The translations under genes were made by a program, and so were the position numbers. A stretch of DNA of 64,000 nucleotides from Candidatus Magasanikbacteria bacterium RIFCSPLOWO2_12_FULL_43_12. Its GTDB lineage: Bacteria; Patescibacteriota; Patescibacteriia; Magasanikbacterales; UBA922. The DNA is taken from contig MFQN01000004.1 of the NCBI GenBank assembly GCA_001783065.1, forward strand, positions 22,836-86,835, written 5' to 3'. This document shows, in pieces, positions 1 to 64,000 of this stretch (positions are counted from its first letter, which is position 1; the number at the start of each line of letters is the position of its first letter). The notes beneath the pieces are model-generated. The model was not told the DNA's origin. It did no database searches and was given only the letters and a program-made list of their open reading frames with translations.

Positions 1-56
1 TCAAGTTGATTAAAATCCTGCGCCACGGTTTCAATGTCAAAAACAACTGTGTTCAT
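1..56 (-). CDS. 5' end of a CDS running off the window (N-terminus MNTVVFDIETVAQDFNQL; possibly DEDD-type exonuclease/polymerase-like)
   Basis: Reverse complement of positions 1-56 begins ATG AAC ACA GTT... The FDIET motif resembles the Exo I motif of 3'-5' exonucleases. This is only an 18 aa partial. Confidence 0.3.
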   Translation of the reverse strand, partial: MNTVVFDIETVAQDFNQL

Positions 57-157
57 ATTATTCTGTTCTTATTTAATTAATCTAATATAACAAACTAACC
101 GACAAAAAACAATAAAAAAACCGCGTTAGTGGATTTTTTTAATGGAGAATTTTATAA

Positions 158-559
158 TTATTTTTTTTCTTCTTTCCTCACATATCCTTTTCCAGGCACC
201 TCTTTCATTCCTTTTACATCAATAACCCTTGCTATTTCCGGATCCCAATCCTTTTTAGTTTCACCTTCCGCAACGGAAGCGCCGCCCAGTGCCGCTTCCA
301 ATGCGCCGAGGTCATAACTGCCGGTTGGGTCCGGATCAACTGCTGAACTAACGCTTTTGGATACCCCGTCCGGTTCCTTAATTATAACCTTTCTATTTTG
401 TGCGGGTAACATTTCTGTCTTTTTTCTAAGTTTGACTCCGCAAGACTGACAAAAATTGCCCGGAGCTTTTCCTTCTTCCGCGGCAGACTCGCCACAACTG
501 GAACATAAACCGCCGCTTTTAATTTCGGCTGAATGTCTCCTTGGTGCTTCTCCGCTCAT
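158..559 (-). CDS. zinc-ribbon domain protein (CxxC...CxxC)
   Basis: 133 aa ORF with two Cys pairs (CSSCG, CQSCG) at the N-terminus and a charged, disordered-looking C-terminal region. The overlapping plus-strand ORF 129..317 is likely spurious. Confidence 0.5.
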   Translation of the reverse strand: MSGEAPRRHSAEIKSGGLCSSCGESAAEEGKAPGNFCQSCGVKLRKKTEMLPAQNRKVIIKEPDGVSKSVSSAVDPDPTGSYDLGALEAALGGASVAEGETKKDWDPEIARVIDVKGMKEVPGKGYVRKEEKK

Positions 560-577
560 ATTTTTAAATTATCTGAT

Positions 578-1774
578 TTATAACTGACTATTAACGGTTG
601 TATCCACAGCCCCGCCAACTGGCGCTGGCTGGTTCTGAAGTACTGGCTTGATTATCTCTGGTTTTATTTTTTTAACCCCCTCGTTCTCATTTTCACCATC
701 GTCTTTGATCTCTTTTTTAATTCCAGCGCTTTCTTCTTTAAATTCGTTTTTCAATTCTTGTTTTAACGCTTTAAGTTTAATAACCGCGCCCGGCTTATTT
801 ACCGGCAACGGCTTGACCGCCTCGCCATTTTTAATTTTTTCTAATTTGTTTTCTAATTTTTCTTGTTTAATTTCTTGTTTAAGTCCTTGTTTGTTTTCCA
901 AACGCTCCTCGCGTCTGTCTCCAAGCATCTCAACGCGATCCTGCCGCAATTCTTTAATTTGTTCTTTCGCCTGCTCTTTCACTGTTTCATCGCCCGCTTT
1001 AAATTCCTGCATCAATTCTGCTCTGCGCTCGCGATATTGTTTAACTTCCTCCGCGTGAGCTTCAATCCGGTCTTTTACCGCTTGCAAATGTTCGCGTGTC
1101 TCGGCTGGCGCGTTTTCATTGTTAATCGCGTTTAACAAACGACGCTCTTGAGCCGCGGCTTTTTCGCGCAGTTCATCAAACTTTTCCACCGCCCCCTCGG
1201 GAAGTTTTTCCTCTATCCTGTCCATTACCGCCTCGCGCCTGATTTGGTGCGTCGCGATATTGCGCAATAAACGCTGTCCCTCTTCATTTTTTTGCTCTAA
1301 AAGCCGTTCGCGGCGAGCCTCAACTTTTTCCATCATCTTCTGCGCCTGACCGATCACGCGATGAATGCGCGCTTGCACTTTTTGGTCTTCGGATTTCTGC
1401 GCCATCAACTCCGCTAATCGCATGCGCTCTTCCGCGAATTGCAATTGCTTTTCCGCTTTTTTAACCGGATTAAAAGTTAAACCGATTGAAACTTGTTCTT
1501 TCAGACCTTTCCACCATAAACCAAAACCTGATGGCACTTCTTTTGGCTCTTCTATCTTCATTCCTTCCAACTCTTCACTGACAACCGGCGTAGTCGGATT
1601 AACCGCGGTTACCGGAGTCGTAGCATCTGTTGTCGGCTGAACCGCGTCTGGGATCACGACTGTTGTCGGCTGATCAGAAGCAGGCAAAGCTGTCTCGCCC
1701 TGCGCCATAACCGGCGCGAACCACAAAACGACTAATATTACTAAAAAAATTAACCAATATCTCATAAAATACAT
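578..1774 (-). CDS. secreted coiled-coil protein (E/K/R/Q-rich), hypothetical
   Basis: N-terminal signal peptide (MYFMRYWLIFLVILVVLWFAPVMAQG), then a long charged low-complexity region with heptad-like repeats. Confidence 0.55.
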   Translation of the reverse strand: MYFMRYWLIFLVILVVLWFAPVMAQGETALPASDQPTTVVIPDAVQPTTDATTPVTAVNPTTPVVSEELEGMKIEEPKEVPSGFGLWWKGLKEQVSIGLTFNPVKKAEKQLQFAEERMRLAELMAQKSEDQKVQARIHRVIGQAQKMMEKVEARRERLLEQKNEEGQRLLRNIATHQIRREAVMDRIEEKLPEGAVEKFDELREKAAAQERRLLNAINNENAPAETREHLQAVKDRIEAHAEEVKQYRERRAELMQEFKAGDETVKEQAKEQIKELRQDRVEMLGDRREERLENKQGLKQEIKQEKLENKLEKIKNGEAVKPLPVNKPGAVIKLKALKQELKNEFKEESAGIKKEIKDDGENENEGVKKIKPEIIKPVLQNQPAPVGGAVDTTVNSQL

Positions 1775-1863
1775 TTAAAAATTATCCGCCCAATCAGGCT
1801 ATCTATAGTATAGGCTAAAAAGAAAAGCGGGGCAACCCGCTTGTCCACATGTCTGGTTTTCCA

Positions 1864-1995
1864 TCATCCTGCCGCCACTCGCGGCAAGAATAAAAAAACA
1901 GACACCAACAGCGCGATGCCTGCCAACAAGTAATAATAAACCAAAAAAATCGCGGAGTTTGACTGGGGCTCCGCCCCCGTATTTTTGTTTCGCAT
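1864..1995 (-). CDS. possible small membrane protein (43 aa, one TM helix)
   Basis: Minus-strand ATG at 1995, ORF MRNKNTGAEPQSNSAIFLVYYYLLAGIALLVSVFLFLPRVAAG, followed by a hairpin GCGGGttgCCCCGC plus a T-tract at about 1825-1850 on the minus strand. Below the ORF-track size cutoff. Confidence 0.25.
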   Translation of the reverse strand: MRNKNTGAEPQSNSAIFLVYYYLLAGIALLVSVFLFLPRVAAG

Positions 1996-2063
1996 ATTTT
2001 TATTTTGATTTTTGATTAATTACATTATTTTTATGTAATCAATGTTAATAGTATAGCACAAAT

Positions 2064-2092
2064 TTGACCTTTTGTCAATAGTGTCGTACAAT
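2064..2092 (+). promoter_or_regulatory. sigma70-like promoter (TTGACC-17-TACAAT) upstream of the recombinase gene
   Basis: TTGACC at 2064-2069, 17 nt spacer, TACAAT at 2087-2092. Confidence 0.45.
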
Positions 2093-2096
2093 ATAA

Positions 2097-2207
2097 TATG
2101 CGAACTTACGAATACTTACGAAATTACGAACTACGAAACATGGCTTCGATCAACGTTTTTTCTAAATTTTCGTAGTTCGTAATTTCGCACCCTTTTCGTA
2201 TGTTCGC
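2097..2207. repeat. inverted pair of the 'TTCGTAGTTCGTAATTTCG...TTCGCA' repeat family (family B)
   Basis: atgcgaacttacgaatacttacgaaattacgaactacgaaa ... tttcgtagttcgtaatttcgcaccc ttttcgtatgttcgcatat. The same 40-45 nt unit recurs at 13919, 16439, 16922, 20011, 20101 and 20770. Confidence 0.7.
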
Positions 2208-2209
2208 AT

Positions 2210-3175
2210 ATGACCAAGACTCTTAGCAAATACCTCATCGACTTCCTGGAATATTTGGAAATAGAAAAAAACCGCAGCCAGCAGACGGTGCGGAATTATG
2301 ATTTTTATTTAAAAAGATTCATTGGTTGGTTTGGCGACAAAAGTCCGAAAAAACTGGAAGCGGAAAATGTGCGTCAATATCGCCTCTGGTTAAACCGGCT
2401 GGCTGACGCGCATGGGGATTCTTTGAGAAAAAACACACAAAATTATCATTTGATTGCTTTGCGTTCGTTTTTGAAATATCTAGCCAAACGCGATGTGAGG
2501 ACTCTGGCGGCGGAAAAAATTGAACTGATGAAAATGCCGGACCGCGAAGTAAGTTTTTTGGAAGGAAGTGATTTGAATAGACTGTTGGAAGCACCCTTAG
2601 CGAATAAGATACAAGATACAAACAACGAGACACAAACGACCGGAGATGCGGTATTGATTAAATATAGAGACAAGGCGATATTGGAGATGTTGTTTTCCAC
2701 CGGGTTGCGCGTGTCAGAGTTGGTTGGGTTAAAAAAAGATAAAGTTAATCTGGAAAAAGAAGAGTTTACCATCATGGGTAAAGGCAGAAAATCCCGCGTA
2801 GTTTTTTTGTCAGAGCAGGCGAGATATTGGCTGAAAAAATATTTGGAAACAAGGCAAGATATGAATCAATATTTATTTGTGTCGCATGATAAAAGAAGCG
2901 GCAAAACATTGGAACAGCCGCTGACGCCGAGATCGGTGCAGAGATTGGTGCAAAAATACGCGCGCGCGGCGGGAATTACTAAGCCGGTAACACCACATAC
3001 TTTGCGGCATTCCTACGCGACGGATTTATTGCAAAACGGCGCGGATATCCGCAGCGTGCAGACTATGCTTGGACACTCGTCAATTACCACCACGCAAATC
3101 TACACGCATATCACTGATAAAGAGCTGAAAAATATCTATAAAAAATTTCATGGCAAACAGAGGGGCAACAGTTGA
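2210..3175 (+). CDS. xerD: site-specific tyrosine recombinase, XerC/XerD family
   Basis: 321 aa. N-terminal SAM-like domain (LIDFLEYLEIEKNRSQQTVRNY). C-terminal catalytic motifs HTLRHSYATDLLQNGADIRSVQTMLGHSSITTTQIYTH with Tyr. Confidence 0.85.
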   Translation: MTKTLSKYLIDFLEYLEIEKNRSQQTVRNYDFYLKRFIGWFGDKSPKKLEAENVRQYRLWLNRLADAHGDSLRKNTQNYHLIALRSFLKYLAKRDVRTLAAEKIELMKMPDREVSFLEGSDLNRLLEAPLANKIQDTNNETQTTGDAVLIKYRDKAILEMLFSTGLRVSELVGLKKDKVNLEKEEFTIMGKGRKSRVVFLSEQARYWLKKYLETRQDMNQYLFVSHDKRSGKTLEQPLTPRSVQRLVQKYARAAGITKPVTPHTLRHSYATDLLQNGADIRSVQTMLGHSSITTTQIYTHITDKELKNIYKKFHGKQRGNS

Positions 3176-3234
3176 CAATAATGAGTTTCTGGGCTAAAAT
3201 ATCGGCACAATTGTAAACTGAAAATTAATCGTAT

Positions 3235-3306
3235 GGCCCCGTAGTTCAATGGATAGAACACCCGCCTTCTAAGCAGGTAATCTTGGTTCGATTCCAAGCG
3301 GGGTCA
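3235..3306 (+). tRNA. tRNA-Arg (anticodon TCT)
   Basis: Cloverleaf: acceptor GGCCCCG/CGGGGTC, D-stem GTTC/GAAC, anticodon loop CTTCTAA, T-arm CTTGG-TTCGATT-CCAAG, discriminator A. CCA is not encoded. Confidence 0.8.
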
Positions 3307-3362
3307 CATAGAAAAAATTTTCAATTTGTAATTTATAATTTTTAATTATTGACATTAATTTT

Positions 3363-4109
3363 ATGTCAGAAATCCTAACTCCCGTCGCTATCGCGATTGG
3401 CATTCTCGTCATCATAAGCGTCCGGCAAGTAAATCAGTATCAGCGAGGCGTAAAATTCATGCTGGGAAAATATATCACCACCGCTGAACCGGGCTGGCGT
3501 TTGATAATTCCGATTATTCAAAGCTTGATCAAAATTGACATGCGCACCAAAGCTGTGGATGTGCCTCTGCAAGAAGCAATCACGAAAGATAATATCTCGG
3601 CTAAAATCAACGCGGTGATTTATTACAAAGTCGTTGACGCGGCCAAAGCGGTGCTGGAAGTGGAAAATTTTTGGAACGCGGTTTCCCAATTGGCGCAAAC
3701 GACGATGCGAAATGTCGTCGGCGAATTAGAGCTGGATGAATTGCTGGCCAACCGCGACACCGCGGCGCAGAGAATAAAAGAAATTATTGAAAATGCCGCC
3801 AGTCAGTGGGGAATCAAAGTGGAGGCGGTTGAACTGAAAGACATTGTCTTGCCGGAAAATATGCAGAGAGTAATCGCCCAGCAAGCCGAAGCCGAACGGG
3901 AAAAAAGATCAGTGATTATCAAAGCGAGCGGAGAAGTGATTGCCGCGGAAAACATCGCCAAAGCCGCCGCCATTCTGGCGCAATCACCCGGCGCGCTTCA
4001 CTTGCGGACATTGAGCACGATCAATGATTTAAGTTCAGACCAATCAAACACTGTTATCTTCGCGGTGCCGCTGGAAGTATTGCGGGCGTTTGAGCGACTG
4101 GGGAAATAA
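3363..4109 (+). CDS. SPFH/band-7 (stomatin/prohibitin-like) membrane protein
   Basis: 248 aa with an N-terminal TM helix and a conserved SPFH core (QYQRGVKFMLGKY...AKINAVIYYKVVD...VELKDIVLPENMQRVIAQQAEAEREKRSVIIKASGE). Confidence 0.85.
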   Translation: MSEILTPVAIAIGILVIISVRQVNQYQRGVKFMLGKYITTAEPGWRLIIPIIQSLIKIDMRTKAVDVPLQEAITKDNISAKINAVIYYKVVDAAKAVLEVENFWNAVSQLAQTTMRNVVGELELDELLANRDTAAQRIKEIIENAASQWGIKVEAVELKDIVLPENMQRVIAQQAEAEREKRSVIIKASGEVIAAENIAKAAAILAQSPGALHLRTLSTINDLSSDQSNTVIFAVPLEVLRAFERLGK

Positions 4110-4117
4110 ACGAATGG

Positions 4118-4607
4118 TGATCTTGCGTCTCCCCCCTACGAAGGGGAGAACAAGGGGGGTGTTCGCCAATCGCGGCTCACTTGTGTGGTGTTTGAAAATC
4201 GATAATATAATTTTCTATTTCTACTAATATACTTTCTAAATCCTCCCTCACCCGCTCGTCATCAAACCGCAAAACCGTTAAACCCAAATCTTCTATATAA
4301 TCCACCCGTCTCCTGTCATACGCTTCTTTCCCCTCGTGGCTGATGCCGTCTATTTCAATAACTAATTTTAATTCAAAACAAAAAAAGTCGGCAATGAAGT
4401 TACCGATTGGCTTCTGTCGCATAAACTTGTAACCTTGAAGGCGTCTATTTCTTAAACAATGCCACAACATCCGTTCAGCATAAGTGCGGCCTTTGCGTCG
4501 CAATTTACTGGCATATGATTTTAACTTGGGGTTGTATTGTATTTTCATGGTAGTGGTTTTGACACGAGCGAACACCCCCTCTGTCTCCCCCTTCGTAGGG
4601 GGAGGAC
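4118..4607. mobile_element. DUF559-endonuclease cassette bracketed by about 38 bp terminal inverted repeats
   Basis: Left arm CTCCCCCCTACGAAGGGGAGaacaaGGGGGGTGTTCGCC (4118-4156). Right arm GCGAACACCCCCTCTGTCTCCCCCTTCGTAGGGGGAG (4571-4607) is its reverse complement. They enclose one DUF559 gene. Confidence 0.5.
4177..4548 (-). CDS. DUF559 (Vsr-like endonuclease domain) protein
   Basis: Conserved DUF559 core YKFMRQKPIGNFIADFFCFELKLVIEIDGISHE...LGLTVLRFDDERV. The ORF-track N-terminal extension up to 4617 is read-through of the flanking repeat. The likely start is MKIQYNPK at 4548. Confidence 0.75.
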   Translation of the reverse strand: MKIQYNPKLKSYASKLRRKGRTYAERMLWHCLRNRRLQGYKFMRQKPIGNFIADFFCFELKLVIEIDGISHEGKEAYDRRRVDYIEDLGLTVLRFDDERVREDLESILVEIENYIIDFQTPHK

Positions 4608-4700
4608 GCGCGCTCACTATTTATATTTTTAAATAGACTTTCAATTGACAAAAGAAAAAAAATTTAATATAATAGTCGCGTTTTATTAAGGAAGCATTTG

Positions 4701-4775
4701 GGTGACCATAGTTTAACGGTAAAACTGCGGATTGTGGATCCGCTATCGAGGGTTCAACTCCCTCTGGTCACCCCA
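4701..4775 (+). tRNA. tRNA-His (anticodon GTG) with genomically encoded G-1 and CCA
   Basis: G-1 at 4701 opposite discriminator C. Acceptor GTGACCA/TGGTCAC, anticodon loop TTGTGGA, T-arm GAGGG-TTCAACT-CCCTC, 3' CCA encoded. Confidence 0.85.
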
Positions 4776-4785
4776 ATGCTTCTTT

Positions 4786-5529
4786 TTATTCCCTTATATC
4801 CTTATACTCCTTCGTAAACGGTCTCTTGAAGACTAAAATCCAAAAAAAATTAAGGGCGTAGCGATAGCCGGTGATGAAAGCGCCTTCTTTGGCTAAACGC
4901 CTGCCGGAGCTTAAAATCGGCAGACTGAAAGTAAATTTAACCGGACCGACCGCGCGAATCCTGCGCGCGATGTCCGTATCTTCGCCGTAAAAACTTATGC
5001 TGGTGTCAAAACCGCCTATTTTTTCCAAAGCCGTTCTCCTAACGATAAAATTTCCGCCCTGCAACATCGCGCCCTTTTTAAAAAAAATCTCATTAAAAAT
5101 ATAAATCAAATAACCCAAACCATAAAAAATTTTTGTCTGGATTTTTGTCCACCGCGGCAAATCATAAAATACGCATGGGCCGGATAGAGCCGCCAAGTTT
5201 GGATTACCAGCAAATTCAGTGAAAACTTTTTTTAACCAACCTCCTGGCATTATATTATCCGCGTCGATGTTGGCGATCAAATCTCCCTTAGACGCCAAAA
5301 AACCCGCTTGGCGGGCAAACACTATTCCTTTTTTATTTTCATCAACAACTTTCACGCGTGGAAACGATAGCGCGATTTCTTTTGTCTTGTCAGTGCTCGC
5401 GTTGTTGACAACAATAATTTCCGCTTCGTAAAAATTATTTTTAATCTCTTTCAAAACCGATTCCAAACACCGGCCGATATTGGCTTCTTCATTGTGGGCG
5501 GGAATGATAAACGAAATAGCAAAACCCAT
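4786..5529 (-). CDS. family 2 glycosyltransferase
   Basis: 247 aa. FIIPAHNEEANIGRCLESV...IIVVNNASTDKT...NIDADN motifs typical of GT2. Confidence 0.75.
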   Translation of the reverse strand: MGFAISFIIPAHNEEANIGRCLESVLKEIKNNFYEAEIIVVNNASTDKTKEIALSFPRVKVVDENKKGIVFARQAGFLASKGDLIANIDADNIMPGGWLKKVFTEFAGNPNLAALSGPCVFYDLPRWTKIQTKIFYGLGYLIYIFNEIFFKKGAMLQGGNFIVRRTALEKIGGFDTSISFYGEDTDIARRIRAVGPVKFTFSLPILSSGRRLAKEGAFITGYRYALNFFWILVFKRPFTKEYKDIRE

Positions 5530-5605
5530 AACCCAGCTAACAAAACACAGAGAATTGGCGATTTGGCTCGTTGTGTTTTGTTAATTGTGTTATGAGTTCT
5601 GAAAC

Positions 5606-6118
5606 TCACCAAATCGTCCCTTCGTTTATCGTCTCGTTCAGTGGATCGGAATTATAATATTGGCTCGTATCTTCGTCCACTGTAAATTCCGAACCGGAAT
5701 AGAGCGGTGTCGTCGGCTTGTTGTATTGTTGCGCCTTCAGCAAATATTTGTTGACAAATAAAGTTATGCTGAACGCGCTGAAAGTTATCAGCAGGCCGAT
5801 GACGCAATAACGAATTACTTTCTTCCCCTTTTCAACTTTTTCTTCCTCGCCGGCGGATAAAGTAATCAAAAAACCGGCGTAAACCATATAGAGTGTAAAC
5901 AAAACTCCCACTGTTCCAAGCATCACCTGAACCACCAGCGCCGCCACCTCTCTCGGGTCGCGAGCGTTGCCATAGTTCGCGCCCTTTGTCCCCGCGGCGG
6001 ATTGCAATTGGGTTTGCAGGTCGGTGGTGTAGTCGGCGGATGCTGGAAGAGCTGGCAACACGAAGGCAGACAGAATGATGATTGTAAAAAATAGTTTATA
6101 CATGGATTTAAAACACAT
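5606..6118 (-). CDS. two-helix pilin-like membrane protein, paralog 1 (VirB2/TrbC-like topology)
   Basis: Signal peptide, then a hydrophobic helix ...LYMVYAGFLITLSAGEEEKVEKGKK... and a second helix VIGLLITFSAFSITLFV, then an acidic C-terminal tail. It shares the family motif (L/F)xxY(A/G)G(Y/F)xWMTARGEEE...K....I..IG..I...Y.IT.FV with 11 downstream paralogs. Confidence 0.6.
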   Translation of the reverse strand: MCFKSMYKLFFTIIILSAFVLPALPASADYTTDLQTQLQSAAGTKGANYGNARDPREVAALVVQVMLGTVGVLFTLYMVYAGFLITLSAGEEEKVEKGKKVIRYCVIGLLITFSAFSITLFVNKYLLKAQQYNKPTTPLYSGSEFTVDEDTSQYYNSDPLNETINEGTIW

Positions 6119-6221
6119 AACACAATTAACAAAACACAGAGAATTGACGGTGGACTATTTTCCTGCTTCTTTGCTTTTCTCTAAGCCGTTTATCAGACTC
6201 CACAGCATCGCCCCCACTTCG

Positions 6222-6515
6222 TCAAGGAGGCCCATTGTCTCTTGGTACTCTTTCTGGTTTATCCACTCTCTCTTTTAAACAGAAAAATATTAAATATTTA
6301 CACTCCTTACAAGAACCATACGCGGTTTCAAAAAACTGTATCTTTACTCCTGTCTTAAACCGCGCATGTCCCTCAACAAAATTTAACATTATTGAAATTA
6401 TTGCTCTTCTCAACTGGCTGGTGATGCCATAAATCTCTTCACGGGGAAACTTTTTTGTTAAATCATATACCAACATTATCAAATCGTGCGCTTTCCTTTT
6501 AAAAATTACGCCCAT
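6222..6515 (-). CDS. four-helix-bundle protein (23S rRNA intervening-sequence protein family)
   Basis: KRKAHDLIMLVYDLTKKFPREEIYGITSQLRRAIISIMLNFVEGHARF...AYGSCKECKYLIFF matches the TIGR02436/PF05635 pattern. Confidence 0.7.
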   Translation of the reverse strand: MGVIFKRKAHDLIMLVYDLTKKFPREEIYGITSQLRRAIISIMLNFVEGHARFKTGVKIQFFETAYGSCKECKYLIFFCLKERVDKPERVPRDNGPP

Positions 6516-6610
6516 CCCGTCATTTCCCATATTTTATTTGTTGTGTGTTTTGTATTTTATCGCTCGTCGTGGTTGTGTTTTGTTAATTGTGTTTTGTGTT
6601 CTGAACAACA

Positions 6611-7027
6611 TCACTTCGCAACATCGCCACCCTCTGTCACCAGCGCCGGCAGACGCGAGCCGATAAACAATGTAATACTGTAGGAAAATAATATTATTAT
6701 CAACCCGATAATCGCCATTCTCATTATCTTTCCGCCTTTCTCGGCTTTTTCTTCCTCGCCATGAGAAGTGAAATAATTATACCCGCCGTAGAATATTAAA
6801 ATTGTAAAAACAATGCCGGTTACCGCGAGTATCATCCTTACCACCCCCATTATCGCCAAACGCGGATCAATTGCTTCGGAAAACTGCGCTGTCTCTGCCC
6901 CGGCTTTCACCTGCCCCATCACATTTTCAGTAAGGTCGGCGGAAACCGGCGCCAAACCAAAAATTAAACTCAAACCCAAAGCAAATAGGGCTGTTAAAAT
7001 TAATTTGTGTTTTAGGAAAAAATACAT
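6611..7027 (-). CDS. two-helix pilin-like membrane protein, paralog 2
   Basis: Likely start MYFFLKHKLIL at 7027. The ORF-track N-terminal extension reads through a hairpin repeat. Core ILIFYGGYNYFTSHGEEEKAEKGGKIMRMAIIGLIIILFSYSITLFIG. Confidence 0.6.
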   Translation of the reverse strand: MYFFLKHKLILTALFALGLSLIFGLAPVSADLTENVMGQVKAGAETAQFSEAIDPRLAIMGVVRMILAVTGIVFTILIFYGGYNYFTSHGEEEKAEKGGKIMRMAIIGLIIILFSYSITLFIGSRLPALVTEGGDVAK

Positions 7028-7030
7028 ATT

Positions 7031-7125
7031 ATTTAAGTCATTGCGAGGAACGAAGCCGAAGCGTAGTGACGAAGCAATCCAGAACGATCGCGATGGATTG
7101 CTTCGTCGTCTGCGGACTCCTCGCA
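7031..7125. repeat. long hairpin repeat (family D: ...CTCGCAATGAC / TGGATTGCTTCGTCG...)
   Basis: gtcattgcgaggaacgaagccgaagcgtagtgacgaagcaatcca...tggattgcttcgtcgtctgcggactcctcgcaatgac. A second copy lies inside holA at 25561-25655. Confidence 0.65.
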
Positions 7126-7150
7126 ATGACAGAATGCGTAATCGCTTATA

Positions 7151-7741
7151 TTATTTAAAATCGCTCGCCGAACAAACAGCGCCCGTGGTTTTCGTAATCT
7201 CTTTTGGCGTCGCTTTACAACCCAAATAGCCTTCACATTTCGCTATACATACCTCCCAAGATTCAACAGAATAATCGCAGTCTTTACCGGTCTCCCAAGG
7301 ATCGTCGCCGACTTTTTCACACACCTGGCAACAAATCACTTCCTCTCCTTCATCTTCTCCAGTAACGTCCGTCAACCTTGGCACCACAAAAGTGGTAATG
7401 CTGTATGCTCCGACTAAAATTATAAAACCGATAATTGAAGAAATAATAATTTTTTGCGCTTTTTCCACCGGCTCTTCCTCGCCGCGAGCTGTCATCCACA
7501 GCCAGCCGGCATACACCATCAGGACTAAAAAAATCACGCCGGTAAAAGATAGTATTATCGCGATAATAGAACCGACTGTTTCCGCGAACGTAGTTTCCGT
7601 TGTGTTTGGATTATACCCGGCGTCTTTTGCCGCTTTCTGCGTCGCGCCACTGCCGAAATCTAAAGCAAACGCGCTTGACGCGGCGCTAAATAGTAACACT
7701 GATATCAGACAGAAAAATAAAATTTTGCGAATCTTTGGCAT
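7151..7741 (-). CDS. two-helix pilin-like membrane protein, paralog 3, with a Cys-rich C-terminal domain
   Basis: Likely start MPKIRKILFF at 7741. Core FLVLMVYAGWLWMTARGEEEPVEKAQKIIISSIIGFIILVGAYSITTFVVP. The roughly 70 aa tail has 8 Cys (ICCQVCEK...CDYSVESWEVCIAKCEGYLGCK...CSASDFK). Confidence 0.65.
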   Translation of the reverse strand: MPKIRKILFFCLISVLLFSAASSAFALDFGSGATQKAAKDAGYNPNTTETTFAETVGSIIAIILSFTGVIFLVLMVYAGWLWMTARGEEEPVEKAQKIIISSIIGFIILVGAYSITTFVVPRLTDVTGEDEGEEVICCQVCEKVGDDPWETGKDCDYSVESWEVCIAKCEGYLGCKATPKEITKTTGAVCSASDFK

Positions 7742-7872
7742 AGCGGAGTTCACAGATTCCCTCCTCGGAGGAGGGCGAGGGAGGTGTTCGCCAACCTTCG
7801 CGAACACACCCCCTGCCCCTCTCCGAGAGGGGAAGTTACGAGTTCCCTCCTCGGAGGAGGGCGAGGAAGGTG
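7741..7872. repeat. REP-like triple-hairpin repeat (family A: CCTCCTCGGAGGAGG / GGTGTTCGC..GCGAACACACC / CCCCTCTCCGAGAGGGG)
   Basis: Tandem units. The same element recurs at 8251-8390, 13791-13908, 24083-24203, 32259-32336 and 41093-41176. Variants are at 4118-4156/4571-4607 and 9661-9745/10150-10262. Confidence 0.8.
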
Positions 7873-8265
7873 TTATCCCTCTTTATGATGTTTAATCCAA
7901 TCATTAATAACTTCCCACACACCTTCCATATGACACTTAACTTGGTTCTCGGTAAATCGTAAAAACTTTATATCATTGCTTTCTAAAAACTTTTGTCTTT
8001 GGTTGTCGTAATGAATTTTTCCATCATGACTTATGCCATCCACTTCAATTGCCAACATCAGTTCGGAACAAAAAAAGTCTACAATATAGCGATACAGCGG
8101 TTTTTGACGGTGAAATTTATAACCCTCCAATTGTTTGCCACTTAAGTATTTCCACAAAAGAATTTCGGCCAGTGTAGAATTTAAACGCAAATTTCTTGCC
8201 CGTTCTTTCAGTTTCGGATCGTAAGGAATAAATTTTTTTATCATATTTTTTACCCCAGCGAACAC
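7873..8265 (-). CDS. DUF559 (Vsr-like endonuclease domain) protein, copy 2
   Basis: YKFHRQKPLYRYIVDFFCSELMLAIEVDGISHD...IKFLRFTENQV. Flanked on both sides by family A repeats. Confidence 0.75.
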   Translation of the reverse strand: MFAGVKNMIKKFIPYDPKLKERARNLRLNSTLAEILLWKYLSGKQLEGYKFHRQKPLYRYIVDFFCSELMLAIEVDGISHDGKIHYDNQRQKFLESNDIKFLRFTENQVKCHMEGVWEVINDWIKHHKEG

Positions 8266-8390
8266 ACCCCTTGCCCCTCTCCGAGAGGGGAAGTTACGAG
8301 TTCCCTCCTCGGAGGAGGGCGAGGGAGGTGTTCGCCAACCTTCGCGAACACACCCCCTGCCCCTCTCCGAGAGGGGAGTTGTTGAACTAC
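8251..8390. repeat. REP-like triple-hairpin repeat (family A)
   Basis: cccctctccgagaggggaagttacgagttccctcctcggaggagggcgagggaggtgttcgccaaccttcgcgaacacaccccctgcccctctccgagagggg. Confidence 0.8.
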
Positions 8391-8968
8391 TTACACTCGC
8401 TCGCCGGCTTCAGCCCAATATATTTATATTCCAAACTAAGACATTCTTTTTCTGTCATTGGTTTTTGGGGACATTCTGTCTTGAACCAACCGGACATCCC
8501 TGTTTTGCACAATTTGCAACACTCAACTTTCGTTCCTCCGACTTCTTCGCTCGCGCCGCTGCCGCCGGTTTTGTTCAAAATCTTCGGCACAACAAAAGTT
8601 GTAATACTGTACGCGGCGACGACAATGACCATGCCAATGACCGCGGCGATAATTATTTCATGCGCTTTGCTAATCTGCTCTTCCTCGCCGCGCGCTGTCA
8701 TCCATAAATAACCGGCGTAAACCATTAAAATCAAAAACACCACGCCGAGCATTGATAACACGGCTTGAATCAAAAAACCGATGTTGCCGGAAAAGGTCGT
8801 TTCTGTCGCCGTGTCATATTTAGCTTGAGTTGCCGCGGTGTCCGCTTTTTCCCAGCCCAATAAACTTTGGGCTTTGACATTAGCGGTTGGAAAGAAAGAT
8901 AAAAACAAAACCGAACAAAAAAGAACAAAATTGAACGAAATTAGATTAATTCTTTCTACTCTGTTCAT
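8387..8968 (-). CDS. two-helix pilin-like membrane protein, paralog 4, with a Cys-rich C-terminal domain
   Basis: Core FLILMVYAGYLWMTARGEEEQISKAHEIIIAAVIGMVIVVAAYSITTFVVP. Tail ...VECCKLCKTGMSGWFKTECPQKPMTEKECLSLEYKYIGLKPASECK. The start was chosen at an internal Met to avoid overlap with paralog 5. Confidence 0.6.
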   Translation of the reverse strand: MNRVERINLISFNFVLFCSVLFLSFFPTANVKAQSLLGWEKADTAATQAKYDTATETTFSGNIGFLIQAVLSMLGVVFLILMVYAGYLWMTARGEEEQISKAHEIIIAAVIGMVIVVAAYSITTFVVPKILNKTGGSGASEEVGGTKVECCKLCKTGMSGWFKTECPQKPMTEKECLSLEYKYIGLKPASECK

Positions 8969-8982
8969 AACTAAATTATATC

Positions 8983-9618
8983 TCACTTTATCCATTTACA
9001 CACATTCTTACTACACATTTCTTCCGTATAAACAGAAGCGCAGATATCAGCCACCGTACTTACTTCAACCTCACATTCAACGTCTATGGAACTCCAATCA
9101 CAGACCGCTTCCCCGTCTACCTTCTGTTGGTCGCATTGTTCCGAGTCACTCTCTTTAATTTTTCCGCAATAATCCGCCGCTTTTGTCGCATCAAATGCGC
9201 ACCCAGCTTTTATTGATGTCTCATTTGTCTGTTCTGTGCTACCCCCGCCCAACTTCCCGCTGACAAAAGTCGTAATCGCGTAAGCGCTGGCGACGATGAA
9301 AAATCCGATTAGCGCCGCGGTGATTATTTTCTGCGCTTTGTCAACTTGTTCCTGTTCGCCGCGAGCCGTCATCCATAAATAACCGGCGTAAACCATTAAG
9401 ACCAAAAATATCATGCCGACCAAAGTTATCGCCGCGCCGATGCCAACGCCGATAACATCTTCGGGGTTCTCATAAACATTCGCTTTGGCGCCGTCTGACC
9501 CGGCGACTTTGTCAAATTTGCTCGCCGCGTCTTTCAACCCTTGCGCGTTAACCGCGACGGTTGTTAAAACCAAACCGGCCGAGATAATGAGAATTGTGGT
9601 GAGAATGGATTTTTTCAT
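8983..9618 (-). CDS. two-helix pilin-like membrane protein, paralog 5, with a Cys-rich C-terminal domain
   Basis: Signal peptide MKKSILTTILIISAGLVLTTVAVNAQG. Core FLVLMVYAGYLWMTARGEQEQVDKAQKIITAALIGFFIVASAYAITTFV. The tail has 9 Cys. Confidence 0.65.
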   Translation of the reverse strand: MKKSILTTILIISAGLVLTTVAVNAQGLKDAASKFDKVAGSDGAKANVYENPEDVIGVGIGAAITLVGMIFLVLMVYAGYLWMTARGEQEQVDKAQKIITAALIGFFIVASAYAITTFVSGKLGGGSTEQTNETSIKAGCAFDATKAADYCGKIKESDSEQCDQQKVDGEAVCDWSSIDVECEVEVSTVADICASVYTEEMCSKNVCKWIK

Positions 9619-9660
9619 ACTCTGTTTTTTTACGCAAGCTGAACGTTAATCCGCTCGCCG

Positions 9661-9745
9661 AGACCTCATCCTTTGTCCTTCTCCTACGAGGAGAAGGAAA
9701 CCGCCCACTTCCTCTCTCCTCGTAGGAGAGGCGGGGTGAGGTCTC
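9661..9745. repeat. palindromic repeat variant (GAGACCTCATCCTTTGTCCTTCTCCTACGAGGAGAAGGAAA)
   Basis: A 41 bp unit present at 9661-9701 and again at 10162-10202 in direct orientation, with additional internal hairpins. Confidence 0.7.
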
Positions 9746-10136
9746 AACGGGCGTGTGTTAATTCCGCTATTTTTGTGTTAATAACTTTTAAGACTGTCTC
9801 TGCGTTATAAATGCAATCTTCATTCATTACTCTCATTATATTATATCCTTGTTTTTTAAGCCACGCTTCGCGCCGATTGTCATATTCAATTTGATCGTTA
9901 TGTATTCCACCGTCAACTTCAATTATTAACTTTAATCTGTGGCAGTAGAAATCAACCACAAAACCGCCGATACTTACTTGCCGTCTGAATTTGTAATTTA
10001 ATTCGCGATTCCGTAGTAATTGCCACAACGCATACTCCCCATCAGTAATATCCCGACGAAGCGACCGACGGCGGCGTTTGAGATAATCGCTTGGACGATT
10101 CCTGTCCCGAGGTTCGGTGGTTTTATTAGCTGGCAT
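9744..10136 (-). CDS. DUF559 (Vsr-like endonuclease domain) protein, copy 3
   Basis: YKFRRQVSIGGFVVDFYCHRLKLIIEVDGGIHND...GYNIMRVMNEDC. Bracketed by 41 bp direct repeats. Confidence 0.75.
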   Translation of the reverse strand: MPANKTTEPRDRNRPSDYLKRRRRSLRRDITDGEYALWQLLRNRELNYKFRRQVSIGGFVVDFYCHRLKLIIEVDGGIHNDQIEYDNRREAWLKKQGYNIMRVMNEDCIYNAETVLKVINTKIAELTHAR

Positions 10137-10149
10137 GTTCTATTTATGT

Positions 10150-10262
10150 CAGTTCCGATGAGACCTCATCCTTTGTCCTTCTCCTACGAGGAGAAGGAAA
10201 GTGATTGGAGACCCTCTCCTACCTCCCCCTACAAGGGGGAGGGCTGCACAACTACCCCTCTC
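10150..10262. repeat. palindromic repeat variant (direct partner of 9661-9745)
   Basis: gagacctcatcctttgtccttctcctacgaggagaaggaaa plus CTCCCCCTACAAGGGGGAG hairpins. Confidence 0.7.
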
Positions 10263-10270
10263 TCCCGCAA

Positions 10271-10933
10271 TTAATTCGTCTTTTTCCCTTCCGCCAGCGC
10301 CCAGCATTCGTCCGCGTCGGTGATGTTGTCATACCACGCGCCGTTATGCGACTCGCACAACTGATCTTCTTTGGTGCAGGTCTTAATATTTGTAACGCAA
10401 GTTTCCTGATCGGTTATTTCGCTATTCCACCAATGCGTGTTGCCAACATCCCAAAAACCGCCGACCGCTTCCACCTCATTCAAACAACACCCCAACGGCC
10501 CCTTCGGTTCAGCGGCAGGACCGCTTGTTGCCAGAGGGCCACCCCCTCCGCTTATCATCCTGCTCAAAACAAAATTCGTAATCGCGTAGGAGCCCACCAT
10601 AATAAACAAACCAATAATCGCTCCGATGATTATGTTTTGCGCTTTGGTTATTTGTTCTTCCTCGCCCCTTGCCATCAGCCAGGTGTAGCCACCGTAAAAT
10701 ATCAAGAGAAAAAATATAATGCCGCCGATACTGAACGCGGCTTTGGCGATTCTGCCTGCCAGCGGTTCAATATCAATCTCTTCAGCGCCGATTTTGGTGT
10801 TGGCGTCCGCCGCGAAGCCAGCGGCGTTTTGGGCAGTAAATTTTTCGGCAAAAACGGTTGATGCGGAAAATAAAAAAACAAAATATAACAAAATTGGACA
10901 AAATTTAACAAAATTTTTATTGGACAAAGACAT
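10271..10933 (-). CDS. two-helix pilin-like membrane protein, paralog 6, with a Cys-rich C-terminal domain
   Basis: Core FFLLIFYGGYTWLMARGEEEQITKAQNIIIGAIIGLFIMVGSYAITNFV. The tail has 6 Cys and many Trp/Asn. Confidence 0.65.
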   Translation of the reverse strand: MSLSNKNFVKFCPILLYFVFLFSASTVFAEKFTAQNAAGFAADANTKIGAEEIDIEPLAGRIAKAAFSIGGIIFFLLIFYGGYTWLMARGEEEQITKAQNIIIGAIIGLFIMVGSYAITNFVLSRMISGGGGPLATSGPAAEPKGPLGCCLNEVEAVGGFWDVGNTHWWNSEITDQETCVTNIKTCTKEDQLCESHNGAWYDNITDADECWALAEGKKTN

Positions 10934-10944
10934 ATTTTTGCGTA

Positions 10945-11553
10945 TTACTCGTTACACGAACAGTGCGGACCGATTTTGGCTTCATCCTCTTCATGAAATT
11001 GACAAGTGCCTGATTTAGTCTCTGGGGAATCTGTAAGTGCCCCCCATGTAAAAGTACATGTTGAACCAGTCTGTTTGCCACCACAATCATTTTCATCAAG
11101 ACTCTCTTTAAATGGACAACAATTATTAGCTTTTGTGCATTCTACTGCGGTGTTGTTGTCGCCACCCCCCGACGATGCCGTTCCGGGACCAATACTCTTA
11201 AACACAAAATTTGTAATCGCGTAGGAGGCGAGGACAATGACAATGCCGATGATAGCGGCGGTAATAGTATCAAGCGCCTTGCTTTCCTGTTCCGAATTTC
11301 CGCGCGCGAGCATCCAAGTTAAACCGCCGTATAACATTAAGGCAAAAAACAAAACGCCTACCAGAGACAGGCCGGTGCCGAGTACACTGCCGATGAGGAC
11401 CGGGAGCTGTCCGGGGGCTGTTTTGTCCAACTTGGCCGCGCCAGCGGTTTCCTCAAGACCATATCCTGCCAAAACGATGGTTGGGGCGAAGATGAAAAGA
11501 CAGATGAGAAGAGAGAATAAAAATTTTTTGAAGGACATATTGTTAATTTTCAA
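10945..11553 (-). CDS. two-helix pilin-like membrane protein, paralog 7, with a Cys-rich C-terminal domain
   Basis: Core FFALMLYGGLTWMLARGNSEQESKALDTITAAIIGIVIVLASYAITNFV. Tail ...VECTKANNCCPFKESLDENDCGG...CTF...CQFHEEDEAKIGPHCSCNE. Confidence 0.65.
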   Translation of the reverse strand: MKINNMSFKKFLFSLLICLFIFAPTIVLAGYGLEETAGAAKLDKTAPGQLPVLIGSVLGTGLSLVGVLFFALMLYGGLTWMLARGNSEQESKALDTITAAIIGIVIVLASYAITNFVFKSIGPGTASSGGGDNNTAVECTKANNCCPFKESLDENDCGGKQTGSTCTFTWGALTDSPETKSGTCQFHEEDEAKIGPHCSCNE

Positions 11554-11589
11554 TTTTCAATTTCTAATTTTCAAACAATTTTTAATGAA

Positions 11590-11952
11590 TTAATTTTTAA
11601 TTCCGCCGTTTTTGCGTAATGATGAAGAAATCTTATTGAATATCAAGGTCAGTTGATGTGCTTCGCTCCATAGCGGTCTTAATGTGGCTTTCAATTCTGT
11701 GTTTGTCGTTGCCAGCATCTCCAGCCAATACTTTGTTTCCTGAATTTCTTTGCGGCAGATAAAAATTTTATTTGCAAAATCTTTACGTGAGCTGGCCGCG
11801 TTCGCTTCGCAATAATTAGCCGCCACACTGGTTACTGATCTCCCTAATTGAATGATAATATTTCGATTTAAATCTTTAATTTTGATGGTGGCTAACAGTG
11901 CCATGACATCTTTACTGAATTTTTTAGTTCTTCCCTCCAAATCATACTGCAT
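11590..11952 (-). CDS. four-helix-bundle protein (23S rRNA intervening-sequence protein family), copy 2
   Basis: FSKDVMALLATIKIKDLNRNIIIQLGRSVTSVAANYCEANAASSRKDFANKIFICRKEIQETKYWLEML. Confidence 0.7.
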   Translation of the reverse strand: MQYDLEGRTKKFSKDVMALLATIKIKDLNRNIIIQLGRSVTSVAANYCEANAASSRKDFANKIFICRKEIQETKYWLEMLATTNTELKATLRPLWSEAHQLTLIFNKISSSLRKNGGIKN

Positions 11953-12012
11953 AATTGATTAATTCGGTAATTGAAAATTGTTTGAAAATTGGTAACTGAA
12001 AATTGAAAATTC

Positions 12013-12438
12013 TCAGTACATATCTCCGGTCGTAGAATAATCATACCCGGTCGTGGCTTTGAACAACTGCGACATCACAAAGCGAGTAATGGAATAGGCG
12101 GCGAGGATAATAATCAGGCCAATAACCGCGGCGTAAAGAATCTTTTTCGCGTTGCCGGCTTTTTCCTCATCGCCTCCGGCTGTCATCCAGGTGAATCCGG
12201 CGTAAAGAACCAAAACAAGGGCGATGGTGCCGAGCAAGCCCAACGCCGCGCTGATAATCCGCGCGGTCGTGAACCGCACGTCTGTTTCGCCAAGCCCGGT
12301 TGCCTTGCCGTATTCCATACCGAGATAGGGGCCGGTTTCTTCAACTTGAGCATACGCGTTATTGCCCAAAAGGGTCAAGGCAAAAACCGCGAGAGTGATG
12401 ATGGGAAAAAGTTTTTTCATAATAATTAAATATACCAA
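12013..12438 (-). CDS. two-helix pilin-like membrane protein, paralog 8 (short, no Cys-rich domain)
   Basis: Core LVLVLYAGFTWMTAGGDEEKAGNAKKILYAAVIGLIIILAAYSITRFV. Short tail ending TTGYDYSTTGDMY. Confidence 0.6.
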   Translation of the reverse strand: MVYLIIMKKLFPIITLAVFALTLLGNNAYAQVEETGPYLGMEYGKATGLGETDVRFTTARIISAALGLLGTIALVLVLYAGFTWMTAGGDEEKAGNAKKILYAAVIGLIIILAAYSITRFVMSQLFKATTGYDYSTTGDMY

Positions 12439-12545
12439 TATACTAATGTACTAATGATACTAATGAATACGAATATTTAACATCAGGGGGTATTAGTATA
12501 CATTAGTATCATTAGTACTCTATTTGTATATTAGTATTATAAATT
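12425..12545. repeat. MITE-like palindromic element (family E: TATACTAATGTACTAATGATACTAATG ... CATTAGTATCATTAGTAC)
   Basis: Long inverted repeat with a central acgaatatttaacatcaggggg. A second copy is at about 46700-46830. Confidence 0.7.
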
Positions 12546-12635
12546 AATATTGTTACCGAGAAGCAGCCATCAAAACCGCCGATGGCCGCTTTAACGCTAA
12601 CAACATTCCCTCGAGGGGGTGTTGATTTTGTATGG

Positions 12636-13148
12636 TTAGTCTAGGGTTTCTTGAGTGGAATAATCTCCGCCTGTTGTGGCAGTATATAGCTGTTCAAGCA
12701 CGAACCGAGCTATCGCGTAAGCGCTCAAAATAATCGCCAGGCCCAAAATGCCGGCAAAAATGCGTTTTTTCGCTGTGCCAACTTTCTCATCATCGCCTCC
12801 GGCTGTCATCCATTCAAAACCGCCGACCAACATTATCACGACCGCGACGATACCCAGCAAACCCAACGCTACTCTAATAATGTTTGATATGGTTGTCCTC
12901 ACATCCTGCTTTCCCAAACCAGTATCTTTGACATAGTCTAAACCAACAATGAAATCGCCCTCTTCTTTACCGACATACACACATGCCTCATTCGTACAGC
13001 TGTACCCATCGCCGCAATCAGCATCTGTGGCACAAGTCTTTGCAAAGACCGTGGCTGGCGCGGACGGCAACAATATCAAACCAAACACAATAGAAGCGAG
13101 AACGGTCAGTAACACTTTATGCTTCGTAATTTTCGTTAACCAATACAT
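12636..13148 (-). CDS. two-helix pilin-like membrane protein, paralog 9, with a Cys-rich N-terminal domain
   Basis: Signal peptide, then KTCATDADCGDGYSCTNEACVYVGKEE. Core VIMLVGGFEWMTAGGDDEKVGTAKKRIFAGILGLAIILSAYAIARFV. Confidence 0.6.
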   Translation of the reverse strand: MYWLTKITKHKVLLTVLASIVFGLILLPSAPATVFAKTCATDADCGDGYSCTNEACVYVGKEEGDFIVGLDYVKDTGLGKQDVRTTISNIIRVALGLLGIVAVVIMLVGGFEWMTAGGDDEKVGTAKKRIFAGILGLAIILSAYAIARFVLEQLYTATTGGDYSTQETLD

Positions 13149-13215
13149 ATTCTCACCCCCTTTCTTGTTTAAAATGATTCAAAACACAGAACACAATTAA
13201 CAGAACACATTGCGA

Positions 13216-13785
13216 TTACGACCCGTTCAGTTTTTCCTCCCATTTGCAGTTAGCGCCGCCGGATTGATTATTTTGTTCGCAGTCTTGCTGATCAATGGCT
13301 GCTTTAACGCTTGACTGATTGTTCTCCTCGCACAAACATTGATATTCTTTCTCTTTTTCCGGAACTTCCGACATTATTGGCGCAACAGGCGAAGGCCCTC
13401 CCGTGGCTCCAATCGCTTCCAAAACTAAATTCAGTATAGCATAAGCGCCAAAAATTAAAAATAGCCCGATTGCCGCCCACATCATTGTGTCTAAACCTTT
13501 CTTCACTTTTTCCGTATTGCCGGCTGAAGTAAGCCACAAAAACCCACCGTAAACAAAGGCCATTAAAACTAATGAGCCCACAACCCCCATCGCGCCCGCG
13601 ATGATATTGCCGATAAGCACCCGTATATCAGTCAATCCTTGCGGTTTTTCCGCGGTCCCACCCAAAGGATTGATTAGAGTAACGGTGGTTACGGGAGGAT
13701 CGGTTGGGCCGGCGGCAACAGTGATGGGAAATAGGACTGAAAATGAAAGTAAAATAATGATTAAAAATTTTTTCATATTAAACAT
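13216..13785 (-). CDS. two-helix pilin-like membrane protein, paralog 10, with a Cys-containing C-terminal domain
   Basis: Likely start MFNMKKFLIIILLSF at 13785. The ORF-track extension reads into a family A repeat. Core LVLMAFVYGGFLWLTSAGNTEKVKKGLDTMMWAAIGLFLIFGAYAILNLV. Tail ...YQCLCEENNQSS...CEQNNQSGGANCKWEE. Confidence 0.6.
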   Translation of the reverse strand: MFNMKKFLIIILLSFSVLFPITVAAGPTDPPVTTVTLINPLGGTAEKPQGLTDIRVLIGNIIAGAMGVVGSLVLMAFVYGGFLWLTSAGNTEKVKKGLDTMMWAAIGLFLIFGAYAILNLVLEAIGATGGPSPVAPIMSEVPEKEKEYQCLCEENNQSSVKAAIDQQDCEQNNQSGGANCKWEEKLNGS

Positions 13786-13790
13786 AGTAA

Positions 13791-13908
13791 CCTCCCCTCT
13801 CGAAAAAGGGCGGGTTGTAAATTCCCTCCTCGGAGGAGGGCGCGGGAGGTGTTCGTCAACACTCGCGAACACACCCCCTGCCCCTCTCCGAGAGGGGAGG
13901 TTACGATT
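13791..13908. repeat. REP-like triple-hairpin repeat (family A), solo copy
   Basis: ccctcctcggaggagggcgcgggaggtgttcgtcaacactcgcgaacacaccccctgcccctctccgagaggggagg. Confidence 0.8.
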
Positions 13909-13962
13909 GTTGTGTTTATTTTCGTAGTTCGTAATTTCGTATTCTTTTCGTATGTTCGCACA

Positions 13963-15048
13963 TCACTTTATCCCTCTAAACTCCGTATTCACATTCAAAA
14001 TTTCCAGCATCAAATCAATCGCCGCGTAAGCGACCATGGCGACCACGAGTCCGAGCGCGGCCGCGATCATTGTTTTCTTCCCGGTCTCCACCATTTCCGC
14101 GTTGCCCATAGAGACAATCATCTTGAAACCGCCATAAACGAAAAACGCGAATGCGAATGTGCCTAAAATCGCGAACATGCCGCTGGCGAAATTTATTATT
14201 AATTCCAATAAATTATTCACACTCCGGCAAGTCCCGGAAAACGCGCAGTCAGGCAAAGCGCCAGCATAGTCCTTCGGTTTTCCGTACTGGTTTTCTATCC
14301 AAGCGTCAACGGTGGAGGTGGTCTGCACCGGCGAAACGCCGGTGACGGAAAAATATATACTTCCATCAAGAGTTTGTGATTCTACTCCAGCGACAGGAAC
14401 AGATGCCTTTACTTTCAATTCATAAACTTTTGTTATCAGTTGTTCCGTTGATGTGTCCCAAACAATCTTTGCTTTTCCGCTTCCATCTTCATTTTTTAGC
14501 TCCGCGCTTAATTCCTCGCAATTAACGCATTTTATCTCAATTTCTTCTTTGGTGCCGACGGCCTCAATCTCCGCTGTGCCAATTTTCCCTTCTGTAACTG
14601 GGATCGGATTGCTTTTACTTCCTACATTTGTATTCCACTTCAAATTATACCATTTCACCCAGTCATACATTGTTGCTCCGTTAGTATCTGTGTAAGTTAC
14701 CGCATGATACAACTGACATTTTGGCGTGTCAGCTGTAACGCATACTTTTTTTTGATCAACCGCAAACTGTAAAAGATTTTCACAATCCTCTGTTTTTAAA
14801 AATTTGATAGTCTCATCAACATCCTTAAACGATATCTCTTCGGCCTCGGTTTCACCCAGCCCAATCTCCAATTCCTCCTCTGTATAATAACATCCTCCAT
14901 CTGAAGTCTGTTGAGAATATTTGCAATAACACTTATCACTATACGTCAAAAAAGCCGCGTTTTCTGAAGCATAAACATTTTGTACGTACACCAACACAAT
15001 CGCTAAACCAGCAATGATAGTGATTAGATATTTAATCTGATTCCGCAT
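13963..15048 (-). CDS. two-helix pilin-like membrane protein, paralog 11, with a large (about 270 aa) Cys-containing N-terminal ectodomain
   Basis: Signal/TM MRNQIKYLITIIAGLAIVLVYV. Long variable domain. C-terminal core FAFAFFVYGGFKMIVSMGNAEMVETGKKTMIAAALGLVVAMVAYAAIDLM. Confidence 0.55.
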   Translation of the reverse strand: MRNQIKYLITIIAGLAIVLVYVQNVYASENAAFLTYSDKCYCKYSQQTSDGGCYYTEEELEIGLGETEAEEISFKDVDETIKFLKTEDCENLLQFAVDQKKVCVTADTPKCQLYHAVTYTDTNGATMYDWVKWYNLKWNTNVGSKSNPIPVTEGKIGTAEIEAVGTKEEIEIKCVNCEELSAELKNEDGSGKAKIVWDTSTEQLITKVYELKVKASVPVAGVESQTLDGSIYFSVTGVSPVQTTSTVDAWIENQYGKPKDYAGALPDCAFSGTCRSVNNLLELIINFASGMFAILGTFAFAFFVYGGFKMIVSMGNAEMVETGKKTMIAAALGLVVAMVAYAAIDLMLEILNVNTEFRGIK

Positions 15049-15057
15049 ACTATAAAC

Positions 15058-16431
15058 CTACATCGTCTGTTGAATTAACTTCGCCGCGTTGGTTAAAAGC
15101 TGGACATCTTTTTGATTCTCGCTCTTAGTGGAGCCTGACGGCTGTAAACTGTTGTGCAGCATTTCAGTAAATACTTTCGCGGCCGCTTCTTTATTTTTGC
15201 CTCTATACCAACTCTCGGCTTGCAAGATCGTGCTGACAAACGGTTTCAGCATCTCATTAGCTTCTTGATCTTTAATCTGCGAACGCAGAGGCGTGGGCCG
15301 CTTGGTCGCGTCAGTATATTTTTTTATATTATCCGGCGTAGTCATGAATCTTACGAAATCCCACGCTTCATCCTGATGTTTAGATTTTTTTACTACTGTT
15401 TCCAGCCAATAATTCGCCACATTCGTCGGCGAGGCTTCGTTCAGTTGCAAAATCGGCATAATTTCCAAATCCATTTGCGGAGCGCGGGCTTTGATAAGCG
15501 GGTAATCGTAGGCGAAACCGAAATAAAATACACTTTTGCCGGACGAGAAGTTTTCCAGCGCGTCTTTCATTGTTTCATTCCAGCTATAAACCTCTTTTGT
15601 CGGACGGGCGAAGTCGGTATAAAAACGCAACGCGACTAATGCCGGATGATTTGGTTTGCCGGCAGTGAGCCCGTCGGCAAAACTAACGCGGTTGCCCGAC
15701 GCCATTTTGGCTCCGCTTTGCGACATAAACAAAGAAAGAATATCAAACGCGCGGTCAATATTATTTCCGGTTCCTAAAGCAACGCCGGACTGAACAATGT
15801 CGCCTTTTTCATTGAACCGCGTGCTGGTCTTAACCGCGGCCATAAATTCATCCCAGGTCTTTGGCGCTTCCGCCACGCCGGATTTATCTAACAGTTCTTT
15901 ATTATAATATAAAGCCATGGTATCAAACGCGAGCGGTAGACCGTAAATTTTATTATCAATCACCGCGTCATCATAAACCGCGTTGACAAAGCTGTATTTA
16001 ATCGCGCTGACCGACGGCATTTTATTCTCTTCAATGGTAACGACCTGTTCTTTTGTATATTGACTCTTGATGTAAACATTCGCGACTTTCACGCTCGCGG
16101 GCATCGGCGCGAGCCAAGAAACATACCTGCGCAAATCGCGCGGACTCACAGAAATAATATCCGGCGGCACATCGTCGGCAAGAGCGCGCAATAATAATTG
16201 TTCAAGTTCCTCGCCGCGCACTTTACGGATGTTTATTTTTACATACGGCCTCTGCGCCTCGTATTCCTTCTTGAAAACGTCAAGCTGATCCAGATCATTA
16301 TAAACTGTCCAATAATTTAACTTGACCGGCTTAACCGCGGCGGCTTGCTCGGCGGAAAGACCCTTGCAACCGAAACCAAGCATGGTAACGAGGGTTAACA
16401 AAGAGAAAAGGGTTAGGTATTTTTTTAGCAT
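15058..16431 (-). CDS. ABC transporter extracellular solute-binding lipoprotein (sugar-type, family 1)
   Basis: 457 aa. Lipobox LGFGC. Overall SBP_bac_1-like composition. Confidence 0.7.
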   Translation of the reverse strand: MLKKYLTLFSLLTLVTMLGFGCKGLSAEQAAAVKPVKLNYWTVYNDLDQLDVFKKEYEAQRPYVKINIRKVRGEELEQLLLRALADDVPPDIISVSPRDLRRYVSWLAPMPASVKVANVYIKSQYTKEQVVTIEENKMPSVSAIKYSFVNAVYDDAVIDNKIYGLPLAFDTMALYYNKELLDKSGVAEAPKTWDEFMAAVKTSTRFNEKGDIVQSGVALGTGNNIDRAFDILSLFMSQSGAKMASGNRVSFADGLTAGKPNHPALVALRFYTDFARPTKEVYSWNETMKDALENFSSGKSVFYFGFAYDYPLIKARAPQMDLEIMPILQLNEASPTNVANYWLETVVKKSKHQDEAWDFVRFMTTPDNIKKYTDATKRPTPLRSQIKDQEANEMLKPFVSTILQAESWYRGKNKEAAAKVFTEMLHNSLQPSGSTKSENQKDVQLLTNAAKLIQQTM

Positions 16432-16495
16432 ATTAATTATGTGCGAACTTACGAAAAGAGTACGAAATTACGAACTACGAAAACTTGCTTTTTAT

Positions 16496-16906
16496 TCAAT
16501 ACTCGTTAATCACTCTTTTTATAACCACGCCGCTGTGGGTAAAACAGGCGACGATGGCCAGCTTCAAATTCAATGCCACCAAATACTGTTTTGTTTGCGC
16601 TATCACTTGCGCCGACACAAACTGACCTCTCTTTAACTCTAAAACAATTTTATCATCAATCAAAAAATCTAAATAATATTTCCCTACCATGCTATCAAAG
16701 CACTTCAACGGCACATAATATTGCTCTTCAAATTTTAACGCTTCTTTTGTCAAACCGGCAGCCACGCCTTTCTGATAATAACTTTCCCTGTGTCCGCCGC
16801 CAAGTTGTTTAAACACCTCTATCAAAACTCCATTAATTTTAAAACTCAATTCCGGATACAGCAAGTCTTTCCTGCGCACAACATATTCCCTCCCCTGATA
16901 TGTCAT
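16496..16906 (-). CDS. GxxExxY family protein
   Basis: LYPELSFKINGVLIEVFKQLGGGHRESYYQKGVAAGL contains the GxxExxY motif (GHRESYY). Confidence 0.7.
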   Translation of the reverse strand: MTYQGREYVVRRKDLLYPELSFKINGVLIEVFKQLGGGHRESYYQKGVAAGLTKEALKFEEQYYVPLKCFDSMVGKYYLDFLIDDKIVLELKRGQFVSAQVIAQTKQYLVALNLKLAIVACFTHSGVVIKRVINEY

Positions 16907-16988
16907 AAATTTTCATTCTAAATTTCGTAGTTCGTAATTTCGTACTCTTTTCGTATGTTCGCACATTCCATAGTTCGCACATCCCACA

Positions 16989-17651
16989 TTACTCTACTGC
17001 AGAAAAGATGAACGATACTATCGTATAACTCGCGAAAATAACGAACAAACCGAGCGTGGCCCAGACGACGATGTTTTTCGCCTGCGTGGATCTTTCCGCG
17101 TTTCCGCCGGCCAGCATCCAAAGCACTCCGGCGTAGGCGAATAGCGCCAAAGCGATACTACCCATCAATCCCATCGCGACTTTGATAATATTGCCCAAAA
17201 CATTCTTTATATCAGTGTCCTCTAATGTATTTAGACCACTAACTGGTGGAATGTCCAATGCGGGCGCGGCATCAGAATCTTCGGCTGTATCTGTTTTTGT
17301 TATATTCCCCTCCCATTTGCAATTAAAATTCTCGCCATCTTTTTCTTGTAAAGGCAAGCAGCCAATCTCTGTTGTCTCTATGCTGAAACCTCCGCCTTTT
17401 TCACCATCACAATTACAGGCGGCTGTTTTTTCTTCTCCTGATGACCATTCACACTCATAACCAATATTACTGTCCGTCTCCGCGCAACCTTCCTCGTCAG
17501 CCGACGATTCCATGGTAGTCTTGCCGCCATCGCTGTCGGTGATTGTGCAAAAACACGTGCCATTATCCGCTAACGCTGTGTTTAATGAAAAAAACAAAAG
17601 ACCTGACGCTAAAAATATAAATAACAGTGAAAATAAAAACTTATTCTTCAT
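16989..17651 (-). CDS. two-helix pilin-like membrane protein, paralog 12, with an acidic Cys-rich N-terminal domain
   Basis: The N-terminal domain has 8 Cys (CFCTITDSDGG...CAETDSNIGYECEW...CNCDGEKGG...CLPLQEKDGENFNCKWEG). Core ALALFAYAGVLWMLAGGNAERSTQAKNIVVWATLGLFVIFASYTIVSF. Confidence 0.6.
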   Translation of the reverse strand: MKNKFLFSLLFIFLASGLLFFSLNTALADNGTCFCTITDSDGGKTTMESSADEEGCAETDSNIGYECEWSSGEEKTAACNCDGEKGGGFSIETTEIGCLPLQEKDGENFNCKWEGNITKTDTAEDSDAAPALDIPPVSGLNTLEDTDIKNVLGNIIKVAMGLMGSIALALFAYAGVLWMLAGGNAERSTQAKNIVVWATLGLFVIFASYTIVSFIFSAVE

Positions 17652-18478
17652 ACTCTGTTTTTAAAAAACGACGCGGCATCCAAAAGAGCGTCCTGATTAC
17701 CGGTATCTAAATATTTTCCTTCGTATTCATAAGCGAAAAAATCTTTCTGGCGCGCCAATGTGTTGGCCGCTTCCGCGAGCCAAATTTCTCCGCTCCGGCC
17801 TCTCTTCTGTTTTAATAAAATCGGCCAAATGTCCGGAGTAAAAATATAGCGCATGCCGCCGACTATCAATCCCAACGGCGACACCAAATCAATTGCCGGC
17901 TTTTCAACAAACTCTTTCACTTTATAAGTCCGCTTATCAACAGTCGGCTCGCCATACACATTGCCATATTTAGTCATCATGTTTTTGTCCGCAATTTTCT
18001 GCACTCCGATCACCGACGCGGAAGTCTGTTGATAAACTTCCAACAATTGTTTAACTGCCGGAATCTTGCCGCTGATAATACTGTCAGCGTCAGAACAAAC
18101 AAACGGCTCTTTTCCAATCAACTCGCGCGCCATCAACAAGGCGTGGCCATTTCCGAACGGTCTTTCCTGATACACGAAACTAAATTTAACTTTTTTAAGC
18201 AAATCTATCAGCCCAGCTATTCTATCATACTTTCCGCATTTTTTTAATTCTTTTTCAAATCTCAAGTCGCGGGTGAAATAATGTTTGATCGCCTGCTTCT
18301 CGCGGCTGATGACAATAATAATATTTTTAATCCCGCTATCCGCCATCTCTTCCGCTATATACTGTAAAACCGGCTTATTCAAAACCGGCAGCATTTCCTT
18401 TGGGATGGATTTGGTAATCGGCAAAAAACGCGTGCCCAAACCGGCGGCGAGAATTATGCCTTTGTGTACTTTTTTCAT
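17648..18478 (-). CDS. galU: UTP--glucose-1-phosphate uridylyltransferase
   Basis: GIILAAGLGTRFLPITKSIPKEMLPV...IAEEMADSGIKNIIIV. Confidence 0.8.
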   Translation of the reverse strand: MKKVHKGIILAAGLGTRFLPITKSIPKEMLPVLNKPVLQYIAEEMADSGIKNIIIVISREKQAIKHYFTRDLRFEKELKKCGKYDRIAGLIDLLKKVKFSFVYQERPFGNGHALLMARELIGKEPFVCSDADSIISGKIPAVKQLLEVYQQTSASVIGVQKIADKNMMTKYGNVYGEPTVDKRTYKVKEFVEKPAIDLVSPLGLIVGGMRYIFTPDIWPILLKQKRGRSGEIWLAEAANTLARQKDFFAYEYEGKYLDTGNQDALLDAASFFKNRV

Positions 18479-18608
18479 ATACCATTATTCTACCAAAAAT
18501 TAAAAATTTTCACCAGCATCTAATTCATAACTCATAACACAATTAACATAACACAACGGACCCGAACGCCAATCCTCTGTGTTTTGTTAATTGTGTTTTG
18601 TGTTCTGT

Positions 18609-20024
18609 TTAAAGTTCTTCCCAGCTGATTAAATCATACACCGTTCCCACCGGAAAACCGGGCGGCGGGTAGTATTTCAGATTGCCGTCGTAGATGTGAT
18701 AGGTGTCAACAAAACCGGAAACCACATTGCCCCAGCCATTGACATATTTCCAACCGCCGCCTTGATAAGAAATCTGCGAGCCGAATATCGTCAAACTATC
18801 TTTCAAGCCATTATAATAATATGGATGGTAAAGTTTACTAAATTGCGACAGCATGGCGGCGTTAATTTCCATGTCGTTTGGCACATCATGCGGTATAACA
18901 ACATCGCCTTGCGCCAAAATGCCAACAACATCGTCGCTGGATTTTTCCGCGTAAAGTAAATTGTTGTTTATATACGCTTTTTTATACGGCTCCTGCACTG
19001 GAAACTTCCCCACTCCGACACTTACCCGGCCGTCAACCGTGCCTTCTATCCAAACGTCGTCTTCCACAAAAATCGCGCCTGTGGTCGGTATTGAGTAGGT
19101 GCCAACAAGCTGTTCATTACCGATATCATAACAATAAGTATTGCCACTCCAATACCACCCTTTCCATTTTTTATAAAGCCACTTGCCTTCGCCATAGTAA
19201 CAGTCGCGGCTGGTGACTTTATATAGTTTGTAAGTCGCGCCGGTGAAGACAATGTGCCAACCTTCTTTGCCGGAAGCAGTATAATGTGTCCCCGACTGAT
19301 CAGCCAAATCGCGGATATCAGATAAGTCCGCGGTTACGGAAAAAAAATCTATTTCCGGAACAGGATACTGCCAAAATGATTTCGGTCCGCCGCCGCCCCA
19401 AACACCGTTATGGGTTTGGTTTTGATATTTATATGTCTCTTTAGCGCTCTTTACCCAAGAATCTGTTGTGCCATCAAATCTTATTCCGCCATTGGAATGG
19501 GTGGTGCCGTGGACTTCCGTGGTAAAACTAAAATTCATGTTGGCGTTGGAGAGGAATGTATAGTCGGTCAACGCCGCGAATCCCAATCTGACTTGAAGCT
19601 CGCGTTTGGTCTGTGGTTCGGCGGTGGTCCAGCCGGTGGAACGGACAATCACCACGCTGCTGCCGGCCAGCGGCTCATCAATTTCCAAAGAATAATAGCC
19701 GATTACCGTCCCATTTTTATCTTCATAATCGTGCTGATATGGTCCGGGTTCGCCTCCGGTTCCGTCCCAATAATCCGTCGGCGAGTGCGCCAAATGCCAG
19801 CGGTAATAATTTATTCCGGCCTCGGCGATCTGAAACGCCAAGTCGCGATTGTGCTTGCGATTTGACGCTTTATTTTCAAAAATCGCGTAGCTCGCCACGC
19901 CGGAAATTATCATCATGCTTGCCACCGCGCCGAAAACCAAAACAAACATAAGGATGCTGCCACGATGCTTTGATGTGGATTGTTTATTTTTTTTGGATAA
20001 CATAGTGTGCAGATGTGCGAACAT
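18609..20024 (-). CDS. hypothetical membrane-anchored protein, possibly pilus-associated (PilX-like N-terminus)
   Basis: 471 aa. N-terminal TM helix (ILMFVLVFGAVASMMIISGVASYAIF). W/Y/G-rich extracellular domain. Sits directly downstream of two prepilin-type genes. Confidence 0.4.
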   Translation of the reverse strand: MFAHLHTMLSKKNKQSTSKHRGSILMFVLVFGAVASMMIISGVASYAIFENKASNRKHNRDLAFQIAEAGINYYRWHLAHSPTDYWDGTGGEPGPYQHDYEDKNGTVIGYYSLEIDEPLAGSSVVIVRSTGWTTAEPQTKRELQVRLGFAALTDYTFLSNANMNFSFTTEVHGTTHSNGGIRFDGTTDSWVKSAKETYKYQNQTHNGVWGGGGPKSFWQYPVPEIDFFSVTADLSDIRDLADQSGTHYTASGKEGWHIVFTGATYKLYKVTSRDCYYGEGKWLYKKWKGWYWSGNTYCYDIGNEQLVGTYSIPTTGAIFVEDDVWIEGTVDGRVSVGVGKFPVQEPYKKAYINNNLLYAEKSSDDVVGILAQGDVVIPHDVPNDMEINAAMLSQFSKLYHPYYYNGLKDSLTIFGSQISYQGGGWKYVNGWGNVVSGFVDTYHIYDGNLKYYPPPGFPVGTVYDLISWEEL

Positions 20025-20146
20025 ACGAAAAGGATACGAAATTACGAACTACGAACAGCGAATTGGGGTAAAAAATAAAAATATATATATCATCATGATA
20101 TTTCGTAGTTCGTAATTTCGTAATTGTTCGTAAGTTCGCACATAAC

Positions 20147-20812
20147 TCAATTCCCTTTCAAATTCCTTATCATCGCCGCGCTTTCCACTTCCAGCGGCAC
20201 CGGGCTTTCGGTTGGGTCTTCTTCAAGCTCAAGACGCACGCGAATCATTCGCGCGTCAACCTCGTCAATCGGTTGGACCAGCGCGGCTTCAGTGCCGGTG
20301 TAATCTTCGTCATAATACAAAAACACTGGTTCGCTCTCTTCAAAATTCACCACGCTGTGCGCGATTTCAACCGTTTGCTCCGCGCCGGAATAGCTTAATG
20401 GACTACCGCTCGGTTTTATCACGCCCTTTTTTAATGTTGTCCCATCCAACCAGAACCTTACCCGTTCCCGCAAACTATCGTCATCAACGTTGGCGTAAAC
20501 AATCAGTTCATAATCACCCGCTTCTGCCAGCGGATAGCCGCCAATGCTGGATTCTTCCGCCTTTCTAACAACATCAACTACTTGCTGTAAAACTTTGCGG
20601 CCGTCGTTTTGGGTTTGCAATTGTCCAAAAATAATATCGCTGTAACGCAAACCATCAATAATCAACCAAACTACTGTTATGGCAATCATAGCGGAAATTC
20701 CCAAAGCCACCGATAACTCCACAATAGTAAATCCCTTGTGTTTCTTTGTGTTTTTTCTACGTATCATATTTTCGTAGTTCGTAGTTTCGTAATTGTTCGT
20801 AAGTTCGCACAT
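20147..20812 (-). CDS. prepilin-type N-terminal cleavage/methylation domain protein (type IV pilin/pseudopilin-like)
   Basis: KGFTIVELSVALGISAMIAITVVWLI class III signal. Confidence 0.7.
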   Translation of the reverse strand: MCELTNNYETTNYENMIRRKNTKKHKGFTIVELSVALGISAMIAITVVWLIIDGLRYSDIIFGQLQTQNDGRKVLQQVVDVVRKAEESSIGGYPLAEAGDYELIVYANVDDDSLRERVRFWLDGTTLKKGVIKPSGSPLSYSGAEQTVEIAHSVVNFEESEPVFLYYDEDYTGTEAALVQPIDEVDARMIRVRLELEEDPTESPVPLEVESAAMIRNLKGN

Positions 20813-20814
20813 AA

Positions 20815-22608
20815 TTATTCACTCGTCATCTCCGCCCCAAAAATCATATCGCCGGAAACACTCACCGTCTGGGTATTGGTTTGATAGCCGGTCTTCGTTA
20901 TTTCAACCGTGTAATCTGTCGCTGACAAACCGCCAAAATATGACTGACCGGGCGGGGTGCAGGCATTGGTATAGGTGACCATCAAATCTGAAACTGTCGG
21001 TGTAACCGCGGTTGACGCAGTGCTTAAAAATAATTTATAGCGAAAATATCTATCGCCATTGTGTGTGCTGTTGATTGCGATGTTCTCGGCATCATAATAT
21101 GTCGCGGCTGTGCCATCCGGTCCCAAATAATTCCACGACGCGGGCGCTGAAACATCACTGGTGGCAATCTGCCAGCGGACAGAATCCGCGCCTGTCTCTG
21201 CCGGCTGGCCCAGCGGCTCCCAGATTAAATTAACAAAATTAACCGCGACGCCCAAATCAAACACTGATGATTCAAGCTCGCCGCTGGTAAGATAGTTTTG
21301 TCCGATTTTCGCGAGAACAATATCGCCGGCATTGTTCCCGTTAACATCAACTTTCCCATCATCGCTCCAATACTTTGTTTCGTCAACATAAGAAAGCTGG
21401 CCTGAACCGCCAGACCAGTCGGTCTGTCGCGTAAAACCGATTCCGGTGGTCTTGGTCTGGTCATAACTCCCGGCATAAGCGCGCACGCTCGCGTTGGAAA
21501 TCGGCTGATTCGTGGTATTATCAACGACATTAACCAACAAAGAATTACTCGTGTTGGCGCCGACTAAAAGTTGAACAGGTTGTGTGACGCCGGCAGGCAA
21601 ATCAATCGGTAAAATCGGGATTGACCCGATTAAATCATAACCGGAATTAACGCTCAAGCCATAAGAGTCCCACTCTAAATCAATTAAACTGCCAGCTCCA
21701 CCGGCATCAGTGGAAAAATCGTCGTCAACCTTGAAAACATCGGGTTCAACGCCAAATAGTTTCGTTCCTAAAACATGCAGAGAAACATTCCCAACCGCGG
21801 AACAATACGCGTTGGTGGTGGAAATATCCATTTGCGAAACCCTATCTATGGAAAAACTAATCTCGGTAACATTCTGCGCCTCCACTGATGCCGGCTCTTT
21901 CACCGGGTCCGGAATTGCCTCGCTCGGCGCTATGGTTTGGTCTATGGTGTATCCGTCTTTAGACACGGTGATACTATAGACGCCGATGCCCGCGCCCAAA
22001 TCAACCAATTTTAACATACCATCGTTGTCCGTCGTGTCTGTCAAATCAATGGTCGGATTAGTTTCAGTGGCGACAATATGAACATCCGCGCCGGAAACCG
22101 GATCGCCGTCAGCGTCAAACACTTCAATAAACAACGCGCCATGCGTCGGATCGCCTTCTAAAAGTTTCGGCGAAACATAGGTCGCCTCGCTCACTTTTTT
22201 TGTTTGGTTGCATTTGTCACAGATTATTTCCACCTCAACTAATTTATAGTCAGCCGGCGCGAGATCGTTGGGGTCGCCGCCGATAGTGCCATCAAATTCG
22301 TCGTCAATGTTTCTAATCGTGCGCGTAATTTCAAATTCAATTCCACTGCGGGTGGTTGTTACTGTTCTTTCTAACACGCCTGACGGACTGCCGTTGATAA
22401 TGCCGACATCTTCAAACGGCAGGTTGCGAATAATTTCCAGTTGTTCGTTCAAAAGCGCGGTTTCCAAAATTTTCATCCGCGAATAATAAACCGACTTGAA
22501 AACAAACTGAATGCCGGAATAAATTCCACTCATGAATAACAAAAACACGCCGAGCGCGACGACAATCTCGATAAGGGTGAAACCGCGGTGTGTATTTTTA
22601 TCTGCCAT
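20815..22608 (-). CDS. large prepilin-type N-terminal domain protein (minor pilin/pseudopilin-like)
   Basis: RGFTLIEIVVALGVFLLFMSGIY class III signal, followed by a 570 aa beta-rich domain. Confidence 0.65.
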   Translation of the reverse strand: MADKNTHRGFTLIEIVVALGVFLLFMSGIYSGIQFVFKSVYYSRMKILETALLNEQLEIIRNLPFEDVGIINGSPSGVLERTVTTTRSGIEFEITRTIRNIDDEFDGTIGGDPNDLAPADYKLVEVEIICDKCNQTKKVSEATYVSPKLLEGDPTHGALFIEVFDADGDPVSGADVHIVATETNPTIDLTDTTDNDGMLKLVDLGAGIGVYSITVSKDGYTIDQTIAPSEAIPDPVKEPASVEAQNVTEISFSIDRVSQMDISTTNAYCSAVGNVSLHVLGTKLFGVEPDVFKVDDDFSTDAGGAGSLIDLEWDSYGLSVNSGYDLIGSIPILPIDLPAGVTQPVQLLVGANTSNSLLVNVVDNTTNQPISNASVRAYAGSYDQTKTTGIGFTRQTDWSGGSGQLSYVDETKYWSDDGKVDVNGNNAGDIVLAKIGQNYLTSGELESSVFDLGVAVNFVNLIWEPLGQPAETGADSVRWQIATSDVSAPASWNYLGPDGTAATYYDAENIAINSTHNGDRYFRYKLFLSTASTAVTPTVSDLMVTYTNACTPPGQSYFGGLSATDYTVEITKTGYQTNTQTVSVSGDMIFGAEMTSE

Positions 22609-22796
22609 CTTACGGTTTGATTTGAATATATTATATCATAAAAGAAAGACAGAACACAGAACCCAGTTAACAAAACACAACGAATCTCATCGTTAGTTCT
22701 ATGTGTCATGCTAATTGTGTTCTGTGTTTTGATGGCGACCTTGACTTTTCTCCATAAATCCACCATACTACACCAACTTAATCTTTAACACACTCT

Positions 22797-24071
22797 ATGC
22801 CCCACACCGCCAAAAAACTGGAAAAATCGCAGATTGAATTGACGATTACCGTCGCGCCGGCTGAATACCAAAAACATCTGGAAAGAGCCGCGCAGAAAAT
22901 ATCAGAACGGGCAGCCATCAAAGGCTTCCGCCCGGGCAAGGCGCCGTATGAAATGATAAAAAAAGAAATCGGCGAAATGAAAATAATGCAAGAAGCGCTT
23001 GAAGCCATTGTTCAGGCAAGTTTTTATGACGCGATAAAATCTGAAGGCGTAGAAACTGTGGGAATGCCGCAAATCAGCCTGGAAAAAATGGCGCCGGACA
23101 ATGACTTGACCTACAAGGCCACGGTTGCTTTGATGCCTAAAGTCAAGTTGTCTAATATAAAAAAGGTGTCTGTTAAAAAAGAAGTAAAAAAAGTTGAAGA
23201 CAAAGATATAGAAAAAACGCTGGATAGTTTGCGCGAAACGCGAGCAAAAGAAGTGATAAAAACCGGCAAAGCCGAAAATAATGACATGTTACTAATAGAT
23301 TTGGAAATGTTTTTAGACAAAATTCCGGTTGAAGGCGGGCAAGCCAGAGATTATCGCGTGTATTTGGGCGAGGATCATTATGTGCCCGGGTTTAATCAAC
23401 AGGCGGCTGGACTGCAAAAAGGCGATGAAAAAGAATTCGCCTTGGACTTTCCACCGAATCACTATCAAAAAAATCTCGCTGGCAAAAAAGTTAATTTCAA
23501 AATTAAAGTTAAAGATGTTTTTGAGCGGCAACTTCCGCCGGCTGACGATGAATTCGCGAAAATCCTCGGGCAAGAAAGTTTTACCAAACTGCAAGAGTTG
23601 ATGCGCCGCAATTTAACCGAAGAAGCGAAAAAACATGCCGAACAAAAATACGAAATTGAACTGCTGGACAACATGGTCGCCCAATCAGAATTTGAAGAAA
23701 TTCCGGAAGTTCTGCTTAACGCGGAACGGCAAAAAATGTTTTATGAATTAAAATCCGATCTGGAACATCACGGCATCACGATTGAAAAATATTTGGAAGA
23801 TATTAAAAAAACCAAGCAGGAAATGTTTGAGGAATTCCGCGCCCAAGCGGAAAAACGCGCCAAAGCCGCGCTGGTCTCCCGCCAAATCGCGAAAGAAAAT
23901 AACATAACCGCGGGAGATGAAGAAATTGATAAAGAGATAAAAATGATGGAAGATGTTTATAAGGACAACAAAGAGCGCGTGGAACGGTTGAAATTCCCCG
24001 AGGTCCGCAATGCCATTGCAATGTTAGTGCAAAACAGAAAGACGATTGAATGGATGAAGAGAGAGACATAG
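22797..24071 (+). CDS. tig: trigger factor
   Basis: 424 aa. N-terminal ribosome-binding domain with GFRPGKAPYEMIKKEIG (the GFRxGxxP signature). Confidence 0.85.
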   Translation: MPHTAKKLEKSQIELTITVAPAEYQKHLERAAQKISERAAIKGFRPGKAPYEMIKKEIGEMKIMQEALEAIVQASFYDAIKSEGVETVGMPQISLEKMAPDNDLTYKATVALMPKVKLSNIKKVSVKKEVKKVEDKDIEKTLDSLRETRAKEVIKTGKAENNDMLLIDLEMFLDKIPVEGGQARDYRVYLGEDHYVPGFNQQAAGLQKGDEKEFALDFPPNHYQKNLAGKKVNFKIKVKDVFERQLPPADDEFAKILGQESFTKLQELMRRNLTEEAKKHAEQKYEIELLDNMVAQSEFEEIPEVLLNAERQKMFYELKSDLEHHGITIEKYLEDIKKTKQEMFEEFRAQAEKRAKAALVSRQIAKENNITAGDEEIDKEIKMMEDVYKDNKERVERLKFPEVRNAIAMLVQNRKTIEWMKRET

Positions 24072-24082
24072 GGTTTTTAAAC

Positions 24083-24203
24083 TCACCAACGAACACCTCC
24101 CTCGCCCTCCTCCGAGGAGGGAAATTATAAACTCCCCTCTCGAAGATGGGTGAAGAAATTTACAACCTCCCCTCTCGGAGAGGGGCAGGGGGTGTGTTCG
24201 TAC
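24083..24203. repeat. REP-like triple-hairpin repeat (family A), solo copy
   Basis: gaacacctccctcgccctcctccgaggaggg...cccctctcggagaggggcagggggtgtgttcg. Confidence 0.8.
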
Positions 24204-24272
24204 GATGTTAGCTTGACTTTCTTGCCATATTATAATATACTCTACCCACACTTAATTTCCTCTTAAAATACT

Positions 24273-24539
24273 ATGCCAAACCTAAAAAACGCGAAAAAGG
24301 CGTTACGTCGGGCGAAAAAGCGGGCGCTCGGCAATGCCGTTGCCACAAAAATCTATAAAGACGCGGTGCGGATAATAAAGAAGGCGGTAGTTGCCGGAGA
24401 AACCGAACTGAAAGAAAAGCTCCGTTTAGCGCAAAAAGCGCTGGACAAGGCTGCTAAACGCGGAGTTATCAAAAAAAATACCGCCGGACGACGCTTCTCT
24501 CGCCTCATGGCGCAAATCAACAAAGTTGCAAAAAAATAA
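24273..24539 (+). CDS. rpsT: 30S ribosomal protein S20
   Basis: MPNLKNAKKALRRAKKRALGNAVATKIY... Basic, helical, 88 aa. Confidence 0.85.
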   Translation: MPNLKNAKKALRRAKKRALGNAVATKIYKDAVRIIKKAVVAGETELKEKLRLAQKALDKAAKRGVIKKNTAGRRFSRLMAQINKVAKK

Positions 24540-24556
24540 AAACGTAGTAAAATAAA

Positions 24557-24590
24557 TCCCAGTTAAGACTGGGATTTATTATTTAATAAT
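24557..24590 (+). terminator. rho-independent terminator after rpsT
   Basis: AAATCCCAGTtaagACTGGGATTT followed by a T-rich tract. Confidence 0.55.
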
Positions 24591-25136
24591 ATGTCAGAAT
24601 TAAAAGAAAATTTTCTCTCCGAAGTGGTCCGCGGCGATTACCTGCCAAACGCGGTTGGGGTTCCTCTCTCTCATATTCAAGGATGTGTGGCTGACAATGC
24701 TTTGGAAGACATTCTTCTTGAAGATTGGACGCTCCCGATGTTTTATGAACAATACAAAAACGGCGGCGCTAAGGGTTGGTTGTTAAAAGGTTGGGTTGTA
24801 AAAAATTTACCTGGACAATTTGCGAAGGTGGTGGAAGTATCACCGAAAAATACAGAGGCTGATTGCTTAAAAATTGTTGAGGGGGTCCCGGAGTTGAAAA
24901 AATGCCTTGAATACGCCGACTATTTGCGGAATCTGTTTCAGCGCAAAATTGATAATATCCGCGGCAGATTATCAACAGAAACCAACGAATTGTTGGCTAA
25001 GGAGCTTGGTGGTTTGTTAAACGATTTTAACGAACTGCGCCAGACCACCCGTTTTGATCCGGAAAAAGATCCTGAATACGAAAAACAAAAAGAGACTATT
25101 GAAGCGCCCCCAGAACCGCCAACTGACCGAAGATAA
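24591..25136 (+). CDS. hypothetical protein
   Basis: 181 aa ORF with no motif I recognise. Confidence 0.4.
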   Translation: MSELKENFLSEVVRGDYLPNAVGVPLSHIQGCVADNALEDILLEDWTLPMFYEQYKNGGAKGWLLKGWVVKNLPGQFAKVVEVSPKNTEADCLKIVEGVPELKKCLEYADYLRNLFQRKIDNIRGRLSTETNELLAKELGGLLNDFNELRQTTRFDPEKDPEYEKQKETIEAPPEPPTDRR

Positions 25137-25138
25137 AC

Positions 25139-26185
25139 CTACGCCGTCCCCACAAAAACATCCAACAATAACGACTGGTCGCCTTGGCCGGTCTTTGTTT
25201 TTACATCTAAATCCAACAAACGCTGATAAACGGTTTTTAATTTAGCCAAAGAATATTTTTTAACGAACACCAAAGACTTTTTTACGACAAACGGATGCAG
25301 ATTGAGTTTTTTCGCCAGCTGTTCACTCGGTAGATTATCTTCGCGGTCGTATAAATCCCGCAGTTCCAACAAAATTCTAAATTGCCGCAGAAGCATCGCA
25401 AAAACAAACTGCGCGTCCTCCCCCAATCGGTACTGCTCGCGAATCATTTTATACGCCTCTTTACTTCTCCCTGCCACCACCGCGTCAACGAGGTTGAAAA
25501 TGCTATCGTCGGCTTTTTCGTCAAGAAACAATTGAACATCGGCAAGCTCAATTTCGCGCCCTGTCATCGCGAGCCCCGGCACAGGGGCGTGGCGATCCAG
25601 CCCGTCGCCACTGGATTGCTTCGTCGCTCGTTCCTCGCTCCTCGCAATGACATATGCTATCAGTTGGTTTATAAGCGAATTCAGTCTCCACATATCCCCG
25701 CCAACATTCCGCGCCAAATATTGCACCGCTTGCTGGTCAATCTTTCCACCCCGTTCTTTAACTTCCTGCGTTATCCAACTATTTAATTTCACCCCAACCA
25801 ACAAATCAAACTTCTGACAAAACTTTTCTTTCGCCAAACACTTGAATAAATTTTCGGCTTCTTTGCCTTTGAATTTATCAGCGCCTTCCCAAAAAACCAA
25901 TACGGTCGCGTCCGACAAACTCTTCTTTTCTATTTTTTCTTGAAGTCCCGCCAACAAATCCTTATTTTTTGATAATAATAAATTTTCCAAAATAACCATT
26001 CGCTTCTCCGCCAAAAACGGCGTGGCTAAAATCTGCTCCCAAATTTTTCCATCTTCCTCTTTTTGACAATCCAAAATAGCCGCGTTATATCCACCCGGAT
26101 CGCGGTCTTTCTTGAACTTTTCTATCATTTTTTTTAGTTGTTGCCGGCTCCGGAACGTATCCGCGCCGTAGAGGAATATGATCAT
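25139..26185 (-). CDS. holA: DNA polymerase III delta subunit (carries an in-frame hairpin-repeat insertion)
   Basis: N-terminus MIIFLYGADTFRSRQQLKKMIEKF, typical of HolA. Codons ...KQSSGDGLDRHAPVPGLAMTGREIE... are encoded by a family D repeat at 25561-25655. Confidence 0.7.
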   Translation of the reverse strand: MIIFLYGADTFRSRQQLKKMIEKFKKDRDPGGYNAAILDCQKEEDGKIWEQILATPFLAEKRMVILENLLLSKNKDLLAGLQEKIEKKSLSDATVLVFWEGADKFKGKEAENLFKCLAKEKFCQKFDLLVGVKLNSWITQEVKERGGKIDQQAVQYLARNVGGDMWRLNSLINQLIAYVIARSEERATKQSSGDGLDRHAPVPGLAMTGREIELADVQLFLDEKADDSIFNLVDAVVAGRSKEAYKMIREQYRLGEDAQFVFAMLLRQFRILLELRDLYDREDNLPSEQLAKKLNLHPFVVKKSLVFVKKYSLAKLKTVYQRLLDLDVKTKTGQGDQSLLLDVFVGTA

Positions 26186-26234
26186 AATAGCCCACTAATT
26201 GAGCGGCCACTAATAAAACTAATTTGCCACCCTC

Positions 26235-26492
26235 TTAGATTTTATTCCGTTCTACGATCGTGTTTTCAACCACAAAATCAATAAAATACCTGCCCATCCG
26301 CCTGCCATTATACATCAATACGCATTTTTGCTCTTTTTTATACAACTTTTTTCTATCTAACAGTTCCATCTCGTATGCTCTTTGATAATATTTCTCTTGA
26401 TAACCAAAACCCAATCTATTACTGACATTAAAAGCTAAACCTACCAACTCATAGCTTAATTCCGGATACAAAAGATCACCCTCCTTATTCAT
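26235..26492 (-). CDS. GxxExxY family protein
   Basis: LYPELSYELVGLAFNVSNRLGFGYQEKYYQRAYEMEL contains GYQEKYY. Confidence 0.7.
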   Translation of the reverse strand: MNKEGDLLYPELSYELVGLAFNVSNRLGFGYQEKYYQRAYEMELLDRKKLYKKEQKCVLMYNGRRMGRYFIDFVVENTIVERNKI

Positions 26493-26529
26493 ATTGGTGG
26501 CAATTAGTGGTCGCTTAATTAGTGGGCTG

Positions 26530-27135
26530 TTATTTCAACTCCCCCCACCTTTTCCCCACACCGTCTTGGGGGGTATATTTCCGCAGAGATGGAAACGCTT
26601 TTAAAACCAAAACATACAAAAACACAACGACGGCCGGAATCACCAACATAAAAGAAATGGCCAGCCAAATAAACTGATAATTCTTCCTCACATAAAACAA
26701 ATAGCCAACCCCAGCGCCACAACTCATTGCGGCAAACATAATTAAAAGCGCCGACGACGCAAAGCTGTCCAAGACGAGTTTGCCAAAAACAGTGCGGCCT
26801 TCTGAAAGAACAATTGAATTAAGCAGGTTGCTTAACAGGAAGAACAACAAGACAAAAAAGAAAACCTTAACAATTTTGATGGTAAACTCAAAAATCTGTA
26901 GCGGCACCGAAAAATCATCATATTTTGTCAGTACTCGAGAACGACGAACAGCGATGATAAAACCCAACAATGGCGAAATTATGACCTGAAAACTGCGAAG
27001 TATTATAATGTCCATCCACCCATCTCTGGTGTTCCCCATCCAAAATGCCCCGAGACTCCAAAATTTTGTGGCGCCAGTAGTCCGGTTGTCCGCTGCAGTA
27101 AAACTTTTATTCCAAAATAATTTTATAACTTTCAT
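26530..27135 (-). CDS. hypothetical integral membrane protein
   Basis: 201 aa with several hydrophobic segments. A repeat overlaps its 3' end. Confidence 0.4.
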   Translation of the reverse strand: MKVIKLFWNKSFTAADNRTTGATKFWSLGAFWMGNTRDGWMDIIILRSFQVIISPLLGFIIAVRRSRVLTKYDDFSVPLQIFEFTIKIVKVFFFVLLFFLLSNLLNSIVLSEGRTVFGKLVLDSFASSALLIMFAAMSCGAGVGYLFYVRKNYQFIWLAISFMLVIPAVVVFLYVLVLKAFPSLRKYTPQDGVGKRWGELK

Positions 27136-27186
27136 ATCGGTTCAATAATAGTTAAACAAAAATTTAATTTGAATTAACTGTTGTTT

Positions 27187-28365
27187 CTACATAGTAAAGT
27201 CAAGCCCCGTCTTTCCGCCATACGGATCGCAGTCTACTGGAAAGCAGTCAAGCTTGTCTGATATTAAATTTAATTCTGCCTTATGACAATCCTCTGTTCT
27301 GTTTTCTTCAAATCCGGAACGTGCTGAAATGCTGATCCCACCATACGTATTAAAGTCAATACCTTCGGCGGTGTATCTATTGTCCCAATTAGCAATCTTA
27401 AGGTGTGAATCGCAACTCCTTAACAATGAAATCATTTCCACGCAATCCCTGCCCTGTTCCAGTATTCTGTGCTTTTGCGCAATCACAACCCCTGAAAAAT
27501 CCTTAAACTCGGCGACATTGGTCGGTCCGGTCCGGTCTCCACCCCAAAAACCACTCCATGTCTTATGTTGGGTATCACCAAACAAATCCCCAGTTTTGCT
27601 AAACCGGTCATAAGCGGCAACGGCGTCCTTGGGAATTTTTAACAACTGGCTTCTGTAGGTGGTTTTCTTTATTGCCTCTATTAACGATTTATAATCGCTC
27701 TCTTTGACAACAACCCAATTAGCGCCGGCCCAGTTAGTAAAATTACCAACCTCATGCCTATACCAATCACCCATCCTCACGCTGTAACTTATGTGAAAAC
27801 CTAAATATTTTTCACCTTTAGCTGTTGTCTGCTCCTCTTTCTCAATCCAAACCGGAATAATATGTTTCTTAAAATAGCCGTTGTCCGCATCATAAGTAGA
27901 GTAAGTAGAGCAAGTGGAGACTGCCCCATCACAAGTAAGGCCCGCCCACCTACCATCTTCATAATAAAACACCGGATCATTAAAAATGGTGGACCACAAA
28001 TCAATAATCAATTTTTGTTCTTCCGTGATTATTGAATTAAGGTATTCAACTGACTTTTCTATCTTTTCTTTGTGCTCTATATTTTTCCTATCCCACTCTT
28101 CGCATACGGACACAACAGACTGTGGATCTTTTTGATACACACAGCGGCCTTCATATGGAAAATAAACGCCCCCGTCTTTTTCGCACAATTCCACTTTATT
28201 TTGAGTTATCTCAACTGCTCGCTCATTTGCTCGCTCCTCGTTGTTTCTTTCGACAAAACCCAGAATTGGCCTAATCAAAGATATGGCGGCAAAAAATAAA
28301 AACACCACAATGATTATTATACCAAAAATATAAGAGATTTTGCCGAGAATTCGTTTTTCACTCAT
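27187..28365 (-). CDS. hypothetical membrane-anchored secreted protein
   Basis: 392 aa. N-terminal TM helix (YIFGIIIIVVFLFFAAISLI). W-rich ectodomain with Cys pairs. Confidence 0.45.
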   Translation of the reverse strand: MSEKRILGKISYIFGIIIIVVFLFFAAISLIRPILGFVERNNEERANERAVEITQNKVELCEKDGGVYFPYEGRCVYQKDPQSVVSVCEEWDRKNIEHKEKIEKSVEYLNSIITEEQKLIIDLWSTIFNDPVFYYEDGRWAGLTCDGAVSTCSTYSTYDADNGYFKKHIIPVWIEKEEQTTAKGEKYLGFHISYSVRMGDWYRHEVGNFTNWAGANWVVVKESDYKSLIEAIKKTTYRSQLLKIPKDAVAAYDRFSKTGDLFGDTQHKTWSGFWGGDRTGPTNVAEFKDFSGVVIAQKHRILEQGRDCVEMISLLRSCDSHLKIANWDNRYTAEGIDFNTYGGISISARSGFEENRTEDCHKAELNLISDKLDCFPVDCDPYGGKTGLDFTM

Positions 28366-28526
28366 ATGATATAAAAATTAAACACGCACAAAATCTGCGT
28401 GCATTGTTTTAAATAACAAAAAGTTCTGCTCATATTCTATCATGACGCGCGCTTTTTGTGAAACTAAAAAATCAGTGGTTTGCCTTATTTATATTAGTGG
28501 CAATTAGTGGTCGTCAAATTAGTGGA

Positions 28527-31241
28527 CTATAATTTCAAACCCCCCCACATCTTTCCCACACTTACACGCGCCTCCACCGGCACGTTTAATTTTACCACAT
28601 TCTCCATCGCGTCTTTTACTAATTTTGATGCTTCTTTTTCCAAACCCTTCTTAACCTCCAATACCAATTCATCGTGCACCTGCAAAATCAATCTCACATC
28701 GCTCTCGGACTTTATAGACTTTATGACTTTATGGACTTCAATCATGGCGAGCTTCATCAAATCCGCCGCTGTGCCCTGAATCGGCATATTGATCGCCATC
28801 CGCTCGCCGGCGGAACGCAGTTGAAAATTATCGGATTTTAATTCCGGAATATATCGCCGCCGGCCAAATAGCGTTTCAACATAACCTTCTTTCTTGGCAA
28901 ATTCTAAAGTTTGGTCAATGTATTTTTTCACGCTGGAGAATTTTTCAAAATATTTTTTTATAAAATCTTTCGCCTGCCACTGTGGCATTTTTGTTCGCCA
29001 TGCCAACCCGTAAGAACCCATGCCGTACAACACGCCGAAATTCACGGCTTTCGCCGCGTAGCGCATTTCTTTCGTTACTTTATCTAATGGGACATCATTG
29101 ATCGCCGCGGCGGTTGCTTGGTGAATATCCTCTCCGCGCTTGAACACTTCAATCATTGTTTTGTCTTTGGCCAATGACGCGACAATGCGTAATTCAATTT
29201 GAGAATAATCCGCCGCGATTAAATTGTTCCCGGCTTCGGCGACAAACGCGTTGCGAATTTCTTTGCCTAAATCAGTGCGAATCGGAATATTCTGCAAATT
29301 CGGTTCAGAGCTGGAAAGCCGTCCCGTGGTTGTTACCGCTTGATTAAAAGTCGTATGAATACGACCGGTTTTTTTGTTTACAAGCGTTGGCAAAACATCA
29401 ACATAAGTATTCTGCAATTTCGCCAATTCGCGATAATCGCGAATCATGCTGATAATGGGATGTTCGTCAATCAATTTCTCCAGTTCGGCGTCAGCGGTGG
29501 AATATCCGGTCTTCCCTTTTTTAATTTGTTCGCTCGGCAATTTTAATTTATCAAACAAAATATCGCGCAGCTGCGTCGGCGACGCGATATTAAATTCTTC
29601 GCCAGCCTCTTTTTGAATTTGTTTGTCAATTTTATTTATTTCTCCGGCGACATCTTTGGATAATTTTTTTAACACAACAGTGTCAATCGCGATGCCATTC
29701 AATTCCATCTCAGCCAAAACCGGTATTAATTTCATCTCCACTTTTTCAAACAAACCAAAATCTTCCATATCCGCCAGCTTTTTCTTTTGTATTTCGTAAG
29801 CTTTTAAAATCAGCTGTAATTCTTCGGCCACTTGTTTTGGATTAGCGCCAAACAAACTGCTTTGGTCTGATCCGCCCTGAATCTCCTGCCCCAGCTCGCG
29901 CAAAATAATGCTTTTTGCGTCATGGGCGCGGGTACTGGAGTTGATCAGGTAGGATGCGATCATGGTGTCAAACAGGTGAGCGAAGTCTGTAAAGTCTATA
30001 AAGTCGTAAAGTCTATAAAGTACTTTGATGAGTTGTTTGAGGTCGTGGCCAACGAGGATCTTGTCTTTTGAATAGAACACGGATTTAACGGATTGAACGG
30101 ATTTGGACGGATCAGAGAGAAAATAACCGGACGAGCCGACGACAAAAACCAATCCTAACAAGTCGCTGTTTAAAATGTCCGTCCCGCTCAAAATTTCCTT
30201 GCAGGCAAAAACATCCGCGCCATTTATCGCTTTCTCTAATTCACCAATGTTCTTCTCATCAATCTCAATCATTCTCATCTCGTTCTTTCTCGTCTTCGCT
30301 CCTACATCCTCCACCCTACGTCCTCCGCCCTCGCTCTCCCCGCCCGGCAACCTCTTAATCAACGAGAAAAACTCAAACTTCCTCAACAAATCAACCACGC
30401 TCTGTCGGTCAAAATCTTTCATCGCGCAGTCTTCCAGCTTAAAATCTAATCCAGGCACGTCTCTCACCACTGTCGCCAATTTTTTACTCATCATGGCGCT
30501 GTCTTTTCCATCTAAAAGTTTTTTAATCACGCCCTCTGTAAAAAACTTTCGGACTTCGGACTTCGGACTTCGGACTTGCGCGTATATCTCCATAATTCCG
30601 CCGATTTTCTCAATCAACTCCGTCGCCGTCTTTTCCCCAATCCCCGGCACGCCCGGAATATTATCCGACGCGTCACCGCACAAAGATTTGTAATCAACAA
30701 TATGTTCGGGCCCAAAACCATATTTCTTTTGGACTTCATCAATATCATACATCACAATATCGCTCATGCCTTTTCTTAGCGCGTAAACACTGGTGTCCTC
30801 ATCAACCAACTGCAGAAGGTCCATATCGCCGCTCACTACAATATTTTTCATTTTGATTTTTTCATTTTCAACTTTAGCCACGATAGTGGCGATAACGTCA
30901 TCGGCTTCGAAGCCTGCTTGTTTTAAAATCGGCAGACCGAACGCCTCAACAACTTTATGAACCAATGGAATTTGATCATACAGTTCTTGATCCGCTTTCA
31001 CCCGTTTGGCTTTATAACCATCATAAATTTTATCGCGAAAAGTTCCGCCGGCAACATCAAAGCTAACCGCCAAATAATCCGGTTTTAAATCTTTAATCAC
31101 TTTCAACAGCATTGAAGTGAAACCATACACCGCGTTCACCATCGTGCCTTTGACCATCATCGGCGGCAGGGCGTGGTAAGCTCTGTGTATTATTGCGTTG
31201 CCATCTATAATAACAAACTTTTTGGTATCCATACCCAACAA
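28527..31241 (-). CDS. polA: DNA polymerase I
   Basis: 904 aa. 5'-3' exonuclease N-terminus (FVIIDGNAIIHRAYHAL), 3'-5' exonuclease region, polymerase motifs (RRAAKAVNFGVLYG, LQVHDELVLE). Contains in-frame low-complexity repeat insertions. Confidence 0.9.
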   Translation of the reverse strand: MLGMDTKKFVIIDGNAIIHRAYHALPPMMVKGTMVNAVYGFTSMLLKVIKDLKPDYLAVSFDVAGGTFRDKIYDGYKAKRVKADQELYDQIPLVHKVVEAFGLPILKQAGFEADDVIATIVAKVENEKIKMKNIVVSGDMDLLQLVDEDTSVYALRKGMSDIVMYDIDEVQKKYGFGPEHIVDYKSLCGDASDNIPGVPGIGEKTATELIEKIGGIMEIYAQVRSPKSEVRKFFTEGVIKKLLDGKDSAMMSKKLATVVRDVPGLDFKLEDCAMKDFDRQSVVDLLRKFEFFSLIKRLPGGESEGGGRRVEDVGAKTRKNEMRMIEIDEKNIGELEKAINGADVFACKEILSGTDILNSDLLGLVFVVGSSGYFLSDPSKSVQSVKSVFYSKDKILVGHDLKQLIKVLYRLYDFIDFTDFAHLFDTMIASYLINSSTRAHDAKSIILRELGQEIQGGSDQSSLFGANPKQVAEELQLILKAYEIQKKKLADMEDFGLFEKVEMKLIPVLAEMELNGIAIDTVVLKKLSKDVAGEINKIDKQIQKEAGEEFNIASPTQLRDILFDKLKLPSEQIKKGKTGYSTADAELEKLIDEHPIISMIRDYRELAKLQNTYVDVLPTLVNKKTGRIHTTFNQAVTTTGRLSSSEPNLQNIPIRTDLGKEIRNAFVAEAGNNLIAADYSQIELRIVASLAKDKTMIEVFKRGEDIHQATAAAINDVPLDKVTKEMRYAAKAVNFGVLYGMGSYGLAWRTKMPQWQAKDFIKKYFEKFSSVKKYIDQTLEFAKKEGYVETLFGRRRYIPELKSDNFQLRSAGERMAINMPIQGTAADLMKLAMIEVHKVIKSIKSESDVRLILQVHDELVLEVKKGLEKEASKLVKDAMENVVKLNVPVEARVSVGKMWGGLKL

Positions 31242-31266
31242 TTTTACATCTTAATGAGAGAATTGG

Positions 31267-31295
31267 CAATAAAAAAAGCTCCTATGTAACATCGG
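31267..31295 (-). terminator. rho-independent terminator (minus strand)
   Basis: Minus strand reads GCTCCgatgttacatAGGAGC then TTTTTTT. Confidence 0.55.
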
Positions 31296-31502
31296 AGCGG
31301 AGTTTATTTTATGGGAGTTTGGGAGGGCGAAATCAGAGCAAGTCTGTTTCAACCCTCCCAGTGAAGCTTTTCCAAAGACCAGCCCCACACTGGGGCTATT
31401 CCGAGTTTTACCTCGGTAAAAAGAACAACTAGTTTTGAGACCGGACGCATGGTCCGATCACGAACCTTCCGGGGGCGACCGCTCCCGAGGATCCGCAACG
31501 GT

Positions 31503-31853
31503 TCAGCCGACGCTGGTGATGCCGCAGTATCCAGTGATGTTGGGAGGTGGAGGGGAGTGGATGAACGCGACGCGCAGCGCCGGCTGATCCTCGCCCATGA
31601 AGATGGCGACGTTGCGGAATATCACGCCGATGTCTCCCGCGACACTTCCGCGGTTGAGCAGGACGACGAGGGCCACGTTGTCGAAACAGATTGAAATGTC
31701 GCAGGCCGCAACCCCACCGTCGCTAGCCAGCGTGTCGCCCGAGCGGGCAGAGTTTGCCGACTGATCGGTCGGCGGGCCGGTCGTCCGCTCGTTCGCCGAA
31801 GCGGTCGCTCCGGCGAGAACGAGCACAACCGCAATGCCAAGAATTTTCTTCAT
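31503..31853 (-). CDS. hypothetical secreted protein encoded in a GC-rich island
   Basis: Signal peptide MKKILGIAVVLVLAGATASA. The coding region has clearly higher GC than its surroundings and abuts the 3' end of tRNA-Cys. Confidence 0.45.
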   Translation of the reverse strand: MKKILGIAVVLVLAGATASANERTTGPPTDQSANSARSGDTLASDGGVAACDISICFDNVALVVLLNRGSVAGDIGVIFRNVAIFMGEDQPALRVAFIHSPPPPNITGYCGITSVG

Positions 31854-32109
31854 GTCTTCCTCTGTTGGTTGCGCACTATTGTAATCGCTGTCCGACTCCC
31901 CAAACCAGACACTCTTGTCTCATTCCTTGGATTCACCAAAATTCGTCTGCCGTCCTCCTTTGCCGACAGCCAAGGTAGAGAAAGATTCCCCACAACAGCA
32001 CCCCCATGCCGTATATGGTGTGTCTGCCTCGGTTCGCCGAGACGTGGAATTAATTATAATTATTTAGAAACAAAAAGTCAAACAAAACCAGCCGATTAGG
32101 CTGGTGTTG

Positions 32110-32181
32110 AGGTACCGATGGGAATTGCACCCATGCATAGAGGTTTTGCAGACCTCTGCCTTACTGCTTGGCTACGGTACC
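32110..32181 (-). tRNA. tRNA-Cys (anticodon GCA), atypical T-loop
   Basis: Minus strand: acceptor GGTACCG/CGGTACC, D-arm GCCA..GGC, anticodon stem GAGGT/ACCTC with loop CTGCAAA, T-arm ATGGG-TGCAATT-CCCAT, discriminator U (as in bacterial tRNA-Cys). Position 55 is G, which is unusual. Confidence 0.6.
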
Positions 32182-32258
32182 GCGATTTAATTTTCAATTT
32201 GTAAATGCCGATTTCATTGAGCGCCCCCGACAAAGTCGGAACAATTTTGTATCTAAAT

Positions 32259-32336
32259 CTCCCCTCTCGGAGAGGGGCGGGGGGTGTGTTCGCAAAGGTT
32301 TGCGAACACCTCCCTCGCCCTCCTCCGAGGAGGGAG
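32259..32336. repeat. REP-like triple-hairpin repeat (family A), solo copy
   Basis: cccctctcggagaggggcggggggtgtgttcgcaaaggtttgcgaacacctccctcgccctcctccgaggaggg. Confidence 0.8.
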
Positions 32337-32468
32337 TTAACCTGTGATTGTTTAAAATTAAAAATTCGCTAATACTATACCACAAATAAACCCGCACTTC
32401 AAGACCACAAACCCGCCTCGTTGGCGGGTTTTTCGTGTGGGTTTTGTTAATTGTGTTTTGTGTTCTGT

Positions 32469-33005
32469 TTAGTAAATATCCATCTTCACCCTCTTCACTC
32501 CAAACTCTTTTGCCATTTCCCGCGTCGGCATCCAGACATCAATCCGGCCATAGCCATAACGCTCATTCATGCGGTCGCGGACCACGAAAGTTTTATCGCC
32601 GAACAATTCCGGCAGTTTTATATGCTTATTTATTGTCAAAAAATTCGCGGCAATGGTATTGCCTTCGCCGAATTGAGCATATGCCTCGCATAAGTCAAAA
32701 CCTTTGGCGGCAATACATGGTGTGCTGTCGGTTTGGTCTGGTGTGCTGGAATAAGCCGTCACTACCACCAAAATTGTCCGCACCGGCTCGCGGTCGGAGG
32801 ATGTCGGCAGTTCAGACGGCTCAATCGCATTGACAAAATCCAACCTAAGCAAGTCAACCAGAGACACGGCTTCAGCCAATTGCGGTTTGCCTGCAGATAC
32901 AACAAAACTGATTATTGCCAACACGGCAACCGCTCTTTTTATCCAAGTTTTTTGGCTTTTGTTAAGTAAACTCATAACCGCGACATTATACCACAAATTG
33001 GCCAT
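32469..33005 (-). CDS. 3D-domain protein (MltA-like cell-wall-binding/lytic domain)
   Basis: N-terminal TM helix. C-terminus TAYSSTPDQTDSTPCIAAKG...FGDKTFVVRDRMNERYGYGRIDVWM fits the 3D-domain pattern. Confidence 0.65.
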   Translation of the reverse strand: MANLWYNVAVMSLLNKSQKTWIKRAVAVLAIISFVVSAGKPQLAEAVSLVDLLRLDFVNAIEPSELPTSSDREPVRTILVVVTAYSSTPDQTDSTPCIAAKGFDLCEAYAQFGEGNTIAANFLTINKHIKLPELFGDKTFVVRDRMNERYGYGRIDVWMPTREMAKEFGVKRVKMDIY

Positions 33006-33073
33006 TTTGTCAAGGTGTGATATAATGTAAAAAGACTGATTTTACACACAAAAATAGCTTAAATAGGCCAAAT

Positions 33074-35908
33074 ATGAGTAGTGGGGATAACCGCCGCCGA
33101 GTTTACGGCTATACGACAAAAAACCACCATTCGGTGATTAGAAAGGCCGGCGGCCGGTTTTGGAGAAAGCTCGGCTGGTTGGCGCTGGTTGGGTTGGTTT
33201 TTGTATTTTTAATTGGCACGATTATGGTTGCTTGGGCCAGCCGCGACCTGCCGGACCCTGACAAACTAACAGACCGGAAGGTCGCCCAAAGCACAAAAAT
33301 ACTTGACCGCACCGGCGAACACCTGCTTTACGAAGTTTACGCGCAAGAAAAAAGAACTTTGGTTGAACTGGATCAGGTGCCGCAGTTTTTGATCAATGGG
33401 GTTATCGCCACCGAAGACACGGAGTTTTTCCAACACAAAGGCATCAGGCCGTTAAGCATTTTGCGCGCGGTTGTTTACGGCGTGTTCACCAACAAACGAA
33501 TCGGCGGCACCTCAACCTTAACTCAACAATTGGTGAAGAACGCCGTGCTGACCAATGAAAGAAAAATCACCCGCAAAATTAAAGAAATTATTTTATCCAT
33601 CCGCTTGGAACAAAAATACACCAAGGAACAAATTTTGAAAATTTATTTCAATGAAATTCCTTACGGCTCAACCAATTACGGCGTTGAGTCCGCCGCGCAA
33701 AGTTATTTTGGAAAACATGTTTCAGATGTTACGCTTGCCGAGGCCGCGACGCTCGCCGGTCTGCCAAAAGCGCCGTCGCTTTATTTGAACGACCCGGACA
33801 AATTAAAAAACCGCCGCGATTTTGTTTTGGAAAGAATGGTCGCGGAAGATTATATTTCCCGTGAAGAAGCTGACGCGGCGCAAGCCGAGCCATTAAAAAT
33901 CAAACAAAAAATTGAAAACATTCAGGCGCCTCATTTTACGCTTTATGTCAAAGGACAGCTGGTGGACATGTTCGGCGAACAACTTGTTGATACTGGCGGA
34001 CTGAAAGTAATCACTTCGCTTGATTGGGAAAAACAGCAGGCCGCGGAACTGGCGATAAAAGAAAATGAAAAAAGCTTATTGGAAGCGGGCGCCAACAACG
34101 CGGCGCTGATGGCGATGGATCCAAAAAATGGACAAATCTTATCAATGATCGGGTCGCGGGATTTTTTTGATGAAACAATTGACGGCCAATTTAATGTCGC
34201 GACTCTTGGCAAACGCCAGCCCGGATCGTCTTTCAAACCGATTATTTACGCCGCGGCGTTTGAAAAAGGATATACTCCGGATACTGTTCTTTTTGATGTG
34301 CTGACGAATTTCGCGGTTTCCGGAAAACCCTATCAACCGGTTGACTATGACTCCAAAGAGCGCGGGCCGGTAAGCATGCGGCAGGCCTTGCAGGGCTCGC
34401 TGAATATCCCCGCGGTGCAAACAATGTATTTGGTCGGGCAAGACAAGTCGGTTGAATTTGCCAAAAAAATGGGTTATACGACCTTGAGCGACGGCGAGTT
34501 TGGTTTGACGCTCGTATTGGGCGGCGGAGAAATAAAACTGCTTGATCATGTTCGCGCTTACTCTGTCTTTGCCGCTAACGGAAATAAATTTGAACCGGTC
34601 AGTATTTTACGCGTGGAAGACAGTGTTGGCGGCACTTTGTTTGAATGGAAAAAAACCAAAGGCGAAAAGGTCCTGGATGAAAAAATTACCGCGACAATTT
34701 CCAATGTCTTGAGCGATGACGCCTCTCGCGCGTATATGTTCGGCGCCGGCGGGACGCTGACACTGCCGAATCGTTCTGTGGCCGCAAAAACCGGCACCAC
34801 AAACAATTATGTTGACGCGTGGACAATCGGTTACACCCCGAGTTTTGTCGCCGGGGTCTGGGCCGGCAACACGGACAACACACAAATGAAACAAGGGTAT
34901 GGCGGCAGTAAAGTCGCTGGCGTTATCTGGAATAAATTTATGCGCGAGGCGTTAAAAAACGCGCCGGTGGAGGCTTTCCCGGAAGCGCCGCCAAATGACG
35001 CGGAGAAGCCAATTTTACGCGGCTCAACCGGCGGGGCGATTACACTATCAATAGATAAATTAACCGGCAAACTCGCGTCCAGTTCAACGCCGGAAAAATA
35101 TATTATCCAACGCTCTTACTTGCCGGCGCACTCAATTTTGCACTATGTAAACAAAGACGACCCGCGCGGACCGGCGCTTGAAAATCCAGCTGATGACCCG
35201 CAGTATCAAATCTGGGAAAACGCGATTCAAGACTGGATAAAAAGAACCAAAGAAAAAAATCCTGATTGGCAAATCAGTTTTGAAGACCCGCCAACTGAAT
35301 ATGACGACACACATTCTTCAGAATTGGCCCCGACAATAGAAATTATTTATCCAACTGACGGAGCAGTGTTATACTCGCGGCAAATTGATACTAATTTTCG
35401 CTTTGGCGCGCCTCGCGGAGTAACTCGGGTGTCATACAAAATTGACGCGCGTTATGTTGGTGTGATAAAAGCCCCGCCGTTTAACTTAAACTACTACGCG
35501 AAGTGGTTGGAGTCCGGAGCGCACACTTTAATTATTTTGGCGGAAGATGATATTGGAAATAAAACCGAACAAACAATTAATTTTACTTTGCAGGCCGGCG
35601 AAGAGCCGCCGAGCGTTTCTTGGGTGGAAAAAAATAAAACCGTTTCGCAAAATAATTTTCCTATCCGGCTCGCGTTAGAACCTTTTAAGTTGGAACAAAT
35701 TAAAGAGATACTAATTTACCAACAAAAGTCCGGTGAAGAAAAAACTATTTTAACAACAATAACCGACTTTTCAAATCTTTTTAACAACCAAATTCTTTTT
35801 ACCTGGAGCTCCGCGCCGGAAACAGGTGTTTGGACTTTAATCGCGGAAGTAAAACCAAAAAACGGCGGACAAACCAAATCTGAAGTGGTGGAAATACTTG
35901 TGAAATAA
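33074..35908 (+). CDS. mrcA: class A penicillin-binding protein (bifunctional glycosyltransferase/transpeptidase)
   Basis: GT51 motifs (ATEDTEFFQHKGI, GGSTLTQQLVKN, RKIKEIILSIRLEQKYTKEQILKIYFNEIPYG). Transpeptidase motifs (SSFKP, SLN, KTGTT). About 250 aa C-terminal extension. Confidence 0.9.
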   Translation: MSSGDNRRRVYGYTTKNHHSVIRKAGGRFWRKLGWLALVGLVFVFLIGTIMVAWASRDLPDPDKLTDRKVAQSTKILDRTGEHLLYEVYAQEKRTLVELDQVPQFLINGVIATEDTEFFQHKGIRPLSILRAVVYGVFTNKRIGGTSTLTQQLVKNAVLTNERKITRKIKEIILSIRLEQKYTKEQILKIYFNEIPYGSTNYGVESAAQSYFGKHVSDVTLAEAATLAGLPKAPSLYLNDPDKLKNRRDFVLERMVAEDYISREEADAAQAEPLKIKQKIENIQAPHFTLYVKGQLVDMFGEQLVDTGGLKVITSLDWEKQQAAELAIKENEKSLLEAGANNAALMAMDPKNGQILSMIGSRDFFDETIDGQFNVATLGKRQPGSSFKPIIYAAAFEKGYTPDTVLFDVLTNFAVSGKPYQPVDYDSKERGPVSMRQALQGSLNIPAVQTMYLVGQDKSVEFAKKMGYTTLSDGEFGLTLVLGGGEIKLLDHVRAYSVFAANGNKFEPVSILRVEDSVGGTLFEWKKTKGEKVLDEKITATISNVLSDDASRAYMFGAGGTLTLPNRSVAAKTGTTNNYVDAWTIGYTPSFVAGVWAGNTDNTQMKQGYGGSKVAGVIWNKFMREALKNAPVEAFPEAPPNDAEKPILRGSTGGAITLSIDKLTGKLASSSTPEKYIIQRSYLPAHSILHYVNKDDPRGPALENPADDPQYQIWENAIQDWIKRTKEKNPDWQISFEDPPTEYDDTHSSELAPTIEIIYPTDGAVLYSRQIDTNFRFGAPRGVTRVSYKIDARYVGVIKAPPFNLNYYAKWLESGAHTLIILAEDDIGNKTEQTINFTLQAGEEPPSVSWVEKNKTVSQNNFPIRLALEPFKLEQIKEILIYQQKSGEEKTILTTITDFSNLFNNQILFTWSSAPETGVWTLIAEVKPKNGGQTKSEVVEILVK

Positions 35909-35969
35909 TTAATTCTTTGATAAAATTCGTTATTTTTATAGACTTTACAGACTTTTGGACTTTATGGAC

Positions 35970-37094
35970 TTATTGTCGTATCGGCATCACCACATAAACA
36001 TAGTCGTCTTTGTTTTTTGCCCTAAACACACAGGGCGTGTCGCTGCTGTTTACTCCGAACTCACCGTCTTCGCTGTTTAAATTTTGCAGCCCGTCCAACA
36101 CATACCGGTGGTTTAATAAAATTGAATTTTCTTCACCAAGCACTTCTGATTCTATTTCCGAGGAGTGTTCGCCTGTTTGCGTACTAGTGGAAGAAAGCCC
36201 GATTGTTCCTTGGCTTGCGTTTAAATCAAATGAAACCGCGTTTACCCCGGAAGCAGTGAACAGACTGGCGGTTTTTATTTTATTAACCATAAGACCAACC
36301 GGGAAGCTCGCGGTTGTTTTTGTTTTTGTTGGAATAATTTGCGCGTAATCAGGATACTTACCCTCAACCAAACGAGAGCTTACCTCAAAATCATCGTAAC
36401 GCGCCGCAATTTGTCCTTCGCTTAACCAGAGTCTGATTTTTGTTTCTCCTTGTTTGTTTTTTGCCAAAGACACCAGTCGCGCCAATTCATAAACCGTGCG
36501 AGAAGGAACAATCGCCCGCGCCTCTTCTGTTCCCTGCTCAACTTCAAGTTTTTTTTCCGCCAAACGATAGGAGTCCGTCGCCGCCACTAATAGTCCTGGG
36601 TAGCGCTCGGTAAACAGGCCAAAATAAACCCCGGACAATTCCGGCCTAATTTCATTTTTCGCGCAAGCCAAAACAACCCGAGACAAAGAATCTTTAAACA
36701 TCTCCGCGTTTACTGTGTACGCGTGTTTTTCTTCAATCTCCGGCACAACCGGGTACTCGTCTGCCGGCGTTCCTTTAATTTTTGTTGAGGAGTTTCCACA
36801 TTTGATAAAAACCTCGTTTTCTTGCAGACTTACTTCTACTTGTTCGTCTGGTAAAAGATGAACAAAGTCAGTAAGTGTTTTGGCTGGCACGGTAAACGAC
36901 CCCGCCTCGTCAACCTTGGCGCGCAAGGATGTTTTTATCGCCATTTCAAGGTTTGTCGCCACCAAACGAACACCGGCTGCTTCGGCTTGAATTAAGATGT
37001 TCATCAAAATCGGCAGGCTGGCATGGCGCCCGGCAACGCCACTCACCAAATCCAACGAATACGACAGGTTTTCTTTAGTACAAATAAATTTCAT
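35970..37094 (-). CDS. dnaN: DNA polymerase III beta subunit (sliding clamp)
   Basis: 374 aa with three-domain clamp architecture. MKFICTKENLSYSLDLVSGVAGRHASLPILMNILIQAEAAGVRLVATNLE. Confidence 0.9.
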   Translation of the reverse strand: MKFICTKENLSYSLDLVSGVAGRHASLPILMNILIQAEAAGVRLVATNLEMAIKTSLRAKVDEAGSFTVPAKTLTDFVHLLPDEQVEVSLQENEVFIKCGNSSTKIKGTPADEYPVVPEIEEKHAYTVNAEMFKDSLSRVVLACAKNEIRPELSGVYFGLFTERYPGLLVAATDSYRLAEKKLEVEQGTEEARAIVPSRTVYELARLVSLAKNKQGETKIRLWLSEGQIAARYDDFEVSSRLVEGKYPDYAQIIPTKTKTTASFPVGLMVNKIKTASLFTASGVNAVSFDLNASQGTIGLSSTSTQTGEHSSEIESEVLGEENSILLNHRYVLDGLQNLNSEDGEFGVNSSDTPCVFRAKNKDDYVYVVMPIRQ

Positions 37095-37348
37095 ATCGTT
37101 GTTTGTTACTATTAATCGATTTGTTTATTATATTTATATATAGTAGTAGATAGTAGGGGCGGTGAATTTGGTGTAGAAGTCGTTTTTTGCGCCGAACTAA
37201 AACAAATTTTAGGTGGACAAGTTTGTTGTTGTTTTGTTATCAAACTGTTGTTGTTTTTAGAAAAAGTTTTTTATCGGTGGAAAAACTGTGTATGTTTGTT
37301 GCGAATAATAACAATGTTCGAACAAGTAAAACACAACTTTTACACAGC

Positions 37349-38752
37349 TTATCCAGCGTTTGTGAACAATTTTTGTCTGATTACTTCAATATCTTGTTTT
37401 AATTTTAAATCATTTTCCATTTCAATGCCGATTTTGGTGTGCGCGTGCATGGCGGTGGTGTGGTCTCTGCCGCCCAGCTCATCACCAATTGCCGGATAAG
37501 ACATTTTTAATTCTTTGCGCAACAAAAACATAATGATTTGGCGCGGCCCGGCCAAGCGTTTTTCCCTGCTCTTGCCGGCGATGTCGTCAAGACCAATACC
37601 ATAAAAATCAGCGACAACACCAATAATATCTTTCGGTGTGGCGGAGCGCTTTAGGTTTTGCGCTTCAAGTGTGGATAAAACCGAGCGAACAGACTCTTTG
37701 TCCGGCGCAAGGTTTTTTAATTGGTGATAGGCGATTATTTTATTAAGCGCGCCCTCAAGCTCTCTAATGTTGCTTTGAATTGACGCGGCAACCATTTGGA
37801 CAAGCTCCGGATCAATAATAAATCTCTTCTCTTGGCATTTTGATTGTAAAATCGCGGCGCGAGTTTCCATATCCGGGGCGGCAATATCAACAATCATTCC
37901 CCACTCAAAACGGCTGCGCAAACGATCTTCCAAAGACGGAATCGCTTTTGGCGGACGATCCGAAGTCATTACCACTTGTTTGCGCTGTTGGTGGAGTTCG
38001 TTGAAAGTGTGAAAAAATTCTTCTTGAGTCTGCTCTTTGCCGCCAATGAACTGGATGTCATCAATTAAAAGCAAGTCAACATTGCGGTAGCGATCTTTAA
38101 ATTCTTTTCCTCGCCCCTCTTTAATTGAAGAAACAAAATCATTGGTAAAACGTTCGGAACTTACATAAAGTATCTTTGTTTGCGGGTTTTTCTCTAAAAA
38201 ACCATGACCAATGGCCTGTATAAGGTGGGTTTTACCTAGACCAACACCACCATAAACAAAAAGCGGATTATAAGCATCACCTGGCCGGTTCACCACCGCT
38301 TGCGCCGCCGCATGCGCCAATTCGTTTCCCTTCCCGACAACAAAGGTGTCAAAAGTGTATTTTTGATTCAAACCAAATTTGATACCATTTTGGCCGCCCG
38401 GCTTGTTTGTTTGGGGCGGTGGTGTGGTGTTGATAGGTTGTTGGCCGGTTATTTGTGTTATCACGGCGGGAGCAACCACACATTCGTGTTCAACCGCATT
38501 TTTTATGTTTTCAACTCGGTACTCAACCCTTTTTAATGGTTTTCCAGTCACTTTTTCCAGTATTTTTACCACATCAGAGTGATGTTTTTTCTCCAACCAG
38601 TTTTTAGCAAAAGCGCTTGGAACACAAATAACCACCTGGCCGTTTTCATATCCAGAAATGCCAGTATGGTGGAACCAAGTGGTAAAATTGGCTTTAGTTA
38701 GCTTTAATTCAAACTCCGCCAACACCGCTTGCCAGATTTCGTGGGTAGTCAT
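37349..38752 (-). CDS. dnaA: chromosomal replication initiator protein DnaA
   Basis: AAA+ motifs (NPLFVYGGVGLGKTHLIQAIG, DLLLIDDIQFIGGKEQTQEEFFHTFN). C-terminal DNA-binding domain (MSYPAIGDELGGRDHTTAMHAHTKI). Confidence 0.95.
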   Translation of the reverse strand: MTTHEIWQAVLAEFELKLTKANFTTWFHHTGISGYENGQVVICVPSAFAKNWLEKKHHSDVVKILEKVTGKPLKRVEYRVENIKNAVEHECVVAPAVITQITGQQPINTTPPPQTNKPGGQNGIKFGLNQKYTFDTFVVGKGNELAHAAAQAVVNRPGDAYNPLFVYGGVGLGKTHLIQAIGHGFLEKNPQTKILYVSSERFTNDFVSSIKEGRGKEFKDRYRNVDLLLIDDIQFIGGKEQTQEEFFHTFNELHQQRKQVVMTSDRPPKAIPSLEDRLRSRFEWGMIVDIAAPDMETRAAILQSKCQEKRFIIDPELVQMVAASIQSNIRELEGALNKIIAYHQLKNLAPDKESVRSVLSTLEAQNLKRSATPKDIIGVVADFYGIGLDDIAGKSREKRLAGPRQIIMFLLRKELKMSYPAIGDELGGRDHTTAMHAHTKIGIEMENDLKLKQDIEVIRQKLFTNAG

Positions 38753-39064
38753 ATTTTTTCTTTTGTTCTATTCTATCACACATTTTATAAAGCAAAAATG
38801 GCTTAAAATAAGCCAAAAGTGAGTAAATTGTGGACAAACTGTGGATAGTGGGGATAAAAGAGCGAAAATTCACCCAATTCACCTAATTCCTAATTCACCT
38901 AATAAAACACCAAATTTTAAAATTTTACATTTAGATTTGGAAATTTTATTAGAAATTAGGTGAATTAGATCTTAGGTGAATTGCTTATTGAGATTTTGTC
39001 TCAACTTCTTGACTTGTCATTTAATTTGTATTATACTTACTTCACTCTTAATACTACAAACCCT
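38753..39064. promoter_or_regulatory. putative oriC / dnaA control region: DnaA-box cluster plus AT-rich palindromic unwinding region plus rpmH promoter
   Basis: TGTGGACAA, TGTGGATAG and TGGGGATAA 9-mers at about 38828-38860. A roughly 110 bp AT-rich imperfect palindrome of TTCACCTAAT / ATTAGGTGAA repeats at about 38870-38985. TTGACT-17-TATACT at about 39003-39032. Confidence 0.6.
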
Positions 39065-39241
39065 ATGCCAAAACGCACTTACCAACCAAACAAGCGTCGG
39101 AGAGCGAAAAAACATGGTTTTCGCTCCAGAATGAAGACCCAAGACGGCCGCGCGGTCTTGAAAAGACGTCGAGTCAAGGGCAGAAAGAAACTTACCGTGA
39201 GCGACGAGCGCAAAGGCAAACGCACCAAAAGGACACATTAA
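39065..39241 (+). CDS. rpmH: 50S ribosomal protein L34
   Basis: [43 protein letters not shown]. The ORF-track upstream extension is not needed. Confidence 0.85.
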
Positions 39242-39307
39242 AACTTATAAACATTTAAACAAAGGCGGCGTGTGTCGCCTTTTGTGTTTTTATGTTAGAA
39301 TGTTAAT

Positions 39308-39691
39308 ATGATCCCGCAAGAAAATCGTCTAAAACACATGAAAGATTTTGAAATACTCTTTAAAGAGGGCAGATTTTTTGCCGGCAAATTTATTACCGCG
39401 AAAGTTTGGAAAATAGAGCCGGAAAAGTATCCTCGGCGGAAATATAACGCGGACGATTTGAAAATTGGTTTTGTTGTCAGCGTTAAGGTTAGCAAAAGCG
39501 CGGTTAAACGCAATCGAATTAAACGGCAAATGCGAGAAGTTGTTCGTTTGTTGTTGAAAGACGGGAAGCTGAAAACCGGTTTTCATGTTTCTATTATGGC
39601 GAAGCCTGGGACTGTTGGGGTGGAGTATAAAGAGATAGAGAGAGATATTAAAATGGTGTTGGAGAGAGCGGGGGTGGTGGGGGTAGATTGA
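39308..39691 (+). CDS. rnpA: ribonuclease P protein component
   Basis: Basic 127 aa protein with KHMKDFEILFKEG...RNRIKRQMREVVR, immediately downstream of rpmH. Confidence 0.8.
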   Translation: MIPQENRLKHMKDFEILFKEGRFFAGKFITAKVWKIEPEKYPRRKYNADDLKIGFVVSVKVSKSAVKRNRIKRQMREVVRLLLKDGKLKTGFHVSIMAKPGTVGVEYKEIERDIKMVLERAGVVGVD

Positions 39692-39759
39692 GATAGGTGG
39701 AGATAAATGGAGATACATAGATGAAGAATATTTAGATTATAGTTTTTAACTAAAAATAT

Positions 39760-40317
39760 ATGTCACAAATTTGGAAAAGTATCATTATTATCATTATTAT
39801 GGTGGTCGTGGTTGTTGGTGGGGTTTACTTTTGGCAACAAAACAAAGAGGTTAAAAATCAATCAGCTGCGCGACAAGAAACAAAAGACCAAGAAGTATTT
39901 AAAGGAAGCGGATTTTCATTTGTTTATCCTTCTAAGTATGTTGCTGACGAGAAAGGGTTATGGACGGAAGAGGGGTATGAATGGCATCTTAATCCACCGG
40001 AAACTTGTAGCTTTTGTCACACGCCATATATTGCGGTAAAAGCAGAAGCCACGAATCAAACATTAACACAATATATTATTACCAACCTCGCGTTACCAGG
40101 GAATAGTCTGAAAGAGGCGTTTCAACAAGGGGGTATATCGTATGAAGAAATAAAAATTGGCGGCAGAGAATATATAAAAATTACCACAGACGAGATGGTT
40201 TTAACAACAGGGTACTATCTAAAAAATAAAAACACAGTTGTTTCTTTTCAGGTTTTTGGGGAGGGACAAGATGAAAACGAATTAAAAGAAATTGTTGGAA
40301 GTTTGGTGTTTGAGTAA
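39760..40317 (+). CDS. hypothetical membrane-anchored protein
   Basis: N-terminal TM helix (IIIIIIMVVVVVGGVYFW), 185 aa. Confidence 0.45.
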   Translation: MSQIWKSIIIIIIMVVVVVGGVYFWQQNKEVKNQSAARQETKDQEVFKGSGFSFVYPSKYVADEKGLWTEEGYEWHLNPPETCSFCHTPYIAVKAEATNQTLTQYIITNLALPGNSLKEAFQQGGISYEEIKIGGREYIKITTDEMVLTTGYYLKNKNTVVSFQVFGEGQDENELKEIVGSLVFE

Positions 40318-40561
40318 AAATGTGAAATTACGTTTTATTCTCCTTCTTCTTATCCGTCTCTACCAAAAAACCCTCTCTCCCGATCATGGTTGGTTTAAAT
40401 TTTTACACCCGCGCGGTTACTGCCGGTTTTACCCCACCTGTTCCGAGTACGCCTATCAGGTAATAAAAAAAAGAGGAATCATGATTGGGATTCCGAAAGC
40501 GATTTGGCGGGTGTTGAGGTGTAATCCATGGAGCGGTGGCGGGATTGATTCGCCGAAGTAA
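40292..40561 (+). CDS. yidD: membrane protein insertion efficiency factor YidD
   Basis: LIRLYQKTLSPDHGWFKFLHPRGYCRFYPTCSEYAYQVIKKRG...RCNPWSGGGIDSP. The true start is probably an internal site just after the upstream stop. Confidence 0.8.
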   Translation: MLEVWCLSKNVKLRFILLLLIRLYQKTLSPDHGWFKFLHPRGYCRFYPTCSEYAYQVIKKRGIMIGIPKAIWRVLRCNPWSGGGIDSPK

Positions 40562-40569
40562 TTTGAATC

Positions 40570-40810
40570 ATTTGATGTTAGTCATTCATTACGCCCCGTA
40601 GGGGCGGTTGATAGTAGCCAGGCCTTTTAAGGCCTGGAAAGGATAAAATAAGTTTCAAAAGTCCCGTAGGGACGACAGAAACGGTGGCGCTTCAGCAAGG
40701 TTCTGTCGTCCCTACGGGACTGGTGTTGTTTGACTGGATTACCAGGCACTAAAGTGCCTGGCCACTGTCGAGCGTCCCTAACGGGACTTTTGCGCGAGCG
40801 TTTGTTTTTC
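40570..40810. repeat. multi-hairpin repeat element (family F: GTCCC..GGGAC and CCAGG..CCTGG modules)
   Basis: agtcccgtagggacgacagaa...ttctgtcgtccctacgggact long inverted repeat. ccaggccttttaaggcctgg and ccaggcactaaagtgcctgg hairpins. A second copy is at 49130-49345. Confidence 0.7.
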
Positions 40811-40841
40811 ATCAATGATGGGTGTATTCCGCAATTAATTA

Positions 40842-41075
40842 TCACCTATCATCTATCTCTATTATTTTTTTCCTCCCCGTCTTTCCGCTAATAATTTTCA
40901 CACCATCTTTTTTTACCCCAAACTCTTTCGCCAAAAATTTCACCAACTCCTCATTCGCCTTGCCGTCAACCGGCGGGGCTTTTAGTTTTATTTTCAACGT
41001 GCCATCCGCCAGCTTACCGACAATTTCATTTTTGCCGGCGTGCGGGATGACTTTAATTTTTATTATTTGGGGCAT
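40842..41075 (-). CDS. DUF167 (YggU-like) protein
   Basis: MPQIIKIKVIPHAGKNEIVGKLADGTLKIKLKAPPVDGKANEELVKFLAKEFGV...IISGKTGRKKIIEI. The ORF-track N-terminal extension reads through a family A repeat. Confidence 0.7.
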   Translation of the reverse strand: MPQIIKIKVIPHAGKNEIVGKLADGTLKIKLKAPPVDGKANEELVKFLAKEFGVKKDGVKIISGKTGRKKIIEIDDR

Positions 41076-41092
41076 AGAAATTTGGCGCCGGT

Positions 41093-41176
41093 CAGCTCCC
41101 TCCTCGGAGGAGGGCGGGGGAGGTGTTGGTGGTGGGACAGCGAACACACCCCTCGCCCCTCTCTGAGAGGGGAATT
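41093..41176. repeat. REP-like triple-hairpin repeat (family A), solo copy
   Basis: ctccctcctcggaggagggcgggggaggtgttggtggtgggacagcgaacacacccctcgcccctctctgagagggg. Confidence 0.8.
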
Positions 41177-41219
41177 TTCGAACCATTGGATCCACAATCT
41201 CTCCGAGAGAGAGGTTTTG

Positions 41220-42311
41220 TTATAAATCTATTGATGGTTTTTCCAGTTGCATCGGCTCAACCGTCCGCTCGCCTTCCGTGATTTTCACCACATCTTTCTC
41301 TATTTTAGCAAACTCTTTGTAAGAAGTATTGTAGTGATTAACGACCGTGCCCAAACTTACGCCTAATTTTTTCATATATTCTTCGTAAGATAACAAATGT
41401 TTTCCCAACTGTTCCACCTGTTGGCGGATCTCTTTGGCCGACTCCTCAATCTGTAAGGCGCGCAGGCCCTGCATTACTGTTTGAAGGTAAGCGAAGAACG
41501 ATGTCGGCGACACGATTATCACATGTTTTTCTTTGAAAGCGTATTCAATCAGGTCTTGGGTGTTGAGTTTTATCGCGCCGACCTGATTAATCAACAAATC
41601 GTAATAAATCCCTTCCGCCGGAATAAACATAAACGCGAAATCCATCGTCCCCTCTTTTGGTTTGATGTATTTGCTGGTTTCGTCAATCCGTTTTTTCAAA
41701 TCTTGTTTAAACAGTTTTTCCAACTCTTCGTGCCGGGCGGTATCTTTTTCTTCCAAAATGCGATTATAATTTTCCAAACTGAATTTTGAATCAATCGGGA
41801 TTATCTTGTCTTTAATGAAAATCGCCGCGTCAACAATATCGCCGTCGGAAAATTTGTACTGCATTTCATAAGCGCCTGGCGGCATCACGTTTTTCAAAAC
41901 ATTTTCCAAATAATATTCGCCCAGCACCCCGCGGTGTTTCGGATTTTTCAAAACATTCTCCAGACCCTGCAACTGTTCAGCGACCCCGACCACCTGCTTG
42001 TTGGTTTCATCCAATTTGGCGAGTTTTTCTGTTATGTCCGTAATGATTTTGACCGACTGGCCGAATTGTTGTTGAATTGTTTTGTGCATGTTTGCTTGCG
42101 TGTCATTAACAATTTTATGCGTGTCAGTCATTTTTTGATCCATTACACGCGACAAATCTTGGATTTGATTTTGCAGCATCACAAACAAATTTTGCTCGCC
42201 TTCTTTGGGTTTTTGCAAGGCGGAGAGTTTTTTGTATAACAAGACGAAACCGATCAGCAGGGCGATTGACAAGGCAGATAAGAAGAGGATTAAGAGTGTT
42301 TGCATAACCAA
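41220..42311 (-). CDS. rmuC: DNA recombination protein RmuC
   Basis: 363 aa. N-terminal TM helix. Long coiled coil. C-terminal RmuC nuclease-like region (FAFMFIPAEGIYYDLL...HVIIVSPTSFFAYLQTV). Confidence 0.75.
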   Translation of the reverse strand: MVMQTLLILFLSALSIALLIGFVLLYKKLSALQKPKEGEQNLFVMLQNQIQDLSRVMDQKMTDTHKIVNDTQANMHKTIQQQFGQSVKIITDITEKLAKLDETNKQVVGVAEQLQGLENVLKNPKHRGVLGEYYLENVLKNVMPPGAYEMQYKFSDGDIVDAAIFIKDKIIPIDSKFSLENYNRILEEKDTARHEELEKLFKQDLKKRIDETSKYIKPKEGTMDFAFMFIPAEGIYYDLLINQVGAIKLNTQDLIEYAFKEKHVIIVSPTSFFAYLQTVMQGLRALQIEESAKEIRQQVEQLGKHLLSYEEYMKKLGVSLGTVVNHYNTSYKEFAKIEKDVVKITEGERTVEPMQLEKPSIDL

Positions 42312-42444
42312 TCATTTAATTTTTTGTTAAGCTCTCCCAACATTTTAACATATGTTAAGCGCTTCGTGAATACTTAACAAAAAGAAAGGAAACCTGATAT
42401 TTTTATTATTTTCCTGTTCTTCCCCACGCCATTTCAAAAATAAT

Positions 42445-42945
42445 TTAGCCCCCCACAAACTCCAATGACATTTTTACCGAGGCATTGTTTGATGGAAGCA
42501 AAACCACTTGTTTTGGATATCGTTTTTTTAAAGAGGAAATAAATTCGTCGGCCCAGCCGGGGCACAACACTTGGACGCCGGCGAAGTCAATAAAAATTTT
42601 TTCTTTACCCGAAATTTTTTTTGCCAATAAGGGCTGAAGAGCAAGCCACGTTTGTTGTCCATATGGTCTGGCGCTTAAAAAACGTCCAAACTTTTTTAAA
42701 TGAATAGTAACAGAGAGCGCTTCTGAGACATTATTTATTTTCGGCAAATTTTTTTCCAACGGAAGGTGGTAGTAGACTCGCGGTGGTTTGCCGGTTTTAG
42801 CAAGTAGTCCCCTATTTTGCAGTTTTTTTAATTGCCTAAAAATTGCTGGCGCGCCAAAGCCAGTGTAGTTAACCAGTTTTTTCGGCGATGCCTGTCGGTT
42901 TTTCTTTATGAAGTCCAGTATTTTTTGGCTGGTGTCTGTTTTCAT
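42445..42945 (-). CDS. hypothetical protein with N-terminal winged-helix and possible STAS-like (DUF4325-type) C-terminus
   Basis: ILDFIKKNRQASPKKLVNYTGFGAPAIFRQLKKLQNRGLL (HTH). C-terminus IFIDFAGVQVLCPGWADEFISSLKK. Confidence 0.35.
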   Translation of the reverse strand: MKTDTSQKILDFIKKNRQASPKKLVNYTGFGAPAIFRQLKKLQNRGLLAKTGKPPRVYYHLPLEKNLPKINNVSEALSVTIHLKKFGRFLSARPYGQQTWLALQPLLAKKISGKEKIFIDFAGVQVLCPGWADEFISSLKKRYPKQVVLLPSNNASVKMSLEFVGG

Positions 42946-43203
42946 AGTTTATGATATATAATATATAGTATATAGTATAGGGTAAGTTTTGTCAAGTAAT
43001 TTATCCACAAGGCTTCGTCTCGCCATGGCGGGACTACGCCATTGCAAGCAAGGCGCCAATCGATCCTTCCTGTTATTCTGCAGGCTGTGTGGCGGTTTTT
43101 TGTTATTGACAAAATTAGTTTTTAGTTCTAAATTATACCCTATCTGCCAAGTGCATGGAGACCATACCATGTGTTCGTGGATAAGTAAAGAAAGGAGTTA
43201 ATT

Positions 43204-43470
43204 ATGAGATCCGGGCCGCCACCATGTTATAATGGTAACAACAAGATGTGCATTGCGGCGATTTCACCGTCCACATGTCCCGGCTATGATGTGTTGGTCT
43301 GCGGTGATCAACTAAGCCCATCGGTCGTGGCCAGGGATCAAAAAAGCACAAAACGAGTCGCGTCAAGTGCGAGAACAAACAACAGCAACAAACCCACTCC
43401 CACCACTCCGCTCGGTCAGCACCCGCTTTGCCCACGCCACGATTTCGGCGAAGGCTCGGACGACACTTAG
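43204..43470 (+). CDS. small Cys-rich hypothetical protein in a GC-rich island
   Basis: Strong RBS AAAGGAG 6 nt upstream of the ATG at 43204. 88 aa with CYNGNNKMCIAAISPSTCPGYDVLVCGDQ. The antisense ORF 43202..43474 is the alternative reading. Confidence 0.35.
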   Translation: MRSGPPPCYNGNNKMCIAAISPSTCPGYDVLVCGDQLSPSVVARDQKSTKRVASSARTNNSNKPTPTTPLGQHPLCPRHDFGEGSDDT

Positions 43471-43614
43471 GCATGCCTGCTCTTTTCTCGCGGGGGTCTT
43501 GGTTTCTACACCATGACCCTCGCGCCTAAATCCATTGTCAAAGGATGGCTATTCAAGGGCCTTGCAAAAGTTTTTATTTTCGTGTAGAATTATTGAGAAA
43601 GCAAAATAAATTTT

Positions 43615-43689
43615 GCCCCCATAGTTCAACGGATAGAACAGGCCCGTCCTAAGGGCAAAATGTGTGTTCAATTCATGCTGGGGGCACCA
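43615..43689 (+). tRNA. tRNA-Arg (anticodon CCT)
   Basis: Acceptor GCCCCCA/TGGGGGC, D-arm GTTC-AACGGATA-GAAC, anticodon loop GTCCTAA, T-arm GTGTG-TTCAATT-CATGC, CCA encoded. Confidence 0.75.
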
Positions 43690-43722
43690 AGTAATTGAAA
43701 ATTATAAATTAAAAATTAACGA

Positions 43723-43796
43723 GGGCCTATGGTCTAGTGGTATGACATCGCATTCGCATTGCGGGGGCGGCAGTTCGATTCTGCCTAGGTCCACCA
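43723..43796 (+). tRNA. tRNA-Ala (anticodon CGC)
   Basis: G3:U70 wobble in the acceptor stem (GGGCCTA/TAGGTCC). Anticodon stem TCGCA/TGCGG with loop TTCGCAT. T-arm GGCAG-TTCGATT-CTGCC. CCA encoded. Confidence 0.75.
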
Positions 43797-44068
43797 AAAA
43801 ACACCAAAAAACGAAAAATAGTGTAGAGTGTTGTATACTTTCGTGATAAAAATGGAGCACGGAGCACGTAACATGGAACAACGATTGAGTGGTGAGGGAA
43901 GAGATAAAAGTCAGTTCCATATGGAACTGGAAAATATTAGCGAGGCAAGGAAAAATATTAAGATTGAGCAGAGAAAACGTGTCGTAAAATATTTTTAGTA
44001 TAATTTAGCAAACCACCATGTGTTTTATTGACAAGTTTTAGGAGTAGTGATACAATTTCGTGGTCTGA

Positions 44069-44142
44069 GGGCCGTTAGCTCAGCTGGCTAGAGCGTCTCG
44101 ATGGCATCGAGAAGGTCGCTGGTTCAAGTCCAGTACGGTCCA
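44069..44142 (+). tRNA. tRNA-Ala (anticodon GGC)
   Basis: G3:U70 (GGGCCGT/ACGGTCC). D-arm GCTC-AGCTGGCTA-GAGC. Anticodon stem TCTCG/CGAGA with loop ATGGCAT. T-arm GGTCG..GGTTCAAGTCC. Confidence 0.8.
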
Positions 44143-44217
44143 CAAACAATGGTCTCACCAAGGGGCCTTTTTGTATTATGTTGCTCGTGTAGGAGATCTG
44201 TGGTATAATGATCTTGT

Positions 44218-44886
44218 ATGGATGACCACACAAAAGAAAAAATAAAAGAACTTCGTGAGAAAGGCATGACCTATGGAGAAATAAAAAAAATACTGGGTCT
44301 TTCTGTACCAAAGAGCTCTTTGTCTTTTTACTGTAAAGGTGTTGGTGTGCCGGCTGATTACCAAAGTAAAATTAAGAGATTAAATATTGAAAATTTAAAT
44401 AAAGCTCGCGTATTGGCCAAAAGACAACAACAGGAAGCCAGGAACAGGTATTTGAAAAGTCTTTACTCAACCAACCAGCATCTTAGGAACAAGATTGATG
44501 TTCCAGATACAGCAAAATTACTACTTGCCTCATTGTATTTGGCAGAGGGTGGAAAAACTCAAAGAGGATCGTTGGTTTTTGGCAATTCAGATCCGAAAAT
44601 AATTAAACTTTTCTTGTTTTTACTTAGAAAGGCGTACACAATTGATGATAGGAAGTTTCGTTGTACTGTTCAGTGTCGCGCCGATCAAGATACTGAGAGG
44701 TTAAAAAATTTTTGGTCCAACATAACTCGAATACCCACTGGACAGTTTTACAAAGCACAGGTTGATAAACGGACGGTGGGCAAAAAAACACTAAAGCAAG
44801 GCTATTCTGGTGTCTGTCGCATAGATTACTTTTCTGCCGGTATCTTTAACGAATTGGGGGTAATTGGGACAATAATGACCGAATGA
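44218..44886 (+). CDS. hypothetical HTH protein with a possible LAGLIDADG-like endonuclease domain
   Basis: N-terminal HTH (GMTYGEIKKILGLSVPKSS). LLASLYLAEGGKTQRGS resembles a degenerate LAGLIDADG motif. Sits immediately downstream of a three-tRNA cluster. Confidence 0.35.
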   Translation: MDDHTKEKIKELREKGMTYGEIKKILGLSVPKSSLSFYCKGVGVPADYQSKIKRLNIENLNKARVLAKRQQQEARNRYLKSLYSTNQHLRNKIDVPDTAKLLLASLYLAEGGKTQRGSLVFGNSDPKIIKLFLFLLRKAYTIDDRKFRCTVQCRADQDTERLKNFWSNITRIPTGQFYKAQVDKRTVGKKTLKQGYSGVCRIDYFSAGIFNELGVIGTIMTE

Positions 44887-44941
44887 TCAGTGTTCATAAA
44901 CAGCAACTTTATTTGAGGTTTTAAATTTAAGATTTTATTTT

Positions 44942-46039
44942 ATGTTATCAATCGGAATAGTCGGCTTGCCAAATGTCGGTAAATCAACGCTATTTAACGC
45001 TCTGACGCGCAGTAAACAGGCGGATGCGCAGAATTACCCTTTTTGCACGATTGAGCCCAACGTGGGCGTTGTAGAGGTCCCAGACGAGCGTTTAGCCCAG
45101 CTTGCCGAAGTCTCAAAATCAAAAAAAGTCATCCCAACCGCGATTCAGTTCGTTGACATCGCCGGTTTGGTTAAAGGCGCTTCCGAAGGCGCCGGTTTGG
45201 GCAATAAATTTTTATCTCACATCAGAGAAGTTGACGCGATTGTTCAGGTTGTCCGCGCGTTTTCCGACAGCAACGTTGTTCATGTGCAAAATCGCGTTGA
45301 TCCAAAAGAAGACGCGGAAATTATTAATTTAGAGCTAATTTTAGCGGATTTACAAACAATTGGAAAAAAGTTGGATACTACAAAAAAAGGCGCCAAAGGC
45401 AAAGTTGATGATAAAATTAAGGCTGAAATTGAAGTTTTGGAAAAGGTGTTGGATAGTTTGCAAGTTGGCAAGTTTGCAAGCGCGCAAGTGTATAGCGATG
45501 ATGAGGTGGCTATTGTGAGAGACTTGCATTTGTTGACGATGAAACCAGTGCTTTATGTGGTGAATGTGGACGAGAGTCAAAAGTCCATAAAGTCTTTAAA
45601 GTCAGTAAAGTCCGACGAATTGAATTTTGGTGATGCGGTTGAACACATAGAAATCAGCGCCAAAGTGGAAGCTGAGGTGGCGGAGTTGTCGCCGGAAGAG
45701 GCAAGGCAGTATTTGAAAGAGTTGGGGATTGAAAAAACCGGCTTAGATAAGCTAATTTTGGCCGGTTACAAGCTTCTGGATTTAGTTACTTTTCTTACTT
45801 CCGGCGAGCCGGAAACCCGCGCGTGGACTGTAAAACGCGGCACAAAAGGCCCGGAAGCCGCAGGCGTCATTCACACCGACTTTATCAAGGGTTATATCAA
45901 GGCCGATGTCTGCGATTGGCAAGATTTTGTCCAGTTTGGCGGTTGGAGCGGGATTAAAACATCAGGGAAGTTAAGATTGGAAGGGAAAGAATATGAAGTG
46001 AGAGATGGGGATGTTTGTTACTTTCATATAGCAACTTGA
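44942..46039 (+). CDS. ychF: ribosome-binding ATPase YchF
   Basis: GIVGLPNVGKSTLFNALT, DIAGLVKGASEGAGLGNKFL, C-terminal TGS domain. Contains a small KS-repeat insertion (SQKSIKSLKSVKSDE). Confidence 0.9.
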   Translation: MLSIGIVGLPNVGKSTLFNALTRSKQADAQNYPFCTIEPNVGVVEVPDERLAQLAEVSKSKKVIPTAIQFVDIAGLVKGASEGAGLGNKFLSHIREVDAIVQVVRAFSDSNVVHVQNRVDPKEDAEIINLELILADLQTIGKKLDTTKKGAKGKVDDKIKAEIEVLEKVLDSLQVGKFASAQVYSDDEVAIVRDLHLLTMKPVLYVVNVDESQKSIKSLKSVKSDELNFGDAVEHIEISAKVEAEVAELSPEEARQYLKELGIEKTGLDKLILAGYKLLDLVTFLTSGEPETRAWTVKRGTKGPEAAGVIHTDFIKGYIKADVCDWQDFVQFGGWSGIKTSGKLRLEGKEYEVRDGDVCYFHIAT

Positions 46040-46274
46040 TTTGGTTCGTCTTTTTGTTATTGCATCGATTTTAAATTTTGATTTTTCAATTTTAAATTCG
46101 CAATAGTATACAACACTCTATACTATTGTGGATAACTCTGGGGAAAACTTGGCTAAAATGTGGATAACTTTTCATTTTTTAACCCAATAGTATACACTAG
46201 TGTATACTATTTTTATTTAACAAGATTATTTTTTTGCTAAAATTAGCTTAAAATTATAAAAACAGCCCAAACCC

Positions 46275-46303
46275 TTGACAAGTGTTGAAAAATGTGCTAT
46301 ACT
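46275..46303 (+). promoter_or_regulatory. near-consensus sigma70 promoter TTGACA-17-TATACT
   Basis: TTGACA at 46275-46280, 17 nt spacer, TATACT at 46298-46303. Preceded at 46100-46215 by two perfect DnaA boxes (TGTGGATAA) and two perfect palindromes. Confidence 0.6.
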
Positions 46304-46309
46304 ATTAAT

Positions 46310-46700
46310 ATACTATAAAAATTGTTCTTTAAAAGTCAGGATTTGTTCCTTCTGAATTTATTCAGGTGGAGCACTTCCCTTTTTACTACTTAAAATTTCG
46401 AGCTTACCATTTATTAGCTCCCGACTCAATCGGGCAAAACAAAAACAAAAGCCAAAAATTAATGGCTAGCTCGAAACGGTGACTTCCCATTTATGCGCTT
46501 TGTGCCTTCGGGCCGAATCGTAGGGAATGTCTACCTTATGGCGGTAGAAAGGAGACTACTGTCCCCAAGGACAGTCGCGTTTCAGGTATTCTAAGTGTAT
46601 TTTAAACAAATACCTTTAGATTACCTGAAAGGCGTATCCTGGGGATACTGAGGCGGCACGCCGTTAAGTTATTTACCTAGGGCGCTTGACCGCCTTTTTT
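46310..46700 (+). ncRNA. candidate structured ncRNA of about 390 nt (unclassified), promoter- and terminator-bounded
   Basis: No ORF of 60 aa or more. Multiple stable hairpins (TCGAGCTTACCATT/AATGGCTAGCTCGA, ACTGTCCccaaGGACAGT, GTATCCtggGGATAC, GCCttcgGGC). Terminal GGCGcttgacCGCC plus TTTTTT at about 46676-46700. Confidence 0.45.
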
Positions 46701-46830
46701 AATATACGAGTTTAACATACGAATATACTAATGTACTAATGATACTAAATGTATACTAATCCCTTTGATGTTAAATATTCGTATCCATTAGTATCATTAG
46801 TACTCTATATCGTATATTAGTATTGTTGCT
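46700..46830. repeat. MITE-like palindromic element (family E), second copy
   Basis: acgaatatactaatgtactaatgatactaa...ccattagtatcattagtactctatatcgtatattagtatt. Compare with 12425-12545. Confidence 0.7.
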
Positions 46831-46930
46831 ACTCTTGACAGCGGTGCGTTATTATTTTATACTGTCAGCCCTTGCGTTAGTTGCGGTTTTTATTTATAAT
46901 ACTATCGTATTATTCGGTAATGTTAATTAT

Positions 46931-47323
46931 ATGACCAAGAAGATTAGCGCGTTCAGCAAAGATTTTTTGGACAAGATCAACGGTTTGCTTTTGTCGGAAA
47001 AAACCAGACTGGAAAGCGAGTTATCAAAATTTACCACAAAAAACAAGCATATCAAAGGTGATTACGATGCGGAGTTTCCTGAATATGGCGATAAAGATGA
47101 CGAGAACGCTCAAGAGATCGCGCAATATACCGCGGACAAACCGATGGAGATCGCGTTGGAAAAAGAATTGCGCGACGTAAATAAGTCTTTGGAACGTCTA
47201 AAGAAAGACGATTATGGTGTCTGCAAATATTGTGATAAGCCGATTGATGAAAAGAGGTTGTTAGCTCGACCGACATCAGGCGCGTGTGTGAGCTGTAAGA
47301 AGGCGTTGACGGACGAAATTTAA
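46931..47323 (+). CDS. DksA/TraR family C4-type zinc-finger protein
   Basis: Coiled-coil N-terminus, then CKYCDKPIDEKRLLARPTSGACVSCK. Likely start MTKKISAF at 46931. The upstream part of the ORF-track ORF overlaps the family E repeat. Confidence 0.7.
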   Translation: MTKKISAFSKDFLDKINGLLLSEKTRLESELSKFTTKNKHIKGDYDAEFPEYGDKDDENAQEIAQYTADKPMEIALEKELRDVNKSLERLKKDDYGVCKYCDKPIDEKRLLARPTSGACVSCKKALTDEI

Positions 47324-47389
47324 GCCCACTAATTTGGCGACCACAAATGCCCACCAATTCGGCGACCACCAATCAACACTAATAAAACT

Positions 47390-47881
47390 ATGTTGAGAAA
47401 CGATTTCCGTCTATTTGTTTGCATACTGATAGGCGGATTTTTTTTATTGGCAGACCAGCTGTTGAAGTCGGTGGCGAGGAGCAATCCGGATTTTGAGTAC
47501 TACATCATTGGCAAGTGGCTGGGATGGGAATATATGGCTAATCCCGGTATCGCGTTTTCTCTGCCGTTTCCAAATTGGTTGTTGGTTTTAATCACACCGT
47601 TGATTATTTTCGGATTGATTGTTTGGTTAATTAAATTATCCAGCAAGAAGTCGTCTATCTCTTATCTCTTATCTCTTATATTAATCATTTTCGGCGCGTT
47701 ATCTAATTTTATAGACAGGGTATTGTTTGCGGCCACGATTGATTATCTACGCGTTTTGACAGGGGTGATAAATTTGGCGGATGTGGGGATTGTGGCGGGA
47801 GCGGGGATGTTGGTGGTAGAAGGTTGGGGGACGAAGAGACAAAATGGTGGCAAGAGGTTGTTTTTTGGGAAAAGAGTTTAA
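47390..47881 (+). CDS. lspA: lipoprotein signal peptidase II
   Basis: Four TM segments. Conserved NPGIAFSLPF and FIDRVLFAATIDYL motifs. Confidence 0.75.
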   Translation: MLRNDFRLFVCILIGGFFLLADQLLKSVARSNPDFEYYIIGKWLGWEYMANPGIAFSLPFPNWLLVLITPLIIFGLIVWLIKLSSKKSSISYLLSLILIIFGALSNFIDRVLFAATIDYLRVLTGVINLADVGIVAGAGMLVVEGWGTKRQNGGKRLFFGKRV

Positions 47882-48365
47882 AGAAAAATGCGTGGGGCGG
47901 AAAACAACCGAAGGTTTTGTTATAATATTAAAAGAGAATGGGATTGAAGCAGATGAAAGTTTGGCGGTCAAGCTGCAGGTGGAAAAGGATGGAATTTATA
48001 AAAAAATAATAAAGAAAAAATTAAAAAGCGTGTTTAGAAAAAAGATAACAGATATCATTTTACAACTTGTTGAGAGAAAAAAGGTTCTGGCGGTGGCGAC
48101 ATCAGGGTCAAGAGAAGAAGTGGAGATTATTTTAGGCAAAGACGGGCTGGACTTGAAGAAAAATTTTAGTTATATTGTTACCGGGGAAGATGTGAAGAAA
48201 GGGAAACCGCATCCGGAAATTTATAGAAAAGTCGCCAAGATCGCTCGGGTGAAACTTAATAAATGTTTAGTTTTTGAAGATACAGGGGTTGGGGTTGTCT
48301 CGGCTTTTAGAGCGGGGATGAATGTGGTGGCCGTGCCCAGTGAATTTACCAAAGGGCAAGATTAG
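47844..48365 (+). CDS. HAD-family hydrolase, apparently lacking the N-terminal DxD motif (possible truncation or misassigned start)
   Basis: Motifs II/III/IV present (VAVATSGS, KKGKPHPEIY, LVFEDTGVGVVSAFRAGM) but no DxDGT motif I. The 5' end overlaps lspA by 38 nt. Confidence 0.45.
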   Translation: MVARGCFLGKEFKEKCVGRKTTEGFVIILKENGIEADESLAVKLQVEKDGIYKKIIKKKLKSVFRKKITDIILQLVERKKVLAVATSGSREEVEIILGKDGLDLKKNFSYIVTGEDVKKGKPHPEIYRKVAKIARVKLNKCLVFEDTGVGVVSAFRAGMNVVAVPSEFTKGQD

Positions 48366-48546
48366 AGAACTTAGGGTGGATTTTAGCAAAGATAAACACA
48401 GGATTTTTTATTTTACTATGATTGGCAAGAAAATAATTTTGTTACATGCTTTTAGAAAAAACACAAAAAAGACACCGCTATCAGAAATTAATACAGCGAT
48501 TAACAACTATCATGATGTTATAAATAATTTCCGATTGTATGACTAA
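48322..48546 (+). CDS. type II toxin, HigB/RelE (Gp49-like) family
   Basis: IRELRVDFSKDKHRIFYFTMIGKKIILLHAFRKNTKKTPLSEI. Followed by an XRE-HTH gene. Confidence 0.6.
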   Translation: MWWPCPVNLPKGKIRELRVDFSKDKHRIFYFTMIGKKIILLHAFRKNTKKTPLSEINTAINNYHDVINNFRLYD

Positions 48547-48826
48547 AAATATTAGTAATGATTTTGGTCAATACTTAAAAAAGGAATTAAAAAATTCCAG
48601 ATTTAAAAAGATGTTTGATGAATATGGCGAGCAATTGGAAGTGGCTTACCAGATTTTGCAGTTGCGCAAAAAACAAAAAGTGTCGCAATGCCAATTGGCC
48701 AAAAAAATCGGTACTACTCAAAGCAATGTGGCAAGGATGGAGGCCGGTAAACAGAATTTTTCAACAGATATGCTGGTGAGGGTGGCTTCGGCGTTAGGAA
48801 AGAAGTTGGAAGTGAGGTTTGTGTGA
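48539..48826 (+). CDS. XRE-family HTH antitoxin (HigA-like)
   Basis: LRKKQKVSQCQLAKKIGTTQSNVARMEAGKQNFSTDMLVRVASALG. Confidence 0.65.
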   Translation: MTKNISNDFGQYLKKELKNSRFKKMFDEYGEQLEVAYQILQLRKKQKVSQCQLAKKIGTTQSNVARMEAGKQNFSTDMLVRVASALGKKLEVRFV

Positions 48827-49129
48827 GACGACCAACAAGGAGGGGAATAAATTTTGTTAAACAAAAAATACTCTTAAAGAGTATTTTTATTTTAGTAAGG
48901 AAAATGGGCTGGTTAGCGCTATTGTCCTCACCCTTGCGGGGGGCTGCCGTTCGAAGTTGTTTTGTTGGTTTTTACTTTATATTATTCCACAAAAAATTAA
49001 ATAAAAAACCACCCATAATTTTCTATTAGTTGTATTTTTGGAAACCAAGCTTAATCTATCATAACCCTAAGATAATTTCAAGCCTAACTCACTGTTTAAA
49101 CACGGCCTTTAAAAAGAGTAAAATAAAAA

Positions 49130-49345
49130 TGACCGTCGGGTCATTTAAAAATTAATTTCACAGTCCCATCAGGGACGATAGATAATAGCCAGGCACTTTA
49201 GTGCCTGGAACCAGAATCAACAAACACTCAAAGTCCCGTAAGGACGACACAAAGCACTTCTGCCGTCCCTACGGGACTACGATTTAAATATGAATTTTTT
49301 CCAGGGCATAAATGCCCTGGCTACTATCTGGCGTCCCTATCGGGA
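49130..49345. repeat. multi-hairpin repeat element (family F), second copy
   Basis: agtcccgtaaggacgacacaaagcacttctgccgtccctacgggact, ccaggcactttagtgcctgg, ccagggcataaatgccctgg, cgtccctatcgggac. Confidence 0.7.
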
Positions 49346-49397
49346 CTTTGGTAGACATATTTCATGCTCAATATTCCATGTTCCGTCTCGCGCCGCC

Positions 49398-50918
49398 TCA
49401 CTCCACCTTCGCCCTATACTGCAACGCCTCTGCCACATGTTCAGTCGCGATATCGTCAACGCCGCCGAGGTCGGCGATGGTGCGGGCGAGTTTGAGGATG
49501 CGATGATAGCCGCGGGCCGAGAGATGCATTTGGGTTACGGCCTGGCGGAGAAGATCAATTGATTGGTCGTTTAATTTGCAAAACTCCCTGATATCTTTGT
49601 TTTTCATTTCGCTGTTCGCTTGATACGGCGAATTTTTTAATCTGACTCTCTGCCGTTCGCGCGCGGCCTCAACCCGTTCGCGAATTTTTTCCGAAGATTC
49701 GGCCAGTTCTTCTTTAGCAAGTTTTTCAAATTTCACTCGCGGCACTTCCACGTGCAGATCAATGCGGTCCAACAGAGGGCCGCTGATTTTTTTTCGGTAG
49801 CGCGAGATTTGCATCGGCGAACAAGCGCAGGTTCTATCCGGGTCGGTCGCGTAACCGCACGGACAGGGATTTTGGCTGGCGACAAGAGTGAAGCTGGCCG
49901 GAAAAGTAATCGTTCCTTGGGCGCGAGAGATAGTGACAACGCCGTCTTCCAGCGGCTGGCGCAAACTTTCCAAAACCGTGCGCGGAAATTCCGGAAATTC
50001 ATCTAAAAACAAAACCCCGCGATGGGCAAGAGAAATTTCTCCGGGCCGCGGAAATTTTCCGCCGCCGACAAGCGCGACATCTGACGCGCTATGGTGCGGC
50101 GCGCGAAATGGGCGTTCGGTGATTAACGGCATTTCTTCCGGCAACATGCCGGCAACGGAATAAATTTTTGTTACTTCAATCGCTTCGTCCGCGGTCATTT
50201 GCGGCAGAATTGACGGCAGGGTTCTCGCCAGCAAAGTTTTGCCAGACCCGGGCGGGCCGGAGAGCAAAATGTTGTGCGCGCCGGAAGCCGCGATTTCCAT
50301 CGCCCGCTTAACATATTCCTGTCCTTTTATATAGGCCATGTCCATTTCGTAAACAGAGCGGGAAAATAATTTGCTGATTTCTTGCGGTGGAAGCGGGGCG
50401 ATTTGTTCGAATTCAGACAAGTGGTTGACGATCGCGCGAAAAGACTCCACCGGATAGATTTCAATACCGGAAATCAGTCCGGCCTCTCTCGCGTTGCTCG
50501 CCGGCACAAAAATTTTTTGGTACCCGGCCTGTTTCGCGTAAATCGCCAACGGCAAAATTCCAGTGGTGCGCCGAAGTTTTCCGTCTAACGCCAACTCGCC
50601 GATGAATATTGAATTATTCAAATCCAATTCCGGCAATTCTAGCGCGGTGTACATGCCGACAGCCATCGGCAAATCAAAAGACGATCCTTCTTTGCGCACA
50701 TCCGCCGGCGCGAGGTTAATTAAAATCCGGTGGCCGTTTGGAAAATGCAATTCGCTATTTTTCCACGCCGCCCGGATTCTTTCTTTAGCTTCTTGTATCG
50801 CGGTGTCAGGCAAGCCCACGATTTGAAAATTCGGGAAACCTTTGCCAAGATCAATCTCCACGGTAATCGGCGCGCAGTCCAATCCGACCGTGGTGGAGGA
50901 ATTTATTTTTGTGTACAT
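49398..50918 (-). CDS. comM: YifB/ComM family Mg-chelatase-like AAA+ ATPase
   Basis: 506 aa. Lon-like N-terminal domain. Walker A LLSGPPGSGKT. Arg finger and DEFPEF motifs. Confidence 0.8.
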   Translation of the reverse strand: MYTKINSSTTVGLDCAPITVEIDLGKGFPNFQIVGLPDTAIQEAKERIRAAWKNSELHFPNGHRILINLAPADVRKEGSSFDLPMAVGMYTALELPELDLNNSIFIGELALDGKLRRTTGILPLAIYAKQAGYQKIFVPASNAREAGLISGIEIYPVESFRAIVNHLSEFEQIAPLPPQEISKLFSRSVYEMDMAYIKGQEYVKRAMEIAASGAHNILLSGPPGSGKTLLARTLPSILPQMTADEAIEVTKIYSVAGMLPEEMPLITERPFRAPHHSASDVALVGGGKFPRPGEISLAHRGVLFLDEFPEFPRTVLESLRQPLEDGVVTISRAQGTITFPASFTLVASQNPCPCGYATDPDRTCACSPMQISRYRKKISGPLLDRIDLHVEVPRVKFEKLAKEELAESSEKIRERVEAARERQRVRLKNSPYQANSEMKNKDIREFCKLNDQSIDLLRQAVTQMHLSARGYHRILKLARTIADLGGVDDIATEHVAEALQYRAKVE

Positions 50919-50920
50919 AC

Positions 50921-52288
50921 TTATTTTACGTATTGGAACGGGTTGACGCGGCGGCCGTTGACGCGGACTTCAAAGTGAACATGGGGACCGGTTGAGCGTC
51001 CGGTAGATCCCATAGCGGCGATGGTTTGGCCTTGCGAAACCGATTCGCCGACCTTAACATACAAACGCGAATTGTGGCCGTAAAGAGTGATTATTCCGCC
51101 GCCATGGTCAATTATAACATAACAGCCATAGCCGCCATTCCAGCCGCACTGCGAGCGGGTAACTGTCCCCCCCCGCGAGGCATAGATTGGTATGCCAACC
51201 GGGCCGGCAATATCTATGCCAGTATGCCGCCAGGTAAAGTATTGCGTAATTCTGCGCACGGTTGTCGGCCATAAATAACCCGAACCAGCCGGCAGGTTAA
51301 TTGAAGAGGGTGGGGCCGAGATACTGCCAAACTGGGTGTAAACACGGCTTGGAGCGTAAACAGGCTGTGGTTTTAATCCATCAGGAATTACCAAACCTTC
51401 GCCAACAACAACATCAGACCCATCTTCTTTTAATTTATTGAATTTAATTATTTTTTCAACATCGGATTTGTAGAGTTTGGCGATTTTCGCGATCGTGTCG
51501 CCTTTCTTGACAGTATGAACAAGTCCGGACACCGGCAAGATTTTTAATTCATTTCCCGGCCGGATGTATGAACGTTCGGTTAAGTTGTTAGCCCAAAGCA
51601 CGGTGAGCACGCTAATGTGATATTTTTCCGCGATACTGCCGATAGTGTCGCCGGTTTGCACAACATGCAAGACAATTTGTGTTCTGGTCGGACCGGAAGT
51701 TGAGCCGGGGATAATCGCGCCGGGCAAGATGGTTGGTTTTGATAAAGCGGTTCCGCCCGCGCTGATAGACGCGATGTCTTGCGGCTGAATTGGTTGGATA
51801 GCGGCGCCGGTTGTTACTCCCGGTTGCGCGCCAACCGCGCCTTCTTTCCAGTTTGGCGCCGTAGTTCCTTGGTTAGAAACAGAAACCGTTTCAAAGGTTA
51901 TTTCTTCAAGACTGAAATCTTGTTCGCCCGGGCCGACAATCTTGTAGAGCAGTGTTTTTTGGCCGGTGATTTCAGTCGTGTCGCGCGTGTAAAGGCGGCT
52001 GTGCGGGATCATTAAAAAGACAACGATCAAAAAAATAATTACTTGGAGCACTCCTCTGCTGCCAAAAAATTCAGCCGCCCGATTTCCTTGGGTCAAATGA
52101 AGCTTGTTAGTCAGTTTTTTTAAACGAAAGCCGATTTTTAAAATCCTAAAGCCAAAAAAGTTTTTCGCGGCAAGGCCGGTTTTTATAAACAAAAAAGAAA
52201 ACCGTGCTAACGACCAAATTAGGCCTCGTTTTAGGTAAACCAAAGTTTTTAGGCCAATCAGCAGTATTTTGTGGTAGTTGATAGGCAT
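50921..52288 (-). CDS. M23 family metallopeptidase with two LysM domains
   Basis: LysM repeats (VQTGDTIGSIAEKYHISVLTVLWANNL; TVKKGDTIAKIAKLYKSDVEKIIKFNKL). C-terminal M23 motifs (YGCYVIIDHGGG, GSTGRSTGPHVHFEVR). Confidence 0.8.
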   Translation of the reverse strand: MPINYHKILLIGLKTLVYLKRGLIWSLARFSFLFIKTGLAAKNFFGFRILKIGFRLKKLTNKLHLTQGNRAAEFFGSRGVLQVIIFLIVVFLMIPHSRLYTRDTTEITGQKTLLYKIVGPGEQDFSLEEITFETVSVSNQGTTAPNWKEGAVGAQPGVTTGAAIQPIQPQDIASISAGGTALSKPTILPGAIIPGSTSGPTRTQIVLHVVQTGDTIGSIAEKYHISVLTVLWANNLTERSYIRPGNELKILPVSGLVHTVKKGDTIAKIAKLYKSDVEKIIKFNKLKEDGSDVVVGEGLVIPDGLKPQPVYAPSRVYTQFGSISAPPSSINLPAGSGYLWPTTVRRITQYFTWRHTGIDIAGPVGIPIYASRGGTVTRSQCGWNGGYGCYVIIDHGGGIITLYGHNSRLYVKVGESVSQGQTIAAMGSTGRSTGPHVHFEVRVNGRRVNPFQYVK

Positions 52289-52291
52289 AAA
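52262..52291. repeat. 30 bp direct repeat copy 1 (covers the start codon of the M23 peptidase gene)
   Basis: cagcagtattttgtggtagttgataggcat. The minus strand encodes MPINYHKILL. Copy 2 at 53186-53215 is 28/30 identical. Confidence 0.7.
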
Positions 52292-52435
52292 ACAGAAGGT
52301 AGATATTATCTACCTATTTTGTCTCTCTGTCAACGATTAAAGTATAGCATAGATTGGGCCGTTGATTAAGTGTTTTGGGATTTTAAAACAAAACCACCCA
52401 CAAGCTGTGGGTGACTAAAGAAGCGCCGGCATTAT

Positions 52436-52696
52436 TTATTGGTAAATATCGTGATCTCCCACAGAATGAAAACACACCATATTTTTGTCTTTGGAGAATT
52501 CAAAAATTATTCGGTATTTATAGCTGACAGAAAAAGATAAAAAGCCGCTCAATTTGCCTTTTAGCCGGTGTGTTTTTAGTTTGGGATCAAATATGTTTTT
52601 GCGGAAAAGCGCTTCTTGCTCCTCGGCAATAGTTTTAATGGCGCTGGGCAGTTTTTTGTATTCCCGAGCGAATTTTGGGCTGTAAATTATCTCCAT
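52436..52696 (-). CDS. type II toxin, RelE/ParE family
   Basis: LKTHRLKGKLSGFLSFSVSYKYRIIFEFSKDKNMVCFHSVGDHDIY. Confidence 0.65.
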   Translation of the reverse strand: MEIIYSPKFAREYKKLPSAIKTIAEEQEALFRKNIFDPKLKTHRLKGKLSGFLSFSVSYKYRIIFEFSKDKNMVCFHSVGDHDIYQ

Positions 52697-52708
52697 ATCC
52701 GGCGGAGA

Positions 52709-52924
52709 CTACCTTAAATTTTTTAAAGATTTTAAAACTTTGCCCTTGCCAGCTGCGATTTCTAGACGGCTCTTGTTTAATTCTTTCAGAAGCTGGTTTT
52801 CTTGCCAGTCTCTTAGCAGTTCTCTAAAAAATTCACTGGTTGAAGAGTAGGATCCGGTTTTAACGGCGTTTTTAACCGTTTTGACCATGAGAGGGGGGAG
52901 AGACAGGTTGAGTACTTGACGCAT
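52709..52924 (-). CDS. ParD/RHH-type antitoxin
   Basis: MRQVLNLSLPPLMVKTVKNAVKTGSYSSTSEFFRELLRDWQE, immediately upstream of the RelE/ParE gene. Likely start at 52924. Confidence 0.55.
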   Translation of the reverse strand: MRQVLNLSLPPLMVKTVKNAVKTGSYSSTSEFFRELLRDWQENQLLKELNKSRLEIAAGKGKVLKSLKNLR

Positions 52925-53185
52925 AGGCGTAAAATTAATTGTATTACATTGTAATACAATAGTATCATGGAGCAAAAACTTTGTCAAGCGCTTGTGCAGA
53001 TCCAAATTATTTTCTCACCCCACAATCATTGTGTTGTGTCTCGCGTCAGTCCTGTCTGGAGAGCTGGCGCGGGATCACTTTCGTGTCTCCTTGTAGTTGC
53101 CGGGCTGAATAAGTTCACCCACATTCTGGACTCCTAATCAGGGTCTATATGAGACAATTTTGTATATATAAAGGTATCAACCAGC

Positions 53186-53215
53186 AGGATTTTGTGGTAG
53201 TTGATGGGCATTTTT
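53186..53215. repeat. 30 bp direct repeat copy 2 (orphan duplicate of the peptidase 5' end)
   Basis: cagcaggattttgtggtagttgatgggcat. The minus strand would encode MPINYHKILLVDTFIYTKLSHIDPD stop. Confidence 0.7.
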
Positions 53216-53284
53216 TGAATAGCGCTGATTTAGATAGATTTTGTCGGATTACACAGATTTTGGAACAACAGCGGATTATAAAAT

Positions 53285-54445
53285 TTAGTCAATAAACAAT
53301 GGATTGCTACTGTCAATGATTTTGACTTTCACGCGATATTGGTTTTCAAAAGCCCTGGTATTTATATTTTGTTTTTTCCATTTGATTTCATAAGCGGAAA
53401 TTCTTCCGCCTTCTTTTACGATCATGTCCACCTCGCTCTTTGCCTTTGAACGCCAAAAAAACAGATTTCTTTTTCGGCCAAAGAGCAAATTGTGTTTGGC
53501 AAATTCCGCCACTACCCAGTTCTCCCACAATTGGCCGATGTCGCTTCGCAACGGATTTAAAGAAAATTCATTCAAGATGGCGTTTCTGACACCAGTGTCA
53601 TAGAAATAAATTTTGCGGCTTTTTGAAATTTCCTTTCTCGGATTTGTGCTGAATGCCGGCAAGCGAAAAATTACAAAAGTTTCTTCCAGTAAGTCAAGAT
53701 ATTTGTTGATCGTAGCCTTGTTGATTCCCAAACCGCTCGCCAACTCGTTCACGGAGACCTCCGCGCCAGCTTGATGCGCCAACAGCATCAATAATTTTTT
53801 GATTAAATCCGGAGTTTTAATCAAGCCGAGCTGGAGCACGTCTTTTAGCAGGTAGTCTGACACCAGATTTAATAAATATTGCTGTTTATCCGCGGAATTA
53901 ATCGTTTCCGGATAATTGCCAAAAACCAGAGATTGGATCAACAGAGAGTTTATTTGCGGCCCGAAATTTTTATTCAAAGCGGCATTTTCATAGGTGGCGG
54001 AATACCACGGCTGGCTGGCGACGACCTCTTTAAATAAAAACGGAGACAGGAAAAGTTTTTCGTTCCGTCCAGTCAGGCTTTCCGCGGGTTGATTTATCAG
54101 GTCTAAACTTGAAGAACCAAGCAAAAAAATTTTTGGATTAACTGACGCGTCATACCAGCCTTTGATAATCTGGCCGGTATTTTTTAATCTTTGCGCCTCA
54201 TCAATGATAAGGTAGCTTGGCTCACCGATTGTTTTCATGGCCTGAAACGGCTCCAATGTTGACATGGCCAAAAACCTGTTCTTATCCACCTCAATATCCA
54301 AATTTAAAAACGCCGTCTTTTCATTGGCCAGAATGTGTCTTATTAACGTGGTTTTGCCAACCTGCCGCGCTCCTAAGATTATTAGAACCTTGCTATTTTT
54401 GAGCGTTTTTGACAGAATCTCTTCAGCGATCCTTTTTATATACAT
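53285..54445 (-). CDS. AAA+ ATPase with C-terminal DUF4143-like domain
   Basis: Walker A LGARQVGKTTL. 386 aa. C-terminal region typical of the AAA_14/DUF4143 family. Confidence 0.7.
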   Translation of the reverse strand: MYIKRIAEEILSKTLKNSKVLIILGARQVGKTTLIRHILANEKTAFLNLDIEVDKNRFLAMSTLEPFQAMKTIGEPSYLIIDEAQRLKNTGQIIKGWYDASVNPKIFLLGSSSLDLINQPAESLTGRNEKLFLSPFLFKEVVASQPWYSATYENAALNKNFGPQINSLLIQSLVFGNYPETINSADKQQYLLNLVSDYLLKDVLQLGLIKTPDLIKKLLMLLAHQAGAEVSVNELASGLGINKATINKYLDLLEETFVIFRLPAFSTNPRKEISKSRKIYFYDTGVRNAILNEFSLNPLRSDIGQLWENWVVAEFAKHNLLFGRKRNLFFWRSKAKSEVDMIVKEGGRISAYEIKWKKQNINTRAFENQYRVKVKIIDSSNPLFID

Positions 54446-54795
54446 AAAAAATAGATTATTCTATATACCGTAGTATATCAAATAATATATAATTTGTCAA
54501 TAGAAGTCTCTTTCTGTTGTATTTTGTTGTTGTGTCAACTTGCCCAAAGCGATTTCGGATCGATCGAAATGGAGTCGGTGGGTGGGTAGAGTATAGCACA
54601 AATTCAGTCCGGGATTAAGTCCAAGACGTATGTGGCCTTGTATATGGCATTATCCACATGTCATTTTATTTTTTAAAAAAAGGCGGCGTGTCTTGACTCT
54701 TTTAACATTTTATGTAAATATATTAACGTCAAGTTGCCGGGCATGGTGTCCGGAAATACTAGACGAGATGTCAAGAAAGATGAGGAGGATGGAAC

Positions 54796-55275
54796 GTGAA
54801 TACCAAGTGGACTCCCGGGCTGGTCAAAGATGTGCAGGCCTTACTGATCATCACTGGCTACGATAAGAGCGGCCGGCTGAACGCCGACGGCGACCTCGGC
54901 GAGCACACACGGAATGCCTTGTTGGCATTTCAGGCGCACGAGGAGCTCGAGCAGACCGGAGAACTGAACGAGGAAGTGCTTCAGCACATGGCCAACCATT
55001 TCTTCGACCCGTCGGCAGGTGGGGTGGATCCTATCAAGAGAATCCAGGCGGCCATGTTCCTTGAAGGCTTTGACTCCGGCGGCGAGCTCATCGTCGATGG
55101 CGTTCTTGGCGAGCACACACAGAAGATGCTTCCGCTCCTCACCGCACACTACTACGTCATGAACAGGAGCTACTGCATCGATCTCCCCGAGGCCGATGAG
55201 AAAGCGCCGGACGGTTGCCGCGCCGAGACCGTCGATGTGCCGCCGAACGGCGAGGGCGAGCGCAACCGGCTCTAG
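54796..55275 (+). CDS. peptidoglycan-binding-domain (PG_binding_1-like) repeat protein in a GC-rich island
   Basis: GTG start with strong RBS GAGGAGG. Two repeats of the LxxxGYDxxGxLxxDGxLGExTxxALxxFQ pattern. GC far above local background. Confidence 0.5.
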   Translation: MNTKWTPGLVKDVQALLIITGYDKSGRLNADGDLGEHTRNALLAFQAHEELEQTGELNEEVLQHMANHFFDPSAGGVDPIKRIQAAMFLEGFDSGGELIVDGVLGEHTQKMLPLLTAHYYVMNRSYCIDLPEADEKAPDGCRAETVDVPPNGEGERNRL

Positions 55276-55682
55276 CCGAATGCGGCTCGAACCATCCACC
55301 TTCCGTTTCTTCCACACGACATCCAATCTCTCGTTGGGTGCGCGCCGCAAGCCCATCCAACTCCCCAAGGTGACAACTTTTCACTTTAGGGAGATGGGTT
55401 TGCAAAAATAATAAAACCACCTATAGAAATATGGATGGTTTTTTGTTTTGTTTACACAGCCGTCTTTTTGCGGAGGATGTATATTTTGTTTATGAAATGT
55501 TAAACGGATTAAAATTTTGTTTTAGCAGATTTTGGACAGGGTAGATAAACTTGCTAACATTTTTTTATAGGGTTGGTACAAAATAAGTTTAACACTGATT
55601 ATTACAAAACACAATCTTGACTTTTATCGTCCGTCTTTCTATAATATACCCCGTTAAACCATCTAACTCTTAACTCAATATT

Positions 55683-57674
55683 ATGCTCGGAACATGGCTT
55701 TTGGTTCTTCTACCGGCAGTAGCGGCGATTGTTTACGGCATCGCGCTGATTTTTTTAATAAACAAGTTGCCGGCCGGCACGGATCGGATGCAAGCGATCG
55801 CGCGGGCGATTGAAGACGGCGCGAAAGCGTATTTAAAACGCCAATTTAGCACGATTGCTTTAGTCGCGGTGGTATTTTTTGCCGTGTTGTGGTGGTTTTT
55901 GGGTTGGAAAACAGGTTTGGGATTTTTGATCGGCGCCGCATTTTCCGGTTTAGCCGGTTATTTGGGCATGCGTGTTTCTGTTAAAGCCAATGTTAGGACA
56001 ACCGAAGCCGCGAAAAAGGGGCTTAAACAAGCGCTTGATGTGGCTGTTAAGGGCGGATCAATTACCGGTCTGTTAGTCGTTGGTTTAGGGCTTTTGGGTG
56101 TTGGTGGTTTTTATTTAATTTTTAAAGATATTAATTCTTTGATTGGTTTAGCCTTCGGCGGAAGTTTAATCTCTATATTTGCCAGAATTGGCGGCGGAAT
56201 TTTTACCAAGGCCGCTGATGTTGGCGCGGATTTGGTCGGCAAAGTTGAAAAAGGAATTCCGGAAGACGACCCGAGGAATCCGGCGGTCATCGCGGATAAT
56301 GTAGGCGACAATGTTGGCGATTGCGCCGGCATGGCCGCGGATTTGTTTGAAACTTACGCGGTTACGGCTGTCGCGGCAATGGTGCTCGGCGCCCTAACTT
56401 TCAAAGGTAATGAATCCGCGATTATGTTTCCGCTGATTTTGGGCGGAATTTCAATTATTGCCTCCATTATTGGAACATTTTTTATCAAACTTGGCAAAAA
56501 GAAAAACATCATGGCCGCGTTATATAAAGGATTGGTGGCGGCGGGAGTGTTGGCTTTCATCGGTTTTTATTTCGCCAGCCGCGCTTACGCTGGTGATTTG
56601 GGATTATCCGTTAAACAATTATTGGGAAGCGCGTTAGCCGGTTTAATTTTAACCGGACTAATGGTTTGGATTACCGAGTACTATACTTCAACAAAATACG
56701 GGCCGGTAAAATCAATTGCCAAAGCTTCTGAAACCGGACACGGCACAAATGTCATCACCGGTTTGGCAGTATCAATGAAAGCAACCGCTTTGCCGGTGAT
56801 TTTTATCGTGGCGGCAGTGCTTGTCGCGTTTAATTTAGCCGGAATTTATGGCGTGGCAATCGCGGCTATGGCAATGCTATCTTTGGCCGGAATAATCGTA
56901 ACAATTGACGCTTATGGTCCAATCACTGATAATGCCGGCGGCATTGCCGAGATGGCGGAATTGGGCGAGGAAGTTCGCGCGGTGACTGATCCGTTGGACG
57001 CGGTCGGCAACACAACCAAAGCGGTAACCAAAGGTTACGCGATTGCTTCCGCCGGTTTGGCCGCGTTGGTTTTGTTCGCGGATTTCACGCATAAATTAGT
57101 TGAGCGCGGAATTTCGTCAGTATTTAAAATTGACGACCCGTTAGTTTTGGCCGGATTATTTATCGGCGGTCTTCTACCATATTTATTCGGTTCGTTGTTA
57201 ATGCAGTCAGTCGGCAAAGTCGCCGGCAAAGTGGTGGAAGAAGTGCGCCGGCAATTTAAAGAAATTGCCGGAATTATGGATGGGCGCGGCAAGCCGGATT
57301 ACGCGAAATGCGTTGATATTGTTACCAAAGGCGCGATTGGTCAAATGGTTTTACCAGCATTGATTCCGGTTGTCGCGCCGATTTTAGTTGGGATATTTTT
57401 AGGCGCCGCGGCATTAGGCGGCCTTCTGGTTGGAACAATTGTCACCGGTTTGTTTGTCGCGATTTCCATGACAGCCGGCGGAGGCGCGTGGGATAACGCG
57501 AAAAAATATATTGAAAGCGGAAATTACGGCGGCAAGGGTTCGTTCGCGCATCAAGCCGCTGTGACTGGTGATACAGTCGGTGATCCATACAAAGACACCG
57601 CCGGTCCGGCGATTAATCCGATGATAAAAGTTGCAAATATAGTTGCGTTGTTGATAGTGGGGTTATTAAAATAA
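55683..57674 (+). CDS. hppA: membrane-bound proton/sodium-translocating pyrophosphatase
   Basis: 663 aa polytopic protein with [40 protein letters not shown] and [18 protein letters not shown] motifs. Confidence 0.9.
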
Positions 57675-57744
57675 AAAAATTGGAAGACTCAAAGATTGTC
57701 CCGCAGTGAGCGGGATCCAGCTGTGGCGGGAAAAAATTACGACA

Positions 57745-57775
57745 CCTCCGATTGCGGGGGGTGTTTTATTGACAA
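57745..57775 (+). terminator. rho-independent terminator after hppA
   Basis: ACACCTCCGattgCGGGGGTGT followed by TTTTATT. Confidence 0.55.
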
Positions 57776-57828
57776 ATATTTTAATATGGTGTACACTTAA
57801 GATACACCTTAATAAATAATAAAAATAT

Positions 57829-58080
57829 ATGGTTACCAAACTTGTCGGTGTGAAGGAGTTTCGCCAGAATATCGCTTCTTATTACCGTAAATCAATTAAG
57901 AATGATTGGCGGTTTTTAATCATGAACCGCAACCAGCCGATTTTTGAAGTCAAGCCAATCAGCCGCAAAAACGCCACTTTGGAAAAGTTGTATGCTGACA
58001 TTGCCAAAGCGCGCGATGATTATAAACAAGGTAGATACTATACAGCGGAAGAGGTAAGAAAACAGCTGGGGATTGATTAA
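57829..58080 (+). CDS. Phd/YefM-type antitoxin
   Basis: MVTKLVGVKEFRQNIASYYRK... Small gene immediately upstream of a RelE/ParE toxin gene. Confidence 0.5.
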   Translation: MVTKLVGVKEFRQNIASYYRKSIKNDWRFLIMNRNQPIFEVKPISRKNATLEKLYADIAKARDDYKQGRYYTAEEVRKQLGID

Positions 58081-58083
58081 AAT

Positions 58084-58353
58084 ATGATTTCTCTCCCGCA
58101 TTACACGACACAAGCCGCTGAAGATTTGAAAAGAATAGAAAAAATGACAGCGCAAAGAATTTTGGATAAAGTTGACTTCTACTGTCGGCAAAGCAATCCA
58201 TTGCATTACGCCAAAAAACTTACAAATTTTTCCGGCGGGCGGTACCGTTTTCGTGTTGGCGATTACCGAGTTATTTTTGATCTTGATGAAAGAGGGAATA
58301 TAATAATTTTGGTGATTTTGACGGTTCGCCATCGGCGGGAGGCGTATGATTAA
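58084..58353 (+). CDS. type II toxin, RelE/ParE family
   Basis: YRFRVGDYRVIFDLDERGNIIILVILTVRHRREAY. Confidence 0.65.
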   Translation: MISLPHYTTQAAEDLKRIEKMTAQRILDKVDFYCRQSNPLHYAKKLTNFSGGRYRFRVGDYRVIFDLDERGNIIILVILTVRHRREAYD

Positions 58354-58465
58354 TTCAATAAATAGTTTGTGGATTTAGAAAAAAATTGTTGTGCAATCCA
58401 GATCAATACGGTATACTATACAAAAGAAGGCCGTGGTTTAAATTAATTAATTAAATCGTAAAACT

Positions 58466-58849
58466 ATGTTAGAACAATTGGCGCAATACAACAACATCGG
58501 ACTTTTCGTTCTTCGTTTGGCAGTGGCAATAATTTTTATTTATCACTCCTTGCCGAAGTTTAAGAACACAAAAGGCATGGCGCAGATGATGGGCGCGCCA
58601 GCTGGAGCGATATTGGCGCTTGGCGCGGTGGAGTTTTTATCGGCCGTTGGGTTGGCGCTTGGCATCTACTCGCAATTTGCCGCGTTGTTTTTGGCGATTA
58701 TAATGGTCGGCGCCATGGGAATGAAAATAATGAAATGGAAAGTTCCGTTCGCGGCGATGGATAAAAACGGTTGGGAATTTGATTTGATTTTGTTTGCCGC
58801 CAGTGTCGCTATTCTGTTCGGTGGCGGTGGAACAATCGGATTATTATGA
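58466..58849 (+). CDS. DoxX family membrane protein
   Basis: IGLFVLRLAVAIIFIYHSLPKF... Four TM segments. Confidence 0.7.
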   Translation: MLEQLAQYNNIGLFVLRLAVAIIFIYHSLPKFKNTKGMAQMMGAPAGAILALGAVEFLSAVGLALGIYSQFAALFLAIIMVGAMGMKIMKWKVPFAAMDKNGWEFDLILFAASVAILFGGGGTIGLL

Positions 58850-59244
58850 CAGCCTATGCTTTGTTGTTTACTTTGGCAGCGGTTGGTTTAAGTGAAACAG
58901 TTTATCTTATCCGCAAAAGAATGGCCGCGGAAAAACCGGTTTGTTTGATTGGCGAAAGTTGTAGTTTGGTTCTGGAAAGCAAATACAGCAAGCTCTTCGG
59001 AGTTCATAATGATATTTTAGGTTTGTTGTTCTACATCACGGCCTTGTTTATTTCTGGATTTTTAGTAATTGGCGTTGAGCCGCTCATGTTTTGGAATTTT
59101 ATTTTTAAACTTTCAGTCGCGGTTGGATCGCTTCTGTCGCTGTTTCTTACCTATTTGCAATGGAGAGTGATTAAAGCGTGGTGTTTCTGGTGTTTGATGT
59201 CGGCCGTGACTATTTGGTTGATGGGGGTGATACTTATTCTATGA
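58846..59244 (+). CDS. vitamin K epoxide reductase (VKOR) family thiol-disulfide oxidoreductase
   Basis: Loop Cys pair PVCLIGESCS and active-site CFWC in a TM helix, 132 aa. Start overlaps the upstream stop. Confidence 0.65.
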   Translation: MTAYALLFTLAAVGLSETVYLIRKRMAAEKPVCLIGESCSLVLESKYSKLFGVHNDILGLLFYITALFISGFLVIGVEPLMFWNFIFKLSVAVGSLLSLFLTYLQWRVIKAWCFWCLMSAVTIWLMGVILIL

Positions 59245-59621
59245 ACAAAACCAGCTTTCACATTTTGCGAGTCGGGTTGGCAATCACTTTTTTGTGGGTT
59301 GGGGTTTTGATTTTGAAAAATCCGGAGGCGTGGGGCGGGTATTTACAGCCATGGGCGAATGAATTGCTGTTAGTTCCGATAGAACAAGCAATGATTGGCG
59401 CGGCGATTCTTGATATTGTCATCGGCGTGTTTTTGCTGGCGGATATTTTTACCTGGCTCGCGGCGCTTGTCGGCGCTGTCCATCTAATTATTGTGCTCGC
59501 GGTGAGCGGCATCAGTGATATAACGGTGCGGGATATCGGGCTTTTGGCCGCGGCGCTGGCGATATTCGTTGATTCTCTACCACAAGCAATTATCAATCGG
59601 ATTAATTTTTTAAAAAAATAA
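59241..59621 (+). CDS. DoxX-like membrane protein
   Basis: MNKTSFHILRVGLAITFLWVGVLILKNPEAWGG... ATGA start/stop overlap with the VKOR gene. Confidence 0.55.
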   Translation: MNKTSFHILRVGLAITFLWVGVLILKNPEAWGGYLQPWANELLLVPIEQAMIGAAILDIVIGVFLLADIFTWLAALVGAVHLIIVLAVSGISDITVRDIGLLAAALAIFVDSLPQAIINRINFLKK

Positions 59622-59622
59622 T

Positions 59623-60057
59623 ATGAATAAAATAATCATCACTATCGTCATTATTATCATTGTGATTTTTGGCGGGTATTTTATCTTCAGGGGGGCAGAC
59701 CAGCCGACACCATCAGCTCCCCCAATAATAAATCAGCCGGAGGCAGCCGTTCCAGTCGTTGAAGAAAAAATAATAACCTATACTGATTCCGGTTTTTCAC
59801 CGGCGACGCTTACGATCAAAAAAGGCGAAACAGTTGTTTTCAAAAACCAAAGCGCGCAGTCCATGTGGCCGGCGTCAGCTTTTCATCCGACCCACACCGC
59901 TTATCCAACCACCGGCGGATGTCTTGGCAGCACCCTTGACGCCTGTAAGGGCGTACAGCTTGGTGAAAGTTGGTCGTTTCAATTTGATTTTGTCGGCAAT
60001 TGGAAATATCACGATCACTTGAATCCAAGCAATTTTGGTACGATTGTTGTGGAATAA
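59623..60057 (+). CDS. hypothetical secreted cupredoxin-like domain protein
   Basis: N-terminal TM helix. ATLTIKKGETVVFKNQS...HPTH...C...C beta-sandwich-like pattern. Confidence 0.35.
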   Translation: MNKIIITIVIIIIVIFGGYFIFRGADQPTPSAPPIINQPEAAVPVVEEKIITYTDSGFSPATLTIKKGETVVFKNQSAQSMWPASAFHPTHTAYPTTGGCLGSTLDACKGVQLGESWSFQFDFVGNWKYHDHLNPSNFGTIVVE

Positions 60058-60142
60058 TTGACAATCGGCAACTGACAATTAACAACAAATGATTAACAAA
60101 AGGCAACAAAAAAATACCCCGACAACTTTGTCGGAGTATTTT

Positions 60143-60487
60143 CTATATTATTTTTATTCCGTATTTTAGTATCTCATGCGCCACGGGATTTATTTTCGGG
60201 TTAAATTGTCCGGGATGAAATCCGTGAGACTCAATCAGGCTAAAATCCATACGCATGGCACGGCTTAGTTTTTCTGTTTTTTTATCCCAAGTTTTAAATG
60301 CCGGCGAAATTATCGCGAGGTCAATATCACTGTCTTTGTGCTGCGTCCCTTTTGCCCATGAGCCGAAAAGATAGGCGTTTTTGATGGGAACACCCTGTTT
60401 TTCCAACATTGTCAAATAGCCCCAAATGCAGGAACTTACGGCAAGCGGGAGATTTTTTTTGCTTCGTTTTTTTATTTTTAAAGTCAT
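60143..60487 (-). CDS. nucleotidyltransferase domain protein (MNT-like)
   Basis: AYLFGSWAKGTQHKDSDIDLAII is the GS...DxD nucleotidyltransferase motif. Confidence 0.7.
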   Translation of the reverse strand: MTLKIKKRSKKNLPLAVSSCIWGYLTMLEKQGVPIKNAYLFGSWAKGTQHKDSDIDLAIISPAFKTWDKKTEKLSRAMRMDFSLIESHGFHPGQFNPKINPVAHEILKYGIKII

Positions 60488-60608
60488 ATATTTATGACAG
60501 GCTTGTATGAATAAAATGTATCATTTTTTGTTTTTTCGTCCGTCGTTCACTCAAAATTGGGGGGGGGGGCGAATTCGTCAATCACTGGTAGTATGAAAAA
60601 AACTATTA

Positions 60609-60848
60609 TTACTTCAATGCATCCCAAATTTGTTCTTCGTCAAAACCCCATTCTAACATTTTTTTGAAGATTTTCATGTTGATAAATTTGTGAAGATTGT
60701 TTTGGATGGTGTATTTATGTTCTGTGTTAGGATGCTTAATTAAAACATGGCTTCCTTTGCCATGTTTCGTTTCCACAATTAATCCTAATTTTGTACATGC
60801 CTTAATCCATTGAGATTGTGTAATGTCAGAAAAACTTCTACTAGGCAT
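60609..60848 (-). CDS. type II toxin, HicA family
   Basis: LGLIVETKHGKGSHVLIKHPNTEHKYTIQNN...FKKMLEWGFDEE. Confidence 0.55.
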   Translation of the reverse strand: MPSRSFSDITQSQWIKACTKLGLIVETKHGKGSHVLIKHPNTEHKYTIQNNLHKFINMKIFKKMLEWGFDEEQIWDALK

Positions 60849-61182
60849 AGACGTTTTGTTTTATTGTTATAGGTTCATTGTTTCCTCGTAAGAGGATATC
60901 GTTGCAAAGATAAGCAGGAATTTTAAAGTACGTAAAAATAGCATCCTTTATAGAAGAAGAGATGTTTTGGGTGCTAGTACCACCAGTTATAATGCCATCA
61001 AAATTTGTCGATTCGGCAGTCCACGATCCGTCGGGATATTGTTCAATTTTAAATTCTACACTGCCAATTGTGTCAATTTCTTTTTTCATTTTAATTACCC
61101 GTTCATCATTTGTTTCATTAAAATTATATCCCATTTTTCTAGCCAAAGTTGATAAGTTGTACATGTATCTATTTAGACGCAT
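60841..61182 (-). CDS. HicB-like antitoxin (UPF0150-type)
   Basis: FKIEQYPDGSWTAESTNFDGIITGGTSTQNISSSIKDAIFTYF. Overlaps hicA by 8 nt. Confidence 0.45.
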   Translation of the reverse strand: MRLNRYMYNLSTLARKMGYNFNETNDERVIKMKKEIDTIGSVEFKIEQYPDGSWTAESTNFDGIITGGTSTQNISSSIKDAIFTYFKIPAYLCNDILLRGNNEPITIKQNVYA

Positions 61183-61300
61183 AAATTTCGTTTATATTAA
61201 GTTGTTTATATTATATCACAGAGTTTGGTAATTTTATATATTAATATCTTGTTTGTCAAGGTTGAGTCTTGTACACATCCATGATAGTGGTAGCTGGTTT

Positions 61301-61480
61301 TTAGCTCAACTTTCTTACCACCCCAGCGTCTGCGTCCACTTCTATTAAATCGCCGTCATGGAAAATTTTGGTGGCGATTTTTACGCCGATGACGCAGGGT
61401 TTTTTGAGTTCACGGGCAACAATCGCGGCATGGCAGAGGGTGCCGCCTTCGTCAGTAACAATTGCCGCGGCTTTTTTGAT
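61301..61480 (-). pseudogene. C-terminal remnant of a PEP-utilizing-enzyme mobile-domain gene
   Basis: The minus strand encodes [59 protein letters not shown] stop. This is about 50% identical to the C-terminus of the intact gene at 61639..63102. There is no start codon or N-terminal part. Confidence 0.6.
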
Positions 61481-61638
61481 TTCACATCAATTTGTTGATT
61501 TTTTTGTTTTTGTATAAGGATATTTTTTAGGTACCCAACAAGGATTATTAAAAAGTCAACAAACCAACTCAACAAACCAAATTACATTGTAAAAATTAAA
61601 GAAATGATGTATTCTAATAATGGTTTAATAAGACGGAT

Positions 61639-63102
61639 ATGAAAATTTTGAAATGGGTAAAATTAGTAGAGCGGGAGTCCGATTTTTGGAAAAATTACAT
61701 GATGATATCCTCAACAGGAGACATTAAGAAAGTTTTTGATTGCACAATCAAAGAGAGATTAACTACTCGTAGGGGAATGACCTTTATACACAGCATGAAT
61801 CCAAAGGCGGTTTGGAATTGTAGCTTACAAATTGAAGAGAAACTAGAGAGTAATCCAAAATTTACAGAAAAAATGAATCGGGTATTTATTGAATCACAAA
61901 AAAAATTATTAGATATTAATAAACAGCTGGAAAAAGTAAGTCTTAGTAAATTAACCAATGAAAAATTAGTCGGACTTTATAATCAATTTTGTGAAGCATA
62001 CAAGGGGCTGTATGCCGCTTTTCACCTGGCTGTTTATATAGATAGTATAGAAGACAAGGCAAAAGGTTGGTTATTAGATGAATTAAAAAAGATCGGGCAA
62101 AATAAAGATTTTGATAATTATTTTATAAAACTTTCGGCTTGGCCAGAGCCCAGTTTACTGCAAAAAGAAGAATTATCATTGCTTGGGATAGCGGTTAAGA
62201 TAAAAACAAAAAAAGGAAACACAGACCAGCTATTAGACAAACACACCGTTAAATTCGCTGGATTACCAGTCGTCAACGACGAAACTAAACCATGGGACAA
62301 AAAATATTTTCAAGCCCAATTGGGCAAACTGTTAACCAAACCCCAAGGCAAGCTTATGAAAGATTTGATGGAATCGCACTCGTATCGCAGCCAAATTAAA
62401 AAAAATCAATTGACTTTATTTAAAGAATTGAAGGTGCCCCAATTAATACAAAATTTTTTTCATCTTATTGGGTTATCGACATGGATTAGACTAGAATCAA
62501 GGAATACATTTGCGCTGTCGCATTATGCCTCAAGAAGTTTATTTAGAGAGATTGGTCGTAGAAATAATTTAACATCGGAGGATATAAAATGGTTAATCCC
62601 AAGCGAGACCAAGACCCTGATATTTACTGGCAGGCTTCCAAGCGCCAAAAAATTAAACGAAAGAAAATTCGCATCCGTTTTGTTGTTCCGTAACGGGAAG
62701 CACATAATTTTTGAAGGTAGAAAAGCGGACAAATTTATAAAAAAAGAAGTTGAGGAATTACCACCACTTTCAATACCCGATTTTATCAAAGGTGCAATTG
62801 CTTATACTGGTATTGCGCAAGGGGTAGTGAGACTGATTCTTTCCCAAAAAGATGTCGCAAAAATGCAACAGGGCGATATTTTGGTTGCGCGCATGACTAC
62901 CCCTGAAATTGTACCGGCGGCGCGGCTGGCGGCGGCAATTGTAACCGATGAGGGTGGCATAACGTGTCACGCAGCTATAATTTCCCGCGAATTAAAAATC
63001 CCCTGTGTTGTTGGTACAAAATTTGCTACTAAAATGTTAGAAGACAACGATATGATTATTGTTGACGCAAACAGAGGTATTGTTAAAAAATTAAAAATGT
63101 AA
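61639..63102 (+). CDS. PEP-utilizing enzyme mobile-domain protein (PEP synthase/PPDK-like C-terminus, novel N-terminal region)
   Basis: C-terminus [49 protein letters not shown]. Confidence 0.6.
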   Translation: MKILKWVKLVERESDFWKNYMMISSTGDIKKVFDCTIKERLTTRRGMTFIHSMNPKAVWNCSLQIEEKLESNPKFTEKMNRVFIESQKKLLDINKQLEKVSLSKLTNEKLVGLYNQFCEAYKGLYAAFHLAVYIDSIEDKAKGWLLDELKKIGQNKDFDNYFIKLSAWPEPSLLQKEELSLLGIAVKIKTKKGNTDQLLDKHTVKFAGLPVVNDETKPWDKKYFQAQLGKLLTKPQGKLMKDLMESHSYRSQIKKNQLTLFKELKVPQLIQNFFHLIGLSTWIRLESRNTFALSHYASRSLFREIGRRNNLTSEDIKWLIPSETKTLIFTGRLPSAKKLNERKFASVLLFRNGKHIIFEGRKADKFIKKEVEELPPLSIPDFIKGAIAYTGIAQGVVRLILSQKDVAKMQQGDILVARMTTPEIVPAARLAAAIVTDEGGITCHAAIISRELKIPCVVGTKFATKMLEDNDMIIVDANRGIVKKLKM

Positions 63103-63104
63103 AT

Positions 63105-64000
63105 ATGCCAAGATCATCACTTGATCGCGAGCGTCCAGATTTTAGCGAAAGAACAGGAGAACAAAGGATTGAAGTGTTTGAAGGGGTAGAGGGAACACGC
63201 AAGGCCATTGAAAGAATTATTGAAGCCGGTAAAGATTATCAACATTTTATTGGCTATCCCAATACAAAGTGGGAAAAAGAGAATACAGAATGGGCGCGGA
63301 AAAATATTGTTCCCAAAAAGGTTGCCGCAGGAATACGATCAACAGGCATTTATTATCCCACAGAAACCATCAAAAATATTTGGCAATCAACAAGTAACAA
63401 CGAATTTCGTGATGTAAGTCTGTTGTCGGAAAATTTTCAGTTGCCTCTAAGATTCTATATTTATGGGCACACTGTTTTGTTTATTGAAGAAGTTGGGAAC
63501 GACTTCCGTTCCTTAGAAGTAACAGATCCACGTATTGCCGGAGAAATGAAAGAAATTTTTGAACGGTTTTTGACAAGTGCAGATGCCACAAAAGAAAAAG
63601 AAGGAAACGGACGCGAGATTGATTTATATCTTATTCGTCACGGTGAAGCAGAGTCACAAGAGAAAACAGCCAAACTATCTTCAAAAGGAAAATTACAAGC
63701 CGAAGTAGCCACACTGCGTATTCTATCGGATATTTGGAGCCAAGGTGGTGGACTGCTTAAGTTTCAAAATAGCCCGACTCTTCGTGCGCAAGAAACCTGC
63801 GATATTATGCGTACAACATCACAAAGAATTGTAGAAAGTTCTGAGCACAGCCCGATAAAACTTTATGATTCTCGTCAATCTAAATTTTTAGAAGCAGCTG
63901 GAGTCATTGGTCCTTTAATGAAGATGGGGGTACCATATGAAGAAGCTGTTGAACACTGGTTAACCAATCCGGAGGTGGTTGAAGGGAAAACGCCGCGAAT
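63105..64000 (+). CDS. histidine-phosphatase (phosphoglycerate-mutase-like) domain protein, 3'-truncated by the window end
   Basis: ATG at 63105. ...IDLYLIRHGEAES... carries the RHGE catalytic motif at about residue 170. Open to position 64000. Confidence 0.5.
   Translation, partial: MPRSSLDRERPDFSERTGEQRIEVFEGVEGTRKAIERIIEAGKDYQHFIGYPNTKWEKENTEWARKNIVPKKVAAGIRSTGIYYPTETIKNIWQSTSNNEFRDVSLLSENFQLPLRFYIYGHTVLFIEEVGNDFRSLEVTDPRIAGEMKEIFERFLTSADATKEKEGNGREIDLYLIRHGEAESQEKTAKLSSKGKLQAEVATLRILSDIWSQGGGLLKFQNSPTLRAQETCDIMRTTSQRIVESSEHSPIKLYDSRQSKFLEAAGVIGPLMKMGVPYEEAVEHWLTNPEVVEGKTPR

Follow-up and report, generated by a model that had tools for sequence, protein, structure and literature searches.

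Results

Twelve pilin-like genes share a two-helix core

The analysed window is a 64,000-nucleotide (64-kb) stretch of the chromosome of a member of the Magasanikbacteria (GTDB class ABY1; ultra-small CPR bacteria), and it holds a VirB2-like "pilin array" of the kind typical of Patescibacteria. The array spans positions 5606-17651 on the leading strand, at a distance of 20-32 kb from dnaA, and consists of the following 12 genes, each of which has a complete set of start codon, signal peptide and core.

16989..17651, minus strand: gene 1, 220 aa; PF18895 37.2 bits; signal peptide ALA|D (hydropathy)
13963..15048, minus strand: gene 2, 361 aa; PF18895 39 bits
13216..13785, minus strand: gene 3, likely 189 aa (ATG 13785); PF18895 34.7 bits
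12636..13148, minus strand: gene 4, 170 aa; PF18895 40.9 bits; TrbC 22.4 bits (below cut-off)
12013..12420, minus strand: gene 5, 135 aa; PF18895 39.5 bits; TrbC 20.1 bits
10945..11538, minus strand: gene 6, about 197 aa; PF18895 28.1 bits; hypervariable 80-aa C-tail, 8 Cys
10271..10933, minus strand: gene 7, 220 aa; PF18895 33.9 bits; 93-aa C-tail, 6 Cys
8983..9618, minus strand: gene 8, 211 aa; PF18895 31.3 bits; hypervariable 87-aa C-tail, 8 Cys
8387..8995, minus strand: gene 9, 202 aa (193 aa if the start is 8968); PF18895 34.3 bits; 62-aa C-tail, 6 Cys
7151..7741, minus strand: gene 10, about 196 aa; PF18895 28.7 bits; hypervariable 72-aa C-tail, 8 Cys
6611..7027, minus strand: gene 11, about 138 aa; PF18895 34.8 bits; no Cys, short termini
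5606..6103, minus strand: gene 12, about 165 aa; PF18895 33.6 bits; 43-aa C-tail without Cys

The preliminary description had proposed 12 minus-strand genes with a common core, and this was borne out by the coordinates, by a 73-column core that aligned without gaps in all 12, and by a core HMM. All 12 ORFs were found at the positions it gave, but six of its starts were too far upstream; the revised likely starts (13785, 12420, 11538, 7741, 7027 and 6103) are based on orthologue lengths and internal ATGs, with 13785 inferred from an upstream GGAGG motif and an orthologue of 188 aa. The start of the gene at 8387 is uncertain (8995 or possibly 8968). The core motifs it quoted are present in the alignment, which contains Y(A/G)G.xWM.A.G, an acidic loop followed by K..K, and IG....AY.IT.FV, with five columns free of variation (G17, G28, G36, E39 and G54). 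When the ORFs of the window were searched with the core HMM, the 12 genes were recovered at E values of 1e-24 to 1e-33, whereas the next-best ORF in the 64 kb gave only E 0.14. Therefore, there are exactly 12 copies, far above chance. The cores of the paralogues are 21-60% identical to one another, and over the best local alignment the identity within the genome is at most 57%.

All 12 proteins scored above the PF18895 (T4SS_pilin) gathering threshold (28-41 bits, relative to a cut-off of 26.6), as expected for the CPR-typical family that had been suggested. The second Pfam family proposed, TrbC/VirB2 (PF04956), matched three members, all below the Pfam cut-off, and both matches are present in about a dozen homologues. 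Every member has a hydrophobic N-terminal segment, an A/V-x-A site (12 of 12, consistent with the predicted signal peptide upstream of each core) and then two hydrophobic helices. AF2 yielded a confident long α-hairpin, which in gene 5 (H48-79/H85-124) had pLDDT values >95; this gene, the most "minimal" of the set, is a candidate for the major subunit. Alignment of the family profile with A. tumefaciens VirB2 by hhalign (E 3.9e-5) covered 58 columns over both helices in register, among them the W-M motif that closes helix 1. The combination of a signal peptide, a helical hairpin and this register agrees with the VirB2/TrbC topology claimed earlier. Among NCBIfam models, that of a Mycoplasma ICE pilin-like conjugal transfer protein matched best, with scores below its cut-off. 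Fold searches were non-specific, with helical hairpins of any kind matching, and there was no pilin among the PDB sequence-search matches.

Cysteines are located exclusively outside the core and in even numbers, and the appendages are disulfide-rich mini-domains (4-10 Cys) plus one Ig-like β-sandwich. In gene 1, the N-terminal ectodomain is 119 aa long and contains 8 Cys, and the hairpin core forms the extreme C-terminus. In gene 2, the core is preceded by an N-terminal ectodomain of 252 aa that has 10 Cys and is predicted to contain the β-sandwich (residues about 120-240, pLDDT 80-92 in the AF2 model), for which Foldseek gave weak Ig/cadherin-like matches (E about 1e-3). Gene 3 ends in a 63-aa C-terminal tail with 4 Cys, and gene 4 carries a 4-Cys knot on a 46-aa N-extension. 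The view that everything outside the core is unrelated between copies was correct for most of the set but not for the 12013/12636 pair, the only one with similar juxta-core segments (E about 1e-3 to 1e-4).

Neighbouring genes and inserted mini-cassettes

Several other genes lie within or beside the array, as follows.

17648..18478, minus strand: GalU-like nucleotidyl transferase; NTP_transferase 108 bits; upstream neighbour, syntenic in relatives
18609..22608, minus strand: three type-IV-pilin-like (pseudopilin) genes; 471, 221 and 597 aa; upstream neighbours
15058..16431, minus strand: orphan extracellular solute-binding protein; 457 aa; SBP_bac_8 and SBP_bac_1 about 100 bits
4786..5529, minus strand: family-2 glycosyltransferase; Glycos_transf_2 107.6 bits; downstream neighbour
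16496..16906, minus strand: PD-(D/E)XK (PDDEXK_3) small gene; Pfam 73.8 bits; inserted cassette
11590..11952, minus strand: 23S-rRNA-IVS-protein-family gene (four-helix bundle); Pfam 48.7 bits; inserted cassette
9744..10136, minus strand: DUF559 endonuclease-like gene; Pfam 119 bits; inserted cassette
7873..8265, minus strand: DUF559 gene; Pfam 107 bits; inserted cassette
6222..6530, minus strand: 23S-rRNA-IVS-protein-family gene; Pfam 78.9 bits; inserted cassette

The solute-binding protein gene and the PD-(D/E)XK cassette set gene 1 apart from the other 11. The former keeps its position inside the array, at identities down to about 40%, in nearly every array locus whose flanks are long enough, and the pseudopilin genes are kept beside arrays over the same range. 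The glycosyltransferase gene is in the same position in two related loci, L001 (GCA_016207245.1) and L005, and a further conserved neighbour, at 2210-3175, is a housekeeping XerC-like integrase. Matches to N_methyl / IV_pilin_GFxxxE were obtained for the 221-aa and 597-aa pseudopilins (20147-22608) and for none of the 12 pilin-like proteins, which is in keeping with the earlier statement that the latter are not type IV pilins. Genes for VirB4, VirB6 or a coupling protein were found neither in the 64-kb window, as had been noted for T4SS ATPase and channel genes, nor within +/-10 kb of the sampled arrays in relatives. Magasanikbacteria GW2011_GWC2_37_14, which has a syntenic array of 11 genes, is entered as VirB4-positive in Table S1 of PMC12102498.

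The mini-cassettes are bounded by repeats. The PDDEXK_3 gene is flanked by 44-nt inverted repeats (16439-16482 / 16923-16966, 98% complementary), the IVS gene at 11590 by 58-nt inverted repeats (11538-11595 / 11961-12018), and that at 6222 by AT-rich inverted repeats (6107-6138 / 6574-6605, 91% complementary). Direct repeats flank the DUF559 genes, of 41 nt at 9744 (9660-9700 / 10160-10200, 100% identical) and of 75 nt at 7873 (a GC-rich hairpin element, 7800-7874 / 8258-8332, 97% identical). Junction comparison found the PDDEXK_3, 11590 IVS and 7873 DUF559 genes missing at the corresponding positions of L001.

Conserved cores and fast-evolving ectodomains

The independent assembly GCA_016207245.1 has the same 12 genes in collinear order with 1:1 reciprocal best matches, and arrays of 8-16 genes are usual in this clade, being present in 28 of the 33 related loci with full coverage. 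Orthologue cores share 85-99% identity, compared to 79-90% for housekeeping neighbours, and their conservation equals or exceeds that of most of these neighbours. In contrast, four Cys-rich ectodomains had dN values of 0.60-0.84, relative to about 0.05-0.06 in housekeeping genes; their divergence is about 10-fold faster, begins at sharp boundaries and is phylogenetically incongruent. In comparison with L001, gene 6 has a core identity of 99% and a tail identity of 27-33% (tail dN 0.84), gene 8 has 97% and 33-35% (0.67), and gene 1 has 93% in the core and about 37-40% of aligned residues in its hypervariable N-domain (0.66). Gene 10 is 99% identical over the mature N-terminus and core up to the start of the tail, which is 43-46% identical (0.60). 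The gene 2 N-domain diverges mosaically (83% relative to L001 and 44% relative to a further locus, L004). Orthologue identity is 71% in the gene 7 tail, 60-64% in the gene 9 tail, 86-88% for gene 4, and 85% for genes 11 and 12 (orthologues of 139 and 165 aa). These data bear out the earlier proposal of a common scaffold whose ectodomains are exchangeable. The 12 genes are not redundant copies but ancient paralogues that have kept their order, and the core of each is under strong constraint of its own; a subset of the ectodomains undergoes very fast, mosaic evolution, as would be expected for host-contact or host-range determinants.

Relatives also include single proteins with 5-17 fused hairpins (tandem cores) that lack internal signal peptides, one of which sits within an array of single-core genes, and giants of >3,000 aa in which TIG and Big_5/Big_7 domains, Ig-domain adhesin-like ectodomains, are joined to the same core.

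Discussion

We consider it fairly probable that the array encodes Patescibacteria VirB2-like pilins whose hairpins assemble together into a heteromeric filament or stalk on the cell surface, associated with a T4SS. Each gene would yield a Sec-exported precursor, probably cut by signal peptidase I after the A/V-x-A site, and the mature hairpin would insert so that its two termini face outwards and the short charged loop (R/G-G-E-E-E...K..K) lies inside the cell, which would make the N- and C-terminal appendages extracellular. The near-invariant cores would most likely form the shaft, with the appendages decorating its surface and perhaps touching host cells, and assembly would be driven by VirB4-type machinery encoded elsewhere in the genome. 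To our knowledge, a pilus of PF18895-type proteins has never been seen on any Patescibacterium.

The PF18895 scores of all 12 members and the in-register VirB2 alignment suggest such a filament, and published arrays of the same family, located in T4SS clusters and essential in Southlakia (PMC10633639), also point to it; the origin-proximal position fits the published pattern. Set against it are the lack of VirB4, VirB6 and coupling-protein genes in the window or within +/-10 kb in relatives, the presence instead of pseudopilin, GalU-like, solute-binding protein and glycosyltransferase genes, the sub-cutoff PF04956 scores, and fold searches that match any helical hairpin.

It is possible, if doubtful, that the hairpin is a membrane-anchoring and oligomerisation module and not a pilus subunit. 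The proteins would then form a hetero-oligomeric membrane complex of fixed composition, or simply be anchored at the surface, and display adhesin-like or ligand-binding ectodomains independently of a T4SS, together with the pseudopilins, solute-binding protein and glycosylation enzymes. The chains of 5-17 hairpins and the >3,000-aa fusions favour this, as they would fit badly into a tightly packed VirB2 pilus, although fused hairpins could be proteolytically processed or mimic a filament layer. Positional orthology and paralogue-specific core conservation suggest that the subunits are not interchangeable, and the sampled arrays, never beside a T4SS ATPase, almost always accompany three N_methyl pseudopilin genes, a GalU-like gene and an embedded solute-binding protein. 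However, the core is conserved beyond the needs of an anchor and is in register with VirB2, and the same family is found near virB4 in 1,135 of 1,948 Patescibacteria assemblies and within the essential Southlakia T4SS cluster (PMC12102498; PMC10633639).

Antigenic or phase variation, in which an expressed pilin is rewritten from silent donors (pilE/pilS) or paralogues are expressed alternately, as proposed for Anaplasma/Bartonella VirB2, seems very improbable. Tandem divergent paralogues with variable exposed parts, ectodomains that are mosaic between strains, and the analogy to Bartonella and Anaplasma VirB2 paralogues made in PMC12102498 are compatible with it. However, all 12 genes are complete, the paralogue ectodomains have no detectable similarity to support gene conversion, and every copy is matched by a 1:1 orthologue in the corresponding place in other species, so that there is no rapid birth-and-death or homogenisation. 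Neither invertible promoters nor recombinase sites were identified; the XerC-like integrase is a housekeeping neighbour.

It can be rejected with near certainty that the array is an artefact of population variants collapsed or concatenated during assembly, or that its products are ordinary type IV pilins with a class III signal, although the metagenome-type source and the type IV pilin-like genes directly upstream (18609-22608) might speak for such readings: core identities of 21-60% exclude collapsed strain variants, the gene order recurs in GCA_016207245.1 and comparable arrays in the related loci, as anticipated for a true tandem array, and the class III signal is confined to the neighbours.

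Comparison with known systems

The predicted architecture of the 12 proteins has in common with VirB2/TrbC/TraA of diderm T4SSs (PF04956; A. tumefaciens VirB2, RP4 TrbC, F TraA) a long Sec leader, a hydrophobic two-helix hairpin, a short polar loop and termini both outside. The family described here differs in falling under the PF04956 gathering threshold, in a strongly charged loop about 8 residues longer, in appended ectodomains of up to 250 aa (>3,000 aa in relatives), and in having many paralogues in a monoderm host rather than one major pilin; there is no evidence here of cyclisation or a TraF-type peptidase, and T4SS genes are not nearby. In Anaplasma phagocytophilum and Bartonella, too, VirB2 is present as several divergent copies in tandem whose exposed parts vary, and these copies are proposed to make the interaction with the host more diverse, but both are intracellular pathogens of diderm type whose VirB clusters are canonical, whereas the present array has stable 1:1 orthologues across species and varies in appended domains, not the pilin body. 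The Mycoplasma ICE "Mbov_0395 family" (NF045849), the best NCBIfam match, aligns with the cores over nearly its whole 80-position profile (E 6e-9 to 8e-3) and comes from a monoderm or wall-less host with a T4SS of the MPF-FATA type, a class related to Patescibacteria VirB4; the scores here are 16-35 bits relative to a 40-bit cut-off, and the Mycoplasma gene occurs singly, on a mobile element, in contrast to a chromosomal array.

The closest systems are the published Patescibacteria arrays, so that the suggestion in the preliminary description that the paralogue set fits no described system was mistaken (PMC12102498; PMC10633639; PMC12857230). In all, 441 VirB2-like pilin arrays of 2-11 genes are reported in 383 assemblies (PMC12102498, Quinonero-Coronel et al. 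2025, Microb Genom), and Southlakia epibionticum ML1 has a 6-gene array that lies inside an essential T4SS cluster and is essential for epibiotic growth (PMC10633639, Wang et al. 2023, Cell; PMC12857230). Those arrays likewise consist of tandem divergent PF18895 paralogues (average 25%, maximum 54% identity, versus 21-60% in the cores here) and are chromosomal and origin-proximal in the same phylum, sometimes with non-pilin genes interposed. The present array differs in its 12 genes (8-16 in relatives) and in lying not beside virB4 but among pseudopilin, GalU-like, solute-binding protein and glycosyltransferase genes. We found no mention of strict positional orthology, disulfide-rich hypervariable ectodomains or mobile mini-cassettes between genes in the searched passages of PMC12102498 and PMC10633639. 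The details added here are the clade norm of 8-16 genes, 1:1 orthology, the contrast between core and ectodomains, the linkage to pseudopilin, GalU-like and solute-binding protein genes, and the poly-hairpin and giant Ig fusions. Therefore, the locus is a large, well-preserved case of an already described kind of array and not a new system.

The twelve genes and their shared core

Twelve ORFs on the minus strand between positions 5606 and 17651, named here by their lower coordinates, lie precisely where the preliminary description had placed twelve genes with one conserved core, and this claim was confirmed by a local MAFFT alignment, which yielded an ungapped block of 73 residues common to all 12. 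The core motifs quoted previously are present in this block: helix 1 ends in Y-(A/G)-G-x-x-W-M-x-A-x-G, an acidic loop and K..K follow, and helix 2 contains I-G-x-x-I-x-x-x-x-Y-x-I-T-x-F-V. A core HMM matched the 12 ORFs with E values from 1e-24 down to 1e-33; among the other ORFs of 50 aa or more in the window, the best E value was 0.14. Therefore, the window contains exactly 12 copies, with a similarity far above chance. The pairwise core identity among the 12 paralogues was 21 to 60%, and so collapsed strain variants are ruled out.

Hydropathy analysis placed an N-terminal hydrophobic segment with an A/V-x-A motif at its end in all 12 proteins, in agreement with the signal peptide previously predicted upstream of each core; the predicted cleavage sites (↓) are ALA↓D, VYA↓S, VAA↓G, VFA↓K, AYA↓Q, VLA↓G, VFA↓E, VNA↓Q, VKA↓Q, AFA↓L, VSA↓D and ASA↓D. 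Two further hydrophobic helices make up the core in all 12, and AF2 models the core of gene 12013 as a hairpin with a pLDDT >95. Five signal peptides contain Cys, and a lipoprotein reading of these residues was rejected because there is no lipobox. Six of the ORFs as listed have starts placed too far 5′; judged by internal ATGs and the lengths of orthologues, the likely starts are 13785, 12420, 11538, 7741, 7027 and 6103.

A scan for sigma-70 promoters and intrinsic terminators gave nothing useful, with 22 terminator-like sites relative to 22.6 expected and thus no enrichment, and the Rfam scan found no RNA family within the array. Elsewhere on the minus strand, there are two matches to Acido-Lenti-1 RNA (RF01687) that are unrelated to the array, at 40592-40637 and 49162-49208 (37.6 and 43.4 bits versus a gathering threshold of 37).

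Family assignment

In a whole-protein HMM comparison, all 12 proteins scored 28.1 to 40.9 bits against Pfam T4SS_pilin (PF18895; gathering threshold 26.6 bits), whereas none reached the gathering threshold of 27.9 bits for TrbC/VirB2 (PF04956), the other family named in the preliminary description; the best scores, in three of the 12, were 22.4, 20.1 and 15.5 bits. About 12 database homologues match both families. The PF18895-type layout of a signal peptide, two hydrophobic helices and a short polar loop is present in all 12 (from hydropathy, the A/V-x-A sites and the AF2 hairpin). When a 57-sequence family profile was aligned by hhalign with Agrobacterium tumefaciens VirB2, using the genuine virB2 gene of pTiC58 as reference, the probability was 70% and the E value 3.9e-5 over 58 columns, in register over both helices and including the W-M motif. 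No pilin emerged when PDB sequences were searched with a profile, the sole match being a designed protein (E 0.26). Comparison of folds was non-specific, since the model matches helical hairpins of any kind.

The best NCBIfam match was the Mycoplasma ICE Mbov_0395 pilin-like conjugal transfer protein (NF045849). The likeness to the cores is almost full-length, covering nearly the whole profile, yet the five members tested scored 35.4, 34.1, 27.2, 20.9 and 15.9 bits, all below the cut-off of 40 bits. The class III GFxxxE/N_methyl motif of type IV pilins (PF07963/TIGR02532) was not matched in any of the 12 proteins, whereas it is carried by the genes directly upstream (20147-20812 and 20815-22608), which bears out the earlier statement that these are not type IV pilins. 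The PF18895 scores, the VirB2 alignment, the NCBIfam match and the lack of a class III signal therefore support the VirB2/TrbC-like structural reading.

With the 12 cores as profile, an exhaustive search matched 73,980 cluster representatives at E ≤ 1e-3, and 22,844 of them at E ≤ 1e-10. The family is very large, with about 74,000 clusters (50% identity) matching the core profile.

Appended ectodomains

Outside the core, there is essentially no similarity between copies, as had been claimed, except that the juxta-core segments of 12013 and 12636 are related to each other. Given the VirB2-like topology and a cleaved leader, both termini would be outside and the loop inside, and the terminal appendages would therefore be extracellular. 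The cores contain no Cys save one in gene 5606, and the numbers in the appendages are 4 (12636), 10 (13963) and 8 (16989) on the N-terminal side, and 8 (7151), 6 (8387), 8 (8983), 6 (10271), 8 (10945) and 4 (13216) on the C-terminal side. Every Cys-bearing appendage thus has an even number, which, as far as sequence can indicate, agrees with the expectation for disulfide-bonded extracytoplasmic modules.

No ectodomain of the 12 proteins scored above threshold for any Pfam family. The largest, of 252 aa in gene 13963, is predicted to form a β-sandwich at residues ~120-240 (pLDDT 80-92), for which there are weak Ig/cadherin-like structural matches (E ~1e-3).

Short ENA metagenome contigs encode proteins that match the 361-aa product of gene 13963 at 100% identity (P0121) and the product of gene 12013 at 99% (P0001), and so the organism has been independently sampled. 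The closest GTDB species representative for gene 12013 is 81% identical at most.

Genomic setting and inserted cassettes

The closest homologues of the array proteins are from Candidatus Magasanikbacteria (Patescibacteria/Parcubacteria group), placed in GTDB class ABY1 by PMC12102498. The features of the window needed here are as follows.

Features of the window
4104-4630, repeat-bracketed small-gene cassette
6107-6605, repeat-bracketed small-gene cassette
7742-8420, repeat-bracketed small-gene cassette
9660-10220, repeat-bracketed small-gene cassette
11538-12018, repeat-bracketed small-gene cassette
16439-16966, repeat-bracketed small-gene cassette
35970-37094, dnaN
37349-38752, dnaA
38981-39241, rpmH
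50921-52288, minus strand, LysM and Peptidase_M23 protein of 455 aa, 33 kb from the array

The cumulative GC skew has its minimum at ~34-38 kb, and from this and the positions of dnaN, dnaA and rpmH (replication-origin region 35970-39241), the array is 20-32 kb from the origin on the leading strand (left replichore). T4SS components are reported to be close to dnaA in Patescibacteria (PMC12102498). As stated in the preliminary description, no T4SS ATPase or channel genes were found in the 64-kb window, where VirB4, VirB6, VirB3-type and coupling-protein genes are all absent; the large ORFs encode PolA, a class A PBP, the M23/LysM peptidase, a ComM-like Mg-chelatase-family protein and others. 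LysM/M23 domains are described on some VirB1-like T4SS cell-wall hydrolases of Patescibacteria (PMC12102498).

The small genes interspersed with the pilin genes encode DUF559 (three), 23S-rRNA-IVS (two) and PDDEXK_3 (one) proteins, each flanked by direct or inverted repeats of 32-75 nt made of short oligomer motifs. The orthologous junctions in the related locus L001 (GCA_016207245.1) contain either a hairpin-forming spacer without an ORF or another cassette (GIY-YIG or PDDEXK_3, at different positions). The cassettes are therefore recent insertions and no part of the pilin system, and by sequence they resemble mobile mini-cassettes of an IVS-like or MITE-like kind, inserting at intergenic hairpins.

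The DUF559 genes are flanked by a GC-rich palindromic element (motifs CCCCTCTCCGAGAGGGG and CCCTCCTCGGAGGAGGG), of which solo copies also occur at 13786-13910 and 24085-24205. These copies form hairpins of very high stability (-81 and -69 kcal/mol; z = -8.4 and -6.2), and translation of the element accounts for the false N-terminal extensions (…GEHLPRPPPRRE…) in ORFs 7151 and 13216. AT-rich imperfect hairpins (AACACAATTAACAAAACACA / TGTGTTTTGTTAATTGTGTT) are present at gene boundaries at 5518-5605, 18520-18610 and 22646-22750 (z = -6.2, -7.8 and -3.5, respectively), and these could act in termination or RNA processing, or mark empty cassette sites.

Synteny and linkage in relatives

Related loci were retrieved with a narrow orthologue alignment. 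The array is syntenic in independent assemblies, with 12 pilin genes in L001, 13 in L005, 11 in L002 and a partial array in L004, and the common gene order is trigger factor, three pseudopilin-like genes, a GalU-like gene, the first pilin, a solute-binding protein (SBP), the other pilins and a GT2 glycosyltransferase. Between the window and L001, the pilin genes are collinear 1:1 reciprocal best matches of 46-91% identity, whereas the best in-genome paralogue is only 57% identical. Of 33 GTDB species-representative loci that were covered in full over ±10 kb, 28 have arrays of 8-16 core-bearing genes, the maximum of 16 being in L021. The GalU-like gene, the embedded orphan SBP and the three pseudopilin genes are kept in nearly all sufficiently flanked array loci (L001-L086), and this linkage holds down to ~35-45% identity.

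The ±10 kb around the arrays in L001, L002 and L005 contain no gene of a T4SS cluster (VirB4, VirB6, VirB3 and others), and a Pfam scan of the recurrent large neighbours in 80 loci found none either; these neighbours are PNPase, SBPs, a Fib_succ_major protein, HisRS, EngA and similar proteins, without a T4SS ATPase among them. With A. tumefaciens VirB4 and TraG as phmmer queries, no ORF in the window or in 86 loci was matched, a result that is uninformative because MPF-FATA-type VirB4 is very distant. Magasanikbacteria GW2011_GWC2_37_14, the genome with the syntenic array L013, appears among the VirB4-positive entries in Table S1 of PMC12102498, and therefore a T4SS is probably encoded elsewhere, unlinked to the array.

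Many MAG records with Magasanikbacteria-type arrays (among L008-L086) are titled "uncultured Gammaproteobacteria bacterium", and that of L083 "Candidatus Udaeobacter sp."; these are evidently bulk-submission mislabels.

Evolution of cores and ectodomains

The cores of the window and L001 orthologues are 85-99% identical, and the neighbouring housekeeping genes (SBP, GalU-like, GT2 and pseudopilins) are 79-90% identical. Four ectodomains have diverged much further.

Fast ectodomains, window versus L001
Gene 16989, N-domain: 31-37% identical
Gene 10945, C-tail: 27-33% identical
Gene 8983, C-tail: 33-35% identical
Gene 7151, C-tail: 43-46% identical

The dN values were 0.60-0.84 for these four ectodomains, 0.05-0.06 for the housekeeping genes and 0.01-0.09 for the cores. 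Synonymous divergence in the hypervariable tails is saturated or cannot be aligned (pS 0.77-0.85). This invalidates any dN/dS test for positive selection, and dN alone is therefore reported. The boundary between core and ectodomain is abrupt, gene 7151 being 99% identical to its orthologue until the first tail residues.

The gene 13963 ectodomain is 83% identical between the window and L001, 44% between the window and L004, and 51% between L004 and L001, whereas in housekeeping genes L004 and L001 are the closest pair (90-93%). By sequence comparison, this ectodomain is phylogenetically incongruent, and its divergence is limited to the membrane-distal part. This is compatible with modules being replaced through recombination, or with lineage-specific acceleration. 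The abrupt boundaries and the fast and incongruent ectodomains support the earlier description of exchangeable ectodomains on a pilin-like scaffold. Gene conversion from silent cassettes was rejected, there being no similarity between the ectodomains of different paralogues.

Fusions in the wider family

In the top matches of the core-profile search, several hairpin cores follow one another within one polypeptide that lacks internal signal peptides. P0150 (552 aa) has six cores and sits within an array of single-core genes, P0153 has five, and P0165 (1,775 aa) has about 17, on an archaeal-looking contig where ribosomal protein L39e and Cas4/Csa1 genes adjoin; loci of such proteins are L088:1777-3435 and L087:10001-15328. 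The linkers would join the outside C terminus of one hairpin to the outside N terminus of the next, which is topologically consistent. We read these fusions as "Rosetta-stone" evidence suggesting that neighbouring hairpins assemble side by side.

A second locus type in other Patescibacteria (L035:9965-19522, L028:9875-20269, L060, L064, L067 and others) has two core genes only, encoding proteins of 620-750 aa and >3,000 aa. In both proteins, the core is near the N terminus (residues ~50-130 in the >3,000-aa ORF) and is followed by Ig-like domains (TIG, Big_5 and Big_7). The products appear to be giant adhesin-like proteins anchored by a pilin core.

Discussion

Patescibacteria (CPR) are a huge, mostly uncultured bacterial branch whose members live attached to other microbes. 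Few systems have been proven essential for this attached lifestyle, and the T4SS with its pilin array is one of them (in the epibiont Southlakia). The locus described here adds constraints: ancient paralogues are kept in a fixed order, with cores conserved as well as, or better than, most of the adjacent housekeeping genes; some outward domains are hypervariable and mosaic; and relatives fuse many hairpins together or giant Ig-domain adhesins to the core. The fixed order, conserved cores, variable ectodomains and fusions favour a heteromeric, host-contacting surface structure, and they mark specific ectodomains as candidate host-range determinants, testable in genetically tractable relatives.

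We consider it moderately probable that the 12 hairpins build a T4SS-assembled heteromeric surface filament or stalk whose appendages contact host cells. Beyond the family membership, topology features, synteny and evolutionary rates that were observed, we infer cleavage, polymerisation, T4SS dependence and host contact in the following form. The 12 precursors would be exported by Sec and cut by signal peptidase I, and the mature proteins would insert as hairpins with the appendages outside. A T4SS encoded elsewhere would then assemble the hairpins into the filament or stalk, with the conserved cores as its shaft and the variable disulfide-rich appendages making contact with the host cell.

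The main rival, which has a lesser but appreciable chance of being correct, is that the hairpin is the anchoring and oligomerisation module of a T4SS-independent membrane complex; it is suggested by the fusions, both poly-hairpin and giant, and by the fact that linkage to pseudopilins and the SBP is conserved. Antigenic variation from silent cassettes is very unlikely, since the paralogue ectodomains have no mutual similarity and the orthologues are collinear 1:1. That the array is an assembly artefact, as the preliminary description had allowed, or a set of type IV pilins has a negligible probability, given that the cores of the copies are so dissimilar, that a collinear 12-gene array is present in L001 and, for type IV pilins, that the class III motif is absent from all 12.

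A further reading, of rather low probability, for Magasanikbacteria and relatives is that the array is not a set of alternative pilins but the parts list of one heteromeric surface organelle of fixed composition, in which up to 12-16 non-interchangeable VirB2-like hairpins would stand side by side, some with disulfide-rich ectodomains that recombination swaps between lineages and that would retarget host recognition, and which would be genetically coupled to pseudopilins and the SBP rather than to a T4SS cluster. It is suggested by the preserved order of the genes, by core conservation specific to each paralogue and by the proteins of 5-17 hairpins. If it is true, the coupling to pseudopilins and the orphan SBP could point to the capture of host-derived molecules.

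Comparison with known arrays

The preliminary description could not place the array in any described system, a view that is not upheld. In PMC12102498 (2025), 3,035 Patescibacteria genomes were searched with PF18895 and PF04956, and host-range versatility was proposed for the arrays by analogy with Bartonella and Anaplasma; the predicted pilin genes of the Southlakia epibionticum T4SS cluster were reported as essential (PMC10633639, 2023), and a 2025 review (PMC12857230) calls its 6-gene array a remarkable feature of a monoderm T4SS. The searched text of McLean et al. 2020 (PMC7427843) does not mention VirB2, pilin or a "secreted array". In view of the arrays in PMC12102498 and PMC10633639, the present one is a member of a described kind. 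Relative to the searchable literature, the positional orthology of the paralogues, the hypervariable mosaic ectodomains, the pseudopilin and SBP linkage in place of virB4, and the poly-hairpin fusions may be new.

A VirB2 array is defined in PMC12102498 as at least two PF18895/PF04956 genes of low identity, in tandem or one non-pilin gene apart, in a Patescibacteria genome. Under this spacing rule, applied strictly, 11 of the genes form one array and the twelfth is two genes off, and so the window would count as 11 + 1 genes. The array is at the upper end of the sizes reported.

What the first reader, a model, noticed from the sequence alone, without database searches (positions are those of the whole stretch)
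25561..25655. Hairpin repeat (family D) inserted in-frame inside holA
The roughly 95 bp palindromic element seen intergenically at 7031-7125 (TGGATTGCTTCGTCG...CTCGCAATGAC) recurs inside the delta-subunit gene at 25561-25655. It keeps the reading frame and adds about 30 residues (..SSGDGLDRHAPVPGLAMTGREIE..). In-frame MITE insertions tolerated in an essential replication gene are unusual. They could encode a surface loop or be removed at the RNA level.
Basis: seen in the sequence. Interest (0 to 1): 0.55.

Follow-up and report, generated by a model that had tools for sequence, protein, structure and literature searches.

The report
Palindromic repeat translated inside holA
A 90-base palindromic repeat sits in frame in the clamp-loader delta gene (holA) of a Candidate Phyla Radiation bacterium and adds a floppy 30-residue loop between two protein domains. 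This kind of event is already known from Rickettsia and other bacteria.

Summary
holA (25139-26185, minus strand, 348 aa) carries a 90-nt, 67% GC palindromic insert at 25562-25652. It encodes VIARSEERATKQSSGDGLDRHAPVPGLAMT. 75 of the 120 closest homologues have only a 3-5 residue linker at this position.

The insert is not a classic MITE. It is a head-to-head dimer of two REP-like hairpin units of the CGTC/TGTC-tagged type: tag, stem starting with AT, CCA tail. This is the superfamily that includes Rickettsia RPE-4 and RPE-6, which are known to sit in frame in replication and repair genes.

The same unit sequences occur in at least 120 genome stretches across many phyla and in at least 120 viral contigs. 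The insert lies in the domain II-III linker and is modelled as low-confidence loop. All holA copies keep a length that is a multiple of 3, so it is most likely translated rather than excised.

Two features are less ordinary:
- 40 of the 120 homologues carry an insert at this linker, and the four kinds read as DNA are different palindromic elements.
- The insert is 90-97% identical between orthologues whose flanking third codon positions are only about 46-54% identical, which points to a constraint on the nucleic acid.

Verdict: a new member of a known kind, of moderate interest.

The parts
25139..26185 (-). holA, the DNA polymerase III delta subunit (clamp loader), 348 aa. The host gene.
   Evidence: ORF. 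Pfam DNA_pol3_delta at residues 4-120 and DNA_pol3_delta_C at 227-345. AlphaFold2 model with mean pLDDT 87.7. Best structural matches are B. subtilis delta 3zh9 (E = 1.4e-18) and E. coli delta. 100% identical to a Candidatus Magasanikbacteria protein, P0001.
25562..25652 (-). REP-like head-to-head heterodimer including the two TGTC tag bases. It is translated as residues 179-208, VIARSEERATKQSSGDGLDRHAPVPGLAMT.
   Evidence: Sequence. Absent from 75 of 120 homologues. GC is 67% against 43% for the window. Same architecture in six orthologues. Tag, tail and dimer features.
25611..25651 (-). Unit A, the 5' unit in gene sense: GTCATTGCGAGG-AGCGAGGAACGAGC-GACGAAGCAATCCAG.
   Evidence: The ATTGC...GCAAT stem covaries with ATCGC...GCGAT in other units.
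25601..25610 (.). Central spacer between the two units (gene sense TGGCGACGGG). This spacer type was found only in holA copies.
   Evidence: The spacer pattern matched only two metagenome contigs, and both are holA.
25563..25600 (+). Unit B, with its head on the + strand: GTCATCGCGAG-CCCC-GGCACA-GGGG-CGTGGCGATCCAG. It forms the 3' arm in gene sense.
   Evidence: The exact unit pattern occurs in at least 120 genome stretches across many phyla. The inner CCCC/GGGG stem shows a compensatory change in L002.
7036..7131 (.). Intergenic copy of the same family, a near-perfect homodimer. Units at 7037-7082 (+) and 7094-7130 (-), spacer at 7083-7093. It lies between two tandem minus-strand paralogous small membrane-protein genes.
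   Evidence: (z = -8.3).

Best explanation
The feature is a selfish REP-type element. It consists of two imperfect-palindrome units of the CGTC/TGTC-tagged kind, joined head to head, that landed in the codons for the short linker between domains II and III of HolA in an ancestor of a subgroup of Magasanikbacteria.

The element has no stop codon in this frame, its length is a multiple of three, and the linker is structurally permissive. The gene therefore stayed functional, and the element is read through by the ribosome as a hydrophilic, largely disordered 30-residue loop.

The peptide itself appears unconstrained. What is kept is the nucleic-acid palindrome: its boxes and stems. This could be through the sequence requirements of whatever propagates or recognises these units, through conversion from other copies, or through selection on the hairpin.

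Shown: the insertion, its family, its position in the protein, frame preservation, and nucleotide-level conservation. Inferred: that it is translated, that it is neutral for delta function, and how it moves. No transposase is known for this superfamily.
For: 1. Insertion. 75 of 120 homologues have a 3-5 residue linker, and 40 have 14 or more residues at this site.

2. Family features. The base 5' of GTCAT is C in 68-70% and T in 26-28% of 115 independent copies, against a background of 31% and 19%. The tail is CCA in 65 of 107. Tags face outwards, which makes it an HH dimer. These match the CGTC superfamily as defined in PMC3733652.

3. Each unit is its own hairpin. In the right-hand units of the viral set, the box1/box2 combinations are T/A 216, C/G 14, T/G 3 and C/A 0.

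4. Translation. Insert lengths in the six orthologues are 78-108 nt, all multiples of 3, despite three independent indels. Family lengths in general fall 38/36/41 across the three classes modulo 3.

5. Location. The insert lies between Pfam domains. The model shows a helix extension to residue 191 and then coil, with block pLDDT of 76, 56 and 54.

6. Nucleic-acid rather than peptide constraint. The insert is 90-97% identical in nucleotides and 83-100% at third codon positions, against 67-78% and 46-54% in the flanks. For 28 of 30 identical third positions where 0.46 is expected, the binomial P is 5e-8. The rise in identity is confined to the insert. Between WIN (this window's copy) and L003, four of the five changed codons are nonsynonymous.

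7. Precedent. In-frame CGTC REP dimers encoding 20-30 aa are known in dnaE, uvrA/B, polA and tRNA synthetase genes.

8. Other CPR cases found here: LeuRS carrying three dimers, and LepA carrying VIARSEATKQSPGDRHAPSGLAMT.
Against: No expression data exist, so translation is inferred.

Strong conservation at synonymous sites over a divergence where the flanking synonymous sites are saturated is not what a purely neutral passenger predicts. It leaves room for a host-level function of the hairpin.

The closest relative by flanks (L001, 82% nucleotide identity) has the most divergent insert interior (66%). More distant relatives are 90-96% identical. Simple vertical descent does not explain this.

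The units are 38-41 nt composite hairpins, not the 8-9 bp stem with a 4-5 nt loop of the four catalogued CGTC families. Membership is therefore at superfamily level only.

Only two copies are seen in this 64 kb, and the rest of the genome was not available.
Confidence: 0.7

Rival explanations
1. The palindrome is kept because it works as a cis-acting nucleic-acid element inside holA. It could be an mRNA hairpin that tunes delta synthesis or mRNA stability, or a DNA site bound by a conserved REP-binding factor. On this view the peptide is a by-product.
For: Third-position identity in the insert is 83-100%, against 46-54% in the flanks, and the boundaries of the conserved stretch are sharp. Changes are mostly nonsynonymous. 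A compensatory CG to GC change keeps the small hairpin in L002, and the tag bases pair as C-G in three copies and U-A in two. GC of 67% is maintained in a 43% GC genome.
Against: Close relatives do without it (P0005 at 87% identity, P0013) or carry unrelated elements at the same site. The same units are equally conserved in unrelated genes and phyla, so the conservation is a property of the family and not of holA. There is no terminator-like U tract and no Rfam match.
Confidence: 0.17
2. The insert is young in each lineage. The same element inserted repeatedly, or was overwritten by gene conversion from other genomic copies. This would explain both the high identity and the patchy distribution without any selection.
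For: Distribution in the gene tree is patchy. L001 has the same boxes but a different interior. A near-identical A/B heterodimer sits in LepA of another Magasanikbacterium. L008 and L251 are 89% identical overall but differ by presence or absence of the insert.
Against: WIN (this window's copy), L003, L004, L008, L249 and L250 share the GTGGCGAC core of the central spacer, and L002 has a variant of it (GTGGTGGC). The spacer pattern matched only two JGI metagenome contigs, both holA. All copies have the same position, frame and orientation. The GRE codons just after the insert vary synonymously (CGC, CGA, CGG, CGT), as expected for an old shared allele.
Confidence: 0.1
3. The segment is an intervening sequence removed from the RNA or the protein, so mature delta lacks it.
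For: Hairpin-forming GC-rich insert. CPR bacteria are known from general knowledge to carry insertions in rRNA genes.
Against: Frame and absence of stops are preserved through three independent indels, while the family at large shows no bias in length modulo 3. No intron or other RNA-family match. The peptide has no intein-like features and is only 30 aa. Cleavage of an mRNA hairpin without religation would destroy the message.
Confidence: 0.02
4. It is native protein sequence, or an assembly artefact.
For: Several orthologues share the residues.
Against: Most homologues lack it. It is a DNA palindrome homologous to a repeat found in hundreds of unrelated loci. Eight independent assemblies agree.
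Confidence: 0.01

Closest known systems
CGTC-tagged REP superfamily (Di Nocera et al. 2013, BMC Genomics 14:522, PMC3733652)
   Same: - Terminal CGTC/TGTC tag that is not part of the unit stem.
- Stem beginning with AT.
- CCA tail.
- Mostly head-to-head dimers, including heterodimers.
- Present in several phyla.
- Intragenic dimers encoding 20-30 aa, often in replication, repair and tRNA synthetase genes.
- No transposase found.

Alleles of this same holA linker in relatives carry a textbook CGTC-1-like unit: TGTC ATCCCCGT GAAA ACGGGGAT CCA, peptide CHPRENGDP. Rickettsia conorii has CHSRESGNP.
   Different: The units here are 38-41 nt composite hairpins (an ATTGC/GCAAT outer stem plus an inner mini-hairpin), not an 8-9 bp stem with a 4-5 nt loop. 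The host is a CPR bacterium and the gene is holA, and neither is in that paper's lists. The same unit sequence is near-identical across phyla and in viral contigs.
Rickettsia palindromic elements (RPE; Ogata et al. 2000, cited from general knowledge and via PMC3733652)
   Same: Palindromic repeats inserted in frame into genes that stay functional. They add short peptide segments at permissive places, and the peptides start with V-I and end with M-T in the same frame. An example is ampG VIPWLDHGIQ...LQTCGMT.
   Different: No sequence similarity to RPE-1. A different host lineage. Here one linker has been colonised repeatedly by different families.
REPIN/RAYT systems (GTAG REPs; Bertels and Rainey)
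   Same: Two inverted REP units with a spacer form a hairpin doublet. Populations of copies keep a master sequence.
   Different: The tag is CGTC/TGTC, not GTAG. No RAYT gene was seen next to any copy. REPINs are reported to be vertically inherited and lineage-specific, whereas these units are shared across phyla.
Bacterial MITEs (for example Correia/NEMIS, Coxiella QMITEs)
   Same: Short non-coding inverted-repeat elements that sometimes lie in frame in genes.
   Different: No target-site duplication and no IS-like parent element. The conserved parts are subterminal hairpins rather than simple terminal inverted repeats.

Membership tests
CGTC-tagged REP superfamily | Conserved unpaired tetranucleotide tag CGTC (variants TGTC, CCTC) at one end of the unit | tested here: met
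   Among 115 copies the base before GTCAT is C in 78 and 80 copies at the two ends, and T in 32 and 30. holA copies have CGTC or TGTC at both ends. Exception: the left tag of the intergenic copy at 7036 is AGTC.
CGTC-tagged REP superfamily | Stem whose first two positions are complementary A-T residues | tested here: met
   GTC-AT...AT-CC in units A and B and in the CGTC-1-like alleles. The third stem position covaries T/A against C/G.
CGTC-tagged REP superfamily | Three-nucleotide unpaired tail, consensus CCA | tested here: met
   CCA in 65 of 107 copies, followed by CTC in 21 and CCC in 9. Both arms of the holA copy have CCA(G).
CGTC-tagged REP superfamily | Stem of 8-9 bp and loop of 4-5 nt (families CGTC-1 to CGTC-4) | tested here: not met
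   Units A and B are 41 and 38 nt, with an interrupted stem and an inner hairpin. The feature is met only by the different element in P0011 and P0003. This element is therefore not a member of CGTC-1 to CGTC-4. The authors state that more classes exist.
CGTC-tagged REP superfamily | Predominantly head-to-head dimers (tags outside) | tested here: met
   Both window copies and nearly all fetched copies have this arrangement. Definition.
CGTC-tagged REP superfamily | Many dispersed copies per genome | tested here: inconclusive
   There are two copies in this 64 kb, and the rest of the genome was not available. Other genomes have many copies, for example Inquilinus.
Rickettsia palindromic elements | In-frame insertion in an otherwise intact conserved gene, absent from orthologues | tested here: met
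Rickettsia palindromic elements | Sequence membership in RPE-1 to RPE-8 | not tested
   No RPE reference sequences were available. Only the shared CGTC architecture of RPE-4 and RPE-6 is known from PMC3733652.
MITE | Target-site duplication flanking terminal inverted repeats | tested here: not met
   The flanks are GCATA|T...A|GGGCG in holA and TTTAA|...|AGAAT at the intergenic copy, with no direct repeat.
REPIN/RAYT | GTAG tag and a cognate RAYT (Y1 transposase) gene flanked by the REPs | tested here: not met
   The tag is CGTC/TGTC. No systematic search for a RAYT gene was made. Genes lying between paired copies in eight loci were only inspected as ORF translations. The one nuclease gene that did abut units was confirmed as GIY-YIG.
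Self-splicing intron / intein | Recognisable ribozyme or Hint-domain features | tested here: not met
   No Rfam match down to E = 10. A 30-aa peptide is too short for an intein.

The most novel reading that the evidence does not exclude
The holA linker may be a preferred landing pad rather than merely a tolerant spot, and the resident REP may be kept by selection on its nucleic-acid structure. If so, in CPR bacteria a cross-phylum family of CGTC-type hairpin units, possibly mobilised by an unrecognised enzyme, would systematically remodel inter-domain linkers of essential replication and translation proteins (HolA, LeuRS, LepA). A candidate for that enzyme is the small GIY-YIG nucleases seen next to units in four loci. 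The copies would then be functional cis-elements.
Probability: 0.15. Interest if true: 0.65.

Novelty: new member of a known kind. Interest (0 to 1): 0.4.

Why it matters
This finding extends in-frame REP/RPE insertion, until now documented mainly in Rickettsia and a few Proteobacteria and Verrucomicrobia, to the Candidate Phyla Radiation and to the clamp-loader delta subunit.

It provides a natural series at one protein linker: empty sites, single units, dimers and several element families. That series could be used to study how such elements enter and leave genes.

The excess conservation at synonymous sites, together with the near-identity of the units across phyla, bears on an open question: what maintains and mobilises CGTC-type REPs, for which no transposase is known.

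Practically, these inserts inflate and diversify CPR protein sequences. They can mislead annotation and alignment.

Tried and rejected
- **Rfam.** The gathering-threshold scan of the window and permissive scans of both copies gave no family.
- **Literature search for the box sequences and typical peptides.** Nothing relevant was found. No paper in the library links CPR with REP or RPE.
- **Peptide search for other proteins carrying the insert.** An artificial 57-aa concatenate returned only one weak hit and did not even recover P0001, so the result is uninformative.
- **Recombination tract around the insert.** Identity drops to background within 10 codons on both sides, so this was rejected.
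- **Precise excision footprint in the closest insert-free relative (L251 against L008).** The linker region is simply non-homologous, so no clean boundary could be read.
- **GC-spike scan of the window for further intragenic hairpin inserts.** The result was too noisy. The one candidate followed up, in polA (30289-30373), is a variable linker of unchanged length and not an insertion.
- **Box-versus-loop partition of substitutions.** Significance was only marginal (P = 0.04 for one pair), so this is not used as evidence.
- **Search for a mobilising gene.** No small GIY-YIG gene was found in the window or in CPR loci. A RAYT was not sought systematically.

Full report
**Observation.** holA is the minus-strand ORF at 25139-26185 and encodes 348 aa. 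It has Pfam DNA_pol3_delta at residues 4-120 and DNA_pol3_delta_C at 227-345. It is 100% identical to a protein of a Candidatus Magasanikbacteria genome from the Candidate Phyla Radiation.

In gene sense, the segment 25563-25651 reads GTCATTGCGAGGAGCGAGGAACGAGCGACGAAGCAATCCAG-TGGCGACGGG-CTGGATCGCCACGCCCCTGTGCCGGGGCTCGCGATGAC. It is translated as VIARSEERATKQSSGDGLDRHAPVPGLAMT.

The intergenic copy is at 7037-7130, between two tandem minus-strand paralogous genes. The two copies share exact blocks of 13-15 nt in the same order, and their variable parts differ. There is no third copy in the window.

The intergenic copy is a near-perfect hairpin (z = -8.3). The holA copy is a weak one (z = -2.3 and -2.7).

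**It is an insertion.** I aligned the 120 best homologues.
- 75 have a 3-5 residue linker, typically KNGEE, between the conserved LIDQLxAY and EIxLxDVQLF motifs.
- 40 have 14-58 residues at this site.
- The window protein is 28 residues longer than the common 320-323 aa form.

The same insert, at the same codon and in the same orientation, is present in P0002, P0008, P0009, P0010 and P0012. It is also in two JGI metagenome contigs. All come from independent assemblies. This rules out a chimeric assembly.

**What the element is.** The insert DNA from six orthologues shows a constant architecture: unit A, a short spacer, then an inverted unit B that has its own CCCC-loop-GGGG hairpin.

The hosts include Inquilinus, Opitutaceae, Xanthobacteraceae, Ignavibacteria, Spirochaetota, Peptococcaceae, Saccharibacteria, Magasanikbacteria, Komeilibacteria and Falkowbacteria.

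Measurements on 115 independent copies gave the following:
- The base 5' of GTCAT is C in 68-70% and T in 26-28%, against a background of 31% and 19%.
- The three bases after the unit are CCA in 65 of 107.
- The tags face outwards.

Within a unit, ATTGC...GCAAT and ATCGC...GCGAT covary. In units whose inner box was not part of the search pattern, the counts are T/A 216, C/G 14, T/G 3 and C/A 0. Each unit is therefore its own imperfect hairpin.

These are the features by which Di Nocera et al. (PMC3733652) define the CGTC-tagged REP superfamily:
- a CGTC tag, often TGTC;
- a stem starting with AT;
- a CCA tail;
- mostly head-to-head dimers, including heterodimers;
- intragenic copies;
- no associated transposase.

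That paper equates CGTC-1 and CGTC-4 with Rickettsia RPE-6 and RPE-4. It reports in-frame dimers encoding 20-30 residues in dnaE, uvrA/B, polA, recBCD and tRNA synthetase genes. Its listed peptides start with VI and end with MT, as this one does.

One catalogued feature is not met. The units here are 38-41 nt composite hairpins, not an 8-9 bp stem with a 4-5 nt loop. I therefore place the element in the superfamily but in none of the four described families. No peptide of this type appears in that paper's lists. There is no target-site duplication and no Rfam family.

**Where it sits in the protein.** The AlphaFold2 model has mean pLDDT 87.7. It matches B. subtilis delta (3zh9, E = 1.4e-18) and E. 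coli delta. Residues 179-208 extend the last helix of domain II to residue 191. After that they are coil, with block pLDDT falling to 56 and 54. They lie before the first helix of the C-terminal domain. This is a permissive inter-domain linker.

**Translated or removed?** Insert lengths in the six orthologues are 78, 90, 90, 90, 99 and 108 nt. All are multiples of three despite at least three independent indels, and none contains a stop. In the family at large, lengths fall 38/36/41 across the three classes modulo 3, and only about half of all frames are open. Frame preservation therefore reflects selection on a translated sequence. Nothing suggests a ribozyme or an intein. Translation remains an inference, because no expression data were available.

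**An unexpected conservation pattern.** Among this window's copy (WIN), L002, L003, L004 and L008, the figures are as follows:

| Region | Nucleotide identity | Third-codon-position identity |
|---|---|---|
| Insert | 90-97% | 83-100% |
| Rest of holA | 67-78% | 46-54% |

For 28 of 30 identical third positions where 0.46 is expected, the binomial P is 5e-8. The rise in identity is confined to the insert. The adjacent 10-codon windows are at 0.61-0.72, so a recombination tract is not the cause.

The few differences are mostly nonsynonymous: four of the five changed codons between WIN and L003. One orthologue keeps the small hairpin through a CG to GC double change, and the outer tag bases pair as C-G or U-A. 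The constraint is therefore on the nucleic acid, not on the peptide.

The spacer pattern shared by the holA copies matched only two contigs in the JGI metagenome collection, and both are holA. The arginine codon after the insert varies synonymously: CGC, CGA, CGG, CGT. Both facts favour common descent of these copies.

Two facts do not fit simple descent. The closest relative by flanks, L001, has the same boxes but a different interior, at 66% identity. The insert is also patchy in the gene tree, interleaved with empty and differently filled alleles. L008 and L251 are 89% identical overall yet differ completely in the linker. Turnover at the site, by conversion, replacement or loss, is therefore likely. 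I could not resolve the history.

**A recurrently colonised linker.** Other alleles carry other elements within a few codons of the same place.
- P0011 has a single textbook unit, TGTC-ATCCCCGT-GAAA-ACGGGGAT-CCA. P0007, read as protein only (CHSLEKGNP), appears to carry the same kind of unit.
- P0003 has a head-to-head dimer of that unit, with a G-C to A-T compensatory difference from P0011.
- P0014 has a 150-nt TGTC...GACA dimer of an ATTCCGAG type.
- P0020 has a degenerate TGTCATTGTGAAC followed by a different hairpin with a folding energy of -98 kcal/mol.

Many other homologues carry peptides typical of translated GC-rich hairpin repeats. Entry points differ by 0-4 codons, so these are independent events. 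Tolerance of the linker is the simplest explanation, and targeting cannot be excluded.

In-frame units of the same family also occur in other CPR genes among the fetched loci:
- leucyl-tRNA synthetase of a Parcubacterium, with three separate dimers;
- LepA of another Magasanikbacterium, with VIARSEATKQSPGDRHAPSGLAMT;
- a DUF4012 protein.

It is a new member of a known kind (CGTC-type REP or RPE-like in-frame insertion) in a new host lineage and gene, with a longer unit variant. The nucleotide-level conservation, the repeated colonisation of one linker and the cross-phylum identity of the units are the parts worth following up.

Noticed in passing
L135:924-1220, L141:4660-4968, L148:4478-4957, L202:323-619: Four of the five small stand-alone GIY-YIG nuclease genes found by a motif search in the 1.9 Mb of fetched loci lie within 0-87 nt of units of this repeat family; three of these four were checked against Pfam and match PF01541. 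One of them is flanked on both sides. The loci come from Alphaproteobacteria and Opitutaceae. This could be chance in repeat-dense genomes, or a lead to the unknown mobilising enzyme. None was found in the window or in CPR loci.
   Followed up: partly
L129:1023-3800 (minus strand): Leucyl-tRNA synthetase of a Parcubacterium carries three separate in-frame palindromic-repeat dimers: CHCEESEGRRSNP...GARDDG, VIASSERAKQS...APRNDD and CHSRSASVIPAQAGIQ...LGMT. One lies between the catalytic and editing domains.
   Followed up: partly
L162:1215-3152 (plus strand); L132:4851-7478 (minus strand): LepA of another Magasanikbacterium contains an A/B heterodimer of the same family, in frame within the GTPase domain region. 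A DUF4012 protein carries a single unit B (VIASPAQAGRGDP).
   Followed up: partly
window 7714-7874, 8258-8418, 13779-13939, 24087-24200, 32244-32343, 41093-41181: A second, unrelated GC-rich hairpin repeat family, CGAACAC(A/C)CCCC..CCCCTCTCCGAGAGGGGA, often occurs as adjacent inverted pairs with folding energies of about -60 to -78 kcal/mol. Peptides such as PSPCKGEG in the linker of some HolA homologues look like translations of this kind of repeat, but this was not checked at the DNA level.
   Followed up: no
window 40592-40637 and 49162-49208: Two matches above the gathering score to the Rfam Acido-Lenti-1 RNA motif. One overlaps an inverted-repeat pair (40723-40788 and 49162-49227). They are probably yet another dispersed hairpin repeat.
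   Followed up: no
window 26483-26561 and 28483-28561: A 79-nt direct repeat (84% identity), exactly 2000 nt apart. The first copy overlaps the start of a truncated PDDEXK_3 nuclease-like gene (26235-26492) just upstream of holA.
   Followed up: no
window 2093-2235, 13918-13966, 16415-16490, 16921-16969, 20012-20143, 20770-20815: An AT-rich repeat family built on TACGAAATTACGAACTACGAAA, present in both orientations and often as inverted pairs about 440 nt apart.
   Followed up: no
window 7386-12249: Six copies of a 173-nt conserved segment mark a tandem family of small membrane-protein genes with a conserved GEEE..EK motif. The intergenic copy of the repeat lies between two of them.
   Followed up: no
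genome loci L129-L248; viral loci L009-L128: A fixed pattern of 30 specified bases for unit B occurs unchanged in bacteria of many phyla. Dimers of the family are common in IMG/VR viral contigs, between phage structural genes. This degree of sequence identity across phyla is unusual for REP-type repeats, which are usually lineage-specific.
   Followed up: partly

Follow-up and report, generated by a model that had tools for sequence, protein, structure and literature searches.

On balance, we read positions 46310-46700 of the window (the whole stretch of 64,000 nucleotides of DNA that was analysed) as an independent + strand gene for a structured noncoding RNA of about 390 nt, a predicted transcript belonging to an undescribed family; this leaning, somewhat above even, covers jointly the restriction of the family to Candidatus Magasanikbacteria-type CPR bacteria. 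The promoter and the intrinsic terminator of the gene are its own and are conserved, no ORF is conserved, and the promoter of the downstream gene is separate, which together are the marks of an independent ncRNA gene. We rate the family as one without known relatives, and in the literature we found no description of this RNA, nor of CPR origins with these features. The initial annotation had put a divergent RNase P RNA or tmRNA first and a novel ncRNA as its fallback. The first idea received no support from Rfam, ARAGORN, motifs, end pairing or ORFs, and it is the fallback that the evidence favours.

The gene lies in the gap of 891 bp between ychF (44942-46039) and the ATG of a dksA/traR-like gene (46931), where the ORFs on the + strand are only 33 and 38 aa long. 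An ORF-free stretch had already been described here and is borne out. The DNA comes from an uncultivated groundwater bacterium of the CPR, and its YchF shares 100% identity with the protein of Candidatus Magasanikbacteria bacterium RIFCSPLOWO2_01_FULL_43 (GCA_001783015.1). Other genes of the window are dnaA (37349-38752, minus strand), rpmH and rnpA (~39.07-39.69 kb, with the rnpA protein gene at 39308-39691), RmuC and a tRNA cluster. A single copy of the RNA family is present in the window, and an independent nhmmer profile of the family delimits it as 46309-46705. Read from upstream to downstream, the module consists of a palindrome, three DnaA boxes, a second palindrome, GCTAAAATTAGC, the promoter, the RNA, its terminator, the dksA/traR-like gene with its own promoter, and lspA. 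The DNA elements and the transcription unit are as follows.

46101-46128, no strand: palindrome 1, CAATAGTATA-N8-TATACTATTG, operator-like by sequence reading and adjoining DnaA box 1
46127-46167, minus strand: DnaA-box array, with perfect TTATCCACA boxes at 46127-46135 and 46159-46167 and a degenerate box at 46139-46147
46186-46211, no strand: palindrome 2, AATAGTATACAC-TA-GTGTATACTATT, conserved in position across the family
46236-46247, no strand: small palindrome GCTAAAATTAGC in an AT-rich stretch upstream of the -35 element, conserved in the family
46275-46303, + strand: sigma-70 promoter TTGACA-17-TATACT with an extended -10 TG (motif scan, 11 of 12 matches)
46310-46700, + strand: candidate RNA gene of about 390 nt (fold z-score, nhmmer envelope and covariation)
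46651-46700, + strand: two-part terminator hairpin followed by T6 at 46695-46700 (covariation and terminator scan)
46835-46863, + strand: separate sigma-70 promoter TTGACA-17-TATACT for the dksA/traR-like gene (motif scan)

The promoter of the RNA gene agrees in place and quality with the near-perfect sigma70 promoter that had been noticed before, including the extended TG; the predicted transcription start is at about 46310, and the promoter is kept in all homologues examined. For the terminator, the earlier reading stands in part. The T6 and a terminator are present, and the terminator scan gave a stem at 46679-46696 followed by T6, but GGCG-cttgac-CGCC is not the actual stem: covariation in the family supports a longer, two-part stem formed by 46651-46656/46690-46695 plus 46659-46662/46681-46684. 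The local hairpin GGCG-cuugac-CGCC was rejected in favour of this stem; L039 (GGCCGAUC/GAUCGGCC) keeps the long pairing only, and so do other relatives. Further downstream, a promoter with at least 9 of 12 matches is found within the spacer between the RNA and dksA in 28 of the 32 homologous loci, as compared to 6 of 32 shuffled spacers. The end of the RNA is a median of 106 nt from the dksA-like start codon, and the interval between terminator and dksA tolerates unrelated insertions of 100-200 nt. Since a separate promoter usually serves the downstream gene, we take the RNA not to be a leader.

The RNA region folds into a stable predicted structure. Its 393 nt reach a minimum free energy (MFE) of -141.9 kcal/mol, as compared to -95.4 +/- 5.3 for dinucleotide shuffles (z = -8.74), and none of 100 shuffles was as good; the minus strand folds more weakly (z = -6.85). 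The structural elements upstream of the terminator are listed below.

46340-46377, + strand: H1, the 5' hairpin, with 9 pairs of which 8 are compensatory (RNAalifold, 20 sequences)
46378-46390, + strand: 5' strand of the long-range helix LR, CCUUUUUACUACU, pairing with 46540-46552
46396-46476, + strand: H2, a basal stem of 9+5 bp around a variable interior, with 12 of 14 basal pairs changed on both sides
46435-46451, + strand: CAAAACAAAAACAAAAG, an A-rich conserved single strand inside H2 (sequence conservation)
46478-46535, + strand: H3, a four-segment hairpin with a GGUG/CACC base and a UUCG cap at 46507-46510 (covariation in a CM alignment)
46540-46552, + strand: 3' strand of LR, GGCGGUAGAAAGG, partner of 46378-46390
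46558-46575, + strand: H4, a hairpin with a CCAA loop (MFE fold)
46580-46630, + strand: H5, a long variable hairpin, with 21 of 21 pairs compensatory (RNAalifold, de novo)
46639-46643, + strand: 5' strand of a pseudoknot, CUGGG, pairing with CCUAG at 46676-46680 in the terminator loop

Three elements seen by eye in the initial annotation recur in this list: the 14-bp helix closing an A-rich region is H2, the CCAA tetraloop hairpin is H4, and the TTCG tetraloop caps H3. The comparison with orthologous regions that had been suggested as a check gave compensatory changes in H1, LR, H2, H3, H5 and the pseudoknot. Covariation was counted on MAFFT alignments where flanks anchor the helices and with two domain models, R1 for the 3' domain and R2 for H3; H3 was counted on the CM alignment because MAFFT put its 5' strand out of register in about one-third of the rows. 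LR is a 13-bp helix closing a junction with H2 and H3, with 87.9% of cells paired and 5 pairs changed on both sides. Taken together, LR and the H2 basal stem are paired in 85.5% of cells, as compared to 35-52.6% after a shift of the 3' partners by 1-3 columns (plain MAFFT, 19 sequences). Changes on both sides are seen in 17 of the 27 pairs, and the covariation score reaches 0.342, whereas slid partners give at most 0.174. For H3 (model R2, 48 distinct sequences) the corresponding values are 81.1% against at most 46%, with 175 cells changed on both sides and a score of 0.419 against at most 0.12.

The 3' domain including the pseudoknot is paired in 78.7% of cells, as compared to at most 60% with slid partners (model R1, 39 sequences). 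Within it, the outer terminator helix AGGCGG/CCGCCU has 81.5% of cells paired and all six pairs changed on both sides, the inner helix CGCC/GGCG is 80.1% paired, and the pseudoknot, whose CUGGG lies within CCUGGG, has all five pairs changed on both sides with 74.2% of cells paired; for example, L024 and L036 carry CCUAAG/CUUAGG instead. Across the three counts, pairing thus amounts to 79-86% of cells against 35-60% for slid partners, as is characteristic of a structured RNA. In each count 0 of 500 shuffles attained the observed covariation score, a control that overstates significance because the sequences are related; the slid-partner control and the de novo RNAalifold runs are fairer, and both agree. 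Alignments A5 and A9 were made by fitting to the model structure and are biased in its favour. In H4, compensatory changes were seen by eye and not formally counted (CUGUCC/GGACAG, CCGUC/GACGG and CCGUU/AACGG). Because compensatory change extends across the helices, these results indicate selection on the RNA product itself.

The conserved core of the RNA is formed by LR, H3 and the 3' domain, whereas H4, like H5, is a peripheral hairpin. In LR, the core ACU/GGU is invariant and includes an invariant U.G pair, while the outer part covaries; the invariant U.G wobbles fit the + strand only. A divergent subgroup keeps LR as AACCGCA..ACUGC / GCGGU-UGCGGUU, by eye from the sequences. The bases invariant in the family are ACU/GGU, GG..CC and AGGG. 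H2 and H5 are peripheral, since H2 is wholly missing in the L013/L030/L070 clade, H5 is absent from the L012 clade, and L002 has two GC-rich hairpin insertions of ~42 nt, one placed precisely within the interior of H2 and the other in the loop of H5. The CAAAACAAAAACAAAAG strand of H2 looks like a protein-binding strand; as it is dispensable in one clade, the core function must reside in LR, H3 and the 3' pseudoknot domain. There is no pairing between the 5' and 3' ends, the 3' end being the terminator hairpin and the first 30 nt being unpaired or engaged in local pairs only. Two further elements were dropped, namely a local hairpin GUAUCC-UGG-GGAUAC (46634-46648), which is not conserved whereas the pseudoknot is, and an extra helix of the MFE fold, AGUC(46334)/GACU(46555), which is untraceable in L004 or L017.

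The family was assembled from related genomes and metagenomes. In two relatives, whose YchF proteins are 82% and 88% identical, the spacer aligns end to end and the RNA part is nearly invariant apart from compensatory changes. In L004 (YchF 75% identical) the RNA is away from ychF, yet it still lies directly upstream of a dksA-like gene, and three more look-ups anchored on DksA-like proteins show the same arrangement with differing upstream genes. When the window spacer was compared with L004 by blastn, the DnaA-box/palindrome region alone was recovered, and the RNA was found there by reading the sequence and then by nhmmer. A metagenome scan anchored on the DksA-like alignment gave 80 loci. 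By iterated nhmmer profiles and synteny, the RNA is present in 64 of 94 loci, in each case on the dksA strand and upstream of dksA. Of the 62 metagenome loci that offer 600 nt or more of upstream sequence, 48 match, and a subgroup profile adds 6, so that about 54 of 62 carry a homologue before the dksA/traR-like and lspA gene pair.

Family members are ~300-490 nt long. The divergent subgroup (L047, L065, L082, L051, L042 and L084) is tied to the main family by intermediates that both profiles find. Four distant DksA-like loci (L050, L068, L075 and L080) have no RNA at this position, and a coding gene there reaches almost to dksA. A pattern scan of genome contigs for CGAAAC..GGTGAC..GCGYTTYGTGCC was too strict, returning two true loci, both known already, along with three chance matches in high-GC coding DNA. 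No similarity to the RNA was found in phage and plasmid records.

Known RNA families were searched at several levels, including the Rfam comparison with RNase P, tmRNA, 6S and SRP RNAs that had been proposed at the outset. With Rfam 15 at gathering thresholds, matches in the whole window are limited to tRNAs and to two Acido-Lenti-1 hairpins, which lie elsewhere. A permissively filtered search of the region 46000-46950 (951 nt) at E <= 10 gave no RNase P, tmRNA, 6S or SRP match, and the sole matches on the RNA region are scattered miRNA, snoRNA and PyrG-leader noise of at most about 22.4 bits. Across 21 homologous loci at E <= 1 there was no known-family match, and the noise matches recur in none of them. 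The OLE, ROOL, GOLLD and raiA covariance models of Rfam 15 gave no match either, and ARAGORN found six tRNAs and no tmRNA in the window.

The earlier inspection had seen neither CR-I/CR-IV motifs nor a tag ORF by eye, and a motif search in 37 members together with an ORF comparison agrees with it. The RNase P motifs CR-I (GGAAAGUCC-like) and CR-V (ACAGAA-NCC-like) had no exact match and at most chance-level matches with one mismatch; CR-IV, the SRP motif GGAAGCAG and the tmRNA core motifs are absent in these 37 members. No conserved tag-peptide frame is common to family members. A T-loop-like GGUUCAAAUCC in the L047/L065 subgroup gave a hint of a tmRNA or tRNA-like element and was set aside, as its stem forms no T-arm and Rfam has no match there.

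Upstream of the promoter, the DNA is conserved at least as well as the RNA. In essentially every homologous locus (~40 distinct), the DnaA-box array lies ~130-180 nt ahead of the RNA, with its orientation and its spacing of 12+20 nt unchanged. By chance, ~0.09 DnaA boxes would be expected per 400 nt, as compared to the 2-4 consensus boxes observed in essentially every locus. Palindrome 1 is invariant in L002 and L003, and TTGTATAC..GTATACAA palindromes occupy the equivalent position in L004, L012, L013, L014, L047 and L065. TrmB-family regulators are encoded nearby in several loci and are candidate binders of the TAGTATAC..GTATACTA palindromes. The AT-rich stretch before the RNA promoter has 26-29% GC, and a GGCTTAAAATAAGCC similar to its small palindrome adjoins the DnaA boxes upstream of dnaA. 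In about one-third of the family an extra box in opposite orientation touches or overlaps the -35 element or the spacer (in L014 it lies in the spacer); the window's own promoter has no overlapping DnaA box. From these sequences, we give an even chance to DnaA controlling the RNA promoter. The two flanking palindromes suggest that a second DNA-binding protein may act here besides DnaA.

The module lies 5-8 kb from the dnaA region in several genomes, with dnaA 7.5 kb away in the window. In L002, rnpA is ~5 kb upstream of the module, and on another contig of 200 kb dnaA is 6.4 kb downstream of dksA, the module having the opposite orientation relative to dnaA. The cumulative GC skew of the window has its minimum at 39091 and is flat at ~33-44 kb, with the change of skew sign in the same interval. 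In the dnaA-rpmH spacer there are three DnaA boxes close to the consensus, together with AATTCACCTAA repeats and AT-rich DNA. Because it has DnaA boxes, repeats and AT-rich DNA of its own and coincides with the exact GC-skew minimum, it is the better origin candidate, and the array at 46.1 kb would then more probably be an accessory site for DnaA or a promoter region under DnaA control.

Several other explanations of the locus were weighed against an independent RNA gene. A highly divergent RNase P RNA or tmRNA of the organism would fit the size of ~390 nt, as had been pointed out, and also the housekeeping-style promoter and terminator; furthermore, with rnpA in the window, the genome must encode an RNase P RNA at some locus. 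RNase P RNAs of CPR bacteria are known to be divergent, yet Infernal found them at lowered thresholds in all circular genomes studied by Lui et al. 2021, and all five circular genomes of class ABY1 had one that was findable in this way (PMC8172020). Here, the permissive searches of the window region and of the 21 homologous loci returned no match, ARAGORN was negative, no tag ORF is conserved, the CR-I, CR-IV and CR-V motifs are absent from 37 members, and the fold supported by covariation has neither P1-type end pairing nor a P4, so that we consider this identity very improbable. Still closer to negligible is a small protein encoded by the RNA region. The two ORFs, at 46366-46482 (38 aa) and 46493-46594 (33 aa), do exist, and the second is intact in L002, the closest relative, but neither survives in L004, L017, L012, L013, L014, L041 or L029, the first has single-base indels even between close relatives, and the substitution pattern is that of paired helices. 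A short conserved peptide ORF, which had been named as what would overturn an RNA gene, was looked for, and none is conserved. A leader of great length, acting in cis on dksA-lspA by way of the terminator in the manner of an attenuator or riboswitch, would account for the fixed place directly upstream of dksA on the same strand, and the terminator loop, being part of a pseudoknot, could in principle switch. Against such a leader stand the intervening sigma-70 promoter in most loci, the tolerated insertions before dksA and a length of 300-490 nt, far beyond that of known leaders; since no conserved structure competing with the terminator was found either, we hold it to be distinctly improbable, if less so than the two preceding ideas.

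A 6S/Ms1-like RNA that binds RNA polymerase and partners the adjacent DksA/TraR-like secondary-channel factor is a slightly better prospect than a leader, though still improbable. The RNA adjoins the dksA/traR-like gene irrespective of which gene precedes the module, its own gene stands alone behind a strong promoter, and in H2 a long stem surrounds a large open A-rich interior. However, the fold is branched and pseudoknotted with unpaired ends instead of a rod with a central bubble, Rfam yields no match to 6S or Ms1, H2 as the sole bubble-like part is wholly missing in one clade, and adjacency to a zinc-finger gene that is DksA/TraR-like by resemblance is weak evidence. The locus might, alternatively, be part of the replication origin or a datA/DARS-like site titrating DnaA, with a promoter that opens or activates the DNA and an RNA product of secondary importance. 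At the E. coli oriC, transcription of gidA away from the origin opens or activates the DNA. The conserved box array with the AT-rich stretch directly upstream of the RNA, the proximity to dnaA in several genomes and the skew sign change between ~33 and 44 kb are all consistent with this role, and the array could serve an origin or titration without regulating the promoter, which in the window overlaps no box. The extensive compensatory change across helices points instead to selection on the RNA product, and the dnaA-rpmH region at the exact skew minimum is the better origin candidate; we find an origin or titration role unlikely, and it can be true alongside an independent RNA gene.

For the independent RNA gene itself, we consider it quite probable, arguing by exclusion, that the RNA acts in trans. 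It would then be a stable protein-binding or scaffold RNA, and neither a leader nor an mRNA. If DnaA bound at the box array controls RNA synthesis, the RNA level would follow the replication-initiation state. A functional tie between the RNA and either RNA polymerase or the DksA/TraR-like protein encoded next to it is conceivable, and we think it unlikely. Slightly more doubtful is a replication-coupled CPR housekeeping RNA, whose promoter would be under the DnaA-box array and whose product would feed back on initiation or on cell-cycle-linked expression, for example as an RNP whose target is DnaA, the origin, or RNA polymerase in concert with the neighbouring DksA/TraR-like protein. If true, a replication-coupled feedback RNA of this kind would be a regulator class without a described counterpart.

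CPR bacteria (Patescibacteria) account for a large share of bacterial diversity, have genomes of ~1 Mb and are nearly all uncultivated. Large structured RNAs of unknown function are rare, and past cases proved to be ribozymes, RNP scaffolds or RNA-only assemblies. An RNA of 300-490 nt that has its own strong promoter and is kept lineage-wide in reduced genomes very likely has an important role. The fixed link to DnaA boxes near the origin yields a testable idea, namely that the RNA level is tied to replication initiation, and the module provides new landmarks for mapping CPR origins. With the family added to RNA annotation resources, such loci would no longer be taken for empty intergenic DNA or for missing RNase P or tmRNA genes.

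In comparison with known systems, bacterial RNase P RNA is similar in size and shares a stand-alone gene of housekeeping type and a multi-helix fold with a long-range helix, whereas the new RNA has no P4, no CR-I/CR-V core and no P1, and its 3' end is an intrinsic terminator. tmRNA is also of similar size and contains a pseudoknot, whereas the new RNA has no tRNA-like domain, CCA end or conserved tag frame. 6S RNA and mycobacterial Ms1 share the independent gene, the strong promoter and a possible link to transcription, here through the dksA-like neighbour; they differ in being rods with a central bubble, while the new RNA is branched and pseudoknotted. For SRP RNA, the Rfam models gave no match.

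At the DNA level, the module resembles the DnaA units that flank oriC (the dnaA autoregulatory promoter, gidA/mioC of E. coli, and datA/DARS) in having a cluster of consensus boxes at fixed spacing and a promoter near the origin region. It differs from them in that the adjacent unit is a conserved structured RNA gene and that two palindromes flank the boxes; to our knowledge, no DnaA-box-linked conserved structured RNA gene has been described. The nearest counterparts of the RNA in kind are the orphan large structured RNAs OLE, ROOL, GOLLD and raiA. Like the new RNA, these are long and intricately folded, with long-range helices, a pseudoknot and conserved cores, and each belongs to one lineage, has a conserved gene neighbourhood and lacks a known biochemical function. 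The new RNA matches none of their Rfam models and is smaller, at 300-490 nt. Furthermore, while the orphan RNAs occur in Firmicutes, Actinobacteria or phages, the new RNA is found in CPR bacteria and is uniquely coupled to a DnaA-box array.

The dnaA–rpmH intergenic region is, judging from its sequence features, probably the replication origin (oriC). The intergenic DNA is strongly AT-rich and holds three near-consensus DnaA boxes at 38829-38857, together with five copies of AATTCACCTAA in direct and inverted orientation, and the window's minimum of cumulative GC skew is at 39091. The spacer also includes a GGCTTAAAATAAGCC palindrome, which resembles one found upstream of the promoter of the structured RNA (46310-46700, + strand).

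Window features between the putative origin and the dksA/traR-like gene
38753-39065: dnaA–rpmH intergenic region
43815-43840: operator-like palindrome TAGTATAC..GTATACTA in a third, degenerate copy, between the two tRNA-Ala genes
46703-46830: long TACTAAT/ATTAGTA-rich inverted repeat, imperfect, that follows the RNA terminator and precedes the dksA promoter

The degenerate third palindrome precedes the RNA locus by about 2.3 kb, and a palindrome of the same type is present at the equivalent position in L002, one of the loci from related genomes and metagenomes. Genes for TrmB-family HTH regulators recur in several genomes at distances of a few kb from the RNA module (loci L002, L004, L006, and L095; e.g., L095:2883-3698), and the palindromes conserved on either side of the DnaA boxes are possible binding sites for these regulators. 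The contig behind L004 and L007, CAZQHU010000006.1, carries the database label "uncultured Gammaproteobacteria bacterium"; its YchF is 75% identical to the Magasanikbacteria protein, and the RNA, dksA-like and lspA module is also present on it. The bin of this contig is probably misclassified or contaminated.

The stretch from the terminator to the dksA promoter seems to be an insertion hotspot for small elements. The TACTAAT/ATTAGTA inverted repeat is absent from L002. In L003, the equivalent site holds a GC-rich insertion of about 130 nt that is unrelated to this repeat. A different element of about 42 nt, a GC-rich hairpin (..CCGCCTTCGTCCGCCTCGGGCGGACTACGGCGTG..), occurs twice in L002, at approximate positions as follows.

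L002:5400-5445: GC-rich hairpin element
L002:5620-5665: GC-rich hairpin element

The copies sit within the interior of hairpin H2 and the loop of hairpin H5 of the RNA homologue, and a related short hairpin, CCGCCTCTTCGGCGG, lies in the upstream spacer near L002:5150. The element resembles a miniature repeat that inserts into loops of the RNA and leaves the helices intact.

In two loci of the divergent subgroup of the RNA, the long-range helix has a 3' strand that continues into a T-loop-like sequence.

L047:1235-1265: T-loop-like GGUUCAAAUCC
L065:1255-1285: T-loop-like GGUUCAAAUCC

This sequence does not form a tRNA T-arm, and it has no match in Rfam. In the window, two Rfam matches to the Acido-Lenti-1 RNA motif exceed the gathering threshold of 37 bits.

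49162-49208, − strand: Acido-Lenti-1 motif, 43.4 bits
40592-40637, − strand: Acido-Lenti-1 motif, 37.6 bits

Both matches lie in a CPR genome, a host that is not among the phyla giving the motif its name.
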